DNA of 64,000 bases from a virus (taxonomy: Duplodnaviria > Heunggongvirae > Uroviricota > Caudoviricetes). The position numbers were made by a program, and so were the translations under genes. The notes under the pieces were generated by a model. The model was not told the origin of the DNA, did not search any database, and was given only the letters and a program-made list of their open reading frames with translations. Shown here in pieces: positions 1-64,000 of this stretch; within the stretch, counting starts at the first letter, position 1, and each line of letters starts with the position of its first letter. The stretch is from the IMG/VR virus record IMGVR_UViG_2721755676_000001. One strand, 5' to 3'.

Positions 1-162
1 AAAGTCGGCGGGCGTCTTGTAGCAGTATTGCCGGGCACTGCGCCAATACTGGACTGGATGACGATGGATAATTACGTTTATGCCAGAGGGAAGTCGTTTA
101 CCAACGAGTTTGAAGACACAGGGATCACAGTCAGCGTATACGTTTTCAAACGCGTTAAATGA
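1..162 (+). CDS. hypothetical protein, C-terminal fragment (5' end outside window)
   Basis: Frame 1 is open from window start to TGA at 160-162; no recognisable motif. Confidence 0.25.
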   Translation, partial: KVGGRLVAVLPGTAPILDWMTMDNYVYARGKSFTNEFEDTGITVSVYVFKRVK

Positions 163-182
163 TAGGTAAATGCTTACTTAAT
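160..182 (+). promoter_or_regulatory. class II palindromic promoter-proximal element (TGATAGGTAA...CTTACTTAAT)
   Basis: Shares the 10-mer TGATAGGTAA with copies near 47806 and 57273; lies about 40 nt upstream of the start at 224. Confidence 0.4.
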
Positions 183-223
183 TTATGTAAGAATGTAGTT
201 ACTAAACGATAAGAGAAAAACAC

Positions 224-928
224 ATGAGCAACCTCCAGTTAGAGCATTTTAACGTCACAGGCCATTCCGATTTTCCTTTCAAGTTTACATTGAAAGGTTA
301 TGCAGAGGATGCGGTAGGCCAGATCATTATTGATAAAGGCATCGTTAAGTTTGAGGGGAATTTTGATGAATCCGCGAAAACATTCATAGACTTCGTTGCC
401 AAACGTTGGAGCGAGCAATGGAAAGACCTGGAAAAGCGCGCTAGTGAGTTTGATCGGTTCATGGATGCAATGGATACAGCAAAAGAGGCTCTTGCTGCCG
501 GGACTCCGTTAGATCTGGAGTCACTTTTCAACGGAGAAGTGGCCTCTGCGATGTTCGCCACCATGTTCGCGGGTGAGTTCGTCCGCAGCGGTGCCAAAAA
601 CTACCTTGAGCTGGATTACAACGTCCCTGCAATTGGCGATTTCGTCGTTACCATCCAACGCAAAGAAGGTAAGACGCCAGGTGAACGCGTCGCAGAGCTT
701 GAGGCCGTTGTGGATCAGCGTAACGGAGAGTGTGACCGTTTGATCAACGAGCTTCATGCACTTCGGGAAGAAAGAATATGCGCGGGTAGCAATACACGTA
801 ATGCAGCGGATATCTACTTCCAGTTAGTTGAGGAATGCCAGATTCCACCAGGCGGCTCTCTTGTCGATTACGTCAGACATTTAATGACGGAAGTTAACTC
901 CAGCCATAAAGATGGTGAGGTGCGCTGA
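224..928 (+). CDS. hypothetical protein (234 aa)
   Basis: Long ORF with ATG start preceded by a class II element; the 15-mer GAAAAACACATGAGC at its start recurs at 55195-55209. No recognisable domain. Confidence 0.55.
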   Translation: MSNLQLEHFNVTGHSDFPFKFTLKGYAEDAVGQIIIDKGIVKFEGNFDESAKTFIDFVAKRWSEQWKDLEKRASEFDRFMDAMDTAKEALAAGTPLDLESLFNGEVASAMFATMFAGEFVRSGAKNYLELDYNVPAIGDFVVTIQRKEGKTPGERVAELEAVVDQRNGECDRLINELHALREERICAGSNTRNAADIYFQLVEECQIPPGGSLVDYVRHLMTEVNSSHKDGEVR

Positions 929-1308
929 TGTTTGGCATTGATGCACAGCGTATAGCAGCTTTTGCAAAAAGCCCTCTTGATAATCCCTTGTCTCGTAGTG
1001 AGCAAATGGCGCTGGCAAGGCTTTTTCTTCACATTCAAAAACAGGCAGACATTTTCAATAACATGCCTAATCAACCTATTCTGGATGGTCACATCCAGAT
1101 GGTCATTAACAGTCATGAGAAAGGCTGGGCTGCAATCGTCCCCTGCACAATTACATACAAGTTGGCGAAAGAGGTTCAAGAGTTTCGTAAAGCCAGTGTC
1201 GAATCGGAGTCTACCAAAGCCGCAATAAACACTCTTATTCGCATGGGGTTCACATGGAACGGTGGAGCCTACTGGCAAGCACCTCACCCCATTTTATCCG
1301 GCAATTAG
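928..1308 (+). CDS. hypothetical protein (126 aa)
   Basis: ATGA stop-start overlap with the preceding gene; weak hairpin GGCCA..TGGCC downstream (about 1341-1357). Confidence 0.5.
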   Translation: MFGIDAQRIAAFAKSPLDNPLSRSEQMALARLFLHIQKQADIFNNMPNQPILDGHIQMVINSHEKGWAAIVPCTITYKLAKEVQEFRKASVESESTKAAINTLIRMGFTWNGGAYWQAPHPILSGN

Positions 1309-1363
1309 ACGCTACAAATCCTTCGGCATGAATAAATAAAGGCCATAAGTTGTGGCCTTAAAT

Positions 1364-1416
1364 AAATTGTTTTCTATCTTTTCTTATTTGTGAAAATAAC
1401 CACAACTAGAAAACAA
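1364..1416 (+). promoter_or_regulatory. class I promoter/operator unit
   Basis: TTGTTTTCT half-site, TGtGAAAAT extended -10-like (1389-1397), AGAAAACAA half-site 10 nt downstream; same architecture and near-identical sequence to units at 4982-5046 and 8915-8955. Confidence 0.45.
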
Positions 1417-1427
1417 CGGAGTTAAGA

Positions 1428-1475
1428 ATGTCTAGTATTTCCGAAGCTCATATGTTCGCCGCTGGCGCTCGGTGA
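1428..1475 (+). other. 15-codon micro-ORF (MSSISEAHMFAAGAR) between class I promoter and terminator
   Basis: ATG with GGAG 7 nt upstream; stops after 15 codons; may be a short transcript or remnant of a truncated early gene. Confidence 0.25.
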
Positions 1476-1572
1476 TGCTGCCAACTTACTGATTTAGTGT
1501 ATGATGGTGTTTTTGAGGTGCTCCAGTGGCTTCTGTTTCTATCAGCTGTCCCTCCTGTTCAGCTACTGACGG

Positions 1573-1605
1573 GGTGGTGCGTAACGGCAAAAGCACCACC
1601 TTTTT
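1573..1605 (+). terminator. intrinsic terminator, plus-strand only (GGTGGTGC..GCACCACC + TTTTT)
   Basis: 8-bp GC-rich stem followed by T5; ends 1 nt before the mrp stop codon. Confidence 0.55.
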
Positions 1606-1606
1606 A

Positions 1607-2707
1607 TCACACTGCGCGGAATGCGATTTCGCCAGGTATTACTTCACCTTGCCAATACATTTGGGCAGCAACGCGATCTGCGAGGTCACGATAAATAGCC
1701 GTAAATTCACTATCTGGACGACTAATAACGGTTGGTGTTCCGTTATCCAGATCTTCACGAAGAGAGATATGAAGTGGCATTTGGCCTAACAACTGCGTGT
1801 TGTATTTCTCGGCCAGTTTCTGTGCGCCACCGGTGCCAAAAATTGGCTCGTGATGACCGCAGTTACTGCAAATATGCACACTCATGTTTTCAACGATACC
1901 CAGTACCGGCACTTCGACTTTTTCGAACATCACAATGCCTTTCTTCGCATCGATCAGCGCGATGTCTTGCGGCGTAGTTACCACAACCGCACCAGTTACA
2001 GGAATGTTCTGCGCCAGCGTCAATTGAATATCACCAGTGCCCGGTGGCATATCGAGAACGAGATAGTCCAGATCAGGCCACAGTGTTTCCTGCAACATCT
2101 GCATCAGCGCCTTGCTGGCCATCGGTCCACGCCACACCATTGCATTGTCGTCGGTGACCAGATAACCAATAGAGTTGGTTGCCAGGCCATGAGACATGAT
2201 AGGTGCCATGTGAGTACCGTCCGGTGAGGTTGGACGTTGGTTTTCCGCGCCCAGCATGGTTGGAATTGATGGACCATAGATATCGGCATCCAAAATACCA
2301 ACTTTCGCACCTTCAGCAGCCAACGCCAGTGCCAGGTTTACCGCCGTGGAGGATTTACCCACGCCGCCCTTGCCTGAGCTGACGGCGATAATGTTCTTAA
2401 CGCCATTAATGCCTGGTTGGTTTTTGACGCGCTTAAGCGTGGCAATGTTGTACGACAGCTTCCAGTCAATAGCCTTTGCGCCAGTGATACGGAGCAGATC
2501 ACCACTACATTGCTCTTTCAGGTCTTCAAAAGGCTTATTCCACACGAAAGGCATGATTAGTTCGACATGCAGTGTGTCATCCATCAACGCAACATGGTGT
2601 AACGCTTTAAGCGTAGTCAGGTTGTGTTTCAGGGTTGGGTGCTGAAAATTAGCCAGCGTACCGGCTACCATTGCTCTCAGGGCATCCGGCGATTTGGACT
2701 CGCTCAT
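1607..2707 (-). CDS. apbC: iron-sulfur cluster carrier ATPase Mrp/ApbC
   Basis: 366 aa; P-loop [11 protein letters not shown]-terminal CSNCGHH; near-identical to enterobacterial Mrp as recalled. Confidence 0.95.
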
Positions 2708-2864
2708 CCCGTCTCCTTTATTTTAATTTGCGCAATTGTCGCCTTGTAGTGTACTCCAGCTACGACATTTAATCATTTATGAGAAATGCTGTTATCACAT
2801 GGCAGACATAAGGCCATTTTGTTACTATCAAGCCCCTTTTCACTACAAAGAAGTAATGCCTACT

Positions 2865-4898
2865 ATGACCCAAGTCGCGAAGAAAATTCTGGTGACGTGC
2901 GCGCTGCCGTACGCTAACGGCTCAATCCACCTCGGCCATATGCTGGAGCACATCCAGGCTGATGTCTGGGTTCGTTACCAGCGAATGCGCGGCCACGAGG
3001 TTAATTTCATCTGTGCCGACGATGCCCACGGTACGCCAATCATGCTGAAAGCACAGCAGCTTGGTATCACACCGGAACAGATGATTGGCGAAATGAGTCA
3101 GGAACATCAGACTGATTTCGCAGGCTTTAACATCAGCTATGACAACTATCACTCGACGCACAGCGAAGAGAACCGTCAGTTGTCCGAGCTTATCTATACT
3201 CGCCTGAAAGAGAACGGTTTTATTAAAAACCGCACCATCTCTCAGCTGTACGACCCGGAAAAAGGCATGTTCCTGCCGGACCGTTTTGTAAAAGGCACAT
3301 GCCCGAAATGTAAAGCGCCGGATCAATACGGCGATAACTGTGAAGTCTGCGGCGCGACATACAGCCCGACGGAACTGATCGAGCCGAAATCAGTGGTTTC
3401 TGGCGCTACACCGGTAATGCGTGATTCCGAACACTTCTTCTTTGATCTGCCTTCTTTCAGCGAAATGTTGCAGGCATGGACCCGCAGCGGTGCGTTGCAG
3501 GAGCAGGTGGCAAACAAAATGCAGGAGTGGTTTGAATCTGGCCTGCAACAGTGGGATATCTCCCGTGACGCACCTTACTTCGGTTTTGAAATTCCGAACG
3601 CACCGGGCAAATACTTCTACGTCTGGCTGGACGCGCCGATTGGCTACATGGGTTCCTTCAAGAATCTGTGCGACAAACGCGGCGACACTACCAGCTTCGA
3701 CGAATACTGGAAGAAAGACTCCACCGCCGAGCTGTACCACTTCATCGGCAAAGATATCGTTTACTTCCACAGCCTGTTCTGGCCTGCCATGCTGGAAGGC
3801 AGCAACTTCCGCAAGCCGACCAACCTGTTTGTTCACGGCTATGTGACGGTGAACGGCGCGAAGATGTCCAAGTCTCGCGGCACCTTTATTAAAGCCAGCA
3901 CCTGGCTGAATCATTTTGACGCCGACAGCCTGCGTTACTACTACACTGCGAAACTCTCTTCGCGCATTGATGATATCGATCTCAACCTGGAAGATTTCGT
4001 TCAGCGTGTGAATGCCGATATCGTTAACAAAGTGGTTAACCTGGCCTCCCGTAATGCAGGCTTTATCAACAAGCGTTTTGACGGCGTGCTGGCAAGCGAA
4101 CTGGCTGACCCGCAACTGTACAAAACCTTTACTGATGCCGCTGAAGTGATTGGCGAAGCATGGGAAAGCCGCGAATTTGGCAAAGCTATCCGTGAAATCA
4201 TGGCACTGGCTGACCTGGCTAACCGCTATGTTGATGAACAGGCTCCGTGGGTGGTGGCAAAGCAGGAAGGACGCGATGCCGATCTGCAGGCGATTTGCTC
4301 TATGGGCATTAACCTGTTCCGCGTGCTGATGACGTACCTGAAACCGGTACTGCCGAAACTGACTGAACGTGCAGAAGCATTCCTGAATACAGAACTGACC
4401 TGGGATGGTATCCAGCAACCGCTGCTGGGCCATAAAGTGAATCCGTTCAAGGCACTGTATAACCGCATCGATATGAAGCAGGTTGAAGCACTGGTGGAAG
4501 CATCCAAAGAAGAAGTGAAAGCCACAGCCGCACCGGTAACTGGCCCACTGGCTGACGACCCGATTCAGGAAACTATCACCTTTGACGACTTCGCCAAAGT
4601 TGACCTGCGCGTGGCGCTGATTGAAAACGCAGAGTTTGTAGAAGGTTCTGACAAACTGCTTCGCCTGACGCTGGATCTCGGTGGTGAAAAGCGTAATGTC
4701 TTCTCAGGCATCCGTTCCGCTTATCCAGATCCACAGGCACTGATTGGTCGTCACACCATTATGGTGGCTAACCTGGCACCACGTAAAATGCGCTTCGGTA
4801 TCTCTGAAGGCATGGTGATGGCTGCTGGCCCCGGCGGGAAAGATATCTTCCTGTTAAGCCCGGATGCTGGTGCTAAACCTGGCCACCAGGTTAAGTAA
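2865..4898 (+). CDS. metG: methionyl-tRNA synthetase
   Basis: 677 aa from the ATG at 2865 ([29 protein letters not shown] motif, KMSKS, zinc knuckle CPKC..C..C, C-terminal tRNA-binding domain); divergent from mrp as in E. coli-type chromosomes. Confidence 0.95.
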
Positions 4899-4920
4899 TT
4901 AAACAACCTCTCTTCGCAAT

Positions 4921-4946
4921 GCCCGGCAACACGCCGGGCATTTTCA
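4921..4946 (+). terminator. intrinsic terminator downstream of metG
   Basis: GCCCGGC aacac GCCGGGC followed by ATTTTCAT. Confidence 0.7.
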
Positions 4947-4981
4947 TATAGACACAACCCCTTCTGACTTTAACAAACTCT

Positions 4982-5046
4982 AAAACAATTTGTTTTCTAC
5001 CTTTTGTTGATTGAGATAATAAGTCATATAAGAAAACAAATTGTTT
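4982..5046 (+). promoter_or_regulatory. class I promoter/operator unit (two palindromes flanking an extended -10)
   Basis: AAAACAATTTGTTTT (4982-4996), tTGaGATAAT (5011-5020), AGAAAACAAATTGTTT (5031-5046) directly before SD AGGAG. Confidence 0.5.
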
Positions 5047-5051
5047 AGGAG

Positions 5052-5300
5052 ATGAAGATGTTTGGAACAGCAAAAGAAATCATCGAGAAACTGAAAAACT
5101 ATCCAGAAGACGAACCCTTACTCATGGTTATGTGGCACAAAGAAGATATTGCTGAAGTAAGGACAGATCTCACTGATGAACAATGCGTACAGGTGATGCA
5201 AAAAATCAGACAATGCCATAACGCTGATGTCGGCGTTAATTGGGAGGTTATATCAACTACGGCGAATGAGTTGTTTCCGAACGGGGTGGTAAAATGCTGA
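5052..5300 (+). CDS. hypothetical small protein (82 aa; start may be the ATG at 5058)
   Basis: ORF immediately downstream of a class I unit and SD. Confidence 0.5.
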   Translation: MKMFGTAKEIIEKLKNYPEDEPLLMVMWHKEDIAEVRTDLTDEQCVQVMQKIRQCHNADVGVNWEVISTTANELFPNGVVKC

Positions 5301-5594
5301 AACTCACCAAATTGTATAAGACGACAGTTAGTAGCCCTACCCTCGTTACACAGCATGACTCTGAGTGTCTACCAAATATCTGTTTCGAGCACCATACAAT
5401 CTCGGACTCAATTGGGTACAGAAACGGAGTATGGGGGAGTCAGGGGAGGGAAGAAAAGCTGCGTGATTACGGTGTCACATAGCAAACCATCAAGAACATT
5501 CGAAAGGTGCTCGATGTAGGATTTGATGCGGTACAATTCCACCCTGACGCTGAAATAGACGATGGTCTGGAAAATTGGAAATTGTGAGGGATAA

Positions 5595-5993
5595 ATGAAA
5601 TATGCACCATTGGCACTAATATTTTTTGTGCTTTCTGCTAATGCCACGCCAGTTGAAGAGCCTAACACTATCGTGTACCCACGATGCATGAAAATAGATC
5701 CGGAAACACACAAGCAATTACCTGGTTACAATATTGTTATGGATATAGGGAATAAATTTAAAATCGTTTCCCCAAATGGGAATTCGGTGATATCCATCTC
5801 GCTTGCCCAAAGTGAAAAAGATAGGAACATGTTCGACGCCTCAGTCGGCGATGTTTACTTCTCTCGTTACCATGTTCAACCTGATGGGAACTTTCTATAC
5901 TCAGCCTGGAGTGAAAAGGCGAAAGTTACAGTGCTGTGTAATGGTAAAAGCGGTGAGCGGCATTACGTTGACCCTATTCATTTCGAGAACTGA
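5595..5993 (+). CDS. hypothetical secreted protein (132 aa)
   Basis: N-terminal signal-peptide-like segment MKYAPLALIFFVLSANA; SD GAGGGA upstream. Confidence 0.55.
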   Translation: MKYAPLALIFFVLSANATPVEEPNTIVYPRCMKIDPETHKQLPGYNIVMDIGNKFKIVSPNGNSVISISLAQSEKDRNMFDASVGDVYFSRYHVQPDGNFLYSAWSEKAKVTVLCNGKSGERHYVDPIHFEN

Positions 5994-6122
5994 CTACACA
6001 AGTAAACAAATCAATCAGTTGATAATGGCGGTCACAATTTGATTCTTTTCTATAAGAATCCGTTGATCGCCACTACTCTTCTTCCATACCCGCAATCACA
6101 TCCTTAAATATCAATAAGTTAT

Positions 6123-6150
6123 AGTTGTTTATACAATCAAGAAAACAACT
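6123..6150 (+). promoter_or_regulatory. class I-type unit with split palindrome around a TACAAT -10-like hexamer
   Basis: AGTTGTTT-aTACAAT-ca-AGAAAACAACT. Confidence 0.35.
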
Positions 6151-6860
6151 GAATAACAGATCAACGAAACATCAACGCTTTCACCCGATTTGGTCTAAAA
6201 AATTGACGTTTTCACACATCACTGCTTATACCCGTAACTCTACGCAGCAGACAGCGCCACAGCGTCCAATTTTCACCACAGACGACCCAACACACTACCA
6301 ACAAAAACACACGCTCAAAATCGCTCCCGTTGCGTTACACAACCATATAAACAACTTATTTTCAGGCATAACAAAACAACTAAATAACACAAATGCCATT
6401 TCCAAAAACAACCAACCTCTTTATGGCAGGCTACCGAAAAGACCCACCTCTTCTCCCCAGGCTACCGGACAACCAACCTAACTTTCACAGGCAATCCGAA
6501 AACATTCATACGCGCGATACCCACGACACGCCATTCCCCAAACAGCGAAGAACACCAGAATCACTGAAACCCCAACGAAGCCTGTAACCGCAAGGTTTCT
6601 CTCAATCCCAAAAGACACGAAACACAACAATCACGGGAAATGCCATTACCCAATACACGAATAACTACAAAAGCCCTTCACGCACTCCAGACAAACAACT
6701 CAAACACAATAACGAAAGGAATCGCCCACCTGCCATTACTCCATACACGGAGAAGAACAATCACCAAAACGACGAGAACACCCCATAGAAGAACCACCGC
6801 AAAACGAACGAAACCACATACACCGACAGAGAGAACAACACACCCAATTCACCAACAGAA
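6150..6860. other. A+C-rich (G/T-depleted) non-coding tract with degenerate internal repeats
   Basis: A+C about 75% on the plus strand (45% A, 32% C in 6601-6660); repeated TGCCATTnCnCnATACACG (6642, 6731); ORFs here are low-complexity artefacts. Confidence 0.6.
6416..6510. repeat. three tandem ~31-bp repeats with core CAGGCTACCG
   Basis: Cores at about 6427, 6458, 6488; homologous array at 9549-9650. Confidence 0.6.
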
Positions 6861-6976
6861 ATAGTTGCCGTATAGAACATTCTGGAAGGAGTGAGCATTA
6901 ACGCCTATAGAGAGGTTGAGACAGATAAAACACAACATGTATAGCGAAGAAGCCAGGTATGTATAAGTGGGGAGGG

Positions 6977-7000
6977 AAGGAGGGGTGTCGCCTCCTTTTT
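6977..7000 (+). terminator. possible intrinsic terminator (AAGGAGG..CCTCCTT + TTT)
   Basis: 7-bp stem with 7-nt loop and short T-run; would end a transcript from the 6130 promoter. Confidence 0.35.
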
Positions 7001-7063
7001 CGTATTTATTCAACTCCTGATTTTATCCCCCGTAACACCCCTACGGTCAGCCTTCGGTCCATA

Positions 7064-7198
7064 CAGGGAAAAGGTTGCATCCCGCTACAGAAACGGCTGG
7101 GTTGCCTTCGGGGAACGGCTGGAGGTTTTCAGGGAAACGGTCGAGTTGCCTGTGTGGATTTCGGGAAAAGGCTCGATGCCGGTTCAGGAACGGCGGCG
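7064..7198. repeat. six direct repeats of GGGAAACGGCT-like core, 21-32 bp period (iteron-like)
   Basis: Copies at 7064, 7088, 7109, 7130, 7162, 7185; related array at 10247-10326. Confidence 0.65.
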
Positions 7199-7507
7199 TA
7201 CCGGCATAGCGAGAGGGAGAGTTGCGGCTACCCACCTGTAATGTGCGGGAAGAAGAGAGGCGCTCACGTAGGCGGACTTACTTACCGCTGGATTCCCTCT
7301 GAATGCCCAGCTACAGCGTAATTGTGCCAGACAGCCAACGGGTCACAATCGATTTCAGTAGGTTTTTGGGGAGAGGATTACTCTGCCACCAGCCACTTTC
7401 GGCCACTAAATCAGAATAATGTAAAAAGTGTACTCGGTACTGAACCTGAAAACTCACTGCCAAAACCACATTCACCGGAATAAAATCCTTTTTCGCCTGT
7501 GCGTTAT

Positions 7508-7542
7508 TGCGATAATAACACCATCAAGAAAACATGTTGTTT
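7508..7542 (+). promoter_or_regulatory. class I promoter/operator unit
   Basis: tTGcGATAAT (7507-7516), 10 nt spacer, AGAAAACATGTTGTTT (7527-7542), then SD AAGGA. Confidence 0.45.
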
Positions 7543-7554
7543 AAGGATTGCTTT

Positions 7555-7884
7555 ATGTTTACAAATATCGACATCAACCAAATCAAGAAATTAACTCAAA
7601 AAGAGTTTGATCAGTTTTATGAGTTAGAAGGTTGGTCTTCCACTCTGATCAATTCAAGATGGGTGCTGGAACTGATGACTCGTGATGACGCACCTGCTTT
7701 GATGATCAGCGACATGGGTGAAGATGCTGACTTTATGGATATGAGCGAATTTTGTGTGGACACATACAACCGCAGCCAGAAGTACTACTTCACATGCGAT
7801 GGCGAAAATGACGTGATTTCTAAGGTCTATCTTCACCTCGTCCAGCATTGGGACGTTCAGGAGTTTCTTGAAGTATTCGAGTAA
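7555..7884 (+). CDS. hypothetical acidic protein (109 aa)
   Basis: ATG at 7555 downstream of operator and SD; the listed 7534 start lies inside the operator. Confidence 0.5.
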   Translation: MFTNIDINQIKKLTQKEFDQFYELEGWSSTLINSRWVLELMTRDDAPALMISDMGEDADFMDMSEFCVDTYNRSQKYYFTCDGENDVISKVYLHLVQHWDVQEFLEVFE

Positions 7885-7990
7885 CCCCAACCAAAGCCAG
7901 CATTGCTGGCTTAATTTCTCTATAGCCGCAGGGAAGAACCTGCATATCGCTCATGCGCCTGATCAATATGCTTTGTAGCCGTTTTCTTAC

Positions 7991-8026
7991 TGGTATTATT
8001 TACGCCATTGAGAAAACAAGTTGTTT
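7991..8026 (+). promoter_or_regulatory. class I promoter/operator unit
   Basis: TGgTATTAT -10-like, then AGAAAACAAGTTGTTT (8011-8026), SD GGAG. Confidence 0.4.
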
Positions 8027-8037
8027 ACGGAGTTGTG

Positions 8038-8349
8038 ATGAAAAAATCATTGGTTCTTGGTCTGGACAAAGACCAGAAGAGAAAAGAGAAGCCTGCGCTG
8101 GTTGCTCAATTAACTTTGCTGGACATCGTTGCCAATGGGACCTCTATTCGTCTGTTCCGTGAAACAGCGGTGTCTTTCGATAAAAACACCTTTACTCGTT
8201 ATGTAATGAATGTTCGTCGCCAGCGTGGAAAAGGCTGGGTGGCATTTCAAAGAATGTGGCCGGAACATCAGCTCGAACTGGCTTTGATGGAAGTTAACCG
8301 CGTGGCCCAGCAAGAGATTCAGAGAGCATCAGTGATGGCAATAGCCTGA
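8038..8349 (+). CDS. hypothetical protein (103 aa)
   Basis: ATG at 8038 after operator and SD. Confidence 0.5.
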   Translation: MKKSLVLGLDKDQKRKEKPALVAQLTLLDIVANGTSIRLFRETAVSFDKNTFTRYVMNVRRQRGKGWVAFQRMWPEHQLELALMEVNRVAQQEIQRASVMAIA

Positions 8350-8383
8350 TAATGTGCAAGTGGTAATTAGTCGACCGTACGAC

Positions 8384-8413
8384 AGCCCCGCCATCCTTAC
8401 GGGGCTTTTTTTG
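8384..8413 (+). terminator. intrinsic terminator
   Basis: AGCCCCG..CGGGGCT followed by T7. Confidence 0.7.
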
Positions 8414-8476
8414 TATTGTAAGTACATACTTACGATCATAGAATAGAAAAATAACCAATACACTACGGAGAGTGAA

Positions 8477-8872
8477 ATGACCGTTAAACGCGAAAAACTG
8501 ACAGTTGATGTTTACTATGCCTCTGAAACCGCCGAAGGTAAGAATGTGGCAAAAATCACCGTTGTTACGTACAACACCGAAACTGGTGCCGAAGTCCAGG
8601 CCAGTACGATCGTGCGTAAAGGTGATGCCTCCGGCGGCGAGTACGCGACTCAATACCAGTCCATTCTCGATGCAACTAACCCGCTGCTGCTGAAAATCGA
8701 GAACTACTTCCGCCAGGTTGATGAAGAGGTGTTTGAAACCATGATGAATATGGTTAACACCGTATTCGCCTCCAGCCTGAATACCAACACCACCTGGATT
8801 GGCCAGTATGGTCTGCGCATTACCTCCGGCATTCCTGCTGACACCTTAATCCCTGAAAGCGTATTCGCTTAA
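8477..8872 (+). CDS. hypothetical protein (131 aa)
   Basis: SD GGAGAG; class II palindrome GTAAGTAcaTACTTAC upstream (about 8420-8436). Confidence 0.5.
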   Translation: MTVKREKLTVDVYYASETAEGKNVAKITVVTYNTETGAEVQASTIVRKGDASGGEYATQYQSILDATNPLLLKIENYFRQVDEEVFETMMNMVNTVFASSLNTNTTWIGQYGLRITSGIPADTLIPESVFA

Positions 8873-8881
8873 TCCTCTTTG

Positions 8882-8909
8882 AATGGCGCGTAAACCGCGC
8901 CATTTTCTT
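8882..8909 (+). terminator. intrinsic terminator
   Basis: AATGGCGCG taaac CGCGCCATT followed by TTTCTT. Confidence 0.7.
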
Positions 8910-8914
8910 ATGCC

Positions 8915-8955
8915 CGATAACAATTTGTTTTCTGCCTTATCTGATTTGTGAAAAT
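8915..8955 (+). promoter_or_regulatory. class I promoter/operator unit
   Basis: AACAATTTGTTTTCT plus TGtGAAAAT; near-identical to the unit at 1364-1397. Confidence 0.45.
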
Positions 8956-8989
8956 GATTTCACTGAAGCAACTTAATAAGGAAACCATC

Positions 8990-9364
8990 ATGGGGCTTGA
9001 TATCTACATCGAGACGCAGCCAAAAAACGATCTGAATAACGAGGCATCCAGAAAGCAGGTTGCTTACTTCCGTAAGTTCAATGCGCTCGTTGGGTGGATG
9101 GAGCGCAACGTAGGTGAAGTCGAAAATTGTGAGCTTTTAGAATTAACGATGAATGACATTTGTCTTCTGAAAGCTCATTTGATGCACATAAACGAAAGCA
9201 ATTGCGAAGAGTACTTGCCTACTCGGGAAGGTTTTTTCTTCGGCAGTCAGGAGTACGACGAAGGTTACTGGCATGACGTGGATAAGCTGAAAAAACTTGT
9301 GGAAGACCTGATCAGGAACCACGACTTTCACAATAACAGACTGACCTTCTGCGCCTGGTGGTAA
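8990..9364 (+). CDS. hypothetical protein (124 aa from internal ATG)
   Basis: ATG at 8990 with SD AAGGAAA; upstream in-frame starts overlap the -10 element. Confidence 0.5.
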   Translation: MGLDIYIETQPKNDLNNEASRKQVAYFRKFNALVGWMERNVGEVENCELLELTMNDICLLKAHLMHINESNCEEYLPTREGFFFGSQEYDEGYWHDVDKLKKLVEDLIRNHDFHNNRLTFCAWW

Positions 9365-9366
9365 AT

Positions 9367-9510
9367 ATGGGCGATTTCAAGAAACGCCTGAAGGAAAGAG
9401 CCGAGATGATCAGAAAGCAAAACGCCTCTTCTGTCATCAGATACGCAAGGCAGTTTAGTCGCAACAACAAATCAGTTGAGGAAAAGATCCTTAGCGTAAT
9501 CGGTCGATAA
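9367..9510 (+). CDS. hypothetical small basic protein (47 aa)
   Basis: ATG 2 nt after the preceding stop; not in the supplied ORF track (below length cut-off). Confidence 0.3.
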   Translation: MGDFKKRLKERAEMIRKQNASSVIRYARQFSRNNKSVEEKILSVIGR

Positions 9511-9548
9511 TTATTAAGGCCATCAGCATTGGTGGTCTTAAATGACCA

Positions 9549-9650
9549 TCCTGTTTCCCTCAGGCTAATAACACCAACCTCTTACCTCCAGGCAACCGAC
9601 AAACCCACCTGTTCCCTTCCGGCTACCGCAACTTTCCACTTTGACGCCTT
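9549..9650. repeat. three tandem ~32-bp repeats (CCTgTTnCCnTCAGGCTAnC core)
   Basis: Homologous to the array at 6416-6510. Confidence 0.55.
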
Positions 9651-9661
9651 ATTCGTACAAC

Positions 9662-9693
9662 GATAATTAACACCAACAAGAAAACAATTTGTT
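9662..9693 (+). promoter_or_regulatory. class I promoter/operator unit
   Basis: GATAAT, about 10 nt spacer, AAGAAAACAATTTGTT, SD AAGGA. Confidence 0.4.
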
Positions 9694-9714
9694 ATTTACG
9701 ATAAGGAATTAATC

Positions 9715-10197
9715 ATGAATTTTATCGCTACTGTAAACGCACCCGCACATGGCAATATCGCTGTAACGTTCTCTGACATTGAAAAACGAGTACTTGGTGC
9801 ATGGCGCGACAATGAGACGGTAGAACTGTCAGCACAAGAAAAATGCATTATTGCACGCGACATCATTGGCAATCGTCGTTACTCGCGGGTATTTGAGAAA
9901 GCATATGTGGTAAATTCTGGATTCGGAACGTTCGTCTTTCCGGTGCGCTCCGGGCGATTCTGCCAGTCCAAGCTGATTGAGTTCGCTACGCAGATTTCTG
10001 TCTGGATTAAAACTCAATCGTCGTTCAAATTTTCCGACGATGAAGCAGTATCGCAGGGGATGCGAATCGCCAACAATGCAATTAAATGCAAAAACATTAC
10101 GTATACCGCTGGCGTTGATACATGGAAACTGTTTTGCGCTAACTTTATGCTGAATGTATACACAAGCAACCGCATCCACATCCTTGATGGCGTGTAA
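9715..10197 (+). CDS. hypothetical protein (160 aa) flanked by repeat arrays
   Basis: ORF with SD; no recognisable domain. Confidence 0.5.
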   Translation: MNFIATVNAPAHGNIAVTFSDIEKRVLGAWRDNETVELSAQEKCIIARDIIGNRRYSRVFEKAYVVNSGFGTFVFPVRSGRFCQSKLIEFATQISVWIKTQSSFKFSDDEAVSQGMRIANNAIKCKNITYTAGVDTWKLFCANFMLNVYTSNRIHILDGV

Positions 10198-10206
10198 CTG
10201 AGAAGA

Positions 10207-10229
10207 GGGCCAGAAACGGCCCTTTCTCT
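10207..10229 (+). terminator. intrinsic terminator
   Basis: GGGCC agaaac GGCCC followed by TTTCTCT. Confidence 0.65.
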
Positions 10230-10246
10230 ATAGCCACCAGCTGCCG

Positions 10247-10326
10247 CAGGGAAATTTTCAGAAACGGCGAGGAACGTATTCATGAGCCGACGGGGAACGG
10301 CCAGGATTTTTTCGGGAAACGGCTGC
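10247..10326. repeat. direct repeats of GGRAAACGGC core (4 copies)
   Basis: Copies at about 10210, 10259, 10291, 10313; ATCAC/GTGAT-rich segment follows at about 10440-10500. Confidence 0.55.
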
Positions 10327-10731
10327 ATTCGCCTTTGTGTAGAAAAAACATCGGGAAGCTGGTGGAATCCAACCAGCGGTTGTCGGACAGGTGAGTGGGG
10401 AAAATTATGATGACTTTCGTCACCTGAGACATCCAGATTTCTTTCGTAGCATAATCACATACGTGATTAAGTGGTGTGATTATGTGAAAAATCACGCGCA
10501 CATAATACGCGAGCGGATACGGAACAAAACAAAATGCCGATCCGCGCCGACAAATAAACGCAGATCATAAAGCAAGACTAAAAGCCAATGATTAACTATG
10601 CGCTATAACGCGTTTTAAGCGCGTTAATGTGTTAAGTAATGGGTATGTACTGGCAAGGATATAAAAGCGCGTCTATGGCGTTATTTTGGCGCTTATTTTT
10701 ATGTTGTTGGAGTGAGTTAAAGACAATAAAA

Positions 10732-10803
10732 AACGCGCCATCAATGGCGCGTTATTGTGGAAGTATTGGAAACGAAAAAAGCGCCCATAGTGGGCGCTCG
10801 ATT
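10732..10803 (-). terminator. tandem intrinsic terminators for the minus-strand operon
   Basis: Minus-strand hairpins AGCGCCCACTATGGGCGCT + T7 (10780-10798) and AACGCGCCATTGATGGCGCGTT + T6 (10732-10753). Confidence 0.6.
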
Positions 10804-11034
10804 TTATTTATGTAAACTGATTTCAAATCCCATTTCTACAAACGCTTTTAACATTAAAAATATATCAGCGTCGTTCACGTCTACTTTTTTTCGCTCCTGG
10901 TCGCTCAATAAGTCAATTTTGCGCGTCGTTTCATCTATAAGCTCGACTGCGCGCCCAGCGTAACCAGCGATCCCAGCGATGCGACTAACATAATATTCAT
11001 TATGGACGTTAACGCCAGCGATAAGAACAAACAT
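10804..11034 (-). CDS. hypothetical protein (76 aa), AT-rich
   Basis: ORF ending directly at the terminator; low GC relative to flanks. Confidence 0.45.
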   Translation of the reverse strand: MFVLIAGVNVHNEYYVSRIAGIAGYAGRAVELIDETTRKIDLLSDQERKKVDVNDADIFLMLKAFVEMGFEISLHK

Positions 11035-11054
11035 GATTAAGCTCCTTAAAAAAA

Positions 11055-11258
11055 TTAAATAGAATTTTGAAGTTTTCCGATTAATGCGCTTAAGCGTAAG
11101 TATTCACGTTTGCGCTTGCAATCTCGCTTGCTGTTAAGCAAATCAGAAAACGTAAAATTTAACTGGTCGCGTTGCGCGATCAAATCATCGATTAATTCTA
11201 GTTTATAAGCGCGATACTTTGCGCGATATTCCGCGCGGATCTTGTCATAGCTGACCAT
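11055..11258 (-). CDS. hypothetical coiled-coil protein (67 aa from second ATG)
   Basis: ATG at 11258 has SD AAGGAG; the longer 11303 start would place a hairpin inside the first codons. Confidence 0.4.
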   Translation of the reverse strand: MVSYDKIRAEYRAKYRAYKLELIDDLIAQRDQLNFTFSDLLNSKRDCKRKREYLRLSALIGKLQNSI

Positions 11259-11275
11259 TTTCAAAGCTCCTTTAA

Positions 11276-11294
11276 AGCGCCCATAGTGGGCGCT
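11276..11294. repeat. hairpin repeat AGCGCCCA-TAG-TGGGCGCT (second copy of the 10780-10798 hairpin)
   Basis: Identical 19-nt hairpin between two minus-strand genes. Confidence 0.5.
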
Positions 11295-11306
11295 TGATTC
11301 CATTAA

Positions 11307-11957
11307 TTACGCTTTGAAAGCATCAGCCAAATAATTGTAGAAATCATTCTTGATAAAGCGATATTGCTGTGTACCAGCTTTTGCGCTTCCCATTCCTTTG
11401 ACTTTCTCAACAAGTCCAAGACGTTCGCAAAGATTGATCAACTGGTTGGCTTGAGTATAGCCAGCGTCCAATTTAATTTCACACGCTTTTTTAGCTTCAT
11501 TCATTAAATCGAAAACAGCGCCATTGGTGAACGTGTCGATCTCGTCGTTAATCATATCGATTAAAGCGAATACACGAGATCCAGACATATCAGCGATGGA
11601 ATAAACGCATTTGCCAGATTTAATTGATTTAACCAGATAAACCAGTTTTTCCAGAGAATAACTATTAGTCATTGCATCACGGAAAAATACTTCTGGCGCT
11701 TGTTTGCTTGCTTTAATCGCATAGTAGAAAACAGAGCATAATTTTTCGTCTTCTACAGCGTTTACGACGTTGTTGATGAAGTAAGCAAGTTTAGTGGTAG
11801 CAGCTTGCATATTTGCTTTGTCTGCTTTGGTGTGCGTACCATTTTTATAATGTTCATTATATGTTTGAGTTGCCAGATCTGCTTTTTCGCGCAGTTCATC
11901 GGATACAATGGAAGCAGCTTCAACGATGGATTTTTTAGAAATGATAATGTTAGCCAT
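11307..11957 (-). CDS. hypothetical protein (216 aa), AT-rich
   Basis: Long ORF; C-terminal region (LINLCERLGLVEKV) is winged-helix-like; no firm family call. Confidence 0.5.
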   Translation of the reverse strand: MANIIISKKSIVEAASIVSDELREKADLATQTYNEHYKNGTHTKADKANMQAATTKLAYFINNVVNAVEDEKLCSVFYYAIKASKQAPEVFFRDAMTNSYSLEKLVYLVKSIKSGKCVYSIADMSGSRVFALIDMINDEIDTFTNGAVFDLMNEAKKACEIKLDAGYTQANQLINLCERLGLVEKVKGMGSAKAGTQQYRFIKNDFYNYLADAFKA

Positions 11958-12254
11958 GATTTTATTCCTTAGTATAAATATTAAAATTTAACTCAAGAAA
12001 GAAAGTGTTTTGCACTCGTTCCTGATGCGTTCAATTATCGACACGCGAAAAAAGATTGCAAGTGTTTTTTTAAGTTTTTTTGCAGGGATGAAAGTCCTAG
12101 AAATAAAAGCTAGATCGTCGAAGGTGTTCCCTAAATAAATAATAAATTCCGGCTTTTGACCTTATATATTTATACGGGGGAGAATTGAATGAGTGTTAAA
12201 CGAATGGCATGTAAAATAATAACCGGACTTAGCCGGTTATTACCCTTATAGAAA

Positions 12255-12773
12255 TTAAAACGGAAGGATTCGTTCAACCCAATCGAAGAAAATAAGTATT
12301 TTTCTACCGTCTTCCAACTTAAGTGTGACTAGACAGGCGTCAACGCCATCTGACGTTCCCTCAATTTCGCGACCGTCTGCCATGTAGACCCTTATAGATT
12401 TGCCGTTTTGGTAAGCCTGACGACATATCTTAAAAAAGTCACGACGTGATGGCTGATTAACCATCTGTTCATTGTTTAGCGTTAGTCGACCTGTGAATGA
12501 AGTGTCAACCTCTTCTATGCCCGACTCAATTGTGCTAATGCGCTCAAGAGGGAGCCTTATACGATTTGTGTTGCTAAGCGGATCTGGTGTGAGGTTCAGC
12601 TTATTTCTTGCGCTCAATAGCCCGTAGACATACATGCAAAATACTTGGCCGTCTTCGAGAGTGACTCTTACAGGAAATTTTGCACTCCGCCAGAAGAGCA
12701 AGGTGCGCTCAGCATGTTCGTAGTCTCGCGGCCAGACTTCAGCCGGTATGCCGTAGGTGATGTCTTTAACCAT
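12255..12773 (-). CDS. hypothetical protein (172 aa), AT-rich
   Basis: Isolated minus-strand ORF with downstream hairpin AACCGG..CCGGTT. Confidence 0.5.
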   Translation of the reverse strand: MVKDITYGIPAEVWPRDYEHAERTLLFWRSAKFPVRVTLEDGQVFCMYVYGLLSARNKLNLTPDPLSNTNRIRLPLERISTIESGIEEVDTSFTGRLTLNNEQMVNQPSRRDFFKICRQAYQNGKSIRVYMADGREIEGTSDGVDACLVTLKLEDGRKILIFFDWVERILPF

Positions 12774-12875
12774 AGTCTACCTTTTTAAGTCTTTTTTGGT
12801 CATTATATACATCTCTATGATGCGTAGACAGACTAACCGTACATTCCACCAAAAATTGATTATGGAATAAGTTTC

Positions 12876-13676
12876 ATGAAGAATGGGGTGAATAAAAAAT
12901 ACTCATTAGCATTGTTAATAGCGGCTTTACTATTAACAGGTTGTGATTCTGATGAAGAGCGAGCCATAAATCTAGTTGAAAAGGATATTCGCTCTACACT
13001 GCTAGATCCTGATGCTGGTCGGTTCACGAATATGCGAGCTATTCAGTTAGGTGAAAATAGCTATTCATATATGGTGTGTGGAGAGGTGAATGGCAAAAAC
13101 GTCTTGAACGCCTATACAGGTGCGACCGCATTCAATGCACACATCTTTGATGTTCGTGAACGTAACCCGATTGTATTCGTTACAATGGATAAAAGTACCA
13201 ACTCGGCAAGAGAACGATTACGTTTTGAACGCCAAAATCTAGCATGTAAAGAAAATGGTGTGAAACTTTATCTGGAAAACGAATCTAAAATCAGGAAGGA
13301 AAAAGAGAAAATAGATGATTTAAAAAAAACTCCATTAGGTCAGGCTGTGTTTGATGCTGCAAGTGATTCTACATATGTGAGTAGAGAGTTGGGCGAATCG
13401 AGAGGTGTTAGTGAAGTGTATGCAAGAGAAAATGATAAATATGCTCTTGTTAGCGTCACCAATTATGACACTCCTGACTTTTACAAATTTAGGAAAAAAG
13501 ACAACGGTGAATTAGAACCTGTTAGAGGGCTGTCTTATACCGGCTATCCATTCGCAGTTGCGCTGTGTCATTCTGAACAAACAGATTATGACAAATGCAT
13601 AACAGAAGAAGAAATCAGGTTGCTTCGAGACGAAAAGAATAAGCTCGACGATTTTGTCGTACCACCAGAAGAATAA
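12876..13676 (+). CDS. putative lipoprotein (266 aa)
   Basis: Signal peptide with lipobox LLTGC; terminator-like 12-bp-stem hairpin downstream (about 13735-13775). Confidence 0.6.
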   Translation: MKNGVNKKYSLALLIAALLLTGCDSDEERAINLVEKDIRSTLLDPDAGRFTNMRAIQLGENSYSYMVCGEVNGKNVLNAYTGATAFNAHIFDVRERNPIVFVTMDKSTNSARERLRFERQNLACKENGVKLYLENESKIRKEKEKIDDLKKTPLGQAVFDAASDSTYVSRELGESRGVSEVYARENDKYALVSVTNYDTPDFYKFRKKDNGELEPVRGLSYTGYPFAVALCHSEQTDYDKCITEEEIRLLRDEKNKLDDFVVPPEE

Positions 13677-14061
13677 CATATACAAAATATTTAATTGCTG
13701 TAAAATTTAATCGTTCAGACATAGGGAAAGCCCGACGCCCTCGACAAATCTTTTTGGTATTGTCGAGGGCGTGTTTCAGATATGCATCCTATTGAACTCT
13801 TCAGATTTATAGGTAGATAGCGTTAATTGGCGTTTTTGTTCTTCTCTTTTTTGTTAATTTCATCACATGCAATATCATCTACTATATTTCTTAGGTCACA
13901 CGTTTTTATAAATTGTCGCATATATCCTCCGAATTTCTTCGGAGGCGAAGCCTACAAATATCATTCAGCCTATCAAGATCTTTTTTCAGCCGAAGGTATA
14001 TACATTCAAAAATGTGATGAGTGTCACATGCAGGTGCTCTCATACACCTGCATGTAGACTA

Positions 14062-14628
14062 TTAATCATTCAATAATCTATATTTTCTTTTGATTAAATC
14101 TTCACCTTTTTTGGTGAACACAAAACCAAATTGCGATTTTTTGTTCAGCCTAAGGACTCTGTTATCCAACGCATCGGTTGATGGAATCAATGTTTGATCA
14201 TCTATCCAATTAAGTAGCGTAAGAAAGTTCAGCAGCCTCAACGTTGTTGTGCGAAGCTCTTTCGATATATTTTCAATGCTGGCAATTCGTCTTTCTTTTT
14301 TCTCAGGTGGTACAGATAATTGTTCTTGAGGTTTCGTGGGTAGATAATCAATTTCGTTTGCTGAATCGAATGATATGTGTGGCGTAATTTTGCTAAAAAA
14401 GCCTTTCGCTGACTCACTTGATAATAAACCAGACCTATTCATATCGTTTGTTATTCTGTACAGGAGTGGACTGTGTTTCATTTCAGGATAACGTTGATAA
14501 AAGTTAAGCAATTCAAAAGCAGCATTAGCACCAACAAGAAAATCAGAAGGATCGCTGACTTTCCAGAAAGAATGATTTTTCTTAGCGCCAGTGGTGTCAA
14601 CAAATGATAATTCTTTTAACCAACTCAT
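14062..14628 (-). CDS. hypothetical protein (188 aa from ATG with SD), AT-rich
   Basis: ATG at 14628 preceded by AAGGAG; last gene of the helicase operon. Confidence 0.45.
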   Translation of the reverse strand: MSWLKELSFVDTTGAKKNHSFWKVSDPSDFLVGANAAFELLNFYQRYPEMKHSPLLYRITNDMNRSGLLSSESAKGFFSKITPHISFDSANEIDYLPTKPQEQLSVPPEKKERRIASIENISKELRTTTLRLLNFLTLLNWIDDQTLIPSTDALDNRVLRLNKKSQFGFVFTKKGEDLIKRKYRLLND

Positions 14629-14693
14629 GATGTGCTCCTTTCTAACAAGTGAGCACATCATAGAATTAGTAGATAGGGGGTAAATATGAAATG

Positions 14694-14972
14694 TTACGGC
14701 AACCTGCTCAGTATTTCCTCTAGATCTTTTTTTGTCATATTGGAGTTCTCATAGATGCGCATGATTTTCTCACGCGTCTTAGCGGAAACCCCAACGGCAG
14801 ATGTGACTTTGTCAAATTCAGCCATAGTCATCGTCTCCAGAATGGCATTGATAACTTCAGCCTTAGACATCTTGATTTTTTTCTCTTTGAGTTTTATTTG
14901 AAATTTTCCAAGTTTTTCATTGGCCTTATCAGACAATGCCACTTGGCAATAAGTTGTTTTCTTTTCGCTCAT
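14694..14972 (-). CDS. small putative ribbon-helix-helix DNA-binding protein (92 aa)
   Basis: N-terminal beta-strand-helix pattern (TYCQVALSDKANEKLGKF); 3-nt gap to the helicase stop. Confidence 0.45.
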   Translation of the reverse strand: MSEKKTTYCQVALSDKANEKLGKFQIKLKEKKIKMSKAEVINAILETMTMAEFDKVTSAVGVSAKTREKIMRIYENSNMTKKDLEEILSRLP

Positions 14973-14974
14973 AA

Positions 14975-16534
14975 CTAATCTCGTTTCAGAACTCCAAAAT
15001 CGAATGCGCCATCAACAGGCAATACACCTTCTGCAAAGCCAGGTGTGGTGTCGATGATGTGTTTTCGCTCATAAGAGTGAGACAACAGGTATTTGTTGCT
15101 AATGTCAATGAAATCAGTGATAAAACACACGTTTGCCTGATTCTTCTTGGCTCGTAACCCACGACCGACACGTTGTCTCATTTCAACTTCTGCTTTCCCA
15201 CCACCAGCAAGAATGACCGCACCAACGCTTGGCACATCAACACCGACATCCAGAATAGTCGAGCCTATTAAAACATCTATGTCGCCAGACGCTAAACTGT
15301 TCAGCTTTGCTTGCCTTGTCGACTGGTTCGATTCCCCATAAATGAAGTCAACTCTAAGGCCGGACTCTTTCATCATTTCCATCAGGATTTGCCCGTGGCG
15401 TTTAAGACGAACCAGAGTCATACAATTGAGAGAATGTTGCTTATAGAGCAATGCTTCGCGAACAATGGCCTCATTACGTCCCAAATTATACACGATCCCC
15501 AACTGATAAGCCTTTTGGTAGGCAGTGCTCATACCTACTCTAAAATTGAGGTGTTTGTTGGCAAGTTCTGCCTTGATTCTGGCCTCGTCCGGCTTGTAGG
15601 CAACTTTATGATAAAGGAAGTATGGCTTTGCCAGAATGCCTCTATCAATCAGGTACTTTTCCGTGACTTTTATTTCAATTCGCCCGGCCACTGCCATCAG
15701 ACGCATGTTGGCTTCCGTAGAATCCTTCATGAACGGCGTTGCCGTAAGCGCCAGGCGATAGTCTGCGTTCGCACATAATCTGGCAATGTCATAGAAATTA
15801 GAGCCTGAAGACTCATGCGCCTCTTCCAGAATAAGAAGAGAGACACTTGAAAGGAAGCGTTTCACCAAGTCCCGACGTTTGAGGTGGTAGCTCTTCTTAT
15901 CTGGAGTTGCATCGCGTGGTGGTTCTTCAAGGAAACTTGCCAGAGTTTGAACTGTAGCGACGTTGATATGTCGTGATACCTGGAACTCACCCGAGCCAAT
16001 GACTCCAACCTTTTGGTCTTTTAACCACGGTTCGCCATTTTCAGCGCGGTAGTCGATGGATCTCTGGAAGTTTTCGGCCATCTGAAACATCAGAACAGAG
16101 CGGGTTGTTAAAAATAATGTCATTCGACCGATACGTGCAGCTGCTTTGCAGGCAACATTAGATTTCCCGCCACCAGTAGCGATCTGCGCAATCATCATTC
16201 CCTCTCGAACCAGTGTTTCCACAGTCTGATCCTGATATGCATAATCAGGATTGTATGGGAATGGGTTGACCGCCGGATTTGGCTTTCCAAGCGCCGGAGC
16301 TTTGTCTTTGCGGATATGAACACATTTGATGCCCGTCTTGTTCAAGTTCGCCGCTACAGGCTTGGCAAAGCCAGCAGGGAACGAGTTTTTACTCCAGTTG
16401 AACATCGTGCTTGTGCCCTTCCAGTCGCCAGTCTCGACTTCGTAGCTCAACATCTGTTGCACCAGTTGCTTTACCTTGTCATCTGCGCCAGAAATAAGTG
16501 CATTTACTGCGTTAGATACAATCCGAACAGTCAT
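14975..16534 (-). CDS. superfamily 2 DEAD/DEAH-box helicase (ResIII-like)
   Basis: Motif I ATGGGKS, motif II LILEEAHE, motif III TATP, motif VI QRVGRGLR. Confidence 0.8.
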   Translation of the reverse strand: MTVRIVSNAVNALISGADDKVKQLVQQMLSYEVETGDWKGTSTMFNWSKNSFPAGFAKPVAANLNKTGIKCVHIRKDKAPALGKPNPAVNPFPYNPDYAYQDQTVETLVREGMMIAQIATGGGKSNVACKAAARIGRMTLFLTTRSVLMFQMAENFQRSIDYRAENGEPWLKDQKVGVIGSGEFQVSRHINVATVQTLASFLEEPPRDATPDKKSYHLKRRDLVKRFLSSVSLLILEEAHESSGSNFYDIARLCANADYRLALTATPFMKDSTEANMRLMAVAGRIEIKVTEKYLIDRGILAKPYFLYHKVAYKPDEARIKAELANKHLNFRVGMSTAYQKAYQLGIVYNLGRNEAIVREALLYKQHSLNCMTLVRLKRHGQILMEMMKESGLRVDFIYGESNQSTRQAKLNSLASGDIDVLIGSTILDVGVDVPSVGAVILAGGGKAEVEMRQRVGRGLRAKKNQANVCFITDFIDISNKYLLSHSYERKHIIDTTPGFAEGVLPVDGAFDFGVLKRD

Positions 16535-16616
16535 AAACCTCTTTCCTTAGTGCCTTTTGTATGTTATTTGGCTATTATAATAAGTAAGTGATTACTTAAT
16601 GGATTGTAGCAATAAA

Positions 16617-17297
16617 ATGGATGTAAAAATCACGATTTTGCAGGTTGATGTTGCCAACCTTCGCCCGAATACCTGGAACACCAATTCGGTTGGTGCGCAG
16701 AATTTCGAAAAACTGAAAGGTTCTATCGAAAAATTGGGCTTTTTTAAGCCAATTTTGGCTCGTGAACTTGAAGATGGATTTTTTGAAATCCTCGGCGGCG
16801 AACATCGCTGGCGTGCTGCTATTGAGCAAGGGATTTCAACGGTTCCGGTGCTTTCTGTGGGCAAAATTAGCGATGTCGTAGCTAAACAGATGTCACTGGT
16901 GGACAACGAGCGATACGGTGAAGACGACCAAATCGCATTGCAACGCTTCATTGAAGAAATTCAGTCAGAACTTGACTATCAACTGTCTGAAATCGCTCCG
17001 TATGACGACGAAATCTCGATGGTTTTAGCAAAAGAGGCGGCAATCGACCTTGAAGCACTGGAGGCGTTGTCTCGTGGTAGTGATGAGCCTGTCGATACCG
17101 ACAAACGAGAGAAAACCGAACGTGTGGGTGCGGAACATCAGACCATGCGCTTCAAAGTAACTTTCGATGCGTCAGATCGTGTTGCAGAAACCATAAAAAA
17201 CATCATCAAAGAGCAGGCTATTAACACCGGTAATGAAATGGAGAACGCTGGTGAGGCTCTGGTGTGGCTGGTCGACTACTACAAGGAGCGTATGTAA
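16617..17297 (+). CDS. ParB/Srx-fold (ParB-like nuclease domain) protein 1
   Basis: GGEHRWRAA matches the ParB box II GERRxRAA pattern; class II palindrome TAAGTAAGTGATTACTTA overlaps the alternative 16599 start. Confidence 0.65.
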   Translation: MDVKITILQVDVANLRPNTWNTNSVGAQNFEKLKGSIEKLGFFKPILARELEDGFFEILGGEHRWRAAIEQGISTVPVLSVGKISDVVAKQMSLVDNERYGEDDQIALQRFIEEIQSELDYQLSEIAPYDDEISMVLAKEAAIDLEALEALSRGSDEPVDTDKREKTERVGAEHQTMRFKVTFDASDRVAETIKNIIKEQAINTGNEMENAGEALVWLVDYYKERM

Positions 17298-17965
17298 TGA
17301 CCAAAAAGTTTGAAATCGTATATCGCGACCCGGCAGATCTTATTCCCTATGAGATGAATGCCAAAAAGCATGATGAACAGCAGATCCGAGATCTAGCTGC
17401 AGCCATTAAAAAGCGCGGATTTGACCAGCCAATTACGGTCGATAAGAACGACGTAATTATTACTGGCCACGGCCGCCGTGAGGCTGCAATTTTTGCTGGA
17501 CTTGAGCGCGTACCGGTTATTGTTCGCGATGATCTCAGTGATGACGAGGTTCGTGCGAAGCGCCTTGAAGATAACCGACTTGCCAGCATTGATTACGATG
17601 CAATTAAGCTACAGAAAGAGCTTGAGTCGCTTGTTCTGGACGATATCGAGGTTTTCGGCTTTGAAGAGCGTGAGTTGAATGTTCTCGTTGGCAGTATGAC
17701 AGAAGAAATGGACACCGACTCGCTAGTTATCGATCTTGGCGAAGAAACTAAACGACAGAAGGATGAACACACCGAGATCAGTCGTGAAGTTGCAGCGGAA
17801 GAAGTACGTGTTGTCGACGTATTGGGCTTTAAAACGCTCCCTGCTGGCTCTGCCATTGTTGTTGGTGATTTGCTTGCCCACATGGAAGAAATGACGGGAG
17901 AAAGCGGGGTAGACGCATTTGTGGCATATGCGGAGAAGATCTCTTCCGGGGAGATGGCTGCATGA
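17297..17965 (+). CDS. ParB/Srx-fold (ParB-like nuclease domain) protein 2
   Basis: GHGRREAA motif in the N-terminal domain; TAATG stop-start overlap with the preceding gene. Confidence 0.65.
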   Translation: MTKKFEIVYRDPADLIPYEMNAKKHDEQQIRDLAAAIKKRGFDQPITVDKNDVIITGHGRREAAIFAGLERVPVIVRDDLSDDEVRAKRLEDNRLASIDYDAIKLQKELESLVLDDIEVFGFEERELNVLVGSMTEEMDTDSLVIDLGEETKRQKDEHTEISREVAAEEVRVVDVLGFKTLPAGSAIVVGDLLAHMEEMTGESGVDAFVAYAEKISSGEMAA

Positions 17966-18627
17966 GCAAATACATCATCAAAGTATCGTTTCAGACACGC
18001 GTAAATAAAACCACTCGCACGTTGGAAATCGCTGAGTCGTTCGGGCTTGGCCTGGACGAAAAAGAGTGGACGCTTTACGACAATCTGGAGCTGGAAGTGA
18101 AGCAGGGCGATGTGGTGTACATCACCGGCCAATCCGGTTCCGGCAAATCCGTTGTGCTGCGCGAGTTGCAACGACAGATGAAGGATGAAGGGCTGTCTGT
18201 AGCCTCCATCGATGATTTTACCTTCGATAATGAGGTTAACGTCATCGATCAGTTGGGCAAAACGACCAGTGATGCGCTTGGGTTGTTATCTATGGCTGGT
18301 CTGAACGATGCATATCTGTTTGTTCGCAAGCCTTCTGAAATGTCAGACGGCCAGAAATATCGTCTCAAGATTGCCAAACTGATTGAGTCAGGCGCTAAAG
18401 TATGGGCTGCTGACGAGTTCGGCGCTGTTCTCGACCGTGTAACCGCTCAGGTTGTGGCGTCTAACCTCCAGCGTGCCGCTCGAAAGGTTGGTGCGACGGT
18501 AATGGTGGCGACGACTCACGAAGACCTGAAGAACGCGCTGCGCCCGGATATGCAGATCACCAAGCACTACAAAGAACGCGTGAAGGTGGAATATCACAAT
18601 GGTAGTCATGATGAGGTCCATTCATGA
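17962..18627 (+). CDS. minimal ABC-type ATPase (221 aa, no transporter partner)
   Basis: Walker A GQSGSGKS, signature SDGQ, Walker B VWAADE, H-loop TTHE; ATGA overlap with the preceding gene. Confidence 0.7.
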   Translation: MSKYIIKVSFQTRVNKTTRTLEIAESFGLGLDEKEWTLYDNLELEVKQGDVVYITGQSGSGKSVVLRELQRQMKDEGLSVASIDDFTFDNEVNVIDQLGKTTSDALGLLSMAGLNDAYLFVRKPSEMSDGQKYRLKIAKLIESGAKVWAADEFGAVLDRVTAQVVASNLQRAARKVGATVMVATTHEDLKNALRPDMQITKHYKERVKVEYHNGSHDEVHS

Positions 18628-19514
18628 CGGACATCATCATTAAACGCTACCGCCCTGAAGAGTTCCCGCGTCATCTGGACTTTCTGGAGCGAATGACTGT
18701 TACAAAGGGAACTGTAGAGGACTGGCACGCTCTTAAGTCGCTTCACTACAAAACAGACGGCAAACCTTTCGCGCCAACTTACTATCGCTGCGAACTTGAT
18801 GACCGTCTGGTGGGCGTCGTGGTTATGGCTTACCCGAAACTACTGCTGGCACCTCGCCACCGCATGTTTCCTAAGTTGAAACCAACCACTAATACCACCG
18901 TGGCTAACCAGTACTGGGGTCGGTACGTGAATAACAACTTTGCGGTGATCAGTCGCTCAGTTGTGGATACTCAGTATCGTGGCGTAGGCGTCTCTTATCG
19001 AATGATTAACCTGGTTAGCAGGATGCATGACCGGCCAATCATTGAGATCCAGTCCTCGATGAGCAAATACAATCCCTTCGCCATGAAAGCAGGGTTTAAG
19101 TTCATCCGCCCTGAGCGACCGAAGAGCTATGAAAGTGCACTGCGTGTATTCCAGCGCCATTTCCGTTCCGACCCGGGTGATAACGAGGCGATCGTCAAAG
19201 AGTTGTTCGCAATGAGCGAGTCTCGTCGTCGCCGTGCACTGCGTGATCTGGTGGCGGACTACCACAAGAACAGTTCCCTGGCAAAAGCTGGGCGGAATCG
19301 TGGCACGACGATTCAGGACATTGCCGACAGTCTGGTGGACGAGGCCAGCATTGTGAAGCTGCTCAAGGACATTCACAATCTGAGCTTTACGTCTCCGTTG
19401 TATGGTGTGTATCGAAACCCTGACTTTGGTCGTCGACTGCCTGACACGCTGCCACTGCTGGCATTCGACAAACAACCTTTGGATAAACCGTTAGAAATTG
19501 CTTTGCCGGCATAA
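18624..19514 (+). CDS. GNAT-like acetyltransferase-fold protein (296 aa)
   Basis: QYRGVG fits GNAT motif A (Q/R-x-x-G-x-G/A); start overlaps the upstream stop. Domain call is inference. Confidence 0.45.
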   Translation: MTDIIIKRYRPEEFPRHLDFLERMTVTKGTVEDWHALKSLHYKTDGKPFAPTYYRCELDDRLVGVVVMAYPKLLLAPRHRMFPKLKPTTNTTVANQYWGRYVNNNFAVISRSVVDTQYRGVGVSYRMINLVSRMHDRPIIEIQSSMSKYNPFAMKAGFKFIRPERPKSYESALRVFQRHFRSDPGDNEAIVKELFAMSESRRRRALRDLVADYHKNSSLAKAGRNRGTTIQDIADSLVDEASIVKLLKDIHNLSFTSPLYGVYRNPDFGRRLPDTLPLLAFDKQPLDKPLEIALPA

Positions 19515-19523
19515 GGATTTGCC

Positions 19524-19790
19524 ATGACGTTAACCGATAAACAAAAGGACATCATCAAAACGCTCAATCTCGGTTATGAGCGAGGTCATCTACTTGACCT
19601 GGACGAATTGCTTGAAGTTTTGCCGTACAAGACAACCAAGCAAAGTATCCAGTTCTCAATTCGCGCTCTGATAAAAAAGGGGCTGGTGGAGAAAGGGCAT
19701 ACGCGCCAACGCAGTGACAATCGCTATCACCGCCGAACTCTTGGGTTAACCACTTTAGGTCGAGCCAAAGCGAAGTTACTGGTGATGTAA
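19524..19790 (+). CDS. small winged-helix DNA-binding protein (88 aa)
   Basis: Helix-turn-wing pattern (IRALIKKGLVEK), basic C-terminus. Confidence 0.4.
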   Translation: MTLTDKQKDIIKTLNLGYERGHLLDLDELLEVLPYKTTKQSIQFSIRALIKKGLVEKGHTRQRSDNRYHRRTLGLTTLGRAKAKLLVM

Positions 19791-19814
19791 TCGGTCTGGG
19801 AGCTTATTTAAAGA

Positions 19815-19869
19815 CCTGCTTCTGTATATATAAATAATAAGTAACTTATTAAATATATACGGAAGCAGG
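19815..19869. repeat. 55-bp near-perfect palindrome (copy A)
   Basis: CCTGCTTCTGTATATATAAATAATAAGT|AACTTATTAAATATATACGGAAGCAGG; second copy at 52829-52881; outer inverted repeat GGTCTGG/CCAGACC. Confidence 0.7.
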
Positions 19870-19905
19870 CTTCGTAAGACATGCCAGACCTAATTAAACA
19901 CCCCA

Positions 19906-19947
19906 GAAAACAAGTTGGTTAGCAGATGCAGTAAACAAGTTGTTTTA
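19906..19947 (+). promoter_or_regulatory. two class I operator palindromes upstream of terS
   Basis: AGAAAACAAGTTGGTT and TAAACAAGTTGTTTTA, followed by hairpin AGAGCGC..GCGCTCT and SD. Confidence 0.45.
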
Positions 19948-19985
19948 GAGCGCATGGACGCGCTCTGTGTGTTTTAGAGGGATCT

Positions 19986-20618
19986 ATGACGGTCGAAAAA
20001 GACGAGGTAAAAACTCGCCTGACACCAGCGGAGTGGGCCGAAGCTGAAGCCAAATGGACGTCAGGCGAATATACACTCTCAAAGCTGGAGGAAGAGTACG
20101 GCATTCGTCGTGAAACACTCTCCAGACATTTCAAAAAGCGAGGATTAGAGAAAGGCGCGGACTCTGTTGGGAAGATGGTTCGTGAGTCTCTTAAATCTGA
20201 CGCAGAGCTTCGCGCTAAAGCCCGTGCGGAAAAGATAGAAGAACGTCGTACACGTTATGACGGCTGGGCGTATGCGTTGGGGCAGATGGTGATGGTCGAA
20301 GTCACTACGGCCAAACGTGAGGGTAAGCCTTTAGGGGCGATTGAGGATTCTCTCAAGAGCTTACAGAGAGCCAGTAATACCCTTGCAAAATGCTTTGAAG
20401 TTTCGTCCAAAGCATTGGGCATGGATCATGCGGAAAATGACGAGGAAGAAATTCCGAACCTGGTATTTGGTGAGCTTACGCCTTCCCAGGTGGCGAAATT
20501 ACGTCAGGAAGACGACGAGCCTGAAATCATCGATGACGAATTGCTTGAGACGTTGGAAGAAGAAGCTCTAAGCGAATTTGATGCGACAGATGATGGAAGT
20601 GAAGGGGAGGACGAATAA
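19986..20618 (+). CDS. terminase small subunit (putative)
   Basis: 210 aa, helical N-terminus, very acidic C-terminus, directly upstream of and overlapping the large-subunit gene. Confidence 0.6.
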   Translation: MTVEKDEVKTRLTPAEWAEAEAKWTSGEYTLSKLEEEYGIRRETLSRHFKKRGLEKGADSVGKMVRESLKSDAELRAKARAEKIEERRTRYDGWAYALGQMVMVEVTTAKREGKPLGAIEDSLKSLQRASNTLAKCFEVSSKALGMDHAENDEEEIPNLVFGELTPSQVAKLRQEDDEPEIIDDELLETLEEEALSEFDATDDGSEGEDE

Positions 20619-21874
20619 TGGCAATCCCGTCCTCGCTCAGTCTTGTGCAACTGCATTCTGGACAGATGAAAGTCTTCCAGTCTCCGCATCGATTTAAAGT
20701 TGTTTGTGCTGGTCGACGCTGGGGAAAATCCCGGTTGTCGATCTCCACTATTATTCGTGCGGCGGCAAAGGAAAAAAAGCAAAGGGTCTGGTATGTCGCT
20801 CCTACTTACCAGATGGCTCGCCAGATTTTGTGGGACGATCTACAGGAAGTTCTGCCTCGTAAGTGGGTTAGGAAAAAGAACGACACCACGATGACAATCG
20901 TGTTGAAGAACGGTTCGGAGATCGCCCTCAAAGGTGCTGATAAGCCTGACACTCTGCGCGGCGTAGCGTTGCATTTTGTAGTGCTTGATGAATTTCAGGA
21001 TATGAAGGCTGACACCTGGTACAAGGTGTTACGACCTACTCTTTCATCGACACGCGGCGGTGCACTGATCATTGGTACGCCAAAAGGCTTCTCGGAATTT
21101 CACAAACTGTGGACTATAGGCCAGAACGTAGAGCTGCAAAGAAAGGGACAGTGGAAGAGCTGGCAGTTTGTAACTGCCGATTCTCCGTTTGTGCCTACGG
21201 CGGAAATTGAAGCTGCTAAGAACGATATGGACCCGAAATCGTTCGCTCAGGAGTACCTGGCGAGCTTTGAGAACATGTCCGGGCGCGTTTACTACCCGTT
21301 CGATCGTAACGTGCATGTAAAACTGCTTCAGTTCAACCCTCGGTTGCCTATATGGGTAGGGCAGGACTTCAACATTGACCCGATGTCTTCCGTAATTTTG
21401 CAACCTCAGCCAAATGGTGAGCTATGGGCAATTGATGAATTGGTGCTCTTTTCCTCTAACACGGCAGAAGTTTGTGATGAGCTTGAGAGACGCTTCTGGC
21501 GCTGGAAATCACAGGTAACGGTATTTCCAGATCCGGCAGGTGCTTATCGCCAACATGCTCGTGGGGAGTCTGACGTAGACATATTCAAAGAGAAGGGATT
21601 CTTACGTGTCGATTATTCGAAAAAGCACCCGCCAATTGCGGATCGTGTTAATGCTGTTAACCGAATGCTGATGTCCGCATCTGGAGATATCCGGCTGTAT
21701 ATCGATCCGAAGTGCAAGCATTTGATTGATTCACTGGAAAAAGTCATCTACAAGCCTGGAACACGAGATATGGATAAGACAGGTGGCATTGAGCATAGTG
21801 CAGACGCATTGGGCTATCCAGTACATCGTAGGTATCCAGTCAAAAACCGTGTTATTCTTGGTGGTTCTCGATAG
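20618..21874 (+). CDS. terminase large subunit
   Basis: Walker A CAGRRWGKS, Walker B VVLDEFQD, C-terminal nuclease-like acidic residues. Confidence 0.85.
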   Translation: MAIPSSLSLVQLHSGQMKVFQSPHRFKVVCAGRRWGKSRLSISTIIRAAAKEKKQRVWYVAPTYQMARQILWDDLQEVLPRKWVRKKNDTTMTIVLKNGSEIALKGADKPDTLRGVALHFVVLDEFQDMKADTWYKVLRPTLSSTRGGALIIGTPKGFSEFHKLWTIGQNVELQRKGQWKSWQFVTADSPFVPTAEIEAAKNDMDPKSFAQEYLASFENMSGRVYYPFDRNVHVKLLQFNPRLPIWVGQDFNIDPMSSVILQPQPNGELWAIDELVLFSSNTAEVCDELERRFWRWKSQVTVFPDPAGAYRQHARGESDVDIFKEKGFLRVDYSKKHPPIADRVNAVNRMLMSASGDIRLYIDPKCKHLIDSLEKVIYKPGTRDMDKTGGIEHSADALGYPVHRRYPVKNRVILGGSR

Positions 21875-21900
21875 GTAAGTAATTATCTAAGGTTATTCAA

Positions 21901-23475
21901 ATGGAATTGAACGACAAACAAATTAAGGATCTGGTGGCGCGACGCCACCCGGAATACGAAAAGAAAAAAGAACATTGGGACTTCCTCGCCAGCACTTACG
22001 CTGGCGGGCGTGGTTGGTTTACAGACAATATCTTTCGTTACTTTAAAGAGGGAGATCAGGAGTTTAAGGAGCGTGTTGAGCGTGCCTATCGCTTCAACCA
22101 CACTCGTGAGGTGGTAAACCTCATCAACAAATATCTCTTTAAAGAAGACATTCATAGAAATATCGAAGAGGCACCAGAGCAGATCCGCAATTTCTGGAAA
22201 CGTGCGACTCGCCAGAATGCCTCTATTGACTCATTTATGGCCGCCATTGATTTGCAGTCGTCTATTTACGGTCGCATATGGGTTGTTGTCGATAGCACGA
22301 TGAGTGGTGATGTTGAGTCAGTAGCTGACGAGAAAAAGAAAGATGCTCGCGCCTACGCCTACTGGATTTCACCTCAGCAAATGCTGGATGTGGCATGGGA
22401 CGACGACGGGAATATGTTATGGGCGTTAATTGTGGAAGTCGCTCGCGATGACGCAGACCCTTTTACTTCTACAGGTCAGGAATACCAACGTTATCGTCTG
22501 TGGACACAAAACGAGTGGTATCTGTTCCGTGAGGAAGTGAAGAAGGGGGCTGGTGGAGCAGGTCGTCGTCAGGCAAAAGTTATTTTAGAGGACAGCGGTG
22601 AGCATAATCTCGGCGTAGTTCCTGTGTTTCCTGTTGATTGTATTGGAGAAAGTGAATCACCGTATTTCAGCCCATCGTTGATCGATGATATCGCTTATCT
22701 TGATCGTGCGGTTGCAAACTATCTGTCAAACCTTGATGCCATTATTCAGGATCAGACATTTAGCCAGTTGGCTATACCGGTACAGTCGCTTTTACCTGGT
22801 GATGAAAACCACACTAAAGTGCTTGAAATGGGCACAAAGCGAGTCTTCACCTACGATTCTGAAGGTGGAAACCAGCCGTTTTATCTGTCACCAGACCCGA
22901 AACAAGCTCAGATGATCATCACTACGATTAAGACGGTGATTAACGAAATCTACCATTCAGTTGGTGTAGCTGGTGAGCGAACGAAGCAGGACAACGCACA
23001 GGGAATCGATAATTCATCTGGTGCCGCAAAAATGTATGACTTCCAGCGTGTAAATAGCTTGCTTGTCACAAAAGCAGAGCGTCTGGAAAGGGCTGAACGC
23101 CAAATCATGCTACTGGTTGCGAAATGGATGGGGGTAGATCTGGACGAAGACCACTCTTTAATTGCGTATCCAGAAAGTTTCGATATTCGTGGCCTTACTG
23201 ATGAATTTTCTGTTGCCGAGAAACTGTCATTACTTCAGGCACCGGACTCTGTACGTCGTCACCAGATGGAAATGCTTATTGAGAAGATTTTCCCGAACAT
23301 TACTGAGGCGATGAAAAAGGAATTTGATAAAGATCTCTTGAATTTTCCTCCAAAAAATGATCTAAATACCCTTGAAAATAAGTCAGTACTTACTTATGAT
23401 CGTGGTGCAGCCCAAGAAAGCGGGCAAGATCAACCCCGAGGGAATGGGGACTCATCTACTCAAGAGAACGAGTGA
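21901..23475 (+). CDS. portal protein
   Basis: 524 aa, position after terminase, acidic C-terminus; class II element and SD upstream. Confidence 0.7.
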   Translation: MELNDKQIKDLVARRHPEYEKKKEHWDFLASTYAGGRGWFTDNIFRYFKEGDQEFKERVERAYRFNHTREVVNLINKYLFKEDIHRNIEEAPEQIRNFWKRATRQNASIDSFMAAIDLQSSIYGRIWVVVDSTMSGDVESVADEKKKDARAYAYWISPQQMLDVAWDDDGNMLWALIVEVARDDADPFTSTGQEYQRYRLWTQNEWYLFREEVKKGAGGAGRRQAKVILEDSGEHNLGVVPVFPVDCIGESESPYFSPSLIDDIAYLDRAVANYLSNLDAIIQDQTFSQLAIPVQSLLPGDENHTKVLEMGTKRVFTYDSEGGNQPFYLSPDPKQAQMIITTIKTVINEIYHSVGVAGERTKQDNAQGIDNSSGAAKMYDFQRVNSLLVTKAERLERAERQIMLLVAKWMGVDLDEDHSLIAYPESFDIRGLTDEFSVAEKLSLLQAPDSVRRHQMEMLIEKIFPNITEAMKKEFDKDLLNFPPKNDLNTLENKSVLTYDRGAAQESGQDQPRGNGDSSTQENE

Positions 23476-23496
23476 TAAGTAACAAAAGGAATTTTT

Positions 23497-24384
23497 ATGA
23501 ATCTGTGGCAAATGCTTTTGGCCCGTCGTGGTCTGATGGATGTCGCTGAAGCGCATGAGCGTGGAGGCGCTGGCGGTGTAGCTGCTGATAATGAGCAGAG
23601 CACACAAGATCCTGACAAACAGGGTGAACAAAAAGAGCAGCCGAAGGGCGATGACGAATACGCTGGGATGACTCAGGAAGAGTTACTGGCCGAACTTCGT
23701 AAAACCAAGAAAGCTGGTGCTGAACTGCTGAAGGAGAACATGAAGCGCAAAGAGAAAGAGCGCACATTGGCCGATCAGCTTGCTCAGTACGGTGATATCG
23801 ACCCGGCGCGTGCTCGCCAGCTTTTAGAAGCTGAACAGGCCGCAGAAAATGCACGTCGTGAGGCGGAGCAAGCTGAACTGGAGCGTCGTGGTGAGTTCGA
23901 TGCTGTTAAAAAACAGATGATCGAAGCACACCAGGCAGAGCTGGCACAGCGTGACGAACGTTATACAGCACTGGAAAGTGAAAACGCATCACTGAAATCT
24001 CAATTAGTCGAGATGACCGTGGGCGCTTCCTTCAGTAACTCTCTCTTCCTACGTGACAAAGTTCTGATGACCCCGGCAAAAGCCCGCGTGATCTACGGTT
24101 CTCATTTTGAAGTGGGTGAAGACGGTAGCGTAGTGGGTTATGACAAACCGGCAGGTCATAAAGAACGAGCTGTTCTGGTTGACGGTGAAGGTAAGCCGTT
24201 GCCGTTTGAATCCGCGATTGAACGCATTGTGCGGGCAGATCCGGAAGCTGACGCATTGATGCGTAGCGAAGCCAAGCAGGGTGTAGGCTCACATTCCAAA
24301 TCGACCTACACAATATCCCAACCGAAGAACAAGTCGACTATGGATAAGTTGGCCTCCGGTCTGGGGAAAATTGGACTTAAGTAA
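23497..24384 (+). CDS. head scaffolding protein (putative)
   Basis: Glu/Ala/Arg-rich coiled-coil protein between portal and capsid genes. Confidence 0.5.
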   Translation: MNLWQMLLARRGLMDVAEAHERGGAGGVAADNEQSTQDPDKQGEQKEQPKGDDEYAGMTQEELLAELRKTKKAGAELLKENMKRKEKERTLADQLAQYGDIDPARARQLLEAEQAAENARREAEQAELERRGEFDAVKKQMIEAHQAELAQRDERYTALESENASLKSQLVEMTVGASFSNSLFLRDKVLMTPAKARVIYGSHFEVGEDGSVVGYDKPAGHKERAVLVDGEGKPLPFESAIERIVRADPEADALMRSEAKQGVGSHSKSTYTISQPKNKSTMDKLASGLGKIGLK

Positions 24385-24409
24385 CATCTAAATCAAAGGG
24401 AATTGATAG

Positions 24410-25285
24410 ATGCCATTACTGCGTGAAGAAGCTGAAAAGCTGTCTAACAACGAACTTGAACAGGGTGTGATCGAAACTATCATCGATCGCGATGACCTGT
24501 TTGCCATCCTGCCTTTTATGAAAATTAATTCAAAGGCATATCTGTACAACCGTGAAAAAACGCTGAGCGAAGCTACTTTCATTGATGTGAACGACACCAT
24601 CACCGAAGGTGCAGCAACCTTCGAAGAGAAAGTTGCGAAGCTGCGCATTCTGGCTGGCGACGTTGACGTCGACAAATTCCTGGCTACCACTATGGCTGAT
24701 ACCAACAACCAGCTGGCTATCCAGGTTCGTCAGAAAGTCAAAGGTCTGGCTCGTGCCTTCCGTCGCAATCTGATTGTTGGCGACTCCACCACTAACAACA
24801 AAGCCTTCGACGGTATTCCGAAGCTGATGCATGACGATCAGAAGATCGACATCTCCGGCGCATCCATGACTTTCTCTATGTTCGACGAACTGGTCGACGC
24901 AGTTAAAGATCTGGGCGCAGACTGCATCATGATGCGTTCTGAGCATCTTCGCGCATATCGTGCGCTGCTGCGAACTGTAAACGTAGGCCCGTCCGAAATC
25001 ATGATGGAAAACTTCGGTCGACCAATGCTGTGCCATAACGGCGTTCCGTTTATCGTAAACGACTTCATCCCGACCGATGCTGGCAAAGCAAGCATCTACT
25101 GCCTGCATCTGTCAGAAGAGAACGGCGTTACTGGTCTGTATGGCGGCGACAACGCAGGTATCGTTGTTGAAAACATTGGTACTGTACAGAACAAAGACGC
25201 AGTACGTACCCGTGTGAAGTGGTACTGCTCTCTGGCGAATAAGCACGATAAGGCTATCGCTGCACTGACCAATGTAAAAATTTAA
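24410..25285 (+). CDS. major capsid protein
   Basis: 291 aa, position and composition typical of HK97-fold capsid proteins. Confidence 0.75.
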   Translation: MPLLREEAEKLSNNELEQGVIETIIDRDDLFAILPFMKINSKAYLYNREKTLSEATFIDVNDTITEGAATFEEKVAKLRILAGDVDVDKFLATTMADTNNQLAIQVRQKVKGLARAFRRNLIVGDSTTNNKAFDGIPKLMHDDQKIDISGASMTFSMFDELVDAVKDLGADCIMMRSEHLRAYRALLRTVNVGPSEIMMENFGRPMLCHNGVPFIVNDFIPTDAGKASIYCLHLSEENGVTGLYGGDNAGIVVENIGTVQNKDAVRTRVKWYCSLANKHDKAIAALTNVKI

Positions 25286-25319
25286 TCAGTGTGGTAGATA
25301 AGTAATTATCTATGTTTAA

Positions 25320-25345
25320 GGGTGGGCTATACGCCCACCCTTTTT
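25320..25345 (+). terminator. intrinsic terminator after capsid gene
   Basis: GGGTGGGC tatac GCCCACCC followed by T5; class II palindrome AGATAAGTAATTATCT just upstream. Confidence 0.7.
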
Positions 25346-25358
25346 GTAGGAGCAAGAA

Positions 25359-26279
25359 ATGCCAGAACAAAAGATGAAGATTACGGAAGAGGCATTTTCG
25401 GATTTTACGGGGCATATGTGCCGCGCCGGATTTACCAATTCTATCTCCGATGAACCTTTAACCGAGCGGCAACAAAGTCAGCTATCTGCTTGTTTGCAGG
25501 CGGTTCCCTTCTCCCAATCCGTAAACATAACTCCGGCTTCACCATCAGTTTTGGTTGGGAAAACTGTTCAACTTAGTGCAGGTATTAGTATGGGTAAGAG
25601 TGCCAGTTCATTCACCTGGAAGTCAGCCAATGATCAAATTGCAACCGTTAACGGCACTGGATTAGTAACTGGCGTAGCCCCAGGCAAAGTAAAAATTACT
25701 GCAACTGATCAGGAAACCCAGCTTTCCGCTTCAGTGGAAGTCACCGTAAATCCGGTAGCCGTTCAATCCGTAACGGTAACGCCAGAATCAACGTCTGTTG
25801 AGAAAGGGAAATCAGTCAGTCTGAAAGCGAATGTTCAGCCGTCAAATGCGACGAATAAGGCTGTTACCTGGTCTTCCAAAAATGAAGATAAGGCAACGGT
25901 AGACCAGAGCGGGAACGTAACTGGTGTAGAAGTTGGCACTGCGACGATTGAGATCGTTTCCCAAGATGGTAGCAAAAAGGCAACTGCAACGGTGGAAGTA
26001 ACTGCGCCTGTTGTGGCTGTTACAGGCGTCGAAATCGACCCAAATAGCACAACCGTTGAGGCAAACAAAACTGTTCAGCTGACCGCAAATGTCGAGCCGG
26101 CAGGAGCCACAAATAAAACCGTTACTTGGGAATCCAAAAATACCGAGTTTGCAACGGTGGACAGCGAAACCGGTGTTGTAACTGGTGTTGCGGCTGGCAC
26201 TGCCACAATCGAGGTTACTACCCAAGATGGTAGCCACAAAGCGACAGCGACCGTAGAGGTCACTGCCGCACAGGAATAA
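25359..26279 (+). CDS. Ig-like (Big_2-type) domain protein, probable head decoration
   Basis: Three repeats of the pattern VTV.P.S..V..GK.V.L.A.V.P..ATNK.VTW.S...ATVD..G.VTGV..G.ATI. Confidence 0.65.
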   Translation: MPEQKMKITEEAFSDFTGHMCRAGFTNSISDEPLTERQQSQLSACLQAVPFSQSVNITPASPSVLVGKTVQLSAGISMGKSASSFTWKSANDQIATVNGTGLVTGVAPGKVKITATDQETQLSASVEVTVNPVAVQSVTVTPESTSVEKGKSVSLKANVQPSNATNKAVTWSSKNEDKATVDQSGNVTGVEVGTATIEIVSQDGSKKATATVEVTAPVVAVTGVEIDPNSTTVEANKTVQLTANVEPAGATNKTVTWESKNTEFATVDSETGVVTGVAAGTATIEVTTQDGSHKATATVEVTAAQE

Positions 26280-26323
26280 CCGACATTGGGCGGCGAAAGC
26301 CGCCCAAGAGGAGAGAAAGCGTT

Positions 26324-26758
26324 ATGAAACCAGCAAAAATTGTTTTATTAGAACCGCAATTTTCCGGTTATTCGGGAATGCTGTGCGGCGTTCAGTTCGA
26401 GAACGGGGTATCCGTAGCGGAGTTGCCTTTTATCGATCAGCAGAGGATTTGTGCTTCAATGCGAGCGTCAACAGTAGAGGGCAAAAATGTCTCTCCGTCT
26501 GCCGCATACAGTGATCGTGGTGAATTGACAGCAGACCTGATTACCGAGCCAGCAGCGCCTGACATTGTGCCAATGAAACGTGGAACACCAGATGAACCGG
26601 CCAAACAGATCCAGGCTTTCACACGAGAAGAGCTGGAGTCAATTGCAGACAACGAAGGTATTGCCGGTCTACGAATTATTGGTAATCAGGTTGGTGTCAA
26701 AGCGAAAGGAATTGTCGAAATGATTGACGGCATCCTGAAAGCACAAGGCGGTGAGTAA
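26324..26758 (+). CDS. hypothetical head-associated protein
   Basis: ORF in the head module; no motif. Confidence 0.4.
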   Translation: MKPAKIVLLEPQFSGYSGMLCGVQFENGVSVAELPFIDQQRICASMRASTVEGKNVSPSAAYSDRGELTADLITEPAAPDIVPMKRGTPDEPAKQIQAFTREELESIADNEGIAGLRIIGNQVGVKAKGIVEMIDGILKAQGGE

Positions 26759-27591
26759 TGGCGCAGATCGACTCGTATCGTAGCGGTGAAGCTGTTTCCC
26801 TTTCATTTGCCTTCAACGTGCTGGATATCGAATCTGCTACCTACACAGTAAAGGACAGCACCGGGGCTATTCTCGTTGATGGCGAGCCGCTAGAAATTAC
26901 CAGCGGTCAAATGTCGATCCCGGTTGTCGTGTCGGCTGAATATAACCAGCTCTCTGAGAAAGAGCGAGATCTGCGGTACGTCATTGTGAAGGCTGTTGCA
27001 TCGGGTCTGACGCATGAAGAGCGGCAAATGTATGTTCTGCTGAATAGTTTTGAACTGTCGATACCAGAACAGTCGTTTGCAACTGTCGCTGATGCTCAAA
27101 TGCAGGCGATCGATATGCTGAATGGGGACACTTTGCTGTCGGATGGTGAAGGCTTAATGCGCAAGCGTCTCATTGAGGCTACCAGACGAATTAAAACTTT
27201 ACCGTTCTCAATCCGCAAAATTCTACGTATCGACTTTGACCGATACGATCGCTCTCAAAATATGCTGAATGTGTATGACATTCCGTGGGGAGCAGATGGA
27301 GCGTACCGGCATGATTTAGTCGATTGGGAAAAGATGACGCAGGAGAAGTTTGAAGAGTTCCCTGACTACTTCAAAGAAGCGTTGATGCTTGCCGTTGTCA
27401 ACGAAGCGTGTGAGATCGCAAATGGCAATGATGTAGCCGCAGCACGAGAGGATGGCATTTTGTCAGAGTCCATCGGTGAAACAACCAACATGTACCGTAC
27501 CGGTAAAGCTGCAAACGTGCATGTGGCTCGTAGTACCTGGCGCTTGCTGGTCAGTTACATCAACAACCGTATGATTGTTCGCCGTGCGTAA
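26758..27591 (+). CDS. hypothetical head/connector protein
   Basis: Stop-start overlap with the preceding gene. Confidence 0.4.
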   Translation: MAQIDSYRSGEAVSLSFAFNVLDIESATYTVKDSTGAILVDGEPLEITSGQMSIPVVVSAEYNQLSEKERDLRYVIVKAVASGLTHEERQMYVLLNSFELSIPEQSFATVADAQMQAIDMLNGDTLLSDGEGLMRKRLIEATRRIKTLPFSIRKILRIDFDRYDRSQNMLNVYDIPWGADGAYRHDLVDWEKMTQEKFEEFPDYFKEALMLAVVNEACEIANGNDVAAAREDGILSESIGETTNMYRTGKAANVHVARSTWRLLVSYINNRMIVRRA

Positions 27592-27670
27592 CGCCAGTCG
27601 CATTATTTACTTTTGGTCGAAAGGTTTTTTGGCCAGTAATGAGAGCGACCGACAACAACAGGGAGAGAGC

Positions 27671-28015
27671 ATGAATATTTCATGGCAAACAGAAATTGCG
27701 ATATACCGATTTGGCGCAAAGAATGTTTACGGCGAGGCGCAATTGCAATTCGTCAGGAAGACGAATGTCGGCGTGGTTAAGTTCGAACAGAGTAATGAGA
27801 AATCGTCAGTTCGTGCTGATAGCTCTGGTAGTCGTGGTAAGGCGAGCCTGGAACTGTTTGATGCTGTGTTAGTTGTCCCTTTGGAAGCGGCTGTACAACT
27901 TGATGATGTACTGATCCTTGAAGGTCAAAAATTAAAGGTGTCCAGTGTTCATCGCCGCTGGGGGCTACGAGGAAGACCAGGGCATCTTGAAGTGGGGGCG
28001 AATATATGGGTCTGA
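27671..28015 (+). CDS. hypothetical head-tail joining protein
   Basis: ATG at 27671 with SD GGGAGAGAG. Confidence 0.4.
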   Translation: MNISWQTEIAIYRFGAKNVYGEAQLQFVRKTNVGVVKFEQSNEKSSVRADSSGSRGKASLELFDAVLVVPLEAAVQLDDVLILEGQKLKVSSVHRRWGLRGRPGHLEVGANIWV

Positions 28016-28479
28016 AATACGATGCGCATCAGTTCAAACGTGCGGGGAATAGACTCAATAACAGCCAGAAAGCATTTAAGCGATATCTTATTCGGGACAT
28101 GGAAAAGCTGGCGCGTTTGGTTGAGCGTCTCAGCCGTGCAATGGCCCCGCTGGAAACCGGATCTCTGGAGACAGCCATCTTTGCCAGGGTGATTAAAGAA
28201 GGTTATTCAGGGCTGCGCATTGAGCTTTCTGTGTCTGGAGCAAAACCACGTCAGGGGCATCCGGGCGTAGAAGTCGGTGACTATGCTAAGTACATGGAGC
28301 TGGGTAAATACCGACTCGGTTATCTTTCTCGAATGAAGAACGTGACAAACCCACCAATTGCCGGTGTTAAACCTCGTGTTGGGCCACACTTTCTGGAAAG
28401 AGCGGTGGAAATTAGCGAGAAGCAGTTCTCAGAAGCGATTCTTGAGGCTGCCAGAAAAGCCGGTTTTACGAGAGGTTAA
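28006..28479 (+). CDS. hypothetical head-tail joining protein
   Basis: Overlaps the preceding stop; position in the connector region. Confidence 0.4.
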   Translation: MGLKYDAHQFKRAGNRLNNSQKAFKRYLIRDMEKLARLVERLSRAMAPLETGSLETAIFARVIKEGYSGLRIELSVSGAKPRQGHPGVEVGDYAKYMELGKYRLGYLSRMKNVTNPPIAGVKPRVGPHFLERAVEISEKQFSEAILEAARKAGFTRG

Positions 28480-28480
28480 T

Positions 28481-28864
28481 GTGTTTATTGAAGCGTTTGC
28501 AAGTTTGATGCAGAAGGCAAAGATTGGCACGGTCGGGACTGACATTTTCTGTCACTACTTGCCTGCCAATGTGAAATCTGGCGTCCTGCTTATTAACCCA
28601 AATACCGGTATCAGCATCGATCATGAGCTACAGGGCTTTTACCACGAATCATTCACAATAATTGTGCGTGGTTCGTCAATTACTACGACGGTTGAGAAAG
28701 CCAATAAAATCATTGAGATGTTTCCAGTAGAGGAAACGGAATCTGGTGGTGTTTATTTTCGACTGGTACGACCGATGGCGATGCCAATCATTTATCCCAA
28801 AAATGATGGAGCATTAATAGAAGCAGGCATTCCTGTTGAATTTGCTGGCTATTTATTGAATTAG
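28481..28864 (+). CDS. hypothetical tail completion protein (GTG start)
   Basis: GTG 2 nt after the preceding stop with SD GAGAGG; the listed upstream extension overlaps the previous gene. Confidence 0.4.
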   Translation: MFIEAFASLMQKAKIGTVGTDIFCHYLPANVKSGVLLINPNTGISIDHELQGFYHESFTIIVRGSSITTTVEKANKIIEMFPVEETESGGVYFRLVRPMAMPIIYPKNDGALIEAGIPVEFAGYLLN

Positions 28865-28938
28865 GTTAATCGGTAGGTATATACTTACTGTTAGCGCAAT
28901 GAATGCGTAGAATTAACGGAAAAAGGAGTTTTCCATCA

Positions 28939-29685
28939 ATGTCTAATACCCATGTAAAAAACATCAAACTTGGTGCCTGTAAGGTGTCGTTTGGTGGTGT
29001 GGATTTGGGTTACACCAAAGGTGGTGTTCAGGTTGAAATCGCAACCGAAACGCTGAAAGTGACCGTAGACCAGCTGGGCCAGACCACGATCTCCGAGCTG
29101 ATCCAGGGCCGTAACATCACCATTACTGCGCCGCTGGCTGAATCCGTGTTGAAAAACATGGTCGATCTGATGCCAGGTTCCACGCTGAGTTCTGGCGAAG
29201 ATATCGTAACCATCACGTCTGCGCAGGGAGTGAACCTGATCGACGTTGCGAAAGAGTTGGTGCTGACCCCGCAGGATGCGACGGATTATGTTCTGACCAT
29301 CCCTAAAGCAGCAACCGCGGGTAACTTCACCATGACCTACCAGTCTGACGACGTTCGCGTGTTCTCAGTTGAGTTTTCCGCTTACCCGGACGACGCTGGC
29401 GTGTTGGGGAAAATGAGCCTCCCAAAGCCGGTTGAGAGCGTCACGCTGACCCCGTCTTCACCGACCGTAAAAGTGGGCACTAAAGTTCAATTGAGCGCAA
29501 CCTTCACCCCGGCCGATGCAACCAATAAGACTGGCGTGTGGAGCTCTGATGCGACTGATAAAGCGACCGTAGATCAGAACGGACTGGTAACTGGTAAAGC
29601 TGTCGGTTCAGCCAATATCACCTTCACAACTAATGACGGTGCCAAGAAGGCGACCAAAGCCGTCTCTGTAACTGCCGCAAGCTAA
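28939..29685 (+). CDS. major tail protein with C-terminal Ig-like domain
   Basis: ATG at 28939 with SD AAGGAG; C-terminal Big_2-like repeat as in lambda gpV-type tail tubes. Confidence 0.7.
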   Translation: MSNTHVKNIKLGACKVSFGGVDLGYTKGGVQVEIATETLKVTVDQLGQTTISELIQGRNITITAPLAESVLKNMVDLMPGSTLSSGEDIVTITSAQGVNLIDVAKELVLTPQDATDYVLTIPKAATAGNFTMTYQSDDVRVFSVEFSAYPDDAGVLGKMSLPKPVESVTLTPSSPTVKVGTKVQLSATFTPADATNKTGVWSSDATDKATVDQNGLVTGKAVGSANITFTTNDGAKKATKAVSVTAAS

Positions 29686-29746
29686 ATTGTGATAACCCAA
29701 GAGGCCCATGGATGGGCCTCTGTATGAGTTTAAAAGGATTTAAACC

Positions 29747-30064
29747 ATGACCAAATTACTCGATCTCGACTCCATTCTGCCGCCGAAAAAAAGCATCAAA
29801 TTTGGTGGCAAAGAATATCCCATCGTTGAAATGACCGTCGGCCTCTTTGTTTCCATCAAGCAGATGGAAGGCAAAGATCTCATGAACATGACTCCTGTTG
29901 AGCAAGTGACAGCTTATGCAGATCTGGTTCGTAAGGTTATCCCTTCAGTACCTGACGAAGTTCTTGAAAAACTGACTGTTCCGCAACTCCAGCAGATCTT
30001 CACCTTCGCTATGGAAGTGATTGATGAAGAAAACGAAAAAGCGGCTGGCGAAGGGGCAAAGTAA
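29747..30064 (+). CDS. tail assembly chaperone (G-like)
   Basis: Small acidic protein immediately before the tape-measure gene; -1 frame open across its stop. Confidence 0.55.
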   Translation: MTKLLDLDSILPPKKSIKFGGKEYPIVEMTVGLFVSIKQMEGKDLMNMTPVEQVTAYADLVRKVIPSVPDEVLEKLTVPQLQQIFTFAMEVIDEENEKAAGEGAK

Positions 30065-30144
30065 TTTCCCGCGATGAATCCGGGACAAGGACCGTCTCAA
30101 TAGATCTCGGATTCTATTTCAGTCGTGTAGTTGCTCACTACGCC

Positions 30145-30414
30145 GTGTCGCCATTAGAGCTACTGAACGTTCCTCTCACGATGTTCTGGATGCTCAGTCG
30201 CAATATAGACCGTCTGCGTGCGGAAGAGGATGTCCGCAACTTACAAGTCGCTCGTGCGTCCCAGGCGGATGGCGAGGCTGTGAAGGCGTTCATGGAGGGT
30301 TTGCAACTCAGGATTGGAAGACCAGTCGTAACAGATAAAGTCTACGATCCAAGCCAGGATAAGGCAGACCCTGACGCCAAAGAGCAACTGATGCAAATAT
30401 TTGGCAGAGGATGA
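30145..30414 (+). CDS. T-like frame, probable C-terminal part of a G-T frameshift product
   Basis: -1 frame relative to G is open from about 30031 to 30414 and overlaps the tape-measure start. Confidence 0.35.
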   Translation: MSPLELLNVPLTMFWMLSRNIDRLRAEEDVRNLQVARASQADGEAVKAFMEGLQLRIGRPVVTDKVYDPSQDKADPDAKEQLMQIFGRG

Positions 30415-33400
30415 CAAGGGAATGTCACAAAACGTAGAGTTTATCCTGTCGCTGGAAGACAAACAGTTTACAGCGTCAATCGATCGTGCGGGGAAACTGC
30501 TTACTCGATTTGGTGAGCAGGTAACAAAGCCTGCTCAAAAAATCCAAACCTTTGAACGCTCTTTGGGTTCGGTCGCCCGTATCATTGGCGTTCTGGAAAG
30601 CAAGCTCGATTCTACGGCAGATAAACTACAGGATGTAGCTGCCGGTTTTGAGCTTGCTTCAGATGCTACGCGTAAAATGCGTGGCAACATCACCAGCCTC
30701 AATTCTGGTCTTAAAGCCCTGATTGAGCGCGTCGATACGACAACTTCTTCAGTAGATAAACTCACCGCGTCATTACGTAAAGTGCAATCAGAGCTAAATG
30801 ATTTCTCTGATTGGGCGACCTATGCAAGCAAAAGCGCAAGCCGCTTTGGTACGGAGGTCAAAGAAGCCTCTGCGTCCGTGAGTGGCATGAATACGCGCCT
30901 TAATACCACGACGAAGCGACTCAGTAATTGGGGTGTCACAACGAGTCAGGCTGCCGAGGGACTGAAAAAGGTTCGTGAGCAGATGGACGAAGTTATCGGA
31001 CGTCAGCAACTGATTAGCAAGCCGGTACGCGTTCGTACATCTGGAAGTGGCGATGGTGGCAGCGGGCGGCGTAGCGGCTCTGGCCATAGCGATAAAAGTA
31101 ACGAAGGAGGTATGTTCTCTGGCCTTCGTGGCAACATTTTCCTGCTTGGCGAGATCGGAGATGCAGCCAGAACGGTTACTGACATCATGTTTGGGTGGCA
31201 GAAGCCTATTGTTGAAGCTGCGGCCGAAATGGAACGTATGCGGGTGATGCTTCGAGGGTTGAATAAGGAGAAGTCCAACCCGGGCCAGGCTGCCGCTGAT
31301 GATATGAAGTACATCGTAGACATGGCTCAAAATGCGCCGTTCGCGATGCAGGCGTTAACAGATTCCTTCGTGAAGTTTCGTTCTGCTGGCTTAGATCCAA
31401 CCGATGGCTCTCTGAAGGCGCTGGTGGACTCCGTTGCTCGTTTTGGTGGTGATAGTGAGCTGTTGAAACGTGCGGCTGTGGCCGTTCAGCAGATGTCCGG
31501 TAAGGGCGTCGTGTCAATGGAAGAGCTACGTCAGCAATTAGGTGAAGCCGTTCCTAACGCGATGCAGGCAATGGCAGACGCCGCAGGCATCACTATGGGG
31601 GAACTGACTAAAGCCGTTGCCAGCGGTACGGTTGAGGCAAAACAGGCGTTGTCTCTGATGTTTGTTGGTCTGCGTGCGGAGAATGAGAACGCAGCGAAAG
31701 ACATGATGCAAACCTACACAGGTGCGCTGGCGCAACTTCAGACGTCATTCACGTTATTTGCTGATCGGGTTGGTCAGGCCGGATATCTGGATTCTCTATC
31801 GAAGGGGATGAAAGAACTGGCTTCAATCATGAATAGCGCCGAAGGGATTTCGTTTGCCAATTCTTTAGGTTCGGGGTTAACAACGGCAATCGATGGGTTG
31901 CGTCAGCTTGCTCAATGGTTAGCAAAGAACCAAGAGCTGGTAATTAATCTCGGTAAGGTCGTGGCCGCGATGGTTGCGTTCAAACTGATGCGAGCATGGA
32001 TCATGGGGGTAGTTGGCGCTGGGAGCCAGATGGTTAGCACCTTTGCCACGATGGCGACCGCCATACAGACTCCATTTAACCTCGGCGCTACAGCAGTAAC
32101 TCGATTCAATCGTGCGGCACGTATGGGGCTGGCTCCGATCCCCTCTCTTATTTTCGCCATCCGTGGGGCGATTACGGGGCTTAAAGGCGCTTTTGCTGGC
32201 CTGACTGCGTTTATTGCGGCGAATCCGATAGGTTTTGTTTTCACTGCTGCAATGACCGCTGTTGCTGGCTTAATCACGTATATGACCATGCTTCGTAGCG
32301 AAACTTCAAAGGTCGTTGACGAGATTAGGAAAATACCAGAAGCGATGACGGCGGCTAAACGTGCACAGATGGCCGAGTATAAAGCGCGTCTTGAGCAACA
32401 AATCACGCAAAAGGAACAAGAGTTAAAATCTGGCGAAAAGGTGGTTTATGGGCCGGGTATGGCCGGAACTACAGTAAAGATTAATCATGATGAACGTAAG
32501 CGAATAGAAAATGAGCTAAATGAACTTCGTAAGAAACGCGATAAAACCAATGAAACTATTGCCAGAGGGGATTTGGCTGTAGCCAAACGTCTGGCAAAAG
32601 AGACGGCAGAATCCCAGATAGAGAAAATACTCGAAGAGAATAGAGACTTTGCGGCAACGTTCGTGAAAGCTCGTCAGGAGGCTCTGGAGAAAATCCAGAA
32701 AATCAAGGATGACGGTTCACTTTCGGATGACGAAAAGAACAAGCTATTGGCACCGTTACGTGAAACGGTAAACAAAAGCTATCTGGAGCCTGCGCAAAAA
32801 CTGGTTGATTCACTTTCTTCTCGTAAGAATGCGACCGAGAAGCAAATCGCGACTCTTAATGATCAGCTTGAAAAAGCGAAAAAGGAAGGAAATACCGAGC
32901 AGATTCAGAAACTGCAAGGAAGTATTCGTGGCTATCAGGAGCATTTGGAAGTCGTTGCTCAGGAACTGACTCAGGCAGAGTTTAAGAGGGATAACGCGGC
33001 CAAAAGTGGTAATGGCTTAGTGTCAATCAATGGAGATGTTCTGGGGTTAGGTACAACTGATAAAGCTGCTCAGAAGGCGCTGGCGCAATATATGCGAAAC
33101 CAGATGGATTCTGCGACTTATCAGCGTACTTTGCCTGACGGCACTCCGATGATGGACTTCGAAGGTAAGCCGATTATTGGGCCTAAACAACTCAAGACGC
33201 AGCTTAATTTGCAGAAAGCATCCAGCGCCAGCTCTCTGGAGAAAATGAGCGATGAAGAGCGTGCCGCAGCCATTGCTGCACTAACTAAAGCTCGTGAACA
33301 GGATGCAGCAGCTGCCGAGAAAGCAGCCCAACGATCAGCTAACGCCTCGCAGCGTGCGGCCAAGAAGGAACAGGCAGCGCAACAGAAACTGGCAGCCGGA

Positions 33401-34978
33401 TACCAGAAGGCTCTGGACAAAGCCGATCAGCTTATGGGGCAAATGGGTGAAAGCTCTAAGGCTACGGTATCGTTTGATCAGTCTCTTCGCGATACAACGA
33501 AATCGCTGACAGATTTGGCTAATGCGGTTCCTAACGAGTTCATCACTCAAGAGATGATCGACAAGGCGAAAAAACGTCTTGAAGACCTCAAAAATGCGAC
33601 ACCTGAATATCGCGAGATGTTTAATCGCCGCAATGTTGAGCAGATGATCTCCACTTGGGCACCGGAGGCGGATTCCATTATTAGTGCTGGCTATACGCCG
33701 TCTCGCGAAGAGAAAGTTGCTGATTTCGAAGACACCTACAACCGCAATCTCAAAGCGTTGATAGAACTTCGTGATAAGGCGTCTGATCCTAAAGTTGTGG
33801 CGCTTTATACAAAGAAAATCAATCAACTGATTGCTGCTGGCAATACCGCGCTTATTAAAGAGACGGGGACTGCGACGCAGAAGTTGGCACTGGAATACGA
33901 AAACCTGGCAGAGCAGATCGAAAGCACCTGGACTGATTTGTTTAGTGGCTTAACTGATGTCCTGACTGATTTCGTTATTAACGGGAAGATGAGCTTCTCC
34001 AGCCTATCTCAGTCCATTTTGAAAGATATCACCAATATGGTCGTGAAGTCGCAGATCACGCTGCCTCTAATGAACATGTTGGGGATGGGAACCACCGCAG
34101 CTGGTAGTTCACAGAGTGGTAATTTGCTGACCGGGGTTGCTTCCGCCGTTGCCAATCAAGGGGTACGAATGGGCAACACTGTTAACGGCGACAAGTCGGT
34201 AGGAGAAGCCACGAAGGAGACGTCCAGTTCGGTAACTGGATTGGGGCAAACAACACAGCAGACCACCAGCGCAATTGGCACTGCAACAAATGCGATTGGT
34301 AGCTGGGTATCAGGGCTATTTGATAGCACTGAAGCCAAAGATGCCGAGACAAAAGCCGTGAAGGACTCCATCTTCTCGATGCAGAACCTCAGCTCTGTTA
34401 CCGGCGCGCTGTCTGCCGCGTTTGCAATGCTTGGAGCTAATGCTTCCGGCTCTGGTAATAAGTGGTTGAGTTTTGGAGCAACGGTTGCATCTGGTCTTGT
34501 TTCAGCTTGGGCTGGCGGTGGTTTCGACAGCGTGACATCAAGCTCTGCTAAAACCGCAACCAGCAGTGTGGCTGACGGAACTAAAGGCATTCCTGCAATC
34601 CCGAAGTTTGCAAATGGAGGAATATTCGGAAAAGACGGCGTGATCCCGCTCCGTGCATACCAGAAAGGCGGTATTGCTAACTCGCCTCAATTAGCGTTGT
34701 TTGGGGAAGGTTCTATGAATGAGGCGTATGTTCCATTGCCTGATGGCCGAACAATCCCTGTAACGCTCAGTACCGATGGTATGAGTGGAGGCGGAAATGT
34801 TCTTTCTCCTGTATCAATTGAGATCAACGTCCATAGTGACGGTAGCACGACAGAATCCGGCGATACAGAAAGCATATGGAACAATGCCGCTCAACGGATG
34901 AAAGCAATCGCGCTTGAGACTATCGCTCAAGAGAAACGCCCTGGCGGATCACTCAACCCAAACACTCAACGTAACTAA
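30401..34978 (+). CDS. tail tape measure protein
   Basis: 1525 aa, coiled-coil-rich, Gly/Ala/Ser-rich C-terminal region, position in tail module. Confidence 0.85.
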   Translation: MAEDDKGMSQNVEFILSLEDKQFTASIDRAGKLLTRFGEQVTKPAQKIQTFERSLGSVARIIGVLESKLDSTADKLQDVAAGFELASDATRKMRGNITSLNSGLKALIERVDTTTSSVDKLTASLRKVQSELNDFSDWATYASKSASRFGTEVKEASASVSGMNTRLNTTTKRLSNWGVTTSQAAEGLKKVREQMDEVIGRQQLISKPVRVRTSGSGDGGSGRRSGSGHSDKSNEGGMFSGLRGNIFLLGEIGDAARTVTDIMFGWQKPIVEAAAEMERMRVMLRGLNKEKSNPGQAAADDMKYIVDMAQNAPFAMQALTDSFVKFRSAGLDPTDGSLKALVDSVARFGGDSELLKRAAVAVQQMSGKGVVSMEELRQQLGEAVPNAMQAMADAAGITMGELTKAVASGTVEAKQALSLMFVGLRAENENAAKDMMQTYTGALAQLQTSFTLFADRVGQAGYLDSLSKGMKELASIMNSAEGISFANSLGSGLTTAIDGLRQLAQWLAKNQELVINLGKVVAAMVAFKLMRAWIMGVVGAGSQMVSTFATMATAIQTPFNLGATAVTRFNRAARMGLAPIPSLIFAIRGAITGLKGAFAGLTAFIAANPIGFVFTAAMTAVAGLITYMTMLRSETSKVVDEIRKIPEAMTAAKRAQMAEYKARLEQQITQKEQELKSGEKVVYGPGMAGTTVKINHDERKRIENELNELRKKRDKTNETIARGDLAVAKRLAKETAESQIEKILEENRDFAATFVKARQEALEKIQKIKDDGSLSDDEKNKLLAPLRETVNKSYLEPAQKLVDSLSSRKNATEKQIATLNDQLEKAKKEGNTEQIQKLQGSIRGYQEHLEVVAQELTQAEFKRDNAAKSGNGLVSINGDVLGLGTTDKAAQKALAQYMRNQMDSATYQRTLPDGTPMMDFEGKPIIGPKQLKTQLNLQKASSASSLEKMSDEERAAAIAALTKAREQDAAAAEKAAQRSANASQRAAKKEQAAQQKLAAGYQKALDKADQLMGQMGESSKATVSFDQSLRDTTKSLTDLANAVPNEFITQEMIDKAKKRLEDLKNATPEYREMFNRRNVEQMISTWAPEADSIISAGYTPSREEKVADFEDTYNRNLKALIELRDKASDPKVVALYTKKINQLIAAGNTALIKETGTATQKLALEYENLAEQIESTWTDLFSGLTDVLTDFVINGKMSFSSLSQSILKDITNMVVKSQITLPLMNMLGMGTTAAGSSQSGNLLTGVASAVANQGVRMGNTVNGDKSVGEATKETSSSVTGLGQTTQQTTSAIGTATNAIGSWVSGLFDSTEAKDAETKAVKDSIFSMQNLSSVTGALSAAFAMLGANASGSGNKWLSFGATVASGLVSAWAGGGFDSVTSSSAKTATSSVADGTKGIPAIPKFANGGIFGKDGVIPLRAYQKGGIANSPQLALFGEGSMNEAYVPLPDGRTIPVTLSTDGMSGGGNVLSPVSIEINVHSDGSTTESGDTESIWNNAAQRMKAIALETIAQEKRPGGSLNPNTQRN

Positions 34979-35020
34979 CTATCGACTGCCCCGACCGGGG
35001 CAGTCTCACAAGGATGTGAG

Positions 35021-35356
35021 ATGGAAAGACAAACGTTTAATTGGTATCCAGATTACGAATCTGAAAAGAGCGTAAAACCGAATGTAACGGTACTTAATTT
35101 TGGTGATGACTACGAGCAGCGACAGGCTCAAGGTCTTAATCGTATTAAAGAAGAATGGTCGTTAACCTTTACCAGGTCATACAACGAAATTAATGCAATC
35201 GATGATTTCCTGACTGAGCGATCAGGTGTTGAATCGTTCTATTGGGTTAATCCAAGAGGCAAGCAGATTGTAGTTGTATGTGACAGTCATACGGTCAAGC
35301 GATATCAGGGGTACTGTGTCTTAACTGCTACATTCAGACAAGTATTTGAGGCTTAA
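35021..35356 (+). CDS. minor tail protein, lambda gpM homologue
   Basis: 111 aa; conserved FGDDY.QR..GLN and SFYWVNP pattern matches lambda M as recalled. Confidence 0.75.
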   Translation: MERQTFNWYPDYESEKSVKPNVTVLNFGDDYEQRQAQGLNRIKEEWSLTFTRSYNEINAIDDFLTERSGVESFYWVNPRGKQIVVVCDSHTVKRYQGYCVLTATFRQVFEA

Positions 35357-35438
35357 GCATCTGGATAAGTAAGTACTAATTTACTATCATTGTGGCGCTG
35401 ACAGGATGTTAGCGCCTACTTATTTCAAGGATGAAACA

Positions 35439-36137
35439 ATGGGAATTAAAGCTGATATTCAGAGCTTATCTCCCTCTGCACTCATTGAGTTGTTCGTACT
35501 GGATATGTCGAACACAACTTCAGGGGGGAAGCTATTCTTCCACGCCGGAACAAACGAACTGATGCAACCGGTCGTCTGGCAAGGAGTGACATACGAGCCG
35601 TGGCCAATCAAAGCATCAGGCTTTGACAAAACTGGCCAGGGAACGTTGCCACGTCCAAAAATTCAGGTATCGAACTTTGCCGGAACCGTCTCTGCGGAAG
35701 TTCAGGCGAACGACGATCTTGTTGGCTGCCGCATTATTCGCAAGATGACGCTGGCTCGCTTCCTCGATGCCGTTAATTTTAAAGATGGTAATCCAACAGC
35801 AGATCCAAACCAACATTTCCCGGATGAAATGTGGTTTATCGAACAGAAAACGCTCGAAACTCATCAGGTTGTCGAGTTTGAGTTGTCCAGTGTGTTCGAT
35901 TTGATGGGGGTGCAACTGCCGTATCGTCAGATCATTAAAAACACCTGCCCGTGGAAATACCGAGGGCCAGAATGCGGCTATACCGGTCCATATTTCGACA
36001 AAAATAACCAGCAGACGTCTATGTCTGGTGCTGATTACTGCACAAAACGTTATGACGCCTGTAATGCGCGTCGGAATTATTTTGCCAACGGAGTGATCCA
36101 TTTTGGCGGGTTTATTGGAGCTACGCGATATGGGTAA
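35439..36137 (+). CDS. minor tail protein, lambda gpL homologue
   Basis: WQG..Y.P.PI, RFLDAVNF, NTC.W.YRG.ECGY.GP and C-terminal NFGGF motifs match lambda L as recalled. Confidence 0.85.
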   Translation: MGIKADIQSLSPSALIELFVLDMSNTTSGGKLFFHAGTNELMQPVVWQGVTYEPWPIKASGFDKTGQGTLPRPKIQVSNFAGTVSAEVQANDDLVGCRIIRKMTLARFLDAVNFKDGNPTADPNQHFPDEMWFIEQKTLETHQVVEFELSSVFDLMGVQLPYRQIIKNTCPWKYRGPECGYTGPYFDKNNQQTSMSGADYCTKRYDACNARRNYFANGVIHFGGFIGATRYG

Positions 36138-36927
36138 TAAAGCAATCCCTGAGCTTGGCTCTGATGTTATGCAGCAAATCTATCTCTGCGCCATAAATCG
36201 CTACCCTAATGAAGCGTGTGGCTTTCTGGTGAGAACTAATGGCGACAAATATCGCTTTATGGAAGCGCGAAATGTTTCGGAGAACCCGCAGAACACTTTT
36301 GTAATGCACGTTGACGACATTATGGCGGCAGAGGATGCGGGTGATGTTATCGCAATCTGGCATTCACATACTGATGAATCAGCAGAAGCATCTGATGCCG
36401 ATCGTGCAGGCTGTGAAGCGACGGAAGTTCCGTGGATGATTCTGGCTATTCGCAAGAATGTTGAGGGAGATGCCCCTTTCCATTTTAGCGAGATGAATGT
36501 GATCACACCTGATGGTTTCGAAATGCCATACCTGGGTAGACCGTATGTATTTGGCGTATTCGATTGCTGGATGTTGTGTCGGGACTATTTGAAGCGTGAG
36601 TTTAACGTCGAACTAAACCCGAACGCACACCTGCATATTCCATCGTGGTACACCGGCGATAACGACATTCTCGATCAGAACTACCGTAACGAGGGATTGG
36701 TGCGTCTTGCGCCCGGAACAGAGCCTCAACGTGGGGACGTATTCTTTATCCAATACGGAAAAATGCCTGACCACTGTGCGGTTTATATCGGCGATGGAAT
36801 GATTCTTCATCACCAGATCGACCGCCTTAGTTGTCGTGCTTATTACGGCGGGATGTATCAGAAACATACGACGCATCACTTGCGTCACAGAGACTTGCTC
36901 AAGGGAGATGAGACGTGTCTGAGTTAG
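36130..36927 (+). CDS. tail assembly protein K-like (JAMM/MPN + NlpC/P60)
   Basis: JAMM motif H-x-H-x7-S-x2-D (HSHTDESAEASDAD); Cys/His-containing C-terminal peptidase-like domain; ATGGGTAA overlap with L. Confidence 0.85.
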   Translation: MGNKAIPELGSDVMQQIYLCAINRYPNEACGFLVRTNGDKYRFMEARNVSENPQNTFVMHVDDIMAAEDAGDVIAIWHSHTDESAEASDADRAGCEATEVPWMILAIRKNVEGDAPFHFSEMNVITPDGFEMPYLGRPYVFGVFDCWMLCRDYLKREFNVELNPNAHLHIPSWYTGDNDILDQNYRNEGLVRLAPGTEPQRGDVFFIQYGKMPDHCAVYIGDGMILHHQIDRLSCRAYYGGMYQKHTTHHLRHRDLLKGDETCLS

Positions 36928-37508
36928 TTCATGTGCAGCTTGGCGGCCCTATGGCCAAACATTTTGGCCGCCACTGGCATCTAAAGGTGCGCAATACAAA
37001 ACAGGCTCTGGATTTAATTGAGGCCAACAAGCCTGGGTTTAAAGCATGGATGAAGCGCAACATCAAAACCTATGACAGATACCACATCCAGATCACCAAT
37101 AAACAGGGCCACAAGTGGTCTGTGGACGAGAGTGAATATCAGATGATGGGGCAGTCTGACAACATAGCCAAAATCCGCATTACCCCTGTTCCGCGAGGAA
37201 GCGGCGGTTCTGCTTTTGGGTGGTTTCAGACGGTAGTAGGAGCCGCTTTGTTGGTTGTATCGGCGGTAATGATGCCCGCTCTTGCGCCTCTCGGTTTGTC
37301 ACTGATGATGGGCGGTATAGCGCAAATCATATCTCCGCAAGCCACTAACGAAAGTGTGAGGCAGGCGGATAACTCGAACTCTTATTACTTTGATGGACCT
37401 CAAAACACAACAAACCAGGGGAACCCTGTACAGCTTATCTATGGCGAGGAAATTTTAGTTGGCTCACAGGTCGTGAGTTCTTCTATCACCATCGACCAGC
37501 TTATGTAA
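36915..37508 (+). CDS. tail assembly protein I-like
   Basis: GTG start with SD AAGGGA overlapping the K stop; hydrophobic/Gly-rich C-terminus; position between K and J. Confidence 0.6.
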   Translation: MSELVHVQLGGPMAKHFGRHWHLKVRNTKQALDLIEANKPGFKAWMKRNIKTYDRYHIQITNKQGHKWSVDESEYQMMGQSDNIAKIRITPVPRGSGGSAFGWFQTVVGAALLVVSAVMMPALAPLGLSLMMGGIAQIISPQATNESVRQADNSNSYYFDGPQNTTNQGNPVQLIYGEEILVGSQVVSSSITIDQLM

Positions 37509-37519
37509 TCAAGGATTTT

Positions 37520-40500
37520 TTGGACATGGAACAGTTCAAGAAGAAAAAATTACCGCTTCTTATTGCCGGTGCTGGTGGCAAGAAAAGTAAAAGCTCCAGC
37601 CGTACCCCGGTTGAAGCTGATGATACTGTCAATTCTCGTGCTATGGCAGCCATCCTCGACCTTCTTGGCGAGGGGGTTATCGGTGGCCTGGTAAATGGCG
37701 CAAAGTCGATCTTCATCGACGATTTACCGATCTTGAATGAAGATGGCTCTTCCAACTTCAGCGGTATTACATGGGATTTTCGTGACGGCTCACAAGACCA
37801 GACGCCAATGGCTGGTTTTGATTTTGTTGAAACGCCTAAGTCCGTAAATATTCAGCTTAAAAAAACACACGACGTTACGGTTTCAATCGATAACGATGAA
37901 GCTGATCGCGTTCGTGTCATCATGAAATTCCCCTCTTTACGTAGCGTTGATAAAAGCTCTGGCGATACAAATGGCACTACGGTGAAGTACAAATTCCAGA
38001 TCGCCAACGCAGACGCAACATTTTCTGATGTAGTGGCAGAAGGTGAGAAAAGCGTTGATATCACGCTAACGGCAAAGAAAACCGGCGTGTATTACCGTAG
38101 CTATGAGCTGAAACTGCCTAAGCCTGGTCGTGCATACAAGGTTAGGGTGATTCGTCTTACAGATGATAATAGTAGCCAGTACCTCTACAACGACACATGG
38201 GTTGATTCCATCGGTGAGATTGTCGACACGCCAATGAACTACCCTAACTCTGCTCTTGTTGGCTTGAAGGTCAATTCAGAGCAGTTTGGTAGCACAATGC
38301 CTTCCCGTTCGTATTTGGTGCGCGGTATCAAAATCCGAGTACCGTCAAACTACAACGAATACACCAATACTTATGTCGGCGTATGGGACGGTACTTTTAA
38401 GCTGTTGTCTTCTTCAAACCCTGCGTGGATTCTCTACGATTTGCTTACCAATACTCGGTATGGTCTTGGGCAATTTGTGTCGGAATCCATGATTGACCTC
38501 GGCCAGCTCTACCAGATTGGTCGATATTGTGACGAGGAGGTCGATGATGGCTTTGGGGGTAAAGAGAAACGTTTTGCAATCAATACGCAGATCACTAGCC
38601 GACAGGATGCATACCGATTAATTCAGGATATTGCCGGTGCATTCCGCGGCATGGTGTTTTGGGCTGGTGGCATGGTTAACATCATGCAGGATAGCCCATC
38701 AGATCCGGTAATGATGTTTACCAACTCCAACGTCAAAGATGGACTGTTTACCTATAAAGGTTCTGCGCGTAAAGATCGCCCATCCGTTGCGCTCGTAACC
38801 TACAACAACAAGGAGGACGGTTATAAGCAAAATATCGAGTACGTTGAAGATCAGGACGCAATGCGCCGTTATGGTGAGCGTAAAACAGAAGTCGTAGCAT
38901 TTGGATGTACAAGCCGAGGCCAGGCTCACCGAGTTGGTTTGTGGCTTTTGTATACCGCCAGAATGGAGTCGGATGTAATTACATTTACTGCCGGCTTAGA
39001 CGCCTCATTTCTGATGCCTGGTGAAACCGTTCTGATTCAGAACAAATATCGTGCAGGTAAACGTAACTCCGGTCGAATTGTGGAGTTTACCAAAAACAGC
39101 ATCACTCTCGATGCGCCTGTGTCGTTAGCTAAAAGCGGCAGCTTTATTCGGATATTGAATCAGGAAGGCAAAATCGTTGAACGCGATGTTCTTGAAACTG
39201 GCGAAAACATAACAAAGGTTACGTTTTCAAAAGCCCTGTCGTCAGCGGAAACGCCTGTTTTGAACGGTGTCTGGACAATTACAGAACCAGATCTCGAACC
39301 TATGCGCGTTCGCATCGTTAACATCGCACAGGGGGAAACGCCGGGTAGCTTTGACATCACCGCTGTTGAGAACAATCCGTCTAAATATGAGGCAATCGAC
39401 AATGGTGCAACGCTGATCCCGCAGAATACGACGGTATTGGACCCAACTTACTCCAAGCCATCTAATCTGCAAATCACTGAAGGGACTTATCTCTCAAGCC
39501 CGGGCAACCTGTCAGTAAAACTGACTGCAACATGGGAAGGGAAGTCTCCAGAGTATTGGATCAGTTGGCGACGTTCTGATGAAAACAATGTATCGAACTG
39601 GCAATCGGCGCGTGTAACCGAAGAGCAATACGAAATCGTTAATGTCGCGGAGAATGGACGCTACGACTTCCAGCTGTATGCGGTTTCATTCAACGGTAAA
39701 AAAACAGAGATTATCAGTACCGTTTATCAGGTGTTGGGCACAATGACACCGCCTGATGCCCCAACGTCATTAACGGCCGTTGGAGACTATCGTAATGTGA
39801 TACTGAATTGGGTTAATCCAGATTCGGTAGACCTTGATCACATTAATGTTTACGCATCCCAGACCAACAATCTGGATACGGCGAAACTGATCGCAGAGTC
39901 TGCAAGCACCACCTTTACACATGCTGGTCTTGGGGATAGCGAAACGTGGTATTACTGGGTTCGAGCATCGAACAAGCGAGGTATGTTAAGCCCTCCGAAC
40001 TCAAACTTGGGTACAGAGGCGACAACTCGCGATGTACTGTCGTTCCTGGCTGGCAAAATTACATCTTCCGAGCTTGGTCAGGCTCTGCTTGAGGACATCA
40101 ACAGCAAAGCCTCTCAAGAAGCAGTTGACGAGTTAAATGAGCATATCAACCAGAGCGTCGAATCTTTAGAGGGGGCGGTAAACGACGTTAAGGAAGATAT
40201 AGCTGAATTAGATAAGCAGTTCAGCGATAACCTCGCGGATTTTGAAATAAAATTCAACGAGCGTAGCGATGCTTTGGAGAACGCACAAACCGAGCTTAAA
40301 GGTGAGGTTTCGGCAACGATTGACAAGGTCAATGAAGCGTTTGAAAAAATTGATGCTACTGATGCTGCAATTGTTGAAATCGAAAACACCGTATCTGAAC
40401 ACGATAAAGCTCTCGCTAATACAGTCGAGGCAATAAAGGCTGCAAGAGATGAAGCGGCGGCTCTTATTGCTAAGGAAAGCGAGGCTCGTGTTGAAGGCGA

Positions 40501-42250
40501 TGCTGCAAACGCTAAACAACTGGAAGTGTTGCAGTCAACGGTAGAGGAAAGCTCCGCTGCCGTTGAAGAAATGAAAAAGACGGTTGCAGAGGTCGATCGT
40601 GCCAGTGCAGAACTGACTACGAACATTGAGGCGTTAGCCAAAACAAATATTGACCTGGCTCTTCGTCAAGATGAAGACCAGCACAAGCAGATGGTCAATA
40701 ACGCGAAGATCGCAACAACACAGAAAACCTTTGCTGATGATATGTCTGCAATGGCCACGAAGGTTGAGGAAATTCGCGTAGAAATTGGCGAAGACATTAA
40801 GGCCAGTATTCTGGAAGAGTCCACCGCTCGTGCCGATGGCGATGAAGCGTTGGCAAAGCGTGTCACTCAGCTGCAATCTAAGTTTGAAGGAGATATCAGC
40901 GCGGCGATTAGTACAGAGCAGGAGGCTCGTACATCTGCCGATGAAGCTCTGACGACACAAATCACTCAGCTTGAGTCGAAAGTAAGCAACGATATCGTCG
41001 CAGCTATTAAGGAAGAGCAAGAAGCCCGAGCAACGGAAGATTCGGCTCTGGCAAGCCAGATCACCCAACTTCAGGCAAAGGTTGATGATGATATTTCTGC
41101 TGCAATACGTAGTGAGCAGGAGGCCCGAGCAAGCGGGGACTCTGCGTTAGCCAAACAAATAAACCAGCTTCAGTCAAAGGTTGACGGTGATATATCCGCT
41201 GCCATCACTCAGGAGCAGGAGGCCAGAGCAAGTGCTGACCAGGCGCTCTCACGAGAAATTAACAGCCTGCGAGCACAAACCGGAACTGATATTGCCGCAG
41301 CGGTTGCTGTAGAGACAAAAGCAAGGACTGATGCCGATAGTGCATTGTCTACCCAGATTACGTCTCTTACAGCAAAAGCTAATGATCTCAAGGCGTCTCT
41401 TGCCAGAGAAACAACGGCTCGTGCAGATGGTGATACCGCTTTAACAAAAGAGGTTTCAAGTTTAAAAGCACAGACAGCGAAAGATATTAGTGCGGCCGTT
41501 GCAGTTGAAACGCAGGCTCGAACTGATGCTGACTCGGCGTTGTCGTCTCAGATCACCAAGCTGACCTCTCAATACAAAGAGGATATTAAAGCGGCTGTAG
41601 CAACCGAAACGAAAACACGTACAGAGCAAGATGCTGCATTGGCGACTCAAATCACAAACTTAGAGTCTCAAACGGCAGCCAACATTTCCGCGGCGGTCAC
41701 AACTGAAACGACAGCGAGAACGCAGGCAGATAATGCTCTGAGTGGGCGAATCGATACTCTGAAAGCAGAGGTGAATGGAAATACCGCGACAATTCAACAG
41801 CAGGCAACAGCTATTGCTGATACCAACAAAAAAGTGTCAACCGCGTGGACGTTGAAAATGGAGACTTCAACGAGCGGAGGGCAGAAGTATGTTGCCGGTA
41901 TTGCGCTTGGTATTGACACCACTGGGCTATCTCAGTTTTTGGTTCAGGCGGACAGGTTTGGTTTGGTCAACTCTGTTAACGGGAAGATCACAACGCCATT
42001 TGTTATCGAAAACAGTATCGCCTATATGAATGGAGCGTATATCAAGGATGGCACAATCACCAATGCAAAAGTAGGCGATCTGCAATCTACCAATTTTGTT
42101 AGCGGTAGATCTGGATGGCGATTCGGCAAAAATGGAACGCTTGAGATCAACGGTAATAGCGGCGGCAATGGGCGATTGGTTATAAATGGTCAGCGGATTG
42201 ACGTTTATGACGATAACAACGTCTTACGAGTAAGAATTGGCCGTCTGTGA
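37520..42250 (+). CDS. central tail fibre / host specificity protein J-like with coiled-coil repeat insertion
   Basis: 1576 aa following M-L-K-I; about 570 aa of heptad-like repeats (DISAAI..EQEARA.ADEAL..QITQL) before the C-terminal domain. Confidence 0.85.
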   Translation: MDMEQFKKKKLPLLIAGAGGKKSKSSSRTPVEADDTVNSRAMAAILDLLGEGVIGGLVNGAKSIFIDDLPILNEDGSSNFSGITWDFRDGSQDQTPMAGFDFVETPKSVNIQLKKTHDVTVSIDNDEADRVRVIMKFPSLRSVDKSSGDTNGTTVKYKFQIANADATFSDVVAEGEKSVDITLTAKKTGVYYRSYELKLPKPGRAYKVRVIRLTDDNSSQYLYNDTWVDSIGEIVDTPMNYPNSALVGLKVNSEQFGSTMPSRSYLVRGIKIRVPSNYNEYTNTYVGVWDGTFKLLSSSNPAWILYDLLTNTRYGLGQFVSESMIDLGQLYQIGRYCDEEVDDGFGGKEKRFAINTQITSRQDAYRLIQDIAGAFRGMVFWAGGMVNIMQDSPSDPVMMFTNSNVKDGLFTYKGSARKDRPSVALVTYNNKEDGYKQNIEYVEDQDAMRRYGERKTEVVAFGCTSRGQAHRVGLWLLYTARMESDVITFTAGLDASFLMPGETVLIQNKYRAGKRNSGRIVEFTKNSITLDAPVSLAKSGSFIRILNQEGKIVERDVLETGENITKVTFSKALSSAETPVLNGVWTITEPDLEPMRVRIVNIAQGETPGSFDITAVENNPSKYEAIDNGATLIPQNTTVLDPTYSKPSNLQITEGTYLSSPGNLSVKLTATWEGKSPEYWISWRRSDENNVSNWQSARVTEEQYEIVNVAENGRYDFQLYAVSFNGKKTEIISTVYQVLGTMTPPDAPTSLTAVGDYRNVILNWVNPDSVDLDHINVYASQTNNLDTAKLIAESASTTFTHAGLGDSETWYYWVRASNKRGMLSPPNSNLGTEATTRDVLSFLAGKITSSELGQALLEDINSKASQEAVDELNEHINQSVESLEGAVNDVKEDIAELDKQFSDNLADFEIKFNERSDALENAQTELKGEVSATIDKVNEAFEKIDATDAAIVEIENTVSEHDKALANTVEAIKAARDEAAALIAKESEARVEGDAANAKQLEVLQSTVEESSAAVEEMKKTVAEVDRASAELTTNIEALAKTNIDLALRQDEDQHKQMVNNAKIATTQKTFADDMSAMATKVEEIRVEIGEDIKASILEESTARADGDEALAKRVTQLQSKFEGDISAAISTEQEARTSADEALTTQITQLESKVSNDIVAAIKEEQEARATEDSALASQITQLQAKVDDDISAAIRSEQEARASGDSALAKQINQLQSKVDGDISAAITQEQEARASADQALSREINSLRAQTGTDIAAAVAVETKARTDADSALSTQITSLTAKANDLKASLARETTARADGDTALTKEVSSLKAQTAKDISAAVAVETQARTDADSALSSQITKLTSQYKEDIKAAVATETKTRTEQDAALATQITNLESQTAANISAAVTTETTARTQADNALSGRIDTLKAEVNGNTATIQQQATAIADTNKKVSTAWTLKMETSTSGGQKYVAGIALGIDTTGLSQFLVQADRFGLVNSVNGKITTPFVIENSIAYMNGAYIKDGTITNAKVGDLQSTNFVSGRSGWRFGKNGTLEINGNSGGNGRLVINGQRIDVYDDNNVLRVRIGRL

Positions 42251-42343
42251 TGGTGGAAAAAAAATTTTATATCGGTAAAAATAGGTAAGTATCTACTTAA
42301 TAGCGGGCAAGGATAGCCCGCCAAATCAAGGAGCATATTCAAC

Positions 42344-45300
42344 ATGTGGTACAGGGAAGGTACTATCACATTTACACAGGGCAGCAATACTCTGGTTGGG
42401 GCAGGGACAGCCTGGAACGTAACAGCTAATGGTGTGTTGCCGGGGATGATCGTCATTGGCCCCGACAATAAGCTGTATGAGATCAAGCGCGTAACCAGTG
42501 ATACGAACATTGTTCTCTCAGAACCTTATACCGGCGAAACTCAGTCTGAAGTTCCGTGCCGAATCATTACGACCTATGAAGGCGACTTAACACAGTTTAG
42601 CGCGCGCTTTACTGCGCTAATGTCGCGTATGTCGGCTGATTCCAAGTCCATACGCAGTTGGTTGACTGCGCTGGATGAGGTGACAATCGAGCGTGAAGAC
42701 GGTACAGAAGTGACCGTTAAGCCGCTAATGCAGATCGCCAACGAGCACAACGAAAACGTTGAGTGGTATAAAAATAACACTGACGCGATTGATGCTGCTG
42801 GCGACAAAGCTCGTGAGGCGGCGGCCAGTGCTGCCGCAGCAGCAAAAAGCGCCAATGCCGCTGGAGAAAAAGCCTCTCAAGCGTCTCAAAGTGCATCCGC
42901 TGCGGCATCCTCACAAAGTGCCGCAAGTGCGAGTGCAACTGCTGCGAAAAAATCTGAAACGAATGCTGCAGCGTCACAAAAATCTGCAGCCACTTCTGCA
43001 TCCACCGCGACCACGAAGGCGTCAGAAGCTGCCACCTCAGCCCGGGATGCGGCGGCCTCAAAAGAGGCAGCGAAATCATCAGAAACGAACGCATCCTCAA
43101 GCGCCAGTAGTGCCGCTTCCTCGGCAACGGCGGCAGGAAATTCCGCGAAGGCGGCAAAAACGTCCGAGACGAACGCCAGGTCTTCTGAAACGGCAGCGGG
43201 ACAGAGCGCCTCAGCTGCGGCAGGCTCAAAAACAGCGGCTGCGTCGTCTGCCAGTGCCGCGTCAACAAGTGCCGGGCAGGCCTCAGCCAGTGCCACCGCC
43301 GCCGGAAAATCGGCAGAAAGTGCCGCATCGTCTGCTTCAACAGCCACAACGAAGGCTGGCGAAGCCACTGAACAGGCCAGCGCAGCAGCGAGGTCTGCTT
43401 CCGCAGCGAAGACATCCGAAACGAACGCGAAAGCGTCGGAAACCAGCGCAGAATCCTCAAAAACGGCTGCCGCATCGTCCGCCAGTTCGGCGGCGTCATC
43501 GGCATCATCGGCGTCTGCTTCAAAAGATGAGGCGACCAGACAGGCGTCAGCAGCGAAGGGCAGCGCCACGACGGCATCCACGAAAGCAACAGAGGCGGCA
43601 GGCAGTGCGACGGCAGCATCTCAGAGCAAAACTGCTGCTGAATCCGCTGCGACTCGTGCGGAAGCTGCTGCTGATCGTGCTGAAGAGATTGCCGGTGCAG
43701 TTGCGATGGAAGACGCAAGCCTTACAACTAAAGGTGTTGTGAAACTTAGCAGTGCTGTCGACAGCACCAGTGAATCGCTGGCCGCAACGCCAAAAGCAGT
43801 TAAAGCAGCCAATGACAATGCGAATAGCAGGGTGCCATCTAACCGAAAAGTTAACGGTAAAGCACTGACTGCGGATATCAAATTAACGCCGAAAGATATT
43901 GGTACTTTAAATTCAGTAACGATGTCTTTCTCTGGCGGGGCAGGGTGGTTCAAACTGGCTACGGTTACCATGCCACAAGCGAGTTCCATCGTTTACATCG
44001 CATTGATTGGTGGCGCTGGTTACAACGTCGGCTCCCCACATCAGGCAGGCATTTCAGAACTGGTTCTACGAGCAGGCAATGGAAACCCCAAAGGGATTAC
44101 AGGTGCTTTGTGGAAGCGTACAGCTGTCGGATTAACGAATTTCGCCTGGATCAACACATCCGGCGATACATATGATATTTACGTTGAGATTGGCAATTAT
44201 GCGACTCGTGTAAATATCCATTGGGATTGTACTGCAAATGCGACAGTTTCTATTTATACCTCGCCAACATATTCAGCGAGTAAGCCTTCCAGCGTTACCG
44301 ATGGTGTTGTTTATACGATGTATAGCACACATCAGAAACCGACGCCGTTAGATATTGGAGCACTGCCAACAACCGGAGGAACAGTTTCAGGTCCGTTGTC
44401 TGTTACAGGTGGATTAACTGGTTCATTGAATGGTAATGCAAGTACAGCCACGAAATTGCAGACGGCAAGATCTATCGGTGGAGTTGTTTTCGACGGTTCT
44501 GCAAATATTAACCTTCCAGGTGTAAACACTACGGGTAATCAGAACACCACTGGTAATGCTGCAACTGCTACAAAACTTCAGACTGCAAGAAAAATATCCG
44601 GTGTTCCATTTGATGGTTCTACTGATATCACTTTAACCGCTGCGCATGTTGCCGCTTTCGCAAGAAGGGCAACAGGGTCATATGCGGATGCTGATGGTGG
44701 CGTGCCGTGGAATGCTGAATCTGGTGCTTACAATGTAACTAGAACAGGCGACAGTTATATTCTTGCCAACTTTTATACCGGTGTAGGTAGTTGCCGGACC
44801 CTGCAGATGAAGGCGCATTACAGAAATGGAGGTCTGTTCTACCGTTCCTCAAGAGATGGCTATGGTTTTGAAAGTGGTTGGGAGCAGGTTTACACGACTG
44901 GATTTATGCCTCAGCCGGCTGATATAAACGCGCCAACCGCTGCCGCTGGATGGTTAAATAGTGGTAACGGAACGGCATTTACGACTGCTCAATTTATAAC
45001 TTGGCTAAATAATCAGGGGGCATTTACAAACAAACATTGGATCGCACGGTGCTCATGGGCTTACGCCAACAATAATTATATAGACGACACTGGTTGCGGT
45101 AGGATCGATCTATCTGGTTCCGTGATTGAGGTGTTTAGTAATAAGGCAACAAGCCACTACACTATTCGTGTTACAACGACAACAACATCGGGTCATGGTG
45201 GTGTTAACAATGCGGAATTTATTTATGTGTACAATGGAAGTGATTATGCACCAGGCTGGCGTCGTTCTTATAACACTAGAAACAAACCAACAGCTTCTGA

Positions 45301-46642
45301 TGTAGGAGCATTATCGCTTTCTGGAGGAGCGTTAACTGGCGGATTAACTGCTGCTGGCGAGATTATTTCAAAATCGGCGAATGGTCTGCGCATTGCCTAC
45401 GGAAACTACGGATTCTTTATCCGAAACGATGGTTCAAGCACATACTTCATGTTGACCGATTCGGGTAACAGCCTGGGAACCTATAATAGTTTAAGGCCGC
45501 TTATCATTAACAATGCCAATGGTGCTGTTAGGATCGGTAATGGACTCAATGTTACTGGCGGCATCAATGGTAGTTTGAACGGTAATGCTTCAACAGCTAC
45601 GAAGTTGCAAACAGCGAGAAACATCAATGGTGTTAAGTTTGATGGTTCAGGCGATATCAACATTAATACATTGGTATCTCGTGGCCGAGTTACGGCGTTA
45701 AGCGGCTCTACTCAAGGCACTGCTGGCATTCAAATGTATGAGGCGTACAACAATAGCTACCCGACCACGTATGGCAACGTATTGCACATGAAAGGTGCGA
45801 GTGCTGCTGGTGAGGGCGAGTTGCTTATTGGCTGGAGTGGTACGAGCGGTGCACATGCGCCAGTTTTCATTCGCTCACGAAGAGATAACACAGGTGCAGC
45901 ATGGTCAGCGTGGGCGCAGGTATATACCGCTAAGGATTCAATCCCTGGTGTGAATACAACTGGTAATCAGAACACTACTGGTAATGCCGCAACCGCCACA
46001 AAATTGCAGACAGCAAGGAAAATTGCTGGTGTGGCGTTTGATGGCTCTGCCGATATAACTTTGACTGCGGCTAACCTTAATGCTTACACGAAAACAGAGG
46101 TAGCAAACCTTCTAAGCTCCTATGCAAGCAGATCATCACTGACAGGCTATAGTGGCAACCTGGATATTGTTGCTGAAACACTGGTTGTCAAATCAGGCGG
46201 TAGTGGAGGGTTTGCTATATGGGATATTGGCACAACTACTAGCGGTGCCAATATGTACATTGATCCAAACCCAGGTATCAATACAGTTTGGCGTTCAACG
46301 TCTTCAAGGCGCTATAAAAAGGATATTGAAACATTACAAGATCGATATGCTGATGAACTTTTGTCATTAAGACCTGTTTGGTATCGTTCAATTTGTCGAG
46401 GTGACCGAAAGGATTGGGGGTATTACGGCCTTATTGCTGAAGAGGTTGGTGAGATTGCCCCGCAATATGTCCATTGGCGTGAACCAACAAATAATGATTC
46501 TCCAGAAGATATTTCCTCAAATGGTATGGTCGCTGAAGGAGTGATGTATGAGCGTTTGGTTGTACCACTCATTCATCATATTCAGCAATTGACCAAAAGG
46601 GTTGAGGAGCTTGAAACGAAGTTAAATTCACCTAAAGAATAA
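42344..46642 (+). CDS. side tail fibre protein with C-terminal intramolecular-chaperone (peptidase S74-like) domain
   Basis: Ala/Ser-rich low-complexity region, three GNASTATKLQTAR..GV.FDGS fibre repeats, C-terminal DIVAE...RRYKKDIE...GLIAEEV segment. Confidence 0.8.
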   Translation: MWYREGTITFTQGSNTLVGAGTAWNVTANGVLPGMIVIGPDNKLYEIKRVTSDTNIVLSEPYTGETQSEVPCRIITTYEGDLTQFSARFTALMSRMSADSKSIRSWLTALDEVTIEREDGTEVTVKPLMQIANEHNENVEWYKNNTDAIDAAGDKAREAAASAAAAAKSANAAGEKASQASQSASAAASSQSAASASATAAKKSETNAAASQKSAATSASTATTKASEAATSARDAAASKEAAKSSETNASSSASSAASSATAAGNSAKAAKTSETNARSSETAAGQSASAAAGSKTAAASSASAASTSAGQASASATAAGKSAESAASSASTATTKAGEATEQASAAARSASAAKTSETNAKASETSAESSKTAAASSASSAASSASSASASKDEATRQASAAKGSATTASTKATEAAGSATAASQSKTAAESAATRAEAAADRAEEIAGAVAMEDASLTTKGVVKLSSAVDSTSESLAATPKAVKAANDNANSRVPSNRKVNGKALTADIKLTPKDIGTLNSVTMSFSGGAGWFKLATVTMPQASSIVYIALIGGAGYNVGSPHQAGISELVLRAGNGNPKGITGALWKRTAVGLTNFAWINTSGDTYDIYVEIGNYATRVNIHWDCTANATVSIYTSPTYSASKPSSVTDGVVYTMYSTHQKPTPLDIGALPTTGGTVSGPLSVTGGLTGSLNGNASTATKLQTARSIGGVVFDGSANINLPGVNTTGNQNTTGNAATATKLQTARKISGVPFDGSTDITLTAAHVAAFARRATGSYADADGGVPWNAESGAYNVTRTGDSYILANFYTGVGSCRTLQMKAHYRNGGLFYRSSRDGYGFESGWEQVYTTGFMPQPADINAPTAAAGWLNSGNGTAFTTAQFITWLNNQGAFTNKHWIARCSWAYANNNYIDDTGCGRIDLSGSVIEVFSNKATSHYTIRVTTTTTSGHGGVNNAEFIYVYNGSDYAPGWRRSYNTRNKPTASDVGALSLSGGALTGGLTAAGEIISKSANGLRIAYGNYGFFIRNDGSSTYFMLTDSGNSLGTYNSLRPLIINNANGAVRIGNGLNVTGGINGSLNGNASTATKLQTARNINGVKFDGSGDININTLVSRGRVTALSGSTQGTAGIQMYEAYNNSYPTTYGNVLHMKGASAAGEGELLIGWSGTSGAHAPVFIRSRRDNTGAAWSAWAQVYTAKDSIPGVNTTGNQNTTGNAATATKLQTARKIAGVAFDGSADITLTAANLNAYTKTEVANLLSSYASRSSLTGYSGNLDIVAETLVVKSGGSGGFAIWDIGTTTSGANMYIDPNPGINTVWRSTSSRRYKKDIETLQDRYADELLSLRPVWYRSICRGDRKDWGYYGLIAEEVGEIAPQYVHWREPTNNDSPEDISSNGMVAEGVMYERLVVPLIHHIQQLTKRVEELETKLNSPKE

Positions 46643-46702
46643 ACAACTTCAATCGGGGCTGGAGCTAAACCAGCCCCTGCTTAAAAGTATAAGGATATAT
46701 TT

Positions 46703-46957
46703 ATGAGCTATGGTGCACAGGTTTGGTCGCCATCAAGACAGGAGATGGTCAATGCGTTGGCCCCTGTTTATTACCTCGATTATTTTACTCCCTCTGGTTC
46801 AGGAAGTAGAACATATGAGGTTGAGGCGGGATTGGGAATCGACTATTACATAATGGACGTAACCAATGGAAAGTACACAAGTCTTACGGTTTCTGGAAAT
46901 ACCATTTCGTGGTCTGGAGCTAGTGGTAATTTAAACATATTGGTTTTTCAAAAATAA
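46703..46957 (+). CDS. hypothetical protein (84 aa)
   Basis: Terminator hairpin GGGGCTGG..CCAGCCCC and SD upstream. Confidence 0.4.
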   Translation: MSYGAQVWSPSRQEMVNALAPVYYLDYFTPSGSGSRTYEVEAGLGIDYYIMDVTNGKYTSLTVSGNTISWSGASGNLNILVFQK

Positions 46958-47565
46958 TGTACGGAAGCAAGATATATCGATCTGACGGGAAGGTCTGGAT
47001 GTCTCCTTCTTTGTCTCCTATCGTTTTTCAGAGAAAGCAGGTTGTTTCTTTGTCCGGCGGGACAGAGTTTAACACCAAAATATCTCCAGATCGTTCACCG
47101 ATTATTTTTGTTGCCTATTCGAAAGCTGTTTCATTAATAGCCAACAGAATAGTGCGTAACAACCAGGTGATTTACAGTTTCGGAGGTCGGGGTAGCGACT
47201 CTAGTGCCACGATATACGTATTTTCGAAAGGTATAGCCAAAAAAGAAACTTGGGGCATGAGTTTTTTCAATGCACAAGGGGGGGAAATCTATAATACGGC
47301 AAATATCCCACTTTCATTTACCTTTCTTAATAATACGGAGTGGAACAGCTCTGGAGGGCATGTTTTTGATTACCCTCCAGCGATAATCCCAACATATGCG
47401 AATGTGTTCGCTGTTCCAGTACCGGGCGGAGCCATGACAATGGTTTATGGATATGCGGCGTATGGAAATACTGTTAGCTCGATATTCGTAAACCAACTTA
47501 ATGGCGGCCATAGTTTTAGCGTAAATGGCAGAGTACCGGTAATAAATAGAAATCTGTATAACTGA
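46957..47565 (+). CDS. hypothetical Gly/Ser-rich protein (202 aa)
   Basis: TAATG overlap with the preceding gene. Confidence 0.4.
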   Translation: MYGSKIYRSDGKVWMSPSLSPIVFQRKQVVSLSGGTEFNTKISPDRSPIIFVAYSKAVSLIANRIVRNNQVIYSFGGRGSDSSATIYVFSKGIAKKETWGMSFFNAQGGEIYNTANIPLSFTFLNNTEWNSSGGHVFDYPPAIIPTYANVFAVPVPGGAMTMVYGYAAYGNTVSSIFVNQLNGGHSFSVNGRVPVINRNLYN

Positions 47566-47572
47566 TGAGTAA

Positions 47573-47806
47573 ATGATGAAAAGATTATTTCTAACAATAG
47601 CTGTTGTTCTCTCTCTTACTGGCTGCCAGAAATTGCCGACACCTATATGTTATGGTGAAGCTATCATTGGTGGACAGGAGACAGTCATACCCATATATGC
47701 TGTTAAAAAAGTGAACGACTATACCTTATACAAAGCGGGTAGCATCTATAACTGGCGATGGGTTGGAGTAGGTGCTTTCTCATCAATCGGTTGCAATGCT
47801 GAATGA
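47573..47806 (+). CDS. small lipoprotein (77 aa), candidate superinfection-exclusion factor
   Basis: Signal peptide with lipobox LTGC, directly downstream of the fibre genes. Confidence 0.6.
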   Translation: MMKRLFLTIAVVLSLTGCQKLPTPICYGEAIIGGQETVIPIYAVKKVNDYTLYKAGSIYNWRWVGVGAFSSIGCNAE

Positions 47807-47875
47807 TAGGTAAGTACACACCTACAACAAAAGGGTGAAATGTGATATAAATCCGCCATCCCGATTTGACTTTTC

Positions 47876-48211
47876 ATGGAGGAAAACATGTCGAACGAGA
47901 TGGCGGGCGTTACAACAGAGCAAGTTGAGCGTATTGCCGCGATCGTTGCTCGGGAGGTTGTTGGCAAATTAGGTAAAGAGCTACGTGAAGAAATTGGCCA
48001 GGAGGTCAATGATCAGCTGAAAACCTACTTTGGTGATATGACCCCGGCGCAACATAGTATTCAACACTCCAATCTGGACAAACTCCTTAACCGGTTAGAT
48101 TCCATCTCAAGTGGGTTCTTTGGCGGCATTGTTTCTAAAATAACGTCGTTCATTATTACCGCACTGCTTTTGGGGTTAGCCGCGTATGGCGTAAAAAGTG
48201 GACTGCAATAA
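47876..48211 (+). CDS. membrane protein with C-terminal TM segment (possible holin)
   Basis: One hydrophobic helix (ITSFIITALLLGLAAYGV) at the C-terminus; immediately precedes the lysin gene. Confidence 0.4.
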   Translation: MEENMSNEMAGVTTEQVERIAAIVAREVVGKLGKELREEIGQEVNDQLKTYFGDMTPAQHSIQHSNLDKLLNRLDSISSGFFGGIVSKITSFIITALLLGLAAYGVKSGLQ

Positions 48212-48224
48212 CAGGAGATCAAGG

Positions 48225-48917
48225 ATGAAGACTCCGAGAGGCATTCGTAATAATAACCCCGGTAATCTTGATAAAGGATCACCGTGGCAAGGTCTGGTTG
48301 CGAATCCAGACGAACCGCGCTTTTGCACGTTTAAAGACCCTGTTTGGGGGATTCGTGCGCTGGCGGTGACTCTAATTACCTACCACGATAAACGTCGCGC
48401 AAAAGACGGCTCAAGTATCGATACCATTCGTGAAGTTATTGAACGCTGGGCACCGCCGAATGAAAACAATACTGACGCCTACATTAATGAGGTGTCTAAA
48501 GCCGTTGGTGTAACCGCAGACATGATCATCGATCTGCATGATTACGACATCCTTCGACCTTTGGTTGAGGCAATCATTCGCCACGAGAATGGCCGAGGCC
48601 CGCTAAAAACGCTGAACACCTGGTATGCGGCAGAAGTTATTGAGGAAGGTCTGCGTCGAGCTGGCGTTGTTAAGCCGGTGAAAACCGTGAAGGCTGTTCC
48701 TGTAACTAAAGAAACCGCAGGCGCAACTGTTACAGCAGGTATTGGTCTGGCGCAGCTGGCCGATGTTATGCCGCAGGTTTCCGCTGCTATGGATAAAGCA
48801 CAAGGTCATATCTCTAGCGGGGATACAGTACGCATCATCTTCGGTATTGCCACTATTGTTGTGGCAGGATTCATTGCCTGGTCGCAGGTAAGAAAACACC
48901 AGAAAGGGATGGTCTAA
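48225..48917 (+). CDS. putative endolysin with C-terminal membrane anchor
   Basis: ATG at 48225 with SD CAGGAG; position in lysis cassette; N-terminal GIRNNNPGNL-containing domain, C-terminal TM (IIFGIATIVVAGFIAW). Enzymatic class not determined. Confidence 0.45.
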   Translation: MKTPRGIRNNNPGNLDKGSPWQGLVANPDEPRFCTFKDPVWGIRALAVTLITYHDKRRAKDGSSIDTIREVIERWAPPNENNTDAYINEVSKAVGVTADMIIDLHDYDILRPLVEAIIRHENGRGPLKTLNTWYAAEVIEEGLRRAGVVKPVKTVKAVPVTKETAGATVTAGIGLAQLADVMPQVSAAMDKAQGHISSGDTVRIIFGIATIVVAGFIAWSQVRKHQKGMV

Positions 48918-48918
48918 T

Positions 48919-49170
48919 ATGCTAGGCAGCCTGATGACAAAGCTAAAAGTTGCTTTGATTACGCTGGCTGCCGTTCTTTTCGTTCTGGTCGGCGCTTACA
49001 CGATGGGCGGAAATGCGGCGCGACGAGCAATGGAAGAGAAGGCAAAACAGGAAGACAGGAAACGACTTCAAAGCACAGTGGATGTCAAAAATGAAACGGT
49101 TAATGAAGTGCGGCAAAAAGATGCCTCTGGTGTTCATCGCGAGCTGTTTGATAAATGGGTGCGTGATTAA
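48919..49170 (+). CDS. i-spanin (Rz-like)
   Basis: N-terminal TM helix then charged coiled-coil periplasmic region; follows the lysin. Confidence 0.55.
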   Translation: MLGSLMTKLKVALITLAAVLFVLVGAYTMGGNAARRAMEEKAKQEDRKRLQSTVDVKNETVNEVRQKDASGVHRELFDKWVRD

Positions 49171-49318
49171 GACGCAGGCTCCAGGCGTGCTATTCTGCGA
49201 TGCTGCAAATCCTATCTATGTGAGTAGAGAGGATTTTATGACTGAGGAAACGGAGCGACAGTTGCTTATCCACAATACGATAGGTGAAAGGCTGTGTGAG
49301 TGGGGGCACCTGAACTGA
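49091..49318 (+). CDS. o-spanin (Rz1-like lipoprotein), overlapping +1 frame
   Basis: Start inside the i-spanin gene; signal peptide with lipobox FIASC. Confidence 0.5.
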   Translation: MKRLMKCGKKMPLVFIASCLINGCVIKTQAPGVLFCDAANPIYVSREDFMTEETERQLLIHNTIGERLCEWGHLN

Positions 49319-49542
49319 GTCGATGATTGATGAGTGGTCTCAGTTTACCTTTTATCCTAAAGATGGCATCTTCACTCATATACACGCCTGTTCACTCAAG
49401 CTCATGTTGAATCATTTAGTAATTTGATGTAGATTTATTAGGCATCCACGTAAGTGGGCACATACAGGCTACGCATCCTCGTAGCCTTCAACCCCGAGAG
49501 GGGTGCCGCAATGACACTTGTGTTAACGGCTAAGGTGGATAT

Positions 49543-49962
49543 ATGCTAAATTATCATGACAATACGCGTTCTATGCAGACGATCCGCACCAATACTGCGG
49601 TCATCGACAGCTTTCCTATGCGTATTCACAACAGTGAAGACGCAGTAGAAGTGCGACGTATGTTGTGCCGTGAATCAGCTAACCGCCAGCACTTCATCGT
49701 CACTTTTAAGAGCGATGTGGCGCGTGCCGAAAAGATCTCTAATTCTACGTCACTGGTTAAACCGTTGGCCGAGGTTGTCGCTAACGGTAAACGAACCTCT
49801 TTTGTTTTAGATGTTGCTGAACAATATCCTGACTTGAAGTGTTTAGATCGTGATATTTCTTCACGAATCAAACAAGTTGTAGAGTCTTTTATGAAGAAAT
49901 TCTGTAAAATCGATGATATGGAACCATCAACGGCACAGAATACTTCATGGCACCATCTCTAA
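49543..49962 (+). CDS. hypothetical protein (139 aa)
   Basis: ORF after a 220-bp hairpin-rich intergenic region. Confidence 0.45.
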   Translation: MLNYHDNTRSMQTIRTNTAVIDSFPMRIHNSEDAVEVRRMLCRESANRQHFIVTFKSDVARAEKISNSTSLVKPLAEVVANGKRTSFVLDVAEQYPDLKCLDRDISSRIKQVVESFMKKFCKIDDMEPSTAQNTSWHHL

Positions 49963-50720
49963 TTGGTCAGGCGAACAGATTAATCCCTGAAATAGAAGAC
50001 TACAGCAAGGTCTTGTCTGAAATGCCGAGAGCGACGAGAATTATCGCTCTCGGTGAGTTCTATTTTATCTCCCGAGGTTTCGATCTAATTCGATTTACCG
50101 AATACGAGCTTGTTGATTCGGCCTATGAACGCTGTATTGTTGGCGAGTGTCTTGAGTCATGTGATCCTGATTACCAAGAGCAGGAAGTTAAGCGACTCAA
50201 ACGTGCTGGTTACACACCTCTTGAGATAGGAGCAGAAATTGAATCCTACAAGTTGCATGTGGGGCAGCCAGTCCAAACAGTCTTCCGCGTGGCCTACTGC
50301 GAGTTTCCAATCAAGGATAAATCTGGAGTAAAAGTCAGCGCCAAGCAGATTAGAGGGGTTTTTACTCATGCTGATTATATGGGATTAGGCATCGCAAGTT
50401 TTGCTTACCTTTATCTCGTAGATAAGTATCAGTACTTGGTTTGCGATACGTTACAGACGGTAAAAGGCGCAACTCTTTGGGCTGTGAGTATGCGCAAACA
50501 TGGACTGGTCGAAATTTACGATACGAAGAACGAAAATTTTATAGAGGAATTGGGTGAGGATGCCTGTGGCGTAAGTGGTTTTATTCCGTGGGATATCGGT
50601 AAGTCTGACGGAGGCCAGATGCGAAGACGTGAAGAGTGGGGGACTAATAAAATCAATCTCACCCCAGGTGCTTGTACTCATATAGTGAACATTCTGACTA
50701 AACGATCTATGAATCAATAA
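49947..50720 (+). CDS. hypothetical protein (257 aa)
   Basis: Overlaps the preceding gene end; followed by a strong terminator. Confidence 0.45.
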   Translation: MAPSLIGQANRLIPEIEDYSKVLSEMPRATRIIALGEFYFISRGFDLIRFTEYELVDSAYERCIVGECLESCDPDYQEQEVKRLKRAGYTPLEIGAEIESYKLHVGQPVQTVFRVAYCEFPIKDKSGVKVSAKQIRGVFTHADYMGLGIASFAYLYLVDKYQYLVCDTLQTVKGATLWAVSMRKHGLVEIYDTKNENFIEELGEDACGVSGFIPWDIGKSDGGQMRRREEWGTNKINLTPGACTHIVNILTKRSMNQ

Positions 50721-50741
50721 ACCCGCTACGGCGGGTTTTTT
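50721..50741 (+). terminator. intrinsic terminator
   Basis: CCCGC tacg GCGGG followed by T6. Confidence 0.7.
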
Positions 50742-50810
50742 GTTATTAAGCCCCCCCTATGTACCTATCATTAAACCTTTACACCGCAGCCGTAGGCATT
50801 TAGGCTATAT

Positions 50811-50834
50811 CACATATAAGAAAACAAGTTGTTT
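50811..50834 (+). promoter_or_regulatory. class I operator upstream of parA (CATATAAGAAAACAAGTTGTTT)
   Basis: Same TATAAGAAAACAA junction as at 5025-5046. Confidence 0.45.
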
Positions 50835-50869
50835 CAGACGATAATTATATACGCAAAGGGAACTCTCCA

Positions 50870-51538
50870 ATGACCAAGATCTTTGTGGTTGGCGGCACAA
50901 AGGGCGGGCCTGGCAAATCCACCGTTGCCCAGCAAATTGCCGTTTGCCTGAAAGTCAAAAAGAAGAAGAAGGTTTATATTACCGATATAGATATTCAGCG
51001 CACGACAACGAGCTGGTGTGAAGACCGTCGACAGAACGAAGACCTTGAGCTGATTCCTTTTGCATACGTTCAGGATGACATCATTAAGCACCTAAAATCG
51101 CTTCAGGGTAGAGCTGAGTTTGTAGTGGTAGATGCTGGTGGCTTCGACTCCGAAATTCAGCGACAAGCGATGCTGATGGCTGACGTTATCATTATCCCGC
51201 TGCGTCCTAAGCGTCGTGATTTGAAATCTTTACGTGACATCGATCCTATTATCGACAATGTTCGCAATGTAAACGATAAAGTGAAGGTCCGCGCGGTCAT
51301 GAACCAGTGCCCGGCTTTGCCATCACAAGTGTCTCGCATTCTGGCGGCTAAAGAGATTGTTGAGACGTTTGGAATCGAGTCTGCGCCAGTCAATCTATAT
51401 AACCGCAACGTCTATGATGATGCGGAAGAGTCTGGTCGTTCTATCTTTGAAATGACCGGTAGCGAGCGCGACAAAAAGGCGGAAGCCGAGTTTGAAGAAT
51501 TTGTAGATTATCTGTTGAGTCTGGAGGAAGAAGAATAA
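50870..51538 (+). CDS. ParA-family partition ATPase (small, Type Ib-like)
   Basis: Deviant Walker A GGTKGGPGKST; 222 aa with no N-terminal HTH; acidic tail. Confidence 0.85.
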   Translation: MTKIFVVGGTKGGPGKSTVAQQIAVCLKVKKKKKVYITDIDIQRTTTSWCEDRRQNEDLELIPFAYVQDDIIKHLKSLQGRAEFVVVDAGGFDSEIQRQAMLMADVIIIPLRPKRRDLKSLRDIDPIIDNVRNVNDKVKVRAVMNQCPALPSQVSRILAAKEIVETFGIESAPVNLYNRNVYDDAEESGRSIFEMTGSERDKKAEAEFEEFVDYLLSLEEEE

Positions 51539-51897
51539 TGTCCATGAAAATGGGTGACCTAGCAAAGCGCAAAGAGCCTGATGCACCGGCTAAGAACACA
51601 ACTCCTTTGCGCCAACCAGTCAGACCACAGGGACGCCCGACTCGTGGCAAAGAGAAAATTAAAAGCCGCACAATGTCACTGGAGGACGAATACTTCGAAC
51701 TGCTGGAGATGATGAAGTTCATCCCTCGCTTCGAGAAGTTCACTCGTTCTGACGTGATTCGAGCAGCCATTTTCCATCTGGCAGAGAAGTCACCGCAGGA
51801 AATCGAGGACATCGTGAAATTGAATGAGGCGATCACCGCTGCCGATGTCACGATGCGTACCGATGAAATCAAACGAGAGTTGATGAAGAAAGGTTAA
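51538..51897 (+). CDS. putative ribbon-helix-helix centromere-binding partner (ParG-like)
   Basis: ATGA overlap with parA; basic disordered N-terminus and RHH-like KSRTMSLEDEYFELLEMM segment. Confidence 0.55.
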   Translation: MSMKMGDLAKRKEPDAPAKNTTPLRQPVRPQGRPTRGKEKIKSRTMSLEDEYFELLEMMKFIPRFEKFTRSDVIRAAIFHLAEKSPQEIEDIVKLNEAITAADVTMRTDEIKRELMKKG

Positions 51898-51902
51898 AAA
51901 TC

Positions 51903-51933
51903 ATGCATTGGCGCGTACATTGCGCCAATGCAT
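51903..51933 (-). terminator. terminator hairpin (12-bp perfect stem) between convergent genes
   Basis: ATGCATTGGCGC gtacatt GCGCCAATGCAT; T-run only on the minus-strand side. Confidence 0.6.
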
Positions 51934-51949
51934 AACTACAGTGTCAGCT

Positions 51950-52717
51950 TTATGCCGCGCTAACACTATGTTCAGTCCTAACCACCCCAACCTTCACAAA
52001 AGGGCTACCGTAGCTTGGTGGCTTCTTGATTAATTTGCCTACATACAGTTTTCTAATATGCTCATCGGCTATTCTGCCAACAAATTCATAACGTTTTGTG
52101 TCGGGGCCAAGAGCTATATCCCTTGTAAAGTACTGCTGAGAACCGGCTTTGACCCAGCATTCAATCTGATAAACTTCCATTATCAGCCCACCATATGTAG
52201 CGTAGGCATATTTGAGATTCTCGTCTCTTGGAACCTTTGCCCATACGCCACGCGTAGCTTCATATAATGCCAGAGCGGACATTCCTGACTTGTAGGTGCT
52301 GTTTAGCAGGAAGGCAAGACCGGCGTGCTCAGGAGCAATTTCAGTTTCCTCTTGCAGCACTAAGTGATGGTAGGCGTCCAGTGATATTCTGCCCATCATG
52401 GAACCACTTCCTCGTACCTTATTCGTAAGCTCTCCGACCCCCATAAGGTCGATGCATGTCGCCTCAACAAGTTTGGCTGTGGTTTCATCCATACCATGAC
52501 GAAGTATATCTATGCCTAATTTTTTATTAGCCAAAAGTTCTTTGATCCGCATGGATTTGGGAGAGTCATCGGGATACTTGATGTGATCGAGACAACGAGT
52601 CGATTTGCCTTTTCCTATGTAAAACGGTCTTTTCATCTTGTCTTCTGTATCATAGAGACAGTAAACATAGTATTTAGCCTTATCCAATGATCTCGCGTAT
52701 ACCGATAAATCGTCCAT
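51950..52717 (-). CDS. GIY-YIG nuclease-domain protein (255 aa)
   Basis: N-terminal YYVYCLYD...RPFYIGKGK motif; C-terminal ~150 aa of unknown type. Confidence 0.6.
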   Translation of the reverse strand: MDDLSVYARSLDKAKYYVYCLYDTEDKMKRPFYIGKGKSTRCLDHIKYPDDSPKSMRIKELLANKKLGIDILRHGMDETTAKLVEATCIDLMGVGELTNKVRGSGSMMGRISLDAYHHLVLQEETEIAPEHAGLAFLLNSTYKSGMSALALYEATRGVWAKVPRDENLKYAYATYGGLIMEVYQIECWVKAGSQQYFTRDIALGPDTKRYEFVGRIADEHIRKLYVGKLIKKPPSYGSPFVKVGVVRTEHSVSAA

Positions 52718-52828
52718 TATTGCATCTCTTTGCTACTGACTAATGCGTTCTATTTTACACATAAGTTTTTAATCAATTTAACAGGCTCAAAGTGTAGAGC
52801 TTCTGGGCGTCTAAGACGACAAGTTATG

Positions 52829-52881
52829 CCTGCTTCTGTATATAAATAATAAGTAACTTATTAAATATATACGGAAGCAGG
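52829..52881. repeat. 53-bp near-perfect palindrome (copy B)
   Basis: Same sequence as 19815-19869 minus 2 bp; lies in the divergent region before the replication module. Confidence 0.7.
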
Positions 52882-52988
52882 TCTTTTAAAAGACACCACC
52901 AGAACAACTCCCTTCCGTTTCCACTTCCAAAAACTGCCACCAGTCGCTATCATCCGCTCATTGTGATAAGTAAGTAACTACCAACTAG

Positions 52989-53738
52989 GTGAGCCACATG
53001 AGCCAAATCTTTTTCGATACCATCGACAACGACCAGTACGACTTCATGACAGAGTGGAATACCGCTGTTATGGACAAGTGGGTCGCTGAAAACATTGGTT
53101 TGTCGCGCTGTAAAGACGAGGCTGAACTCTTCGAGACGAAGTGGTTTGATTACCGCGACATGCATCCTCTCATGGCCACCTGTCTTTTTACGGAGGCATA
53201 CAAACGTCAGTACTCAAATATCATGCTGACGCACGGTCGCGAACACTTTGAAACAGCTCCGTTCACCACCGGGTTAAAACGCCTGCCTTATCAGGAGTTG
53301 TCGACTGCCAATAAAACGTCGCTATGGAAAGCACGCCAGTTTGCGGATCGCTATTGCTGCTCATACGACTACTTTATCTCCACCGTTCTTTCCGCAGCTG
53401 CACGACGGCTGTGGGACAAGCTGCCGCGCCCACAGCATTTATGGCAGCCAGAACTGATTGAGATATTTGAAGAGAAATTAGCCAGACGCGCAACAACCCG
53501 TCTGGATGACTCTCTGGTTAGCTTTAAGCATATGGGAGACATGCAGTTCAACCCGATTCAGGAAAGCTATTTTGAGTGGATTCTGGAGCGTTTGCGCACC
53601 ATCCCTCGCAGCAAGCGCATACGCGCAATTTTCTCCGCTATCTGGCTAATGGAAATCGTTCCAGAGCGCCTTATTTCCGCCCACTTTCCAGAAGAACTGG
53701 AAGAAGCACGGCGGTTTATTGATCCCCTATCTAATTAA
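52989..53738 (+). CDS. hypothetical replication-associated protein (start GTG 52989 or ATG 52998)
   Basis: First gene of the replication operon; class II element TGATAAGTAAGTAA upstream; no NTP-binding motif. Confidence 0.45.
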   Translation: MSHMSQIFFDTIDNDQYDFMTEWNTAVMDKWVAENIGLSRCKDEAELFETKWFDYRDMHPLMATCLFTEAYKRQYSNIMLTHGREHFETAPFTTGLKRLPYQELSTANKTSLWKARQFADRYCCSYDYFISTVLSAAARRLWDKLPRPQHLWQPELIEIFEEKLARRATTRLDDSLVSFKHMGDMQFNPIQESYFEWILERLRTIPRSKRIRAIFSAIWLMEIVPERLISAHFPEELEEARRFIDPLSN

Positions 53739-53746
53739 CTAATACT

Positions 53747-53762
53747 AGAAAACAATTTGTTT
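53747..53762 (+). promoter_or_regulatory. class I operator (AGAAAACAATTTGTTT) upstream of the helicase gene
   Basis: Perfect palindrome 19 nt before the ATG. Confidence 0.45.
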
Positions 53763-53781
53763 AAAAAACAAAGGAAAGCAC

Positions 53782-55122
53782 ATGACCGAACTTTGCCATA
53801 CAGGACGCGGGCTGTCCGAAGAGTTTGATGAAGATTTCCAGAACAGACTGACGGCATATTTTTGTCGTGATCACGAGTTTCTTACTCGTGCGGGAGATCT
53901 GGTTGTGCCTAGCCAATTTGCCAATGCGGCCAATGCCATATTGGTTAATATGGTTTCGGGCTATTACCGTATGTACAAGAGCGCGCCCTCTTCATCTGCA
54001 ATTCTGGATATGCTTAAGCGTGCGAAACGCGATAAGACTATCCGTGAGGAACTATTCGCCGATGTTGTTGCTGCGTTTAAGCGCATTCTTGCAGAAAAAT
54101 TGTCCGATACCTCGTACATGGTTGACCAGGTATCAACCTTCGCAAAAAGTGTAGCGTTTGATGATGCTCTGATTAAGGCTGCTGAACTGAAAGAGAAAGG
54201 CGACTTTCACGGGGCGATGGCAATCATGGCCAAGGTTCAGCAGATTGGATCGAACGAAGCGACCGGAATCTATGACTACTACACCTCCGCAAGTGAGCGA
54301 TTGAAAGCGCGTGAATATGAGGCTTCAGAGGAGTATGTACCAAACAGTATTACAACTGGACTCCCTCTTCTCGATAGGTTGCTGTACCAAAAAGGCTGGG
54401 CAAAGCGCGAAATGGTGCTCTTCATGGGGTTCGCTAAATCCGGTAAATCGACCGCAATGGGTGAGTTTTCCATAAACGCAACACTTGCTGGCTACAATGT
54501 TCTGTATCTCTCGCTGGAGGTTCACACCACCATTTTATCCGACCGTTTTGATGCAAGATTGTCGGAGACGGAAATGTCCAAGCTGGTGGAACGGCGCGAT
54601 GAGGTTCATCGTAAGTTGGCAGAGTTGGGAGCCACGAAGGGGATTGGTAGTTTGTGGGTGGTTGAGCGTCCGTCAGGAAGTATGTCACCGGCAGATCTGG
54701 ACCGTATGCTTAACAGCATGAAAGCCAATGGCATGGTGCCTGACATGGTTGTTGTCGACTACGCAGATTTGATGCGTGCCAGTTATGATCTTCGTGATGA
54801 TCGCGCCAACATTCGTAGTATCTACACCGATTTACGTGCTCTTTATGACAAGCATAACGTTGCTGGGATCACGGCATCGCAGACAAACCGTGAAGGTGGC
54901 GCGTCAGAAGTTGCCACAATGATGCACGCTGCCGACAACATCGAAAAAGTACGTATTGCTGACCTGGTAATAACGATCAACAAAACCGAAGAAGAAGAAG
55001 CGAAAGGAGAGGCTCGTCTCTACTTTGCTGGTTCACGTAACCAGCAGGGAGGGATCAGCATTCGCGTTAAACAAAACCTCGAACAAATGCGCTTCATTGA
55101 GCGAATCTTAGACGTTACCTAA
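53782..55122 (+). CDS. DnaB-like replicative helicase
   Basis: RecA-type core: Walker A GFAKSGKST, Walker B VVVDYADLM, ITASQTNREG. Confidence 0.8.
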   Translation: MTELCHTGRGLSEEFDEDFQNRLTAYFCRDHEFLTRAGDLVVPSQFANAANAILVNMVSGYYRMYKSAPSSSAILDMLKRAKRDKTIREELFADVVAAFKRILAEKLSDTSYMVDQVSTFAKSVAFDDALIKAAELKEKGDFHGAMAIMAKVQQIGSNEATGIYDYYTSASERLKAREYEASEEYVPNSITTGLPLLDRLLYQKGWAKREMVLFMGFAKSGKSTAMGEFSINATLAGYNVLYLSLEVHTTILSDRFDARLSETEMSKLVERRDEVHRKLAELGATKGIGSLWVVERPSGSMSPADLDRMLNSMKANGMVPDMVVVDYADLMRASYDLRDDRANIRSIYTDLRALYDKHNVAGITASQTNREGGASEVATMMHAADNIEKVRIADLVITINKTEEEEAKGEARLYFAGSRNQQGGISIRVKQNLEQMRFIERILDVT

Positions 55123-55203
55123 AAAATAAGCGTGGAGAACACCTCCACGCTTGATTCATTGGTGAAACAACTTTTCTTTTGCCAAACCACAAAAGAAAAA
55201 CAC

Positions 55204-56385
55204 ATGAGCCTTTATGTTATATCAACATTTAGGTTGGTCACAATATTGCCTGTTAAAAGTGGAATTATCGTGAGCGAGCTGAAAGAGCTAATTACCGAAT
55301 TAGATTTTGAACAATGGTTGGATACTGAAGGTATCGTTTATCGACGTGGAGGCGTGAGTACTCGCGGTCGTGAAGTGAATATCAAGGAGTGTCCGGTATG
55401 TGGCAGCTCCAACTGGAAGGTATATTTCAATCTGACCAGTGGCGTCGGTAAATGCTTCGCTGGTGATCATCCCGAAGAGATTCAGTTCAATAAGCTGGTC
55501 TTCCTCAAGCACTACAGCGGCAAATCACGACGACAGTTCGAGGAATATGTGCAGAACGCCCTTCTTTCCCAGGGGTGGGCACCAAAGAAAGAAGAGCTAG
55601 TGCTTGCAAGCACAGTCGAGTTAGAGGGGCCAGTTGCACTCCCTCGTCATTACGAGCTTCCTATAGATGGCCGTCTTCCAGACTATCTGGTTGAACGAAA
55701 CATATCGCCTGAAATGGCAAAGTATTTTGACCTACGATACTGCGTCGAAGGCAAGTACGCCTATGTAGATCCGTATACAGATCAGGTTAAAGGACAGATA
55801 TTCGATATGCGAATACTGATACCGGTTTACGATCTGGATGGGGTAATGAAGACATTTCAGGGACGAGACATTACCGGTACAGCAGAACGCCGCTACCTCT
55901 TTCCTATGCAACTTCCAGCTTCAGGTAAGTTTCTCTACAACGGCCATAATGCAGTCGGCAAACAGACTGTAGTTGTCTGTGAGGGGGCGTTCGATGTTAT
56001 GGGGGTTAAACGAGCTATTTTTGACGAAGAAACATTACGTGATTACGTGGAACCAATAGGAACGTTCGGGATGCATCTATCTGGTAACACCACTCAGGAT
56101 GCAGAAGATCAGTTAGGCGCGTTCCTGACGCTCAAGGCGCGTGGGTTACGTAATGTGATCATGATGTGGGATAGTGAAAAGCAAGCTATACGCAACACTA
56201 TGGCCGCAGCCAGGCGACTGACCAGTATCGGTCTTAATGTCAAAGTTGCGTGTTTGGGTGAGGAAGGACTCGACCCGGGCGGTGCAACGCCAGAACAAAT
56301 TATCAAAGCCTATTATCGGGCAAAACCGTATACCAAACAGTTGGAGTTGCAAAGCAAGGTTTTGGGCATTAAGGCTCTATCATAA
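55204..56385 (+). CDS. DNA primase (zinc ribbon + Toprim)
   Basis: CPVCGSSNW...C..GDH zinc-binding element and VVCEGAFDVMG Toprim motif; ATG 55204 chosen because the listed 55132 start spans the upstream regulatory motif. Confidence 0.7.
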   Translation: MSLYVISTFRLVTILPVKSGIIVSELKELITELDFEQWLDTEGIVYRRGGVSTRGREVNIKECPVCGSSNWKVYFNLTSGVGKCFAGDHPEEIQFNKLVFLKHYSGKSRRQFEEYVQNALLSQGWAPKKEELVLASTVELEGPVALPRHYELPIDGRLPDYLVERNISPEMAKYFDLRYCVEGKYAYVDPYTDQVKGQIFDMRILIPVYDLDGVMKTFQGRDITGTAERRYLFPMQLPASGKFLYNGHNAVGKQTVVVCEGAFDVMGVKRAIFDEETLRDYVEPIGTFGMHLSGNTTQDAEDQLGAFLTLKARGLRNVIMMWDSEKQAIRNTMAAARRLTSIGLNVKVACLGEEGLDPGGATPEQIIKAYYRAKPYTKQLELQSKVLGIKALS

Positions 56386-56460
56386 CAATCACCTTTAAAA
56401 TAAGTAGATGATTACTTATCTTTCTGTGAGAATACTTTCATCTGTTAGCTAGGAGTTGGT

Positions 56461-57243
56461 ATGAAAGACGAAATTCAGAAATTAGCCTGCGACATCATTG
56501 ATAAAACTGGTTTAGAAATCAGCGAGAGCAATCGGCTAGACATCATTGAAAAAGCCGTAAAAACAGCAATGGATCATATCGCCACTCGTTTGGTCGAGAT
56601 CCCGCTACCGGGGCTACCTTATCTGAAGGTTAAGTTACACGTATGGGGTGAACCTTCTTGTGCACGGCGTTCTGCATTAGTTGTTTTTATTAGCAAAGAA
56701 AACCCGATCAGTCTTAAAGTGCAGGTTGGGGCATGGATGGATGGCAAAGTGATCTACACAAATACCGTTTTTTGTGCGTCAAATGACAGTATTATTGAAG
56801 AGGCTATTCAAGAATCACTTCTAACTATGCATAGCTTATTTTTGCTGGAAGACAAGCAAAACTACGAAGAGTACTTGCGGTCGATAAAAGGTGAGAGAAC
56901 ATTGTCACTTAAAGCCGATTTCGTTACCCCGACAAACCTGTTGGAAGTCTTGCTTAATAAAGGGGCTAATGATGCCGTAAATGTAATCAGAGAGAGTGAG
57001 TATGCGTCTCTTTGCGACATGTGCAAAAGCCAGTTGGATCTGGTGCATATCGTTATTGATGCTGGGAAGGCATGTGATGGCGTAATGGCGGAGTTTGCTG
57101 GGAAGATGGTCAGGATTGCTAACGAATTACCGATGATAGAGCAAGAGGCTAAATCATACGCCACCAATCATGTCACAGAGCTTCTTGTCCCCTATCGCTT
57201 AGAAAGCGATCAGCGCAAGATGATTAGCTGGGGAAGTTGGTAA
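56461..57243 (+). CDS. hypothetical protein (260 aa)
   Basis: Class II palindrome ATAAGTAgatgatTACTTAT upstream. Confidence 0.45.
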   Translation: MKDEIQKLACDIIDKTGLEISESNRLDIIEKAVKTAMDHIATRLVEIPLPGLPYLKVKLHVWGEPSCARRSALVVFISKENPISLKVQVGAWMDGKVIYTNTVFCASNDSIIEEAIQESLLTMHSLFLLEDKQNYEEYLRSIKGERTLSLKADFVTPTNLLEVLLNKGANDAVNVIRESEYASLCDMCKSQLDLVHIVIDAGKACDGVMAEFAGKMVRIANELPMIEQEAKSYATNHVTELLVPYRLESDQRKMISWGSW

Positions 57244-57298
57244 GCTCTCAGTGTGTCGTTTTTTACGCAAATAATGATAGGTAAGCACAAGATTATTT

Positions 57299-57781
57299 TT
57301 GGCGGTAATTGTGAAAGCTGATTTGTCAAAAATCCCCTCTATTTCAGGAAATAATGGTTATTCACTTCGTTGTGAGGAAGTAAAGATAAACGGTGAGTCG
57401 GCATATTGCAGCTACTCCGTTTGCCAGCACACCATTCTTGCCTTCAAAGAAAACCGTCTTCCTCGAACTTCATTCCAGTCGTGCGCAACCGCTATCAAAG
57501 CAGGCAAATGCAAGGCGTTAAAAATGATGGTTGAAGAGATTCGTAAAGGAGAATCTCTGTATTTCGAAGATATGACCGCGCTCATTAAGGAGGTTGAAGA
57601 ACGGAATAAACAAGCCAGAACTTTAAAACGAAAACGTGACAGTGTAACGATTAATAGCATGGTTAAGAAGAGCACCACATCACAAACAGCGATCACTGAC
57701 GTGTATGCGGCGTTGCTTGAAGAAACAACAAAAGAAACACATGAGCAAATCGATCAACATATGGAGGTAAAACAACAATGA
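57299..57781 (+). CDS. hypothetical Cys-rich protein (160 aa; start uncertain, TTG 57299 or GTG 57311)
   Basis: ORF with class II element upstream; overlaps the ligase start. Confidence 0.4.
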   Translation: MAVIVKADLSKIPSISGNNGYSLRCEEVKINGESAYCSYSVCQHTILAFKENRLPRTSFQSCATAIKAGKCKALKMMVEEIRKGESLYFEDMTALIKEVEERNKQARTLKRKRDSVTINSMVKKSTTSQTAITDVYAALLEETTKETHEQIDQHMEVKQQ

Positions 57782-59100
57782 AAAAGTTGATCGCACTTAA
57801 GCATAAGCTGGACGAAATGAAAGCTATGGGAACCAATGCAAAAAAAGAGGCATTGGCCAACATGGATGACTTTGAACAAAGCATGGTTTCATTGATGCTC
57901 AACCCTTTCATCCGTTTTGGGGTAAAGAAATACAAAGTGGCAGAGCCGCTTAGTGAGTCCATCCCAAGTGACGAAAAAGCCATTGATGTACTGAATAAGC
58001 TGGCCTCTCGCGAGCTAACGGGGAACGCAGCAATAGCAGCTGTTGAGTCTATCGTGGCGTCAATGTGCGCCGATGGGCAGGACGTGTTCCGTCGTTTCCT
58101 CTTAAAAGACCCGAAAGCAGGTGTTGGGATTAGCCTATGCAACAAGGTTTTTGAAAATCCCATTCCGAAATTCGAGGTGCAGCTGGCGTCAACGTATAAA
58201 GAAAAAGGCGACAAATACCCCTTCAAGCCAAATCCTAAAGCAAAATGGCCGATGATTGGCAGTCTTAAGCTCGATGGTTTGCGAGTAATTTGCGAGGTTA
58301 TTGTTGACGAGGAAGAGGTTAACTTCCTTTCTCGTACTGGTAATCCAATCACGTCTCTCGATCACCTAAAGCCAGCCATGCTCGAATTAGGCAAACTTTC
58401 AGGCCACAAACACATCTTCTTCGATGGCGAAGGAACTGCCGGTTCATTTAACCAGTCCGTATCTGCATTGCGCAAAAAGAACGTGCAGGCAATTGGCGCT
58501 ATTTATCATATTTTCGACTTCTTCCTACCGGAATGGCGAGCACAGGCTAAATCCAAAGAGTATGCAAAGACAGGTATGAAGCTGAAAGAGCGCCTGGCTA
58601 TGCTGGTGGCGTTGTTCAAAAACGATCGCAGTGAAGGCTACACACAAGACATTCACCTGCATCCGTTCTATATCATCCATAGCCACGAAGACTTCATCGA
58701 ACGCTTCATGAAACGCCTGGACGATAACGAAGAAGGGGAGATGGGCAAAGATCCGAACTCTGTTTACGAGTTTAAACGTACCCGCAGCTGGTGGAAGTTA
58801 AAAGACGAAGATTCAGAAGATGGTGAAATTATCGACTTTGAGCCGGGCGATCCGGACTCTGGTTTTGCCAACACGCTTGGAAAAATTGTTATTCGCCTTG
58901 AAAACGGTGTGATTGTTCGTGCGAGCGGCATTAAGCATAAATATCTGGACGAGATCTGGAACAACAAAGAGAAGTACCGTGGTCGTATTGTCGAGGTTCA
59001 TTGTCACGAGAAAACACCTGATGGCAGCTTACGCCACCCACGACTGAAATGGCCGCGTTGCTTACGCGATACCGAAGATCGAATCGGAGATAAAGAATGA
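57778..59100 (+). CDS. ATP-dependent DNA ligase
   Basis: Adenylation motif I KLDGLR (MIGSLKLDGLRVI); 440 aa. Confidence 0.75.
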   Translation: MKKLIALKHKLDEMKAMGTNAKKEALANMDDFEQSMVSLMLNPFIRFGVKKYKVAEPLSESIPSDEKAIDVLNKLASRELTGNAAIAAVESIVASMCADGQDVFRRFLLKDPKAGVGISLCNKVFENPIPKFEVQLASTYKEKGDKYPFKPNPKAKWPMIGSLKLDGLRVICEVIVDEEEVNFLSRTGNPITSLDHLKPAMLELGKLSGHKHIFFDGEGTAGSFNQSVSALRKKNVQAIGAIYHIFDFFLPEWRAQAKSKEYAKTGMKLKERLAMLVALFKNDRSEGYTQDIHLHPFYIIHSHEDFIERFMKRLDDNEEGEMGKDPNSVYEFKRTRSWWKLKDEDSEDGEIIDFEPGDPDSGFANTLGKIVIRLENGVIVRASGIKHKYLDEIWNNKEKYRGRIVEVHCHEKTPDGSLRHPRLKWPRCLRDTEDRIGDKE

Positions 59101-59312
59101 TCGTATTAAGTAAAAGGGAGAAAGAAACGCTTCATGAAATCAGTAAGTGGCCGGAGTTCCCTGAGTACTGGAAGCCTAAAACGCGAGCTAAGTTAGAGCG
59201 TTTAGGGTTGGTTGCAAACGTTTCTGAAACGTGGTGCTCGGCCAACTACCAGTTAACTGATAAAGGGAAAGTATTGCTACAGCAATTAGTAGAATCAGGA
59301 GTGTTAAAATGA
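59097..59312 (+). CDS. small winged-helix-like protein (71 aa)
   Basis: ATGA overlap with ligase; KLERLGLV pattern. Confidence 0.4.
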   Translation: MIVLSKREKETLHEISKWPEFPEYWKPKTRAKLERLGLVANVSETWCSANYQLTDKGKVLLQQLVESGVLK

Positions 59313-59461
59313 TTCCATACATCTCATTAGCTTTTATGGGTGGCTTCCTTATCGGCTTCGGCATCTGTCGTGATTTAATTAAGCAGGAACTTAAAACCAA
59401 AACACTGTGCATCGGAAAGCGTGTGTATCGGGTAGTTCATGAAACAAAGGTTAGAAAATGA
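59309..59461 (+). CDS. small membrane peptide (50 aa)
   Basis: ATGA-coupled ORF with one hydrophobic helix; below the ORF-track cut-off. Confidence 0.3.
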   Translation: MIPYISLAFMGGFLIGFGICRDLIKQELKTKTLCIGKRVYRVVHETKVRK

Positions 59462-59748
59462 GCAATTTAACTTCTTGGGACTGGTGGTTGGCCACCTATT
59501 TCTTAGCGGCCGGAGTCGCATTCGCCTTTTACGTAGGTCAGTTAGTCGTAAAACTGCTGCTGATTAAATTTGCCAGTCATAAACGTATCGATGATGGTCT
59601 GTGGCGTCTTGGCACCCTGGTGGAAACTCGCTACGGGCAACTTAAGGAGAACGAAACCATTACTATCCAAGCGAAACGGTTCACTGCCACCATCACAAGA
59701 ACACCTAGTCGTAGAGTGGCATTGATCAAAAAAGTCACAACCGAATAA
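59458..59748 (+). CDS. small membrane protein (96 aa)
   Basis: ATGA-coupled; N-terminal TM helix; terminator-like palindrome GATAAGTA..TACTTATC + TTTT downstream. Confidence 0.4.
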   Translation: MSNLTSWDWWLATYFLAAGVAFAFYVGQLVVKLLLIKFASHKRIDDGLWRLGTLVETRYGQLKENETITIQAKRFTATITRTPSRRVALIKKVTTE

Positions 59749-60138
59749 AAACATATTGATAAGTATTTACTTACTTATCTTTTATGTATAAGATGACTTT
59801 GTTTTCGTTGAGACGCGACTGTTTGAACTTAAATACAAGTGCAAACGAAGAAGTCTATCTGGCAGTAGCCTAATAAGCCAAACACCAGCGAGGTCAGTTT
59901 CCAGCCTCGTTACCGAAATGGGACACACTGAGCGAGTGTGATTGCAGAACGCAGGAGGGAACATGAATGTTCCCTCCGATGAAGTAACAGAATGGGCGGT
60001 TGGTATATTTTCAACTCCATATGACTCCCGGATTCTTAGCCACTGACCGCCCATCCTGTTACGTCATTTTGTTCAATTATGTCGTTTATACTGGGTTAAA
60101 AAGCGGCGACGTAGCCCGGCTGGTATGGTTAGCCAGCA

Positions 60139-60260
60139 CACAACGTTGAGGCCATTACATTTTTATCAATTCTAAGGTTCTATTCACAGAGATACCGGCG
60201 AGCGTTGATATGTAACATGTTGGGCAAACATTCAATCGGAGTAGTGGCCTCAACGTTGTG
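60139..60260. repeat. long inverted repeat: 16-bp perfect arms CACAACGTTGAGGCCA / TGGCCTCAACGTTGTG around about 90 nt
   Basis: Perfect complementarity; related arms at 61087-61164. Confidence 0.5.
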
Positions 60261-60526
60261 AAGACAGGATTGTTGTGTAGGTTTAACCACTGTTGCCATT
60301 GGTGCCTGTTTTCACAACAAATGATTCCATACATCACATTGTATAAATTACAAAGTAGGTGCTGTCCTCAGAAACATCATCTACTTAAAGATTTTGCCTT
60401 CTACTATTGAGCGAAGTCGAAAGCGTCTGGCACTAACGAAAAGTGCAAGTAGCGGTGCGTTTCCTGGCAGAAACTAAACCGTTGCGATTGGCACTGTTGA
60501 GTAATAAATACTGGCAGTGCTGAATT

Positions 60527-60601
60527 GATGGTGTAGCTCAGCGGTAGAGCAGTTGGCTGTTAACCAACTGGTCGGTGGTTCGAATCCACCCACCATCGCC
60601 A
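60527..60601 (+). tRNA. tRNA-Asn (anticodon GTT)
   Basis: Canonical cloverleaf with T-loop TTCGAAT and 3' CCA; sequence differs from chromosomal E. coli tRNA-Asn as recalled. Confidence 0.9.
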
Positions 60602-60606
60602 ATTTA

Positions 60607-60693
60607 GGGGAGTTAGTCCGTAGGGGCAGCGGAGTAGACTGTAAATCTACTGTCATGGCGACTCGGGTGGTTCGACTCCATCACTCCCCACCA
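60607..60693 (+). tRNA. tRNA-Tyr (anticodon GTA)
   Basis: Class II tRNA with long variable arm, anticodon loop CTGTAAA, 3' CCA. Confidence 0.85.
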
Positions 60694-60697
60694 AATT

Positions 60698-60773
60698 GCC
60701 GGTTTAGCTCAGTTGGTAGAGCGCCTGCCTTGTAAGCAGGATGTCAGCGGTTCGAGTCCGCTAACCGGCACCA
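60698..60773 (+). tRNA. tRNA-Thr (anticodon TGT)
   Basis: Perfect cloverleaf with anticodon loop CTTGTAA, T-loop TTCGAGT, 3' CCA. Confidence 0.9.
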
Positions 60774-60845
60774 ATACAACGATAAGATCATTACGGTTAA
60801 TCGTCGTTCATGTGCACAATGACTGGTCGAAAGGTAGTGATCTTA

Positions 60846-60995
60846 CCGTTGTGGTGGATTCGCAGACTGATGCGATAGCTTTCTTGGATGTTAGGGAAAT
60901 GCGGCCGCAAATCTTCCCTTTCGCGAGCGGTGATCGTCCGTAGTCCTAATTGGCTGCACCGTATGCCGGAGATTCAGTACCGGCCACCACAACGG
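60846..60995 (+). ncRNA. structured RNA-like element between tRNA-Thr and tRNA-Ser (function unknown)
   Basis: 12-bp closing stem CCGTTGTGGTGG/CCACCACAACGG around internal hairpins; ends 2 nt before tRNA-Ser; no canonical tRNA fold. Confidence 0.3.
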
Positions 60996-60997
60996 CC

Positions 60998-61084
60998 GGA
61001 GAGTAGGGAGCATGGTGCTCAAGCGGTCTTGAAAACCGTCCCATTGCGCAAGCGATGATGGTTCGATTCCATTACTCTCCGCCA
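60998..61084 (+). tRNA. tRNA-Ser (anticodon TGA)
   Basis: Class II tRNA with 3-bp D stem, long variable arm, anticodon loop CTTGAAA, 3' CCA. Confidence 0.85.
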
Positions 61085-61086
61085 GA

Positions 61087-61164
61087 CACAGCGTTGAGCG
61101 GTTTGGCCTTTTAATCACCCAGATTAAGACTCCGCTAACATAAACCAGACCGCTCAACGCTGTG
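61087..61164. repeat. long inverted repeat: 16-bp perfect arms CACAGCGTTGAGCGGT / ACCGCTCAACGCTGTG around 46 nt
   Basis: Starts 2 nt after tRNA-Ser; arms resemble those at 60139-60260. Confidence 0.5.
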
Positions 61165-61241
61165 ATAGACAATTACGGCAGACGTTCTTAACCATAGCTT
61201 GCTAACATCCTAGCAACACTTTTTTCAGCGCAAAATTCAAA

Positions 61242-61260
61242 GGGGCTTCGGCCCCTTTTT
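61242..61260. terminator. bidirectional intrinsic terminator
   Basis: GGGGC ttcg GCCCC with A-run upstream and T5 downstream; abuts the stop of the minus-strand gene at 61262. Confidence 0.65.
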
Positions 61261-61261
61261 G

Positions 61262-62158
61262 TTAATGATTATCTAGGTATGCTATTAACTCATTTTTAAT
61301 GATAAGTGAATATTCTAAAATCTCACCTAGTAAATATTCTGCTTTTTTAAAATGCCAACCCATATAGCCTAATTTTTCTGAAGGTCCTTCTAACAACATT
61401 ATAATATCGCTGTCTTTCTCTTTGGCAATGTATTGTCTTATTTCTATCTCAAAATTATTTCTTGTCTTCCCACTTATTGATGATTCATCCAAAACTTTAG
61501 TTATAAACTTTTCCGTGTCGATGAACTTTCCTGCATTATGCACAATTGTATGTCTTAGCAGCTCAATTAAAGTGATCTCGAAACGATAGTTTTTACCTAT
61601 CTTGTTATTTATTTCTACGTCTCTAAAATTGGGTAACTTTCTTCTAAATACTTTCAGGATTTTTTTTGGTGCTTTATTATTTCTTTTTATCGCATTGTAG
61701 TAGGTTTCCATGTCTCCATTTTGTTCGATCTGAACATTTTTAAATTCACTAGGTTGCCAAAAATGGTCATGAATACTCACTGTATGGGCATATATTTTCT
61801 TAATATAGTCTTCAAACAATTCATATGCTTCGGTTATAACCCATTGATACTGTTTATTTTTTAACACTTCACATAACTTTATCTTCTCTGAAAGATCTGT
61901 TCTAGTATGCCCAATTCCAAATGTTGAACCTGTATATGGATTTGAGCATGTATGGTTTGCTAACGTTGTCCCGCATGTTAATGGGAAAGTATTATTAGCA
62001 TCTAGATTTTGTACGTTTTCAAGTGTATGCTTAAATCGCTTTATGTTGTCTTTCGTTGTAACATTTATATGACCTAACAAGTCACAACGTAAAATTATTT
62101 CATTTCTTAAATCAGTGAATATTTTTTCGACAAAAGAACCTGATGGGTTTTCAATCAT
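61262..62158 (-). CDS. AT-rich hypothetical protein with HEPN-like Rx4H motif (possible abortive-infection-type protein)
   Basis: 298 aa, about 30% GC versus about 50% for flanks; RHTIVH fits R-x4-6-H; stand-alone gene between terminators. Confidence 0.55.
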   Translation of the reverse strand: MIENPSGSFVEKIFTDLRNEIILRCDLLGHINVTTKDNIKRFKHTLENVQNLDANNTFPLTCGTTLANHTCSNPYTGSTFGIGHTRTDLSEKIKLCEVLKNKQYQWVITEAYELFEDYIKKIYAHTVSIHDHFWQPSEFKNVQIEQNGDMETYYNAIKRNNKAPKKILKVFRRKLPNFRDVEINNKIGKNYRFEITLIELLRHTIVHNAGKFIDTEKFITKVLDESSISGKTRNNFEIEIRQYIAKEKDSDIIMLLEGPSEKLGYMGWHFKKAEYLLGEILEYSLIIKNELIAYLDNH

Positions 62159-62333
62159 CTAAACCTCTACGAAAATCTTACCTATAAGACAGTCCTTAAT
62201 GTAATCTGTTTTCTCCACTACTTCAAATTACCTCACAATCTATTGATAGGTGACTACCTACTTACATACAAAGTTGATTTATAGTATAGTCCCTCTGTTG
62301 CGTATTAGTATTTTAAAAGGCATCTGTTAAGTT

Positions 62334-62579
62334 ATGACGATCACTATCTACGGACGAGATAACTGCTCATACTGCAAACGTGCGGTCGAGCTGGCGAAGC
62401 AACTAAAGGGACATGGCTACGGTGATTATAAGTACATCGACATCACCACTGCCGGTATCGATAAGGAAAAACTTAGCGAAATTGTTGGAAAACCGGTAGA
62501 GACTATCCCCCAGGTGCTGATCGATGGCCAGCCGATTGGCGGATACACAGAGATGGCATCTTTCGTAAGTTTCTTATAA
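62334..62579 (+). CDS. glutaredoxin-like redoxin
   Basis: 81 aa thioredoxin-fold protein with CSYC active-site motif near the N-terminus. Confidence 0.7.
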   Translation: MTITIYGRDNCSYCKRAVELAKQLKGHGYGDYKYIDITTAGIDKEKLSEIVGKPVETIPQVLIDGQPIGGYTEMASFVSFL

Positions 62580-62616
62580 GTAAAGGCCACATCTTTGTAT
62601 ATATAGTACATATAAC

Positions 62617-62641
62617 AAAAAAGGCCCATGTGGGCCTTTTT
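62617..62641. terminator. bidirectional intrinsic terminator
   Basis: A6 - GGCCC atgt GGGCC - T5. Confidence 0.65.
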
Positions 62642-62763
62642 CATAACTTCTAGCTAATCACTACAGAGGCTTAAAGACCACTTCACCCTTGCGTTCAGCT
62701 TCAGCTTTAGCAGTCATGAATCGTTTGATCATTTCGACTTTGCTAGCATGGATAGTTTTAAAA

Positions 62764-63318
62764 TCAATCTTCCCTTTGTTTTGGGTAGTGTTGTGTTCGT
62801 ATCGCATAGGAAGCTCCGTCATTTAAATAAGTTAGGCCACGCTCTTGTGTAAATCTCTTCACATATCTCTTGTATGTGGCCATCAGTTCTTCGCGTTCTG
62901 CCGCAAAGAATAAAATCTGTATGCCTTCATTGTCGGCAACTTTGAGCATTAAGTCAACTAAAGTACCGTAAAGGTATTGAAGTTCACCTAAAGTAAGATT
63001 AAAAGACCCTTCGGGTTTGGCAAATACGTTAATTGGCTCTTCCGCTCCAAGAGCAGCATTCTGGAGCTGTTCTTGCTGCCTGTCAAGTTGAATCATGTCC
63101 ACAAAACTAACGACAGATACACACAACCCATAAACATCAGCACCTAACATATTATGCATAGTTTCTGCGGCAACAGGATCTAAAGAAGGAGGGCAAAAGA
63201 CTAAACGGTATCTAGCCTTACGAGCTTCATTGCCAGAGAAAACAAAGTCTATATCTAAATATGACAGATCACCCGGCAATGAAGCCAAACCAGGTGTAAC
63301 CAACTTATGCAAGTGCAT
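62764..63318 (-). CDS. hypothetical protein (184 aa)
   Basis: Minus-strand ORF; a 48-codon ORF with SD overlaps its 3' end (about 62663-62807). Confidence 0.45.
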   Translation of the reverse strand: MHLHKLVTPGLASLPGDLSYLDIDFVFSGNEARKARYRLVFCPPSLDPVAAETMHNMLGADVYGLCVSVVSFVDMIQLDRQQEQLQNAALGAEEPINVFAKPEGSFNLTLGELQYLYGTLVDLMLKVADNEGIQILFFAAEREELMATYKRYVKRFTQERGLTYLNDGASYAIRTQHYPKQRED

Positions 63319-63453
63319 CTGTCTCGAATCCCTCTTTATTAGTATAAGTTGTCTTATTGTACCCTACCAAACGTTTATATGCATTGTTATGTATTATTTT
63401 GATTTTCAATATTACCTCCTAGAACGAAGGGTAGATTTCAAAAAACGCATCCT

Positions 63454-63488
63454 TAATGATTCCATACCTACTATGTATGGAATCATTA
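63454..63488. repeat. 35-bp palindrome with 14-bp perfect arms (TAATGATTCCATAC ctactat GTATGGAATCATTA)
   Basis: About 100 bp upstream of the recombinase-like ORF. Confidence 0.45.
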
Positions 63489-63585
63489 GTGAAAATGAGT
63501 TACTTTTACTCTTGATCCTATAAGAATCTATGCCTAATATACTGTTTACTTATACAGTGAATCGGCGTAACTCGGTGATTGTCAT

Positions 63586-63999
63586 ATGAAAAATAGCTTT
63601 GACAGAGCACGCGCTGCGGAGAACACCTCAAAAGAGGCGATAGAGTATCTCGAAAGAGCATCTCAAATGCAGGCCGTTATGATCTCCCAGGTCAGCAATG
63701 ACATGAGATTCTCGGACGCATTCATGTTATTCACTCGCTTATCTCTGCTGATAACCAGACGTCGGCCAGAGATCGCTGTTCATTGTATTTTGATACATGT
63801 TTTGCCGCACATTGCCGATGTAAAAGTAAGTGACATTAATAGGTTCATGGTGAACCAACTGGTCAACCCACTAATACTGGATGGCAAAATTGTTATGGGC
63901 CGCCGCGTTTTCTCTCTGATGAAGCAGTTCCTTAGCTGGTGCGCCTTCCAGGGGATGATAGACGTGTCACCGTTAAACGATATGTCACTAAACAAAGTT
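63586..63999 (+). CDS. tyrosine recombinase/integrase-like protein, N-terminal part (truncated by window end)
   Basis: Frame open from ATG 63586 to window end; segment VKVSDINRFMVNQLV...GRRVFSLMKQFLSWCAFQGMIDVSPLND resembles the core-binding region of P4-type integrases; catalytic domain not in window. Confidence 0.4.
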   Translation, partial: MKNSFDRARAAENTSKEAIEYLERASQMQAVMISQVSNDMRFSDAFMLFTRLSLLITRRRPEIAVHCILIHVLPHIADVKVSDINRFMVNQLVNPLILDGKIVMGRRVFSLMKQFLSWCAFQGMIDVSPLNDMSLNKV

Positions 64000-64000
64000 G

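Follow-up and report, generated by a model that had tools for sequence, protein, structure and literature searches.

The window, by which we mean the whole 64,000-nucleotide stretch of Caudoviricetes DNA analysed here, contains two genes of host type, apbC (mrp) and metG, with phage-type regulatory motifs on both sides. This raises the question of whether they are the host's own genes beside viral DNA or part of the viral element. A sequence-only reading had offered both answers: either the element had taken up an mrp-metG segment from a chromosome, or related prophage DNA sits on both sides of the chromosomal genes. The first is right in substance, as over 200 related plasmids carry the module at an identical position, although that reading did not see the ancient age of the capture, the status of the genes as extra paralogues or the IS1-linked deletion beside them. 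We consider it very probable that the window represents a pSLy3-type phage-plasmid with an ancient apbC-metG cargo, whose metG undergoes conversion with the host gene, whose left flank was shaped by IS1 and a deletion, and whose cargo would have the function proposed below.

Replicon and cargo module

The window belongs to the SSU5/pHCM2-like phage-plasmids of E. coli. Allowing for rotation it corresponds to pSLy3, a circular (~114-kb) E. coli phage-plasmid of 114,472 bp, with 100% identity over window positions 1-1650, the module and the terminase region (pSLy3 record position + 13906 = window position). pSLy3 is annotated with terminase, portal, capsid, tape measure and tail fibres, and also with ParB-like proteins, a DnaB-like helicase, primase and ligase; a siphovirus structural module is combined with partition and replication genes homologous to those of SSU5 on a circular, extrachromosomal replicon of the ~100-115 kb class that is never chromosomal. 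A search for the terminase-portal region in 5,426 complete E. coli genomes gave 421 places in 259 records, all plasmid, and 0 places on chromosomes. SSU5, pLF82 (= Cyrano), pECOH89 and PhiR41_1 are replicons of this type with their genes in the same order (early genes, parB-like genes, terminase, portal, capsid, tail, DnaB-like helicase, primase, ligase, tRNA cluster). DNA identity to the window in the early region is 97-98% for Cyrano and PhiR41_1 and 74-88%, in patches, for SSU5. Virions have been shown for Cyrano (PMC9928086); PhiR41_1 was deposited as a phage, with K-12 as its host.

The apbC-metG module is present in 208 PLSDB plasmids and at 224 plasmid places in the 5,426 complete genomes, in both sets at 95-100% identity, and occurs on plasmids of E. 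albertii, E. marmotae and Shigella too. The sequenced phages Cyrano and PhiR41_1 carry it at the same location, whereas SSU5 has no humD-apbC-metG at the corresponding position. It is kept in roughly 85-95% of related plasmids amid a highly variable surrounding region. Every host also has its own apbC-metG on the chromosome, between yehE and a DUF4132 (molR) gene, with an identity of no more than 90.4% to the plasmid module; apbC and metG in the window are extra paralogous copies and not the host's housekeeping genes. These observations bear directly on the idea that the host's chromosomal pair lies between two related prophages or within an integrated element. Element-type motifs do stand on both sides of the genes, but over 200 complete records show the replicon as a circular plasmid, its terminase and portal are never chromosomal, and the chromosomal pair has other neighbours and a different sequence. 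The idea has next to no probability, and flanking prophages in particular are refuted by the plasmid-only terminase-portal region and the distinct chromosomal copies.

Similarity to enterobacterial chromosomes ends at both stop codons (1607 and 4898). Positions 1607-4946 make up a cargo module complete in itself: apbC and metG, a divergent promoter region shared by the two, and a terminator of their own. Early-region genes lie on either side of it, and a repressor-type class I promoter follows closely downstream. Both apbC (1607..2707, minus strand, 366 aa) and metG (2865..4898, plus strand, 677 aa) are intact. The estimate of about 3.4 kb of host-type DNA was close to the 3,292 bp found (1607-4898), but missed an IS1 remnant that intervenes on the left. 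The divergent promoter region (2708..2864) has 47-53% identity to E. coli and is closest to Citrobacter (71-79%); Escherichia-like sequence returns at about 2810-2830, and a conserved extended -10, TGTTACTAT, at 2820-2828 marks the predicted metG promoter. The terminator that had been placed at 4921-4946 proved to be an intrinsic terminator on the plus strand (4918..4946), with a hairpin at 4918-4942 (-19.1 kcal/mol, z -5.2) and a T-run at 4943-4946; it is conserved in the phage-plasmids and has no homology to the chromosomal metG terminator. SSU5 homology restarts at a class I promoter unit (4980..5047, plus strand; perfect palindromes at 4982-4996 and 5033-5047, extended -10 TGAGATAAT at 5012-5020), ahead of the first element gene rightward, a DUF1380-family homologue of SSU5_104 (5058..5300, plus strand). 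SSU5 likewise has class I units upstream of its HD-domain and DUF1380 genes.

With its own (predicted) promoter region and terminator, its position between two element genes and a GC content of 50-52% (apbC 50.5%, metG 52.3%) against 46% for the element, the module resembles phage morons, the autonomously transcribed cargo of phages; the Cyrano copy of apbC is also transcribed above the prophage background. It differs from them in that the cargo is a core housekeeping pair duplicating chromosomal functions instead of a gene for virulence, exclusion or defence, and in the weak transcription of its metG half in the lysogen.

IS1 remnant and deletion on the left

The signals left of the module belong to motif families of the element. 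The class II motif proposed at 160-182 ahead of ORF 224 was recovered as TAGGTAAATGCTTACTTA at 163..180 (plus strand), 44 nt upstream of that ORF. Its consensus, TARGTA-N6-TACYTA, has 11 sites against 0.32 expected, all on the plus strand and all intergenic or at gene ends. The ORF itself (224..928, plus strand) is a phage-plasmid early gene, annotated 'Ead-Ea22 protein' in Cyrano, with 74% DNA identity to the SSU5_096 region and no match in Pfam or NCBIfam; a further early gene, 'Eaa-like' in Cyrano, occupies 928..1308 (plus strand) and has a terminator-like hairpin on its 3' side (1339..1359, -12.1 kcal/mol, plus strand and listed on the minus strand also). The class I unit reported at 1364-1416 was likewise confirmed and spans 1357..1416 (plus strand), with an operator-like palindrome at 1360-1373, an extended -10 (TGTGAAAAT, 1389-1397) and a second operator half (TAGAAAACAA, 1407-1416). 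It is conserved in SSU5 (88% identity), upstream of the HD-domain gene there, and belongs to a 60-nt repeat family (D2) with members at 1357, 4980, 7476 and 8915. The palindromic core of class I, AAAACAA-N-TTGTTT, gives 20 strand-matches at ~12 distinct sites, against 0.24 expected, and neither class of motif occurs within 1471-4950. Two short identities had been put forward as additional evidence, a 12-mer common to this unit and the one at 8915 (ATTTGTGAAAAT, 1386-1397 and 8944-8955) and a 15-mer (GAAAAACACATGAGC, 215-229 and 55195-55209). Both are exact, but their weight was overstated, as they are compatible with chance: positions 1-1470 and the rest of the element have 11 runs of exact 12-mers in common against a random mean of 6.9, and a shared 15-mer arises in 8% of random trials. 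The motif families are the significant part.

Between this element DNA and the 3' end of apbC stands a 127-nt left-end remnant of IS1 (1471..1597, plus strand), 9 nt from the apbC stop codon. It consists of the left inverted repeat (GGTGATGCTGCCAACTTACTGAT) and the start of insA, is 100% identical to the IS1 of P1 and is annotated in pSLy3 as partial IS1 transposase; the complete, two-ended element of 768 bp is absent, and the remnant is non-functional. Next to it lies the stub of an HD-domain phosphohydrolase gene (1428..1475, plus strand), defined by alignment with the intact gene in pAVS0968-B, with 15 codons followed by a TGA that the IS1 end creates. Alignment with pAVS0968-B further shows that 10471 to about 16324, ~5.85 kb, is missing. 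The deletion junction (1593..1597) is the microhomology GCACC, which IS1 shares with the 3' arm of the former humD terminator. Across it runs a composite hairpin (1573..1605, plus strand; GGUGGUGC...GCACCACC followed by UUUUU) with its 5' arm from IS1 and its 3' arm and T-run from the former humD terminator. At 31 of 35 related loci humD, not IS1, adjoins apbC, with an identical module boundary, and most relatives have humD and about 5 kb more of early genes between the left-hand signals and apbC. The pSLy3 lineage, which has the IS1 remnant and lacks the 5.85 kb of early genes, comprises eight complete records and in these respects also differs from SSU5.

The proximity of element signals to apbC on the left is specific to the pSLy3 lineage and stems from an IS1-linked 5.85-kb deletion. 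The HD-domain gene was first interrupted at codon 15 by IS1. Deletion at the GCACC microhomology subsequently removed most of IS1 and the 5.85 kb of early genes including humD, and joined a hairpin arm of IS1 to the arm left from the humD terminator; a terminator-like structure thereby still shields apbC from the upstream class I promoter. As in IS1 deletion formation, the exact left inverted repeat and first 127 nt abut the disrupted target gene; here, however, the insertion sequence is truncated and the junction is a 5-nt microhomology within IS1, which makes the event illegitimate recombination and not a transposase-made adjacent deletion. The short distance between the IS1 end and the apbC stop codon could also suggest that IS1 recently moved host apbC-metG into the plasmid, as a composite transposon or cointegrate, with the remnant marking the capture. 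Yet humD borders the same module boundary in most related loci, the IS1 junction lies inside a pre-existing humD terminator arm, and the module is 10-18% diverged from every sampled chromosome. Such a role for IS1 is most improbable; the capture appears, from these comparisons, to be ancient and not the work of the adjacent IS1.

Discordant histories of apbC and metG

By sequence, the apbC product is an ApbC/Mrp iron-sulfur cluster carrier (Mrp/NBP35 ParA-type ATPase). It scores 759.3 bits, over its full length, against the NCBIfam equivalog NF008669 (cut-off 348), matches Pfam PF10609 (E = 2.4e-102) and contains the deviant Walker A motif GKGGVGKS and the CxxC cluster-binding motif CSNC; its 'MinD' annotation in Cyrano is a misnomer. 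The metG product scores 1019.8 bits against the MetRS equivalog NF001100 (NCBIfam; cut-off 587, profile positions 3-676 of 676), matches the Pfam families tRNA-synt_1g, Anticodon_3 and tRNA_bind, and displays HLGH (HIGH-type), KMSKS and the zinc-knuckle cysteines CPKC...CEVC. Its 98.8% amino-acid identity to K-12-type E. coli MetRS (94.3% at the nucleotide level) suggests that it would charge tRNA-Met; the 8 differences from K-12 MetRS are mostly states found also in Citrobacter or Salmonella, and none is a plasmid-specific active-site change. For apbC, identity to E. coli is 95% for amino acids and 82% for nucleotides. Neither gene has an internal stop in 22 alleles, and dN/dS among plasmid alleles is 0.005-0.013 (~0.01) for both. 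The ApbC protein is the same in 16 of the 22 alleles, even where their DNA differs by 2-4% (dN/dS no higher than 0.013). Both genes are under strong purifying selection, although the low dN/dS of metG could be partly imported from the chromosome via conversion.

Synonymous divergence from E. coli is 1.4-1.5 for plasmid apbC and 0.24-0.33 for plasmid metG; between E. coli and Escherichia sp. E1V33 chromosomes, it is 0.58 for apbC and 0.28 for metG (order reversed, ~2x). Between PhiR41_1 and pEA11_2 the difference is 0.18% in apbC and 4.1% in metG. Draft assembly might have created chimeras that look like mosaics in the IMG/VR contigs L094 and L116, so the tests were run again with complete replicons alone. 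In eight of these, fixed and polymorphic sites numbered 133 and 88 in apbC and 17 and 248 in metG (Fisher p = 6e-40), compared with 149 and 74 in apbC and 13 and 243 in metG in 20 alleles (p = 1e-50). In neighbour-joining trees plasmid apbC is monophyletic (100%) and falls outside E. coli and E1V33 (100%), whereas plasmid metG is monophyletic in just 8% of bootstraps and its alleles are intermixed with chromosomal Escherichia alleles (about 94%); the chromosome comparisons were made without E. albertii, E. fergusonii and E. marmotae, which bears on the branching point of apbC and on the donors of metG tracts. Plasmid apbC thus appears as a long-branched sister of Escherichia apbC, and the long branch could mean faster evolution on the plasmid instead of great age. 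We infer a single capture of the pair from the Escherichia stem or an unsampled sister lineage, predating the diversification of present-day Escherichia, after which the module would have been trimmed down to both stop codons.

Sequence comparison shows that the two genes have had separate fates. The 18% nucleotide divergence of apbC is too great for recombination with the host copy, and apbC evolves as an allele peculiar to the plasmids, held by strong purifying selection. The more conserved metG has long identical runs with the host gene, and conversion between it and the chromosomal metG recurs, both into the plasmid and out of it, which makes plasmid metG alleles mosaics among chromosomal Escherichia alleles. 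Towards the chromosome, the evidence is a tract in the metG of M160133, known from one deposited assembly, that corresponds to window positions 3758..4160 (plus strand; bounding sites 3749 and 4181). Over 403-431 bp, 15 of 15 consecutive informative sites (of 127) have the plasmid state; the gene differs from the ST648 clade allele at exactly these 15 contiguous sites and is ST648-type on both flanks. Over the tract there is full identity to the allele of the resident phage-plasmid pM160133_p3, a plasmid near-identical to that of the window, and M160133 alone (1 of 5,423) has a chromosome at least 99% identical to window positions 3700-4075. Such a contiguous switch between unchanged flanks is direct evidence of plasmid-chromosome conversion. 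Towards the plasmid, runs of chromosomal-type sites are present in the metG of PhiR41_1 and other complete plasmids.

Concerted evolution by gene conversion is familiar from tufA/tufB of enterobacteria. The metG paralogues are similar in their contiguous tracts of a few hundred bp to ~1 kb, their many shared polymorphisms and their few fixed differences. They differ in that the partners are on separate replicons, one of them an infectious phage-plasmid, which allows alleles to move between strains and species, and in that metG alone participates while the neighbouring apbC escaped. As a feature the module is host-derived, moron-like cargo of an ordinary kind with an evolutionary twist that is unreported. 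We tentatively suggest, as a possibility short of an even chance, that plasmid metG is an infectious, recombining allele of an essential gene, brought by every infection next to a host gene to which it is about 94% identical, with conversion writing both ways. If true, phage-plasmids would shuttle housekeeping-gene sequence between E. coli lineages and between Escherichia species and could provide homology at which rare integration or mobilisation of the chromosome is anchored, and the repeated capture of translation genes at one hotspot (metG, and der in some relatives) would reflect selection for Met-tRNA charging and ribosome assembly during a shutdown imposed by the host or a competitor.

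Expression and possible benefit

In RNA-seq of the Cyrano lysogen, the ApbC homologue CYRAN_99 reaches about 92 fpkm, 9x background, and is listed as a moron (PMC9928086, Table 1/S1 Table) under the name 'septum site-determining protein'; the MetRS gene CYRAN_100 reaches about 16 fpkm in LF82, ~1.6x local background, and plasmid copy number is 5.5 (PMC9928086). According to these published data, the lysogen expresses apbC autonomously but metG only weakly. The module would supply extra ApbC and MetRS from a plasmid at ~5 copies per cell, and spare copies of the two genes presumably bring a benefit.

The module might instead be a neutral passenger that persists through its small size and the repair of metG by conversion. 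The low metG transcription, the documented conversion from the chromosome and a plasmid MetRS of unaltered active site would all suit this. However, apbC is out of reach of such repair because it is just 82% identical to the host copy, and its protein is nonetheless conserved; it is also expressed as a moron, the module is largely retained despite variable surroundings, and conversion cannot reverse deletions. A neutral passenger is therefore unlikely, at roughly one chance in eight. Somewhat less probable still is that the spare MetRS is a protective device, conferring inhibitor resistance or buffering against toxins or defences that hit Met-tRNA charging or initiator tRNA. Complete aminoacyl-tRNA synthetases do occur on viruses and plasmids besides the host's (giant-virus MetRS, plasmid ileS2/mupA, metS2 of S. 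pneumoniae), and mobile second copies such as mupA and metS2 give inhibitor resistance; a KacT-type (GNAT-type) acetyltransferase toxin is annotated on Cyrano, and three relatives acquired der, a second translation gene, at this very position. Unlike those systems, plasmid MetRS has no distinctive substitutions and is kept similar to the host enzyme by ongoing recombination instead of being resistant or virus-adapted; such continuing exchange is hard to square with a functionally distinct enzyme. Its near-identity to the host's (98.8%) and its weak expression in the lysogen also count against a protective device. Returning to a benefit from spare copies, the module may be grouped with the element's other self-sufficiency genes. 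These include tRNAs, DHFR, RNase HI, ligase and glutaredoxin, with der in some relatives.

Replicon and cargo

The DNA on either side of apbC and metG belongs to a phage-plasmid. Three complete E. coli plasmids of 113–114 kb match window 1-1650 at 100%, and about 150 further plasmids match window 1-1470. Among phages, window 1-1650 comes closest to the phage-plasmids Cyrano, PhiR41_1 and CMS-2020a (97.7–98.1%), and a patch of Salmonella phage SSU5 matches it at 84%. Over the terminase-portal region (window 19512-22369) the identity is 100% with positions 5606-8463 of the record of pSLy3, a 114,472-bp E. coli plasmid, so that window position equals pSLy3 record position plus 13906; the window is pSLy3 read across the arbitrary origin of its record. 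We ruled out pM160133_p3, a plasmid of E. coli strain M160133, as the source, since it departs from the window after about 15 kb, falling from complete identity to ~97%, and carries an extra IS3, whereas pSLy3 fits. The IS3-family element of pM160133_p3 (L088, 32600-33813) splits the tape-measure gene, which is intact in the window, and this plasmid is probably defective as a phage for that reason.

In 5,426 complete E. coli genomes the terminase-portal region was found in 259 records, all of them plasmids, and at no chromosomal place. The element is therefore an SSU5/pHCM2-like phage-plasmid and not an integrated prophage, and the flanks on both sides of apbC-metG are phage-plasmid DNA. The sequence-only reading had offered two explanations for element-type signals on both sides of these genes; that of a chromosomal segment captured into the element is the right one, and that of prophage DNA on either side of chromosomal genes fails for an element without a chromosomal place.

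The captured module comprises apbC (1607-2707, − strand), metG (2865-4898, + strand) and its own terminator (4918-4946), which bears no relation to the terminator of chromosomal metG. Homology to SSU5, which lacks the module, resumes at a class I promoter unit (4980-5047) followed by a DUF1380 gene. The 3.46-kb module stretch occurs in 208 PLSDB plasmids from E. coli, E. albertii, E. marmotae and Shigella, nearly all non-mobilizable and 100–128 kb in size, and complete E. coli genomes hold 224 plasmid places for it at ~95–100% identity. All 5,426 E. coli genomes also carry a chromosomal apbC-metG copy, at most 90.4% identical to the plasmid module, and the similarity to the chromosome stops precisely at both stop codons. 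These genes are conserved cargo and not the host's own, and the module, shown to be structurally autonomous, fits the moron concept. Both genes are likewise shown to be intact and constrained: ApbC and MetRS give full-length equivalog matches with catalytic motifs present, and dN/dS among plasmid alleles is ~0.01 for apbC and metG alike. A specialised plasmid MetRS was considered and rejected, as its eight amino-acid differences from the K-12 type are conservative and most recur in Citrobacter, Salmonella or Escherichia sp. E1V33.

Left junction and regulatory motifs

Left of the module, two early genes (224-928 and 928-1308) are followed by a hairpin (1339-1359), a class I promoter (1357-1416) and an HD-domain gene that starts at 1428 and runs for 14 codons before an IS1 left end interrupts it; 127 nt (1471-1597) are all that remains of this IS1. 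The remnant meets plasmid DNA at a GCACC microhomology, 9 nt past the stop codon of apbC, where relatives have the 3' arm of the humD terminator, AGGCGGTGCAATGCACCGCCTTTTT. The fusion of IS1 and humD terminator recreates a composite hairpin with a T-run (1573-1605), at which class I transcription would probably still end ahead of antisense entry into apbC. Relative to pAVS0968-B, a related plasmid with an intact HD-domain gene, 5.85 kb are missing, comprising the remainder of the HD gene, DUF551, toprim and DNA-binding protein genes, humD and hypotheticals. As humD adjoins apbC in 31 of 35 related loci and the IS1 junction is confined to the lineage of the window (eight complete plasmids and one IMG/VR contig), IS1 marks a deletion and not the capture. 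In three related phage-plasmids, E. marmotae NZ_CP072690.1 (L085 6280-7752), NZ_CP146383.1 and NZ_CP148383.1, humD is replaced beside apbC by der, which encodes the essential ribosome-assembly GTPase EngA. The plasmid-borne der is 91.5% identical to that of the E. coli chromosome and is a second translation-gene capture at the same hotspot.

The 12-mer, the 15-mer and the terminator on which the sequence-only reading relied are all present. As evidence the shared words are weak alone, being near chance (exact 12-mers common to 1-1470 and the rest of the element have a mean of 6.9 hits in random sequence, and a common 15-mer arises in 8% of random trials), but the motif families behind them are strongly non-random. 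The 60-nt class I unit, an extended -10 (TGnGAWAAT) between two palindromes AAAACAA-N-TTGTTTT, lies at window 1357, 4980, 7476 and 8915, with partial copies at 9668, 50798 and 53736. The palindrome core has 20 strand-matches at ~12 distinct sites (1360, 4982, 5033, 6349, 7529, 8013, 8917, 9681, 19907, 19932, 50821 and 53749) vs. 0.24 expected, often paired around the extended -10. From this arrangement, class I units look like early promoters under one repressor, with the palindromes probably serving as operators for the repressor of the element. A generic sigma-70-like promoter scan returned fewer sites than in shuffles and is uninformative on these units. The class II motif TARGTA-N6-TACYTA occurs 11 times (163, 16581, 21872, 23379, 28870, 42282, 47807, 52967, 56401, 59760 and 62247) vs. 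0.32 expected, always on the + strand and either intergenic or at a gene end. In the early and the structural regions alike, the sites precede + strand genes or the tRNA cluster by 1–430 nt, examples being a parB-like gene, the portal gene and grxA; class II could be the element's consensus for promoters or for the binding of a regulator. Neither motif occurs in window 1471-4950.

Discordant histories of apbC and metG

The two genes of the module differ sharply in their distance from the host copies. Nucleotide identity between plasmid and E. coli chromosome is 82% for apbC and 94.3% for metG, with dS of 1.4–1.5 and 0.24–0.33 and GC3 of 0.52 vs. 0.62 and 0.61 vs. 0.63, respectively. Among plasmid alleles, dS is 0.09–0.18 for apbC and 0.11–0.36 for metG; between the chromosomes of E. 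coli and Escherichia sp. E1V33 the order of divergence is reversed, the dS of apbC (0.58) being about twice that of metG (0.28). Ratios of fixed to polymorphic sites were 133/88 for apbC and 17/248 for metG in eight complete replicons (Fisher p = 6e-40), and 149/74 and 13/243 in 20 distinct alleles (p = 1e-50); IMG/VR scaffold 2740892421_000017 was excluded from these statistics. In neighbor-joining trees of apbC, the plasmid clade is monophyletic (100%) and sister to E. coli plus E1V33 at 90%, and these two exclude it in 100% of bootstraps. In trees of metG, plasmid alleles are interleaved with both chromosomes, and plasmid monophyly receives 8%. The remaining fixed differences of metG concentrate in its first third and last 75 nt.

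The region between the genes is 71–79% identical to Citrobacter vs. 47–53% to E. coli and switches to Escherichia-like sequence at ~2810-2830, immediately ahead of the ribosome-binding site of metG. The Citrobacter donor hinted at by this region was rejected, since in the apbC tree the plasmid clade is instead sister to Escherichia. A donor scan of species-representative genomes gave at least 80 loci, those listed including none from E. albertii, E. fergusonii, E. marmotae or the E. coli representative, and the chromosome nearest to plasmid apbC among the matches listed reaches 82.4%. One species representative, CP170191.1 (L005, 'Enterobacter hormaechei strain B56 chromosome'), has 0 differences in apbC and metG from E. 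coli strain WG5 and looks mislabelled or contaminated. These comparisons are most simply read as a single old capture, after which only metG underwent concerted evolution.

A case of exchange is found in strain M160133. A 376-nt probe (window 3700-4075) retrieved 22 records at ≥99% identity, namely 21 plasmids and the M160133 chromosome, whose resident plasmid pM160133_p3 carries exactly the metG allele of the window. The closest relatives of this chromosome are ST648-type strains, at least 14 of which share one allele, at 99.4%. Chromosomal metG in the deposited M160133 assembly differs from the ST648 allele at 15 sites, all 15 with the plasmid base and consecutive among 127 informative plasmid/ST648 sites (gene 894-1296, window 3758-4160); the bounding informative sites, gene 885 and 1317, have the chromosomal state. 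All changes in the tract are synonymous, because both chromosomes share one protein accession. The plasmid state occurs in plasmids of unrelated hosts and the chromosomal state is clade-wide in ST648, which argues that the tract went from plasmid to chromosome. The reverse direction is seen in PhiR41_1, which differs from E. albertii pEA11_2 by 0.18% in apbC and 4.1% in metG and whose metG contains long runs of E. coli-chromosome-type sites; several other plasmid metG alleles have shorter runs of this type. Recombination of metG with the host copy is thereby shown, as read from deposited alleles.

Assembly artefacts may account for mosaics in draft IMG/VR contigs. Short-read assemblies break at metG, which has a plasmid and a chromosomal paralogue, and many draft contigs of these phage-plasmids stop within the gene (L092, L098, L105, L107, L112, L118-L120 and L123). 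The 13-kb scaffold 2740892421_000017 (L116 and L121) contains phage-plasmid DNA with plasmid-type apbC and a hybrid metG that is followed by 224 nt from the chromosome; beyond a 10-nt gap come chromosomal yehD-yehE-apbC and a 5' portion of metG. The scaffold represents either integration via recombination at metG or a scaffolding chimera.

Possible benefit, significance and further features

The phage-plasmid Cyrano (pLF82) of strain LF82 is maintained at ~5.5 copies per cell and makes virions (PMC9928086). Its ApbC homologue, annotated as 'septum site-determining protein', is a listed moron expressed at 9× the local background (~92 fpkm), compared with ~16 fpkm for the MetRS gene and ~148 fpkm for humD (PMC9928086). 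That the module is a neutral passenger is weakened mainly by this expression of apbC and by the conservation of its product: apbC lies out of the reach of conversion, yet the protein is perfectly conserved, being identical across most plasmid alleles. An own supply of ApbC and MetRS would benefit the plasmid, in line with its other self-sufficiency genes. Within the window this set comprises the four tRNA genes and those for ligase, helicase, primase and glutaredoxin; DHFR and RNase HI lie upstream in pSLy3, and the three relatives described above add der. A link of metG to a tRNA-Met was ruled out, as the tRNA cluster of the element (60527-61084) encodes Asn-GTT, Tyr-GTA, Thr-TGT and Ser-TGA and no tRNA-Met. 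Just outside the window, pSLy3 record 91175-91651 (L001 1-85) encodes a dihydrofolate reductase annotated as trimethoprim-resistant DfrA51, and the pSLy3 early region further holds RNase HI and a 3'-5' exonuclease, likewise host-like metabolic genes.

Viruses and mobile elements are known to carry additional aminoacyl-tRNA synthetase genes, and paralogues are known to evolve in concert through conversion. The element belongs to the SSU5-like phage-plasmids, and hundreds of GenBank records already annotate the two genes. We found no description of apbC-metG on this lineage in the searchable literature on SSU5-like phage-plasmids, the words metG, methionine, apbC and synthetase being absent from the phage-plasmid surveys searched; neither the discordant histories nor the plasmid-chromosome exchange of metG tracts was found described in the searchable literature. 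The evolutionary dynamic of the module is modestly surprising. It provides a clean natural case of co-captured genes with opposite fates, one drifting beyond recombination range and the other in concerted evolution with the host, and suggests that a temperate phage-plasmid can write sequence into an essential chromosomal gene without transducing flanking DNA. In about 4% of complete E. coli genomes, a phage-plasmid adds a second metG and apbC; besides breaking short-read assemblies within metG, the second copy can confound allele calls, 'core gene' counts in pan-genomes and the inference of recombination at this locus. The question raised is why a phage-plasmid pays for MetRS and an Fe-S carrier, plus der in some relatives.

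Further features were noted elsewhere in the element. The second copy of the shared 15-mer (55195-55209) holds an in-frame ATG 66 nt upstream of the annotated start of the DNA primase gene (55270), whose ORF may begin earlier than annotated. A 60-nt intergenic repeat (19827-19886 and 52839-52898, 87% identity) contains a class II-like palindrome, and the GC-rich hairpin AAAGCGCCCATAGTGGGCGCT occurs twice (10778-10811 and 11274-11307). Internal repeats are present in the tail-fibre gene (44432-46094) and in a gene with Ig-like domains (25917-26266).

Follow-up and report, generated by a model that had tools for sequence, protein, structure and literature searches.

Dispersed repressor networks are known from phages L5 and P1. 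The L5 repressor gp71 has about 24 intergenic stoperators, which are kept in the repressor-less lytic derivative D29 (PMC5712189). In this Cluster A network, some 24-30 dispersed sites are found mostly in short intergenic gaps of early and late operons (PMC5712189, PMC9283540). These 13-bp sites are asymmetric, follow the direction of transcription and each bind a repressor monomer. P1 is an enterobacterial plasmid prophage in which the immunity repressor C1 controls many operons via scattered operators overlapping sigma70 promoters (P1 annotation). These operators are asymmetric and 17 bp long, and the P1 late genes are separately under Lpa, whose promoters (a -22 box AAGTnACTT plus TAnnnT) occur in many copies per genome ahead of morphogenetic operons. 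In plasmid RK2, the KorB operator OB is a short palindrome found at a dozen or more promoter regions, including that of the regulator's own operon.

The window analyzed here (the whole stretch of 64,000 nt) derives from an SSU5-like phage-plasmid and shares 97% identity with Escherichia phage CMS-2020a. The portal gene of this family is present in ~960 plasmid records (959 counted), with hosts including Klebsiella, E. coli, Enterobacter, Salmonella Typhi (pHCM2) and Yersinia pestis (pMT1-type). We found no description of the regulation of SSU5-like phage-plasmids, or of the motif treated below, in the searchable literature.

The initial annotation described class II palindromic elements upstream of operons in this DNA. 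Motif scans with shuffled controls and the comparison of orthologous sites confirm that these elements are not distributed at random, that they are conserved and that they go with gene starts. In the window, TGATAGGTAAGTA has 13 matches with up to two mismatches (0.77 expected; none of 100 shuffles gave as many), TAAGTA-N0-10-TACTTA has five (0.02 expected), and all 14 copies of TAAGTAA fall in non-coding DNA, which makes up ~15% of the window. The degenerate 18-mer TARRTAAGTACTTAYYTA has 25 matches at 19 loci with up to four mismatches (1.8 in shuffles), while TARRTA-N6-TAYYTA is found seven times exactly (0 expected) and 20 times with up to one mismatch (1.0 expected). Altogether the window contains 15 class II sites, against ~1 by chance. 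Relatives, with genomes of ~105 kb, have ~30 each; these occupy orthologous intergenic positions, kept although the flanks diverge. The motif is strongly enriched in all four genomes scanned. A motif was recovered at all 14 positions listed originally, the copy given at 57275 having the left half only, and one conserved site within the portal gene had been overlooked. This portal copy is the sole exception to the intergenic location. Most sites start no more than ~30 nt past the upstream stop codon and lie ~5-100 nt ahead of the next start codon, and the genes behind them serve replication, nucleotide metabolism, recombination, structure and lysis.

The consensus is an 18-bp palindrome, TARGTAAGT/ACTTAYCTA, built from the 4-nt repeats (TARG)n/(CYTA)n. 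Half-site spacings in four genomes are therefore quantised at -2, 2, 6 and 10, with almost none otherwise (two Cyrano half-site pairs are spaced at 5 and 9). The spacer of 0-8 nt, taken earlier as freely variable and as an argument against a fixed-geometry operator, is thus a register artefact, and the quantised spacing favors such an operator. Close relatives have AAGT/ACTT without a central base inside the larger palindrome. In distant relatives (portal 69-72% identical), the outer TARGTA-N6-TACYTA is kept and the inner 6 bp are replaced, for example in TAGGTATTTAAATACCTA, so that the AAGT/ACTT core is not conserved there. The sites and their surroundings are as follows (strand given where assigned).

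163..180: class II site TAGGTAAATGCTTACTTA, before ORF 224-928; kept in SSU5 and pJN2-26
186-194: extended -10-like TGTAAGAAT near the 163 site; kept in SSU5 and pJN2-26
8386-8404: stem of a terminator hairpin, followed by a T run, just upstream of the 8415 site
8415..8433: class II site, palindrome GTAAGTACATACTTAC at 8418-8433
8416-8444: predicted promoter around this palindrome, TTGTAA (8416-8421), spacer 17, TAGAAT (8439-8444)
16581..16598: class II site TAAGTAAGTGATTACTTA, flanked by palindromic ATTATAAT; divergent gap of 64 nt between the UvsW-like helicase operon (-) and the ParB-like operon (+); TATAAT at 16576-16581, + strand
21872..21889: class II site TAGGTAAGTAATTATCTA, past the stop codon of the terminase large subunit gene and ahead of the ribosome-binding site for portal
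23379-23396, + strand: class II site TAAGTCAGTACTTACTTA inside the portal gene (within 23372..23400), ~100 nt ahead of the scaffold gene
23372-23400, + strand: predicted promoter, TTGAAA (23372-23377) and TATGAT (23395-23400), the 17-bp spacer filled by TAAGTCAGTACTTACTTA
25295..25312: class II site TAGATAAGTAATTATCTA, downstream of the major capsid gene
25320-25336: stem of a terminator-like hairpin after the 25295 site, T run to ~25345
28872..28889: class II site GGTAGGTATATACTTACT, upstream of the major tail gene
28856-28885: predicted promoter overlapping this site, TTGAAT (28856-28861), spacer 18, TATACT (28880-28885)
35366-35383, + strand: class II site TAAGTAAGTACTAATTTA (within 35362..35390), before tail gene L
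35362-35390, + strand: predicted promoter, TGGATA (35362-35367), spacer 17, TATCAT (35385-35390)
35394-35416: covarying hairpin after the 35366 site
42282..42299: class II site TAGGTAAGTATCTACTTA, upstream of the side tail fibre gene
42303-42322: GC hairpin after the 42282 site
47807..47824: class II site TAGGTAAGTACACACCTA, upstream of the holin gene
47840-47852: region containing the conserved TGATATAAA, ~20 nt downstream of the 47807 site
52925-52953: conserved predicted promoter, TTCCAA (52925-52930), spacer 17, TATCAT (52948-52953)
52967..52984: class II site TAAGTAAGTAACTACCAA, 14 nt downstream of this promoter, adjoining the replication operon's ribosome-binding site
56401..56418: class II site TAAGTAGATGATTACTTA, before ORF 56461-57243 (Cyrano ortholog CYRAN_34)
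56425-56433: extended -10-like TGTGAGAAT near the 56401 site
57278..57295: half-site copy TAGGTAAGCACAAGATTA, left arm canonical, before ORF 57299-57781
59756..59781: class II site TTGATAAGTATTTACTTACTTATCTT, after ORF 59458-59748; TAAGAT at 59789-59794
62247..62264: class II site TAGGTGACTACCTACTTA, upstream of the glutaredoxin gene
Overlapping the 62247 site: predicted promoter, CTTACA, spacer 18, TATAGT (62285-62290)

The promoter around the portal copy is the top sigma70-like match (10/12) within 16-36 kb. This site is also present in relatives with 69-72% portal identity, where it has the motif flavor of its own genome despite amino-acid changes. At the 8415 site, the -35 and -10 hold their position in SSU5 (TAATAT) and pJN2-26 (TAGTAT) while adjacent bases change. 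The right half of the 57278 copy reads ACAAGATTA, a deviation kept among relatives. The 21872 site leaves too little space for a promoter and leader, which makes it a roadblock-type position, and the 52967 site, judged from the predicted promoter, appears to be an operator placed downstream of the start.

Sigma70-like -35/-10 pairs directed toward the gene overlap 27 of 71 sites, compared with five on the mirrored strand and ~1.4 expected (~19-fold); in the window the corresponding numbers are five of 15, none and ~0.4. This enrichment links class II elements to promoters. The suggestion that they mark middle or late promoters thus holds for the promoters and not for the timing, since early-type genes are preceded by sites as well. 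The place of the palindrome relative to the core promoter varies (usually the 17-bp spacer, but also the -35, the -10 or after the start), which is consistent with the behavior of operators. A recognizable pair at only ~38% of the sites counts against reading them as repressor operators. At position 17, a -10-like hexamer of at least 4 bits begins in 31% of the sites, and the mirrored side has one in 30%, indicating that the motif as such accounts for part of this signal; the flanking -35 is the only orientation cue.

A candidate binder is the XRE-type immunity repressor of the family, a helix-turn-helix protein of 128 aa homologous to CYRAN_45 of Cyrano. Its gene is located outside the window, beside the integrase just past the right end, which weighs against assigning it this role. 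We found the repressor on 864 plasmids (portal on 959) with nearly equal per-genus enterobacterial counts, and it is core to the SSU5-like family. A variant site, TGGTAAGTGCTTACYGATATTACA, is the sole block conserved between the repressor gene and the cro-like gene when Cyrano, pJN2-26 and pHCM2 are compared, and a promoter scan of pJN2-26 places a TTTACA-16-TAATAT promoter for the repressor gene directly against it. Lineages with the recognition helix NANN(L/I)SLIKSG keep TARGTA-type sites. An Acinetobacter lineage, with the diverged helix RPNVLSMIKSG, has the dispersed palindrome AGTCAGTACTGACT instead, within TTGAAA-18-TATACT-type promoters and also upstream of its repressor gene. This link is correlative, and any co-inherited regulator would be expected to show the same co-variation.

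Published RNA-seq of Cyrano in LF82 shows most site-bearing genes to be silent in the lysogen (PMC9928086 supplement). CYRAN_56 is at the detection floor and CYRAN_4/5 are at background, with near-consensus site-bearing promoters, and the largest step-ups after 6 h in macrophages are those of CYRAN_56 (+3.6 log2), CYRAN_60 (+3.65) and CYRAN_12 (+2.5), whereas CYRAN_34 is moderately expressed in the lysogen (PMC9928086 supplement). The expression of CYRAN_34 and of the UvsW operon (CYRAN_118/117), where the palindrome overlaps the core promoters, counts against a repressor; weaker operators with strong -10 elements have to be invoked to explain it. Over all adjacent gene pairs in the lysogen, expression steps at class II sites are not distinguishable from those at other gapped intergenic regions (Mann-Whitney p = 0.08-0.86), a further point against the repressor reading.

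The initial annotation favored an RNA or DNA hairpin over a fixed-geometry operator and mentioned processing sites as one possible role. RNA-level hairpins just 5' of ribosome-binding sites could act as processing sites, stabilizers, weak terminators or targets of an RNA-binding regulator such as the FljA-family protein encoded at 12255-12773. Many copies can fold 5-9 bp stems, some in the window with G.U pairs and GNRA loops (GTGA at 16581; GTAA at 21872 and 25295), several are immediately adjacent to the ribosome-binding site (21872, 52967, the dam site), a few are found directly upstream of terminators, and one ortholog series (25295) passes from G-C over G.U to A-U. However, the arms vary independently: palindrome positions 3/16 give a 2x2 table of 14/16/14/17 (odds ratio 1.06, Fisher p = 1.0), positions 4/15 give p = 0.33, and at the R/Y position (position 3) A.C is as frequent as G.U (18 each), which does not support an RNA hairpin and fits two half-sites read independently. 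Moreover, the primary sequence of both arms is conserved with a variable 'loop', A.C mismatches are kept at the portal-upstream site in several genomes, copies 52967 and 57278 cannot fold, and an Rfam search at the sites gave no family match. We consider RNA structure very improbable and already refuted, albeit weakly.

Activator-dependent middle or late promoters of the P1 Lpa type, with a dimeric phage activator on a palindrome near -20 recruiting host RNA polymerase to a weak -10 (TAnnnT) at its edge, are more probable and yet unlikely. Annotated P1 late promoters read AAGT(G/T)ACTT + 4 nt + TAnnnT and the class II core AAGT/ACTT + 3 nt + TAnnnT, a striking likeness in half-site and hexamer distance (dyad center to hexamer 7.5 bp here, 9 bp in P1). 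P1 has 11 such promoters (PMC10695390), and the sites divide the late region into units much as in P1. In macrophages at 6 h, the step-ups are strongest at the two sites with the cleanest TATCAT (Cyrano 57447 and 59400), and two site-bearing operons with a good -10 are on in the lysogen, as if their sites were unoccupied. The class II sites nevertheless lack the 9-bp inverted repeat AAGTnACTT centered near -22, the core is not kept in distant relatives, the hexamer is as common on the mirrored side, its distance from the site varies, and early-type genes are preceded too. Many sites have a good -35 at 17 bp, the palindrome in the spacer leaving no room for an activator. All Lpa homologs found (PF25716) are confined to P1-like elements; run against the six-frame ORFs of four genomes (the window, Cyrano, SSU5 and pJN2-26), an Lpa HMM had no hit below E = 0.1, and a structural search with an Lpa model returned generic winged-helix matches only. 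The resemblance to Lpa promoters is probably coincidental. Less probable again are parS/OB-like loading sites for the phage ParB-family protein (16599-17297), acting as a CTP-dependent clamp like KorB, VirB or BisD to silence or activate nearby promoters. ParB-like clamps have precedents as global regulators (PMC11790492, PMC10770331, PMC12409273), the protein matches Spo0J/ParB/Noc over its N-terminal and helix-turn-helix regions (E = 2.6e-9), a palindrome of 16-18 bp suits it, and one site lies immediately upstream of its operon. In the lysogen, however, the mRNA of the corresponding CYRAN_119-122 barely reaches the detection floor, if at all, which argues against this protein as the lysogenic silencer. 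Embedding in promoter spacers is not needed for ParB-type sites (OB stands at variable distances, the sites here within core promoters), and in three lineages the family-specific palindrome goes with the promoter of the repressor gene itself.

We therefore prefer to read class II elements as repressor operators comparable to P1 C1 operators or L5 stoperators, with a probability of roughly 0.5. What the data show is the motif, its fixed geometry and conservation, the missing RNA covariation, the oriented promoter association and the site at the repressor gene; the binder and the direction of regulation we infer. The elements would be DNA sites for a dimeric helix-turn-helix regulator with TARGTA-N6-TACYTA as essential half-sites, most likely the XRE-type immunity repressor, which would be expected to bind TAGGTAAGTACTTACCTA. 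They would sit atop sigma70-like lytic promoters, mostly in the 17-bp spacer and some on the -35 or -10, others just past the predicted start, while a few would lie between cistrons with no space for a promoter. In the plasmid-prophage state, the repressor would fill the ~30 sites, occluding RNA polymerase at promoter-embedded ones and forming a roadblock at intercistronic ones; DNA damage would inactivate it and host RNA polymerase would then fire the full promoter set.

As in L5, one site is located at the switch promoter and the sites persist in a lytic repressor-deleted derivative (SSU5, a recent one, taking the place of D29). The 18-bp palindrome, which implies a dimer, sets the system apart from L5, as do the many copies inside sigma70-type promoters rather than as pure roadblocks and the distinct host, phage family and repressor family. 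The layout with ~30 sites per genome resembles that of C1, but the operators are palindromic, the late genes are preceded by a site too, and the candidate repressor is an XRE-type protein of 128 aa, against the 283 aa encoded by c1 (852 nt). According to PMC10695390, well-studied phages without exception use positive control for their late genes; direct gating of late structural genes by a repressor, with no positive late regulator, would be unusual, which counts against the operator reading. It is doubtful that this one XRE-type repressor gates the entire lytic program, late structural and lysis genes included, through ~30 palindromic operators in the spacers of host-type promoters without a late activator or antiterminator. 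If true, this would be an exception to positive control of late genes, and operator and promoter spacer would co-evolve as one unit over ~1,000 plasmids that are common in the clinic, pHCM2 and pMT1 among them.

Given P1 and L5, a dispersed network is not conceptually new. The operator placed in the spacer offers a compact repressible promoter design, and the 18-bp operator with its candidate repressor provides a testable map of the lysis-lysogeny regulon, in which deletion of the repressor module would account for the origin of the lytic isolate SSU5, and which may give handles for inducing or curing SSU5-like plasmids.

Over a 12-kb stretch, the window shares 97.3% identity with Escherichia phage CMS-2020a, 96.6% with Cyrano (the pLF82 phage-plasmid of E. 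coli LF82) and approximately 81% with Salmonella phage SSU5 and with Klebsiella phage-plasmids. For comparison, we used the full genome sequences of Cyrano, SSU5 and the related phage-plasmid pJN2-26. Nearly all window genes lie on the + strand and comprise early genes of unknown function, a ParB-like operon, the entire morphogenesis and lysis region, ParA, a replication operon and a tRNA cluster. Immediately preceding the small terminase subunit, the ParB-like operon (16599-19790) codes for two ATPases, an 88-aa protein and two ParB-N-domain proteins, the first with a Spo0J/Noc match that extends through the helix-turn-helix region; in the Cyrano lysogen, expression of the operon is close to background or does not exceed it. 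Three tRNA genes (60527-60770; Rfam) and a 720-aa ORF (2736-4898), annotated as methionyl-tRNA synthetase in Cyrano, represent translation-related cargo of the phage-plasmid. A full-length FljA-family protein (‘repressor of phase-1 flagellin’, PF03614; 12255-12773, - strand; E = 1e-68) is conserved in SSU5 and pJN2-26, is moderately expressed in the Cyrano lysogen and is possibly a host-directed moron or a phage regulator. The homolog of CYRAN_43, by far the highest-expressed Cyrano gene in the lysogen (about 720x background), is found at 62764-63318 (- strand; 184 aa, phrog_28788, function unknown).

With a probability of roughly 0.8, we consider the class II palindrome to be a DNA site that is recognised by a dimeric regulator and linked to lytic promoters. 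The motif reported in the initial annotation is clearly non-random: TGATAGGTAAGTA with at most two mismatches occurs 13 times in the window against 0.77 expected, and TAAGTA-N0-10-TACTTA five times against 0.02. TAAGTA is the top enriched intergenic hexamer, with 21 of its 26 copies in the non-coding 15% of the window, and all 14 copies of TAAGTAA are non-coding. The motif is present at all 14 positions previously listed; of the copy at 57275, the left arm is borne out and the right arm is not. A conserved copy inside the portal gene (23379-23396) was absent from that list.

A position weight matrix refined from the 13-mer drifted (4-nt periodicity), and a degenerate 18-mer was used instead. 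With at most four mismatches it detects 19 loci in the window, 33 in Cyrano, 31 in SSU5 and 30 in pJN2-26, compared to about two hits in shuffled sequences. The motif is composed of 4-nt units (TARG/CYTA), and the half-site spacings are therefore quantised: in all four genomes, the only spacings of TARRTA...TAYYTA pairs are -2, 2, 6 and 10, except for two stray Cyrano pairs. The variable 0-8 nt spacer described earlier is thus a register artefact of a single fixed structure. When orthologous intergenic regions from four genomes are aligned, the element stays in place while the flanking non-coding bases diverge, and the aligned copies converge on a perfect 18-20 bp palindrome, (A)TAGGTAAGT|ACTTACCTA(T), which is fully realized at some pJN2-26 and SSU5 loci. 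Relatives with a portal identity of only 69-72% keep the outer TARGTA-N6-TACYTA and have altered inner six bases; the outer half-sites are the recognition core. In an exact-motif scan of IMG/VR, all multi-site loci were SSU5-like, the remainder being single chance or coding matches. In the searchable literature, queries with the motif's literal sequence and on the regulation of SSU5 gave nothing relevant, and no description of the motif was found.

The relation to promoters is visible in a sigma70 scan of the morphogenesis region (16001-36000), which is depleted of matches (10 versus 21.6 +/- 4.6 in shuffles). Three of the eight + strand matches lie on class II sites, where the few remaining matches are concentrated, and the top match (TTGAAA-17-TATGAT, 10/12) surrounds the intragenic portal site. 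By the same criteria, a gene-ward promoter-like pair overlaps 27 of 71 sites in the three full genomes, versus five on the mirrored strand and a chance rate of about 0.02 per site; in the window this holds for 5 of 15 sites, versus none mirrored. Promoter orientation is visible only when -35 boxes are included: a -10-like hexamer (TATCAT-type) starting at motif position 17 is equally frequent on both sides (31% versus 30% mirrored) and is thus partly the palindrome's own extension. Most commonly the palindrome occupies the 17-bp promoter spacer; other placements are as follows.

Candidate operator sequence: TAGGTAAGTACTTACCTA, the class II palindrome
28872: class II site overlapping the -10
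62247: class II site overlapping the -35
163 and 56401: class II sites upstream of an extended -10
52967: class II site downstream of the predicted start
21872: class II site abutting the ribosome-binding site, where a promoter would not fit (as for some other copies)

The initial annotation favored a hairpin. At 84 sites, motif position 3 (R) and its partner (Y) form 38 Watson-Crick, 18 G.U and 18 A.C combinations, as expected for independent assortment, and Fisher tests over Cyrano, SSU5 and pJN2-26 found no covariation of the arms (positions 3/16, odds ratio 1.06, p = 1.0; positions 4/15, p = 0.33). The sequence is conserved in both arms and not in the centre, some copies are unable to fold, and Rfam returned only the three tRNAs over the window, with no match at class II sites. 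We therefore rejected the hairpin, and an RNA element of any kind is now very improbable. The pattern is characteristic of recognition of two half-sites by a dimeric DNA-binding protein rather than of an RNA stem under selection. In contrast to the class II palindrome, GC-rich hairpins directly 3' of several late-operon sites (28890-28907, 35394-35416, 42303-42322) look like genuine RNA structures, with sequences that differ between genomes and pairing that is kept (GCGCA/TGCGT, GCACC/GGTGC, GTGTC/GACAC).

An activator-dependent promoter of the type served by Lpa, the late-promoter activator of phage P1, is suggested by the similarity of the P1 late-promoter box (AAGT(G/T)ACTT, 4 nt, TAnnnT in the annotated P1 record) to the class II core. 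However, this P1-like core is lost in distant relatives and an Lpa homolog is absent from these genomes, which makes such a promoter unlikely. Searches with an Lpa HMM and with its AlphaFold2 model (Foldseek against BFVD) gave nothing specific, the latter only generic matches; a weak tblastn match (ORF 14062-14661, E = 0.16) is not conserved in SSU5 or pJN2-26 and was discarded. The variable position over the core promoter is also typical of operators, not of activator sites. Recognition by a ParB/KorB-like protein is even less probable; in the lysogen, the ParB-like genes barely exceed the detection floor, if they do at all (PMC9928086). Small conserved proteins (88, 119, 160, 126 aa and others) received no DNA-binding assignment in Pfam, PHROG and PDB sequence searches.

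Per-gene expression of Cyrano was taken from the supplementary table of the LF82 paper (PMC9928086). Genes downstream of class II sites are mostly at background level in the lysogen, including those behind 10/12-match promoters (CYRAN_56 at the detection floor, CYRAN_4/5 at background), with CYRAN_34 and the UvsW operon as exceptions that are active despite overlapping sites (PMC9928086). After 6 h in macrophages, the genes with the greatest increase over the adjacent gene include CYRAN_60 (+3.65 log2), CYRAN_56 (+3.6) and CYRAN_12 (+2.5) (PMC9928086), each located directly after a class II site. Steps at class II sites did not differ significantly from those at other gapped intergenic regions in the LF82 RNA-seq data, and we regard this dataset as suggestive only.

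The candidate binder is the XRE-type repressor CYRAN_45, which adjoins the integrase just outside the window. Homologs of this repressor were found in 864 plasmids; broken down by enterobacterial genus, their numbers match those of the portal. In the intergenic region between the repressor and cro-like genes of Cyrano, pJN2-26 and the related pHCM2, the sole conserved block is a class II variant, TGGTAAGTGCTTACYGATATTACA, which in pJN2-26 abuts a predicted promoter of the repressor gene (TTTACA-16-TAATAT). A third enterobacterial lineage keeps TARGTA-type sites, carries tandem TTACTTAC repeats at the repressor gene and retains the helix NANNISLIKSG. The Acinetobacter lineage (A. baumannii plasmid NZ_CP035046) has a diverged recognition helix (RPNVLSMIKSG) and another dispersed palindrome, (TC)AGTCAGTACTGACT(GA), with 11 copies in 33.7 kb, found in TTGAAA-18-TATACT-type promoters and upstream of the XRE repressor gene. 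We put the odds that the class II site serves as an operator to which the XRE repressor binds at about even.

SSU5, at ~42.6 kb, lacks the ~5-kb glutaredoxin/integrase/XRE-repressor module that essentially all related plasmids carry. The flank in SSU5 shares 99.3% identity with a module-carrying Enterobacter ludwigii plasmid, and not one of 822 plasmids is colinear with SSU5 over the junction; SSU5 thus appears to be a virulent phage that arose recently by deletion, analogous to D29, the repressor-less lytic derivative of phage L5. For this reason, we dropped the absence of the repressor from SSU5 as an argument against its role as binder.

A second motif consists of an extended -10 (TGnGATAAT) followed after ~10 nt by a palindrome just 5' of the ribosome-binding site, sometimes with a second copy, ACAATTTGTTTTC, near the -35.

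1409, 5032, 7528, 8012, 9680, 19906, 50820 and 53748: second motif, with the palindrome GAAAACAAnTTGTTT
1368, 4991 and 8926: partner copies of the second motif

This is probably ‘class I’ of the initial annotation and seems to form a promoter/operator class of its own, which serves early genes as well as ParA, the helicase and the small terminase subunit. In addition, a ~50-nt palindrome (CCTGCTTCTGTATATA...TAAGTAACTTA...TATATACGGAAGCAGG; window 19815-19868 and 52829-52880, Cyrano 78100) is present at least three times per genome. For both Cyrano and SSU5, the linear GenBank record starts and ends in the middle of the first copy, upstream of the small terminase subunit, which hints at a function in packaging or replication or as a terminator.

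With their palindromic site and different protein type, the class II elements do not belong to the families of P1 C1 or L5 gp71. They are best read as operators of this family's immunity repressor, located within and between lytic transcription units, similar to the C1 network of P1 and the gp71 stoperators of L5, including the retention of sites in a repressor-deleted lytic derivative (PMC5712189).

Follow-up and report, generated by a model that had tools for sequence, protein, structure and literature searches.

Genes and signals at the locus

The left end of the window, by which we mean the whole 64,000-nucleotide stretch of DNA analyzed here (IMG/VR record IMGVR_UViG_2721755676_000001), carries two short overlapping genes, ORF1 and ORF2, which form a small transcription unit behind the end of a DNA methyltransferase gene. 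The unit and its upstream signals are made up of the following features.

1-162, plus strand: 3' end of a gene for a DUF4942-domain DNA methyltransferase, with its TGA stop at 160-162; the conserved neighbor upstream of ORF1
162-180, plus strand: class II motif ATAGGTAAATGCTTACTTA, partly palindromic and of operator or promoter type, 44 nucleotides upstream of the ORF1 start
186-194, plus strand: TGTAAGAAT, a putative promoter element resembling an extended -10, read from the sequence directly downstream of the class II motif
211-215, plus strand: AAGAG, a weak Shine-Dalgarno-like sequence 8 nucleotides before the ORF1 ATG, overlapping the AGAAAAACACATGAGC context by 2 nucleotides
224-928, plus strand: ORF1, 234 amino acids, ATG start; a three-module mosaic
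914-920, plus strand: GGTGAGG, candidate Shine-Dalgarno sequence for ORF2, read within the 3' end of ORF1
926-930, plus strand: stop/start junction TGATG (...GCGC-TGA-TG...), with TGA at 926-928 and ATG at 928-930, a 1-nucleotide overlap
928-1308, plus strand: ORF2, 126 amino acids, ATG start; a small all-helical protein

Both reading frames had been proposed in a sequence-only reading of this DNA, and both are real genes under purifying selection, with dN/dS of 0.15-0.19 for ORF1 and 0.15-0.21 for the pair overall. That reading placed a four-nucleotide ATGA overlap between them, but the actual overlap is a single nucleotide within TGATG. Annotations of pM160133_p3, pAVS0968-B and Cyrano show an identical junction, and the SSU5 orthologs overlap by ATGA. 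Given the GGTGAGG at 914-920, translational coupling of ORF1 and ORF2 is plausible, and the TGATG is probably where translation of ORF2 is coupled to that of ORF1.

The class II element that had been noted upstream of the pair is real. In the window, its pattern ATARGTARNTNNNTACYTA has 15 matches at 11 sites versus 0.02 expected, and nearly all of these sites are intergenic, 13-100 nucleotides upstream of plus-strand genes. The site upstream of the pair is conserved in Cyrano and SSU5, while TGTAAGAAT is invariant in the window, Cyrano and SSU5; a similar sequence, TGTGAGAAT, lies after the class II site at 56399. No promoter emerged upstream of ORF1 from a scan with the sigma-70 consensus, so we infer the extended -10 element by reading the sequence. 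A start context shared with positions 55195-55209 had also been described. The 16-mer AGAAAAACACATGAGC does occur exactly at both 214-229 and 55194-55209, with an extended match of 26 identities in 31 positions (repeat family D20), but its significance is marginal: allowing up to three mismatches, there are 4 matches versus 1.07 expected, and 4 were reached in 2 of 100 shuffles.

Conserved position on SSU5-type phage-plasmids

Over its full length, the window is part of a ~110-kb SSU5/Cyrano-type phage-plasmid of Escherichia coli rather than a chromosome with an insert. By BLAST, it is only 95-98% identical to pM160133_p3 beyond the first 12 kb, with indels present, and 80% identical over the final ~0.9 kb. 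Phage-plasmids of the SSU5 type are frequent among Enterobacteriaceae of clinical origin, and resistance genes, dfrA51 among them, are found on such elements.

Among 5,426 complete E. coli genomes, 189 contain the pair, at 195 places that are all plasmid-borne (on plasmids of 100-125 kb, and two of ~215 kb) with no chromosomal copy. The pair is therefore part of a mobile element, as had been supposed, and the possibility that it is a conserved chromosomal neighbor of mrp in element-free genomes was rejected because every copy in these E. coli genomes is on a plasmid. Orthologs are present in phages SSU5, Cyrano, CMS-2020a and PhiR41_1 and in Klebsiella SSU5-like phages. For ORF1 we found 196 homologs, all on enterobacterial plasmids or phages of ~100-115 kb (E. 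coli, Salmonella, Citrobacter, Enterobacter and Klebsiella).

Across E. coli, Salmonella and Klebsiella, a conserved gene order is observed: DUF4942 methylase, ORF1, a variable stretch, then the HD-domain gene. ORF1 is confined to SSU5-like plasmids and phages in this synteny, and ORF2 is lineage-restricted. Klebsiella pJN2-26 has ORF1 without ORF2, showing that the pair is no obligate unit; elsewhere, frameshifted ORF2 variants, some of which may be assembly errors, adjoin intact ORF1 genes. On the upstream side, the methyltransferase fragment matches, through its final 44 amino acids, the C-terminal end of the DNA methyltransferase family phrog_6263. A DUF4942 protein is annotated by RefSeq in both pM160133_p3 and pAVS0968-B, and the methylase ortholog of the latter matches Pfam DUF4942 at 2e-20. 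The methylase neighborhood also contains a Dam-like methylase and P1 TciA/TciB-like genes. The two ORFs are ordinary, previously catalogued accessory genes of an SSU5-type phage-plasmid, located inside a variable accessory ('ea-like') region between the conserved DUF4942 methylase and the HD-domain gene.

The orthologs in Cyrano (pLF82), CYRAN_91 ('Ead-Ea22 protein') and CYRAN_92 ('Eaa-like protein'), have 98% and 97% amino acid identity to ORF1 and ORF2, and those in Salmonella phage SSU5, SSU5_096 and SSU5_097 ('putative Eaa protein'), have 72-77% and 62%. In both Cyrano and SSU5, as in the window, the genes follow the DUF4942 methylase, are preceded by the class II motif and overlap at stop and start. 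In Cyrano and most E. coli plasmids, further accessory genes follow the pair, either Eae-like and Ea22-like genes (the latter being CYRAN_94 in Cyrano) or an HD-domain gene; these have been deleted in the window.

An IS1-associated deletion between the pair and apbC

Downstream of ORF2, the window contains the following features.

1339-1359, plus strand: GC-rich hairpin of 9 bp, AAGGCCATAAGTTGTGGCCTT, downstream of ORF2, called by the terminator scan on the minus strand
1360-1416, no strand assigned: class I-type intergenic repeats (AGAAAACAANTTGTTT family plus flanking repeat; repeat families D6 and D16), preceding the next gene
1428-1470, plus strand: first 14 codons of an HD-domain (HD_4) gene cut by IS1, collinear with the pAVS0968-B HD gene to 1470
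1471-1597, plus strand: 127-nucleotide left-end remnant of IS1 (RefSeq 'IS1 family transposase, incomplete'), marking a deletion of ~5.9 kb
1607-2707, minus strand: plasmid-borne apbC (mrp), a neighbor outside the pair

The hairpin is a probable weak or bidirectional terminator closing the two-gene unit; RNA folding of 1305-1430 gave -25.9 kcal/mol (z = -2.76). The AGAAAACAANTTGTTT family has 19 matches versus 0.4 expected, one of them at 1360-1375. An intact ortholog of the truncated HD gene matches Pfam HD_4 at 1.3e-18, and the 127 nucleotides that follow its 14 codons are identical to what we take to be the reference IS1 sequence. Comparison with pAVS0968-B located the deletion breakpoints, the right-hand one within a GCACC(G/A)CC microhomology.

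The pair lies beside mrp in only about seven plasmids, all with the 127-nucleotide IS1 remnant in place of ~5.9 kb; elsewhere, ~5.9 kb of phage genes lie between the pair and apbC. The adjacency is therefore the product of an IS1-associated event that removed about 6 kb from this lineage of plasmids. The description of the pair as standing at the edge of a host-type segment is physically correct for this plasmid, but the edge itself was created by the deletion. The mrp-metG segment occurs at 222 plasmid places, with plasmid copies at least 95% identical to one another versus ~90% to chromosomal apbC-metG, and is an old, family-wide plasmid acquisition. The SSU5 record of the phage collection gave no match to apbC-metG.

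Modular structure of ORF1 and its relation to Ead/Ea22-like proteins

Sequence searches of Pfam, NCBIfam, PADLOC and the PDB returned nothing significant for ORF1 or ORF2, and fold searches gave no informative match for either protein, the ORF1 structure model being poor (pLDDT 57). No fold or domain reveals the biochemical function of either one, and to this extent the earlier statement that they lack a recognizable domain is accurate. It does not extend to phage protein families: ORF1 matches phrog_8364 over its full length (3e-147) and, by its N module, also phrog_3451 (3e-39), ORF2 matches phrog_10451 over its full length (2.8e-82), and modules of the pair are homologous to parts of Ead/Ea22 and EaA proteins from lambdoid and P22-like phages. 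All three PHROG families carry the label 'unknown function'.

ORF1 comprises an N module (residues ~15-75), a highly conserved core (~90-160), a predicted coiled-coil helix (152-182) and a C module (186-229). The AlphaFold2 model does have a long helix at 152-182, but with pLDDT 57, and the coiled-coil Pfam matches are weak (E 0.03-0.2). Alignment of ORF1 homologs reveals proteins in which N modules are swapped, the core is deleted, or C modules are swapped, and 520 cluster representatives match single ORF1 modules separately. The core (GTPLDLESLF...FAGEFVR.GA.NYLEL...TVTIQRKEGKTP) occurs in about 500 protein clusters from phages of Enterobacteriaceae, Bordetella and Aeromonas. At least 60 of its positions are almost invariant from genus to genus, and it matched neither a Pfam family nor a fold.

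The Ead_Ea22 profile PF13935 (gathering score 27 bits) did not match ORF1 even at E values up to 1, whereas the controls P22 EaD (4.6e-20), HK620 HkaG (2.1e-29) and CYRAN_94 (4.6e-34) matched strongly. Residues 156-229 of ORF1, spanning the coiled coil and C module, align to HkaG residues 110-185 with 45% identity (E 4e-16). PF13935 members account for 28 of the 42 proteins with the ORF1 C module and 6 of the 49 with the ORF1 core, and in the protein P0120 an Ead/Ea22 N-terminus is fused to the ORF1 core. The likeness to Ead/Ea22-like proteins (PF13935, including lambda Ea22, P22 EaD and HK620 HkaG) consists of genes in variable early regions that are non-essential (presumably so for ORF1), a modular build around a central coiled coil (predicted in ORF1), and a C module that occurs mostly in proteins matching PF13935. 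Unlike these proteins, ORF1 lacks the family-defining N-terminal region (MSxIxxQALRE...LLDE) and is encoded on a phage-plasmid, outside an int-xis/exo context. Nor is it significantly similar to lambda Ea22 or P22 EaD themselves: no similarity to EaD was seen, and when the ORF1 family profiles were compared to lambda Ea22 with hhalign, the probabilities were 0.5-1% (E 0.05-0.1) and a GKTP-containing stretch alone was aligned. Comparison by eye had paired FVVTIQRKEGKTP of the ORF1 core with FLVVRHPGKTP of lambda Ea22, the same stretch chosen by hhalign at ~1% probability, and we do not rely on it.

ORF2 and the EaA leader module

Residues 1-34 of ORF2 match the N-terminal module of P22 EaA (56% identity to the first 34 codons of eaA, E 4.6e-7, in a single-genome tblastn search), residues 1-93 match SSU5_097, and residues 94-126 form a tail. 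The P1-like phage-plasmid SJ46 also encodes a protein that begins with this short leader module. The 33-residue tail is confined to the E. coli lineage and missing from SSU5_097; outside its own orthologs it gave only insignificant matches (E at least 0.04). P22 EaA matches both PF04447 (dATP/dGTP pyrophosphohydrolase, 1.2e-49) and DUF551 (PF04448, 1.4e-16), whereas ORF2 has no Pfam match to either, so that the 'Eaa-like' label refers solely to the leader module.

Expression of the orthologs

RNA-seq data are available for the related plasmid Cyrano in strain LF82, as distinct from the window's own plasmid. In overnight LB culture, CYRAN_91 and CYRAN_92 had 8.8 and 10.1 normalized reads, with 7.1 and 8.4 for terminase and 7.4 for capsid (PMC9928086, S1 table). 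Both genes rise in macrophages at 6 h, as does the capsid gene MCP, and in lysogens the Cyrano apbC copy is expressed 9-fold above background, with CYRAN_91 and CYRAN_92 at background (PMC9928086). Background expression in lysogens is the behavior of repressed lytic-phase genes, not of cargo that serves lysogeny.

Possible roles of the pair

We favor, with a probability of roughly 0.6, an Ea-type mosaic accessory unit that is silent in lysogens and in which ORF1 tunes the lysis-lysogeny decision or host physiology. The pair would be transcribed from a promoter overlapped by the class II motif at 162-180, after which comes TGTAAGAAT, would remain silent during plasmid-prophage replication, and would be turned on with the lytic program. 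ORF1 may be a mosaic, oligomeric adaptor from the Ead/Ea22-like pool, built from an N-terminal beta/alpha module, the strongly conserved core, a coiled-coil helix, and a C-terminal module of a kind also exchanged between genuine Ead/Ea22 proteins. On the analogy of lambda Ea22, it would be non-enzymatic and, early in induction or infection, would bind a protein of the host or phage; this binding would tune the developmental decision or host physiology. ORF2 may be an optional helical companion that has only the 34-residue N-terminal module of EaA.

Lambda Ea22 is a tetrameric, non-essential early protein that favors lysogeny (PMC7093339, PMC10834534), a phenotype known only for the Ea22 proteins of lambda and Stx phages (PMC7093339). 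The literature contained nothing specific on the function of the SSU5 and Cyrano orthologs, or on an anti-defense role of Ead/Ea22 proteins. We know of no molecular mechanism even for lambda Ea22, and the analogy to ORF1 thus carries over a class of phenotype and not a mechanism. As such, the pair adds to the Ea-type 'dark matter' that temperate phages carry.

A more tentative proposal is that the ORF1 core is an undescribed effector domain mounted on interchangeable coiled-coil scaffolds, which would block a specific host defense or hijack a host pathway, and that ORF2 is a lineage-specific partner. We consider it similarly unlikely that ORF1, ORF2 or both neutralize host defense early in infection, like other variable-early-region genes beside phage methylases. 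The pair directly follows a DNA-modification methylase and shares its region with the Dam-like methylase and TciA/TciB-like genes, and the extreme module shuffling and patchy occurrence of ORF2 among relatives resemble the pattern of an arms race. Expression of the orthologs is confined to the lytic phase, and a paper on the lambda Ea22 C-terminal domain draws a comparison between it and the T4 antitoxin Dmd. However, the degree of core conservation is atypical of fast-evolving inhibitors, and neither similarity to known anti-defense proteins nor an informative fold match was found; the PADLOC result speaks to defense proteins, of which that library consists, rather than anti-defense proteins. 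Should the ORF1 core control induction or counter defense, a role to which only its genomic context points, it would matter for the spread of SSU5-type phage-plasmids.

Considerably less probable is the suggestion of the sequence-only reading that these genes are element cargo of unknown function, understood here as moron-type genes of benefit to the host and gained with or beside the mrp-metG segment. Adjacency to apbC-metG in the window and the missing Pfam domains would fit such cargo, but the adjacency is secondary, limited to the few plasmids with the IS1 deletion and interrupted by phage genes in all others. The ORF1 position is conserved across genera, including SSU5, where apbC-metG was not matched, and its modules are common to phage proteins. 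With the whole window being phage-plasmid, and with the Cyrano orthologs at a capsid-like background in lysogens against an apbC copy above background, the cargo claim is not supported. The practical value of the analysis is this corrected picture: phage-plasmid throughout, with mrp-metG as an old acquisition of the whole family and its contact with the pair as a deletion scar. The least likely of the explanations, and one we regard as very improbable, is a two-gene toxin-antitoxin or addiction module that stabilizes the plasmid. Two short, overlapping genes carried by a plasmid of low copy number would suit this role, and the family has several such systems elsewhere (KacT, RelE, and HicAB in Cyrano), but the pair matched no toxin, antitoxin or defense family in PADLOC, Pfam or NCBIfam, and ORF2 is found frameshifted beside intact ORF1. 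We rejected the toxin-antitoxin reading because the orthologs are silent in the plasmid state and ORF1 persists without ORF2 in Klebsiella pJN2-26.

The gene pair and its carrier

The sequence-only reading placed two open reading frames at the left end of the window, and both are present with the extents it gave. The features referred to below are as follows.

Features of the gene pair and its right flank
162-180, class II site (19-nt motif family), ATAGGTAAATGCTTACTTA
224-928, ORF1, 234 aa
914-920, Shine-Dalgarno sequence of ORF2, GGTGAGG
928-1308, ORF2, 126 aa
1339-1359, 9-bp hairpin 3' of ORF2
1360-1375, single class I copy (second repeat-motif family), after the pair and the hairpin
1428-1470, 14 remaining codons of an HD-domain gene (HD_4, ppGpp-hydrolase-like), truncated by an IS1 remnant
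1471-1597, IS1 left-end remnant (127 nt), followed by the apbC 3' end
1607-4898, complete apbC(mrp)-metG block

The junction of the two frames reads GCGC-TGA-TG. Instead of the ATGA overlap proposed earlier, they share one base (TGATG), because the ORF1 stop codon occupies 926-928 and the ORF2 ATG 928-930; unlike the pair in the window, the orthologues in Salmonella phage SSU5 do overlap by ATGA. Given the Shine-Dalgarno sequence just ahead of the junction, translational coupling of ORF2 to ORF1 is plausible. Both frames are under purifying selection and are real genes, with dN/dS values of 0.15 (ORF1) and 0.21 (ORF2) against Cyrano, the phage-plasmid pLF82 of E. coli LF82, and 0.19 (ORF1) against SSU5. 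With the hairpin and the class I copy behind ORF2, the pair resembles a self-contained unit of two genes.

The E. coli plasmid pM160133_p3 (113 kb) matches bases 1-1620 at 100% identity, and many plasmids of 100-125 kb do so at 98-99%. The remainder of the window encodes terminase, portal, capsid, tape-measure and tail-fibre proteins, together with parB, primase, a DnaB-like helicase, ligase and four tRNA genes. The window is an SSU5/Cyrano-type phage-plasmid (PMC9928086), and there is no chromosome in it. A search of 5,426 complete E. coli genomes with bases 163-1330 gave matches in 189 genomes at 195 places, every one on a plasmid and none on a chromosome, and the pair was complete in 163. 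The pair thus belongs to a mobile element, as had been suggested.

ORF1 homologues (196) lie on contigs of approximately 100-115 kb from E. coli, E. fergusonii, Salmonella (including Typhi), Citrobacter, Enterobacter, Klebsiella and Kluyvera. In the related E. coli plasmid pAVS0968-B, Cyrano, SSU5 and Klebsiella pJN2-26, the DUF4942 methylase is followed in order by ORF1, a variable stretch and the HD-domain gene. The range of ORF2 is much narrower: it occurs in E. coli and Shigella, and a shorter version of 93 aa is found in Salmonella, in Enterobacter and in some plasmids of E. coli. ORF2 is absent from pJN2-26, where the HD gene lies directly 3' of ORF1, so the pairing of the two genes is not obligatory. 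Several ORF2 homologues (P0127, P0129, P0134, P0136 and P0151-P0155) switch into the alternative frame, which in the window is the ORF at 962-1228, or have unrelated C-termini. This suggests frequent frameshifts, which could represent real decay of a gene that is dispensable, or mistakes in the assembly of short-read contigs.

Modular composition of the proteins

Searches of Pfam, NCBIfam, PADLOC and PDB sequences returned no significant match for ORF1 or ORF2, and to that extent the earlier statement that neither has a recognisable domain stands. It does not extend to PHROGs, where both are full-length families of unknown function, nor to the modules shared with Ead_Ea22 proteins. Comparison with its homologues shows that ORF1 is a mosaic of three modules.

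Modules of ORF1
residues ~15-75, N module, predicted three strands and a long helix
residues ~90-160, core, dozens of nearly invariant positions
residues 152-182, predicted coiled-coil helix running into the C module
residues 186-229, C module

One homologue (P0120) has a different, Ead/Ea22-type N-terminus, another (P0119) has the core deleted, and three (P0088, P0099 and P0105) have other C-termini. A profile search with ORF1 gave 520 hits at E <=1e-3 among 1.84 billion cluster representatives, each confined to a single module. Of 42 proteins that have the C module in common with ORF1, 28 are Pfam Ead_Ea22 members and four carry DUF551; for the core the fraction is 6 of 49, and none of the 13 N-module sharers has a Pfam domain. 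HK620 HkaG is itself a strong member of Ead_Ea22, and its residues 110-185 are 45% identical to ORF1 156-229. ORF1 itself is not matched by the Pfam Ead_Ea22 model and has no significant similarity to lambda Ea22 or P22 EaD. Its core is widespread and strongly conserved, and has no Pfam family or fold assignment.

The ORF2 structure model has five helices (pLDDT 71), and no fold relatives were found for it. Residues 1-34 share 56% identity with the beginning of P22 EaA, but ORF2 lacks the dATP/dGTP pyrophosphohydrolase and DUF551 domains of that protein. In Cyrano the orthologues CYRAN_91 and CYRAN_92 are annotated as 'Ead-Ea22 protein' and 'Eaa-like protein', and are followed by Eae-like and Ea22-like genes.

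Upstream motif and dispersed repeats

The class II element claimed upstream of ORF1 is real and over-represented: the window contains 15 matches to the partly palindromic family ATARGTARNTNNNTACYTA, located at 11 sites, versus 0.02 expected. Almost all sites are intergenic, 13-100 nt upstream of + strand genes that include parB, portal, tail and replication-region genes. Cyrano and SSU5 keep both the site and TGTAAGAAT, an extended -10-like element 3' of it, despite coding sequences that have diverged to 72-77% amino-acid identity. The palindrome could be a master-repressor operator, for which the dispersed C1 operators of P1 are a parallel, or a phage-specific promoter element. Listed positions of ATARGTAAGTnnnTACYTA (162, 16580, 21871, 23378, 28869, 35365, 42281, 47806, 52966, 56400, 59759 and 62246) are dispersed over the whole element, ahead of early-type and structural operons alike.

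The start context said to be shared with a distant site does exist, as an exact 16-mer at 214-229 and 55194-55209 within a longer stretch in which 26 of 31 positions are identical, but its significance is marginal (4 hits versus 1.07 expected). Since a related sequence also stands ahead of the DnaB-like helicase start (53782), the sharing is probably due to an A-rich context that is common at initiation sites. The class I family AGAAAACAANTTGTTT has 19 matches in the window versus 0.4 expected. Its palindromic, intergenic copies (1360, 4980-5046, 7527, 8011, 8915, 9679, 19905-19945, 50819 and 53747) cluster mainly in the accessory region at 5-10 kb and ahead of replication genes.

An IS1 scar next to mrp

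Adjacency to mrp (apbC) had been taken as the edge of a host-type segment. Most relatives instead have an intact HD-domain gene and about 5.9 kb of further genes between the pair and apbC-metG, a stretch which the IS1 remnant replaces here; the pair/IS1/apbC junction is common to only about 7 plasmids, and the right junction of the remnant lies in GCACC(G/A)CC microhomology. In pAVS0968-B the corresponding ~5.9 kb holds the HD gene, several hypotheticals, a toprim-domain gene, a DNA-binding protein and a HumD-like gene.

Complete E. coli genomes have the apbC-metG block at 222 places on plasmids, and Cyrano, CMS-2020a and PhiR41_1 carry it too. With at least 95% identity between plasmids and only ~90% DNA identity to the E. 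coli chromosomal genes, the block was acquired by the element long ago and is not host DNA flanking it. That a phage-plasmid should carry a second methionyl-tRNA synthetase and Fe-S carrier is more unusual than the gene pair.

Expression and proposed role

Published LF82 transcriptomes (PMC9928086, S1 table, normalised reads) cover the Cyrano orthologues. In overnight LB, CYRAN_91 (8.8) and CYRAN_92 (10.1) are at prophage background, like terminase (7.1 and 8.4) and major capsid (7.4) genes. The value is 92 for the apbC-like CYRAN_99, which is listed among the morons, 148 for the HumD-like CYRAN_98 and 16 for metG; in these lysogens the apbC copy, unlike metG, is expressed 9-fold above prophage background. 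CYRAN_91 and CYRAN_92 rise to a log2 of ~5-6 in macrophages at 6 h, together with the major capsid gene, and so behave as repressed lytic-programme genes, not lysogeny-expressed cargo.

We consider it reasonably probable (roughly 0.6) that the pair forms an Ea-type accessory unit transcribed on derepression, with ORF1 an oligomeric adaptor and ORF2 an optional companion. Upon derepression, transcription would start from a promoter that the class II site overlaps, and ORF2 would be translated by coupling to ORF1. By analogy with lambda Ea22, an early, non-essential, pro-lysogenic coiled-coil tetramer of unknown target (PMC7093339, PMC10834534), ORF1 may be non-enzymatic, its interchangeable globular modules binding host or phage proteins; such binding could adjust the choice between lysis and lysogeny, or the physiology of the host, with ORF2 as a small partner.

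An anti-defence function would fit the genomic context and the module shuffling, and we regard it as unlikely. Cargo status had been proposed earlier; cargo carried for the benefit of the host is contradicted by both the synteny and the background expression in lysogens and seems very improbable. Less credible still is a toxin-antitoxin pair, given the same expression pattern, the occurrence of ORF1 without ORF2 and the lack of family hits. The finding is ordinary: mosaic Ea-type accessory genes of temperate phages are a well-known, functionally obscure kind, and this pair already has its families in PHROGs and an annotation in a published phage genome, and is carried by at least 163 complete E. 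coli plasmids.

Other features of the window

Beyond the first ~12 kb the window departs from pM160133_p3, with identity mostly 95-98%, indels, and ~1.1 kb of extra sequence inside an unaligned stretch at 12.3-16.1 kb. The IS3 that splits the tape-measure gene of that plasmid is missing from the window (31252-32576, versus 32545-33856 in pM160133_p3), so the gene appears intact. The tail-fibre genes contain internal repeats, with units of 79-151 nt at 44432-46094 and of 26 nt at 42941-43428, as does an Ig-like domain gene (25917-26266, 89-nt units). The tRNA cluster (60527-61084) comprises Asn-GTT, Tyr-GTA, Thr-TGT and Ser-TGA. Upstream of the region matching the window, pM160133_p3 carries a nucleotide-metabolism module (1094-3085) with thymidylate synthase and the trimethoprim-resistance gene dfrA51, as part of this plasmid family (see PMC12217456).
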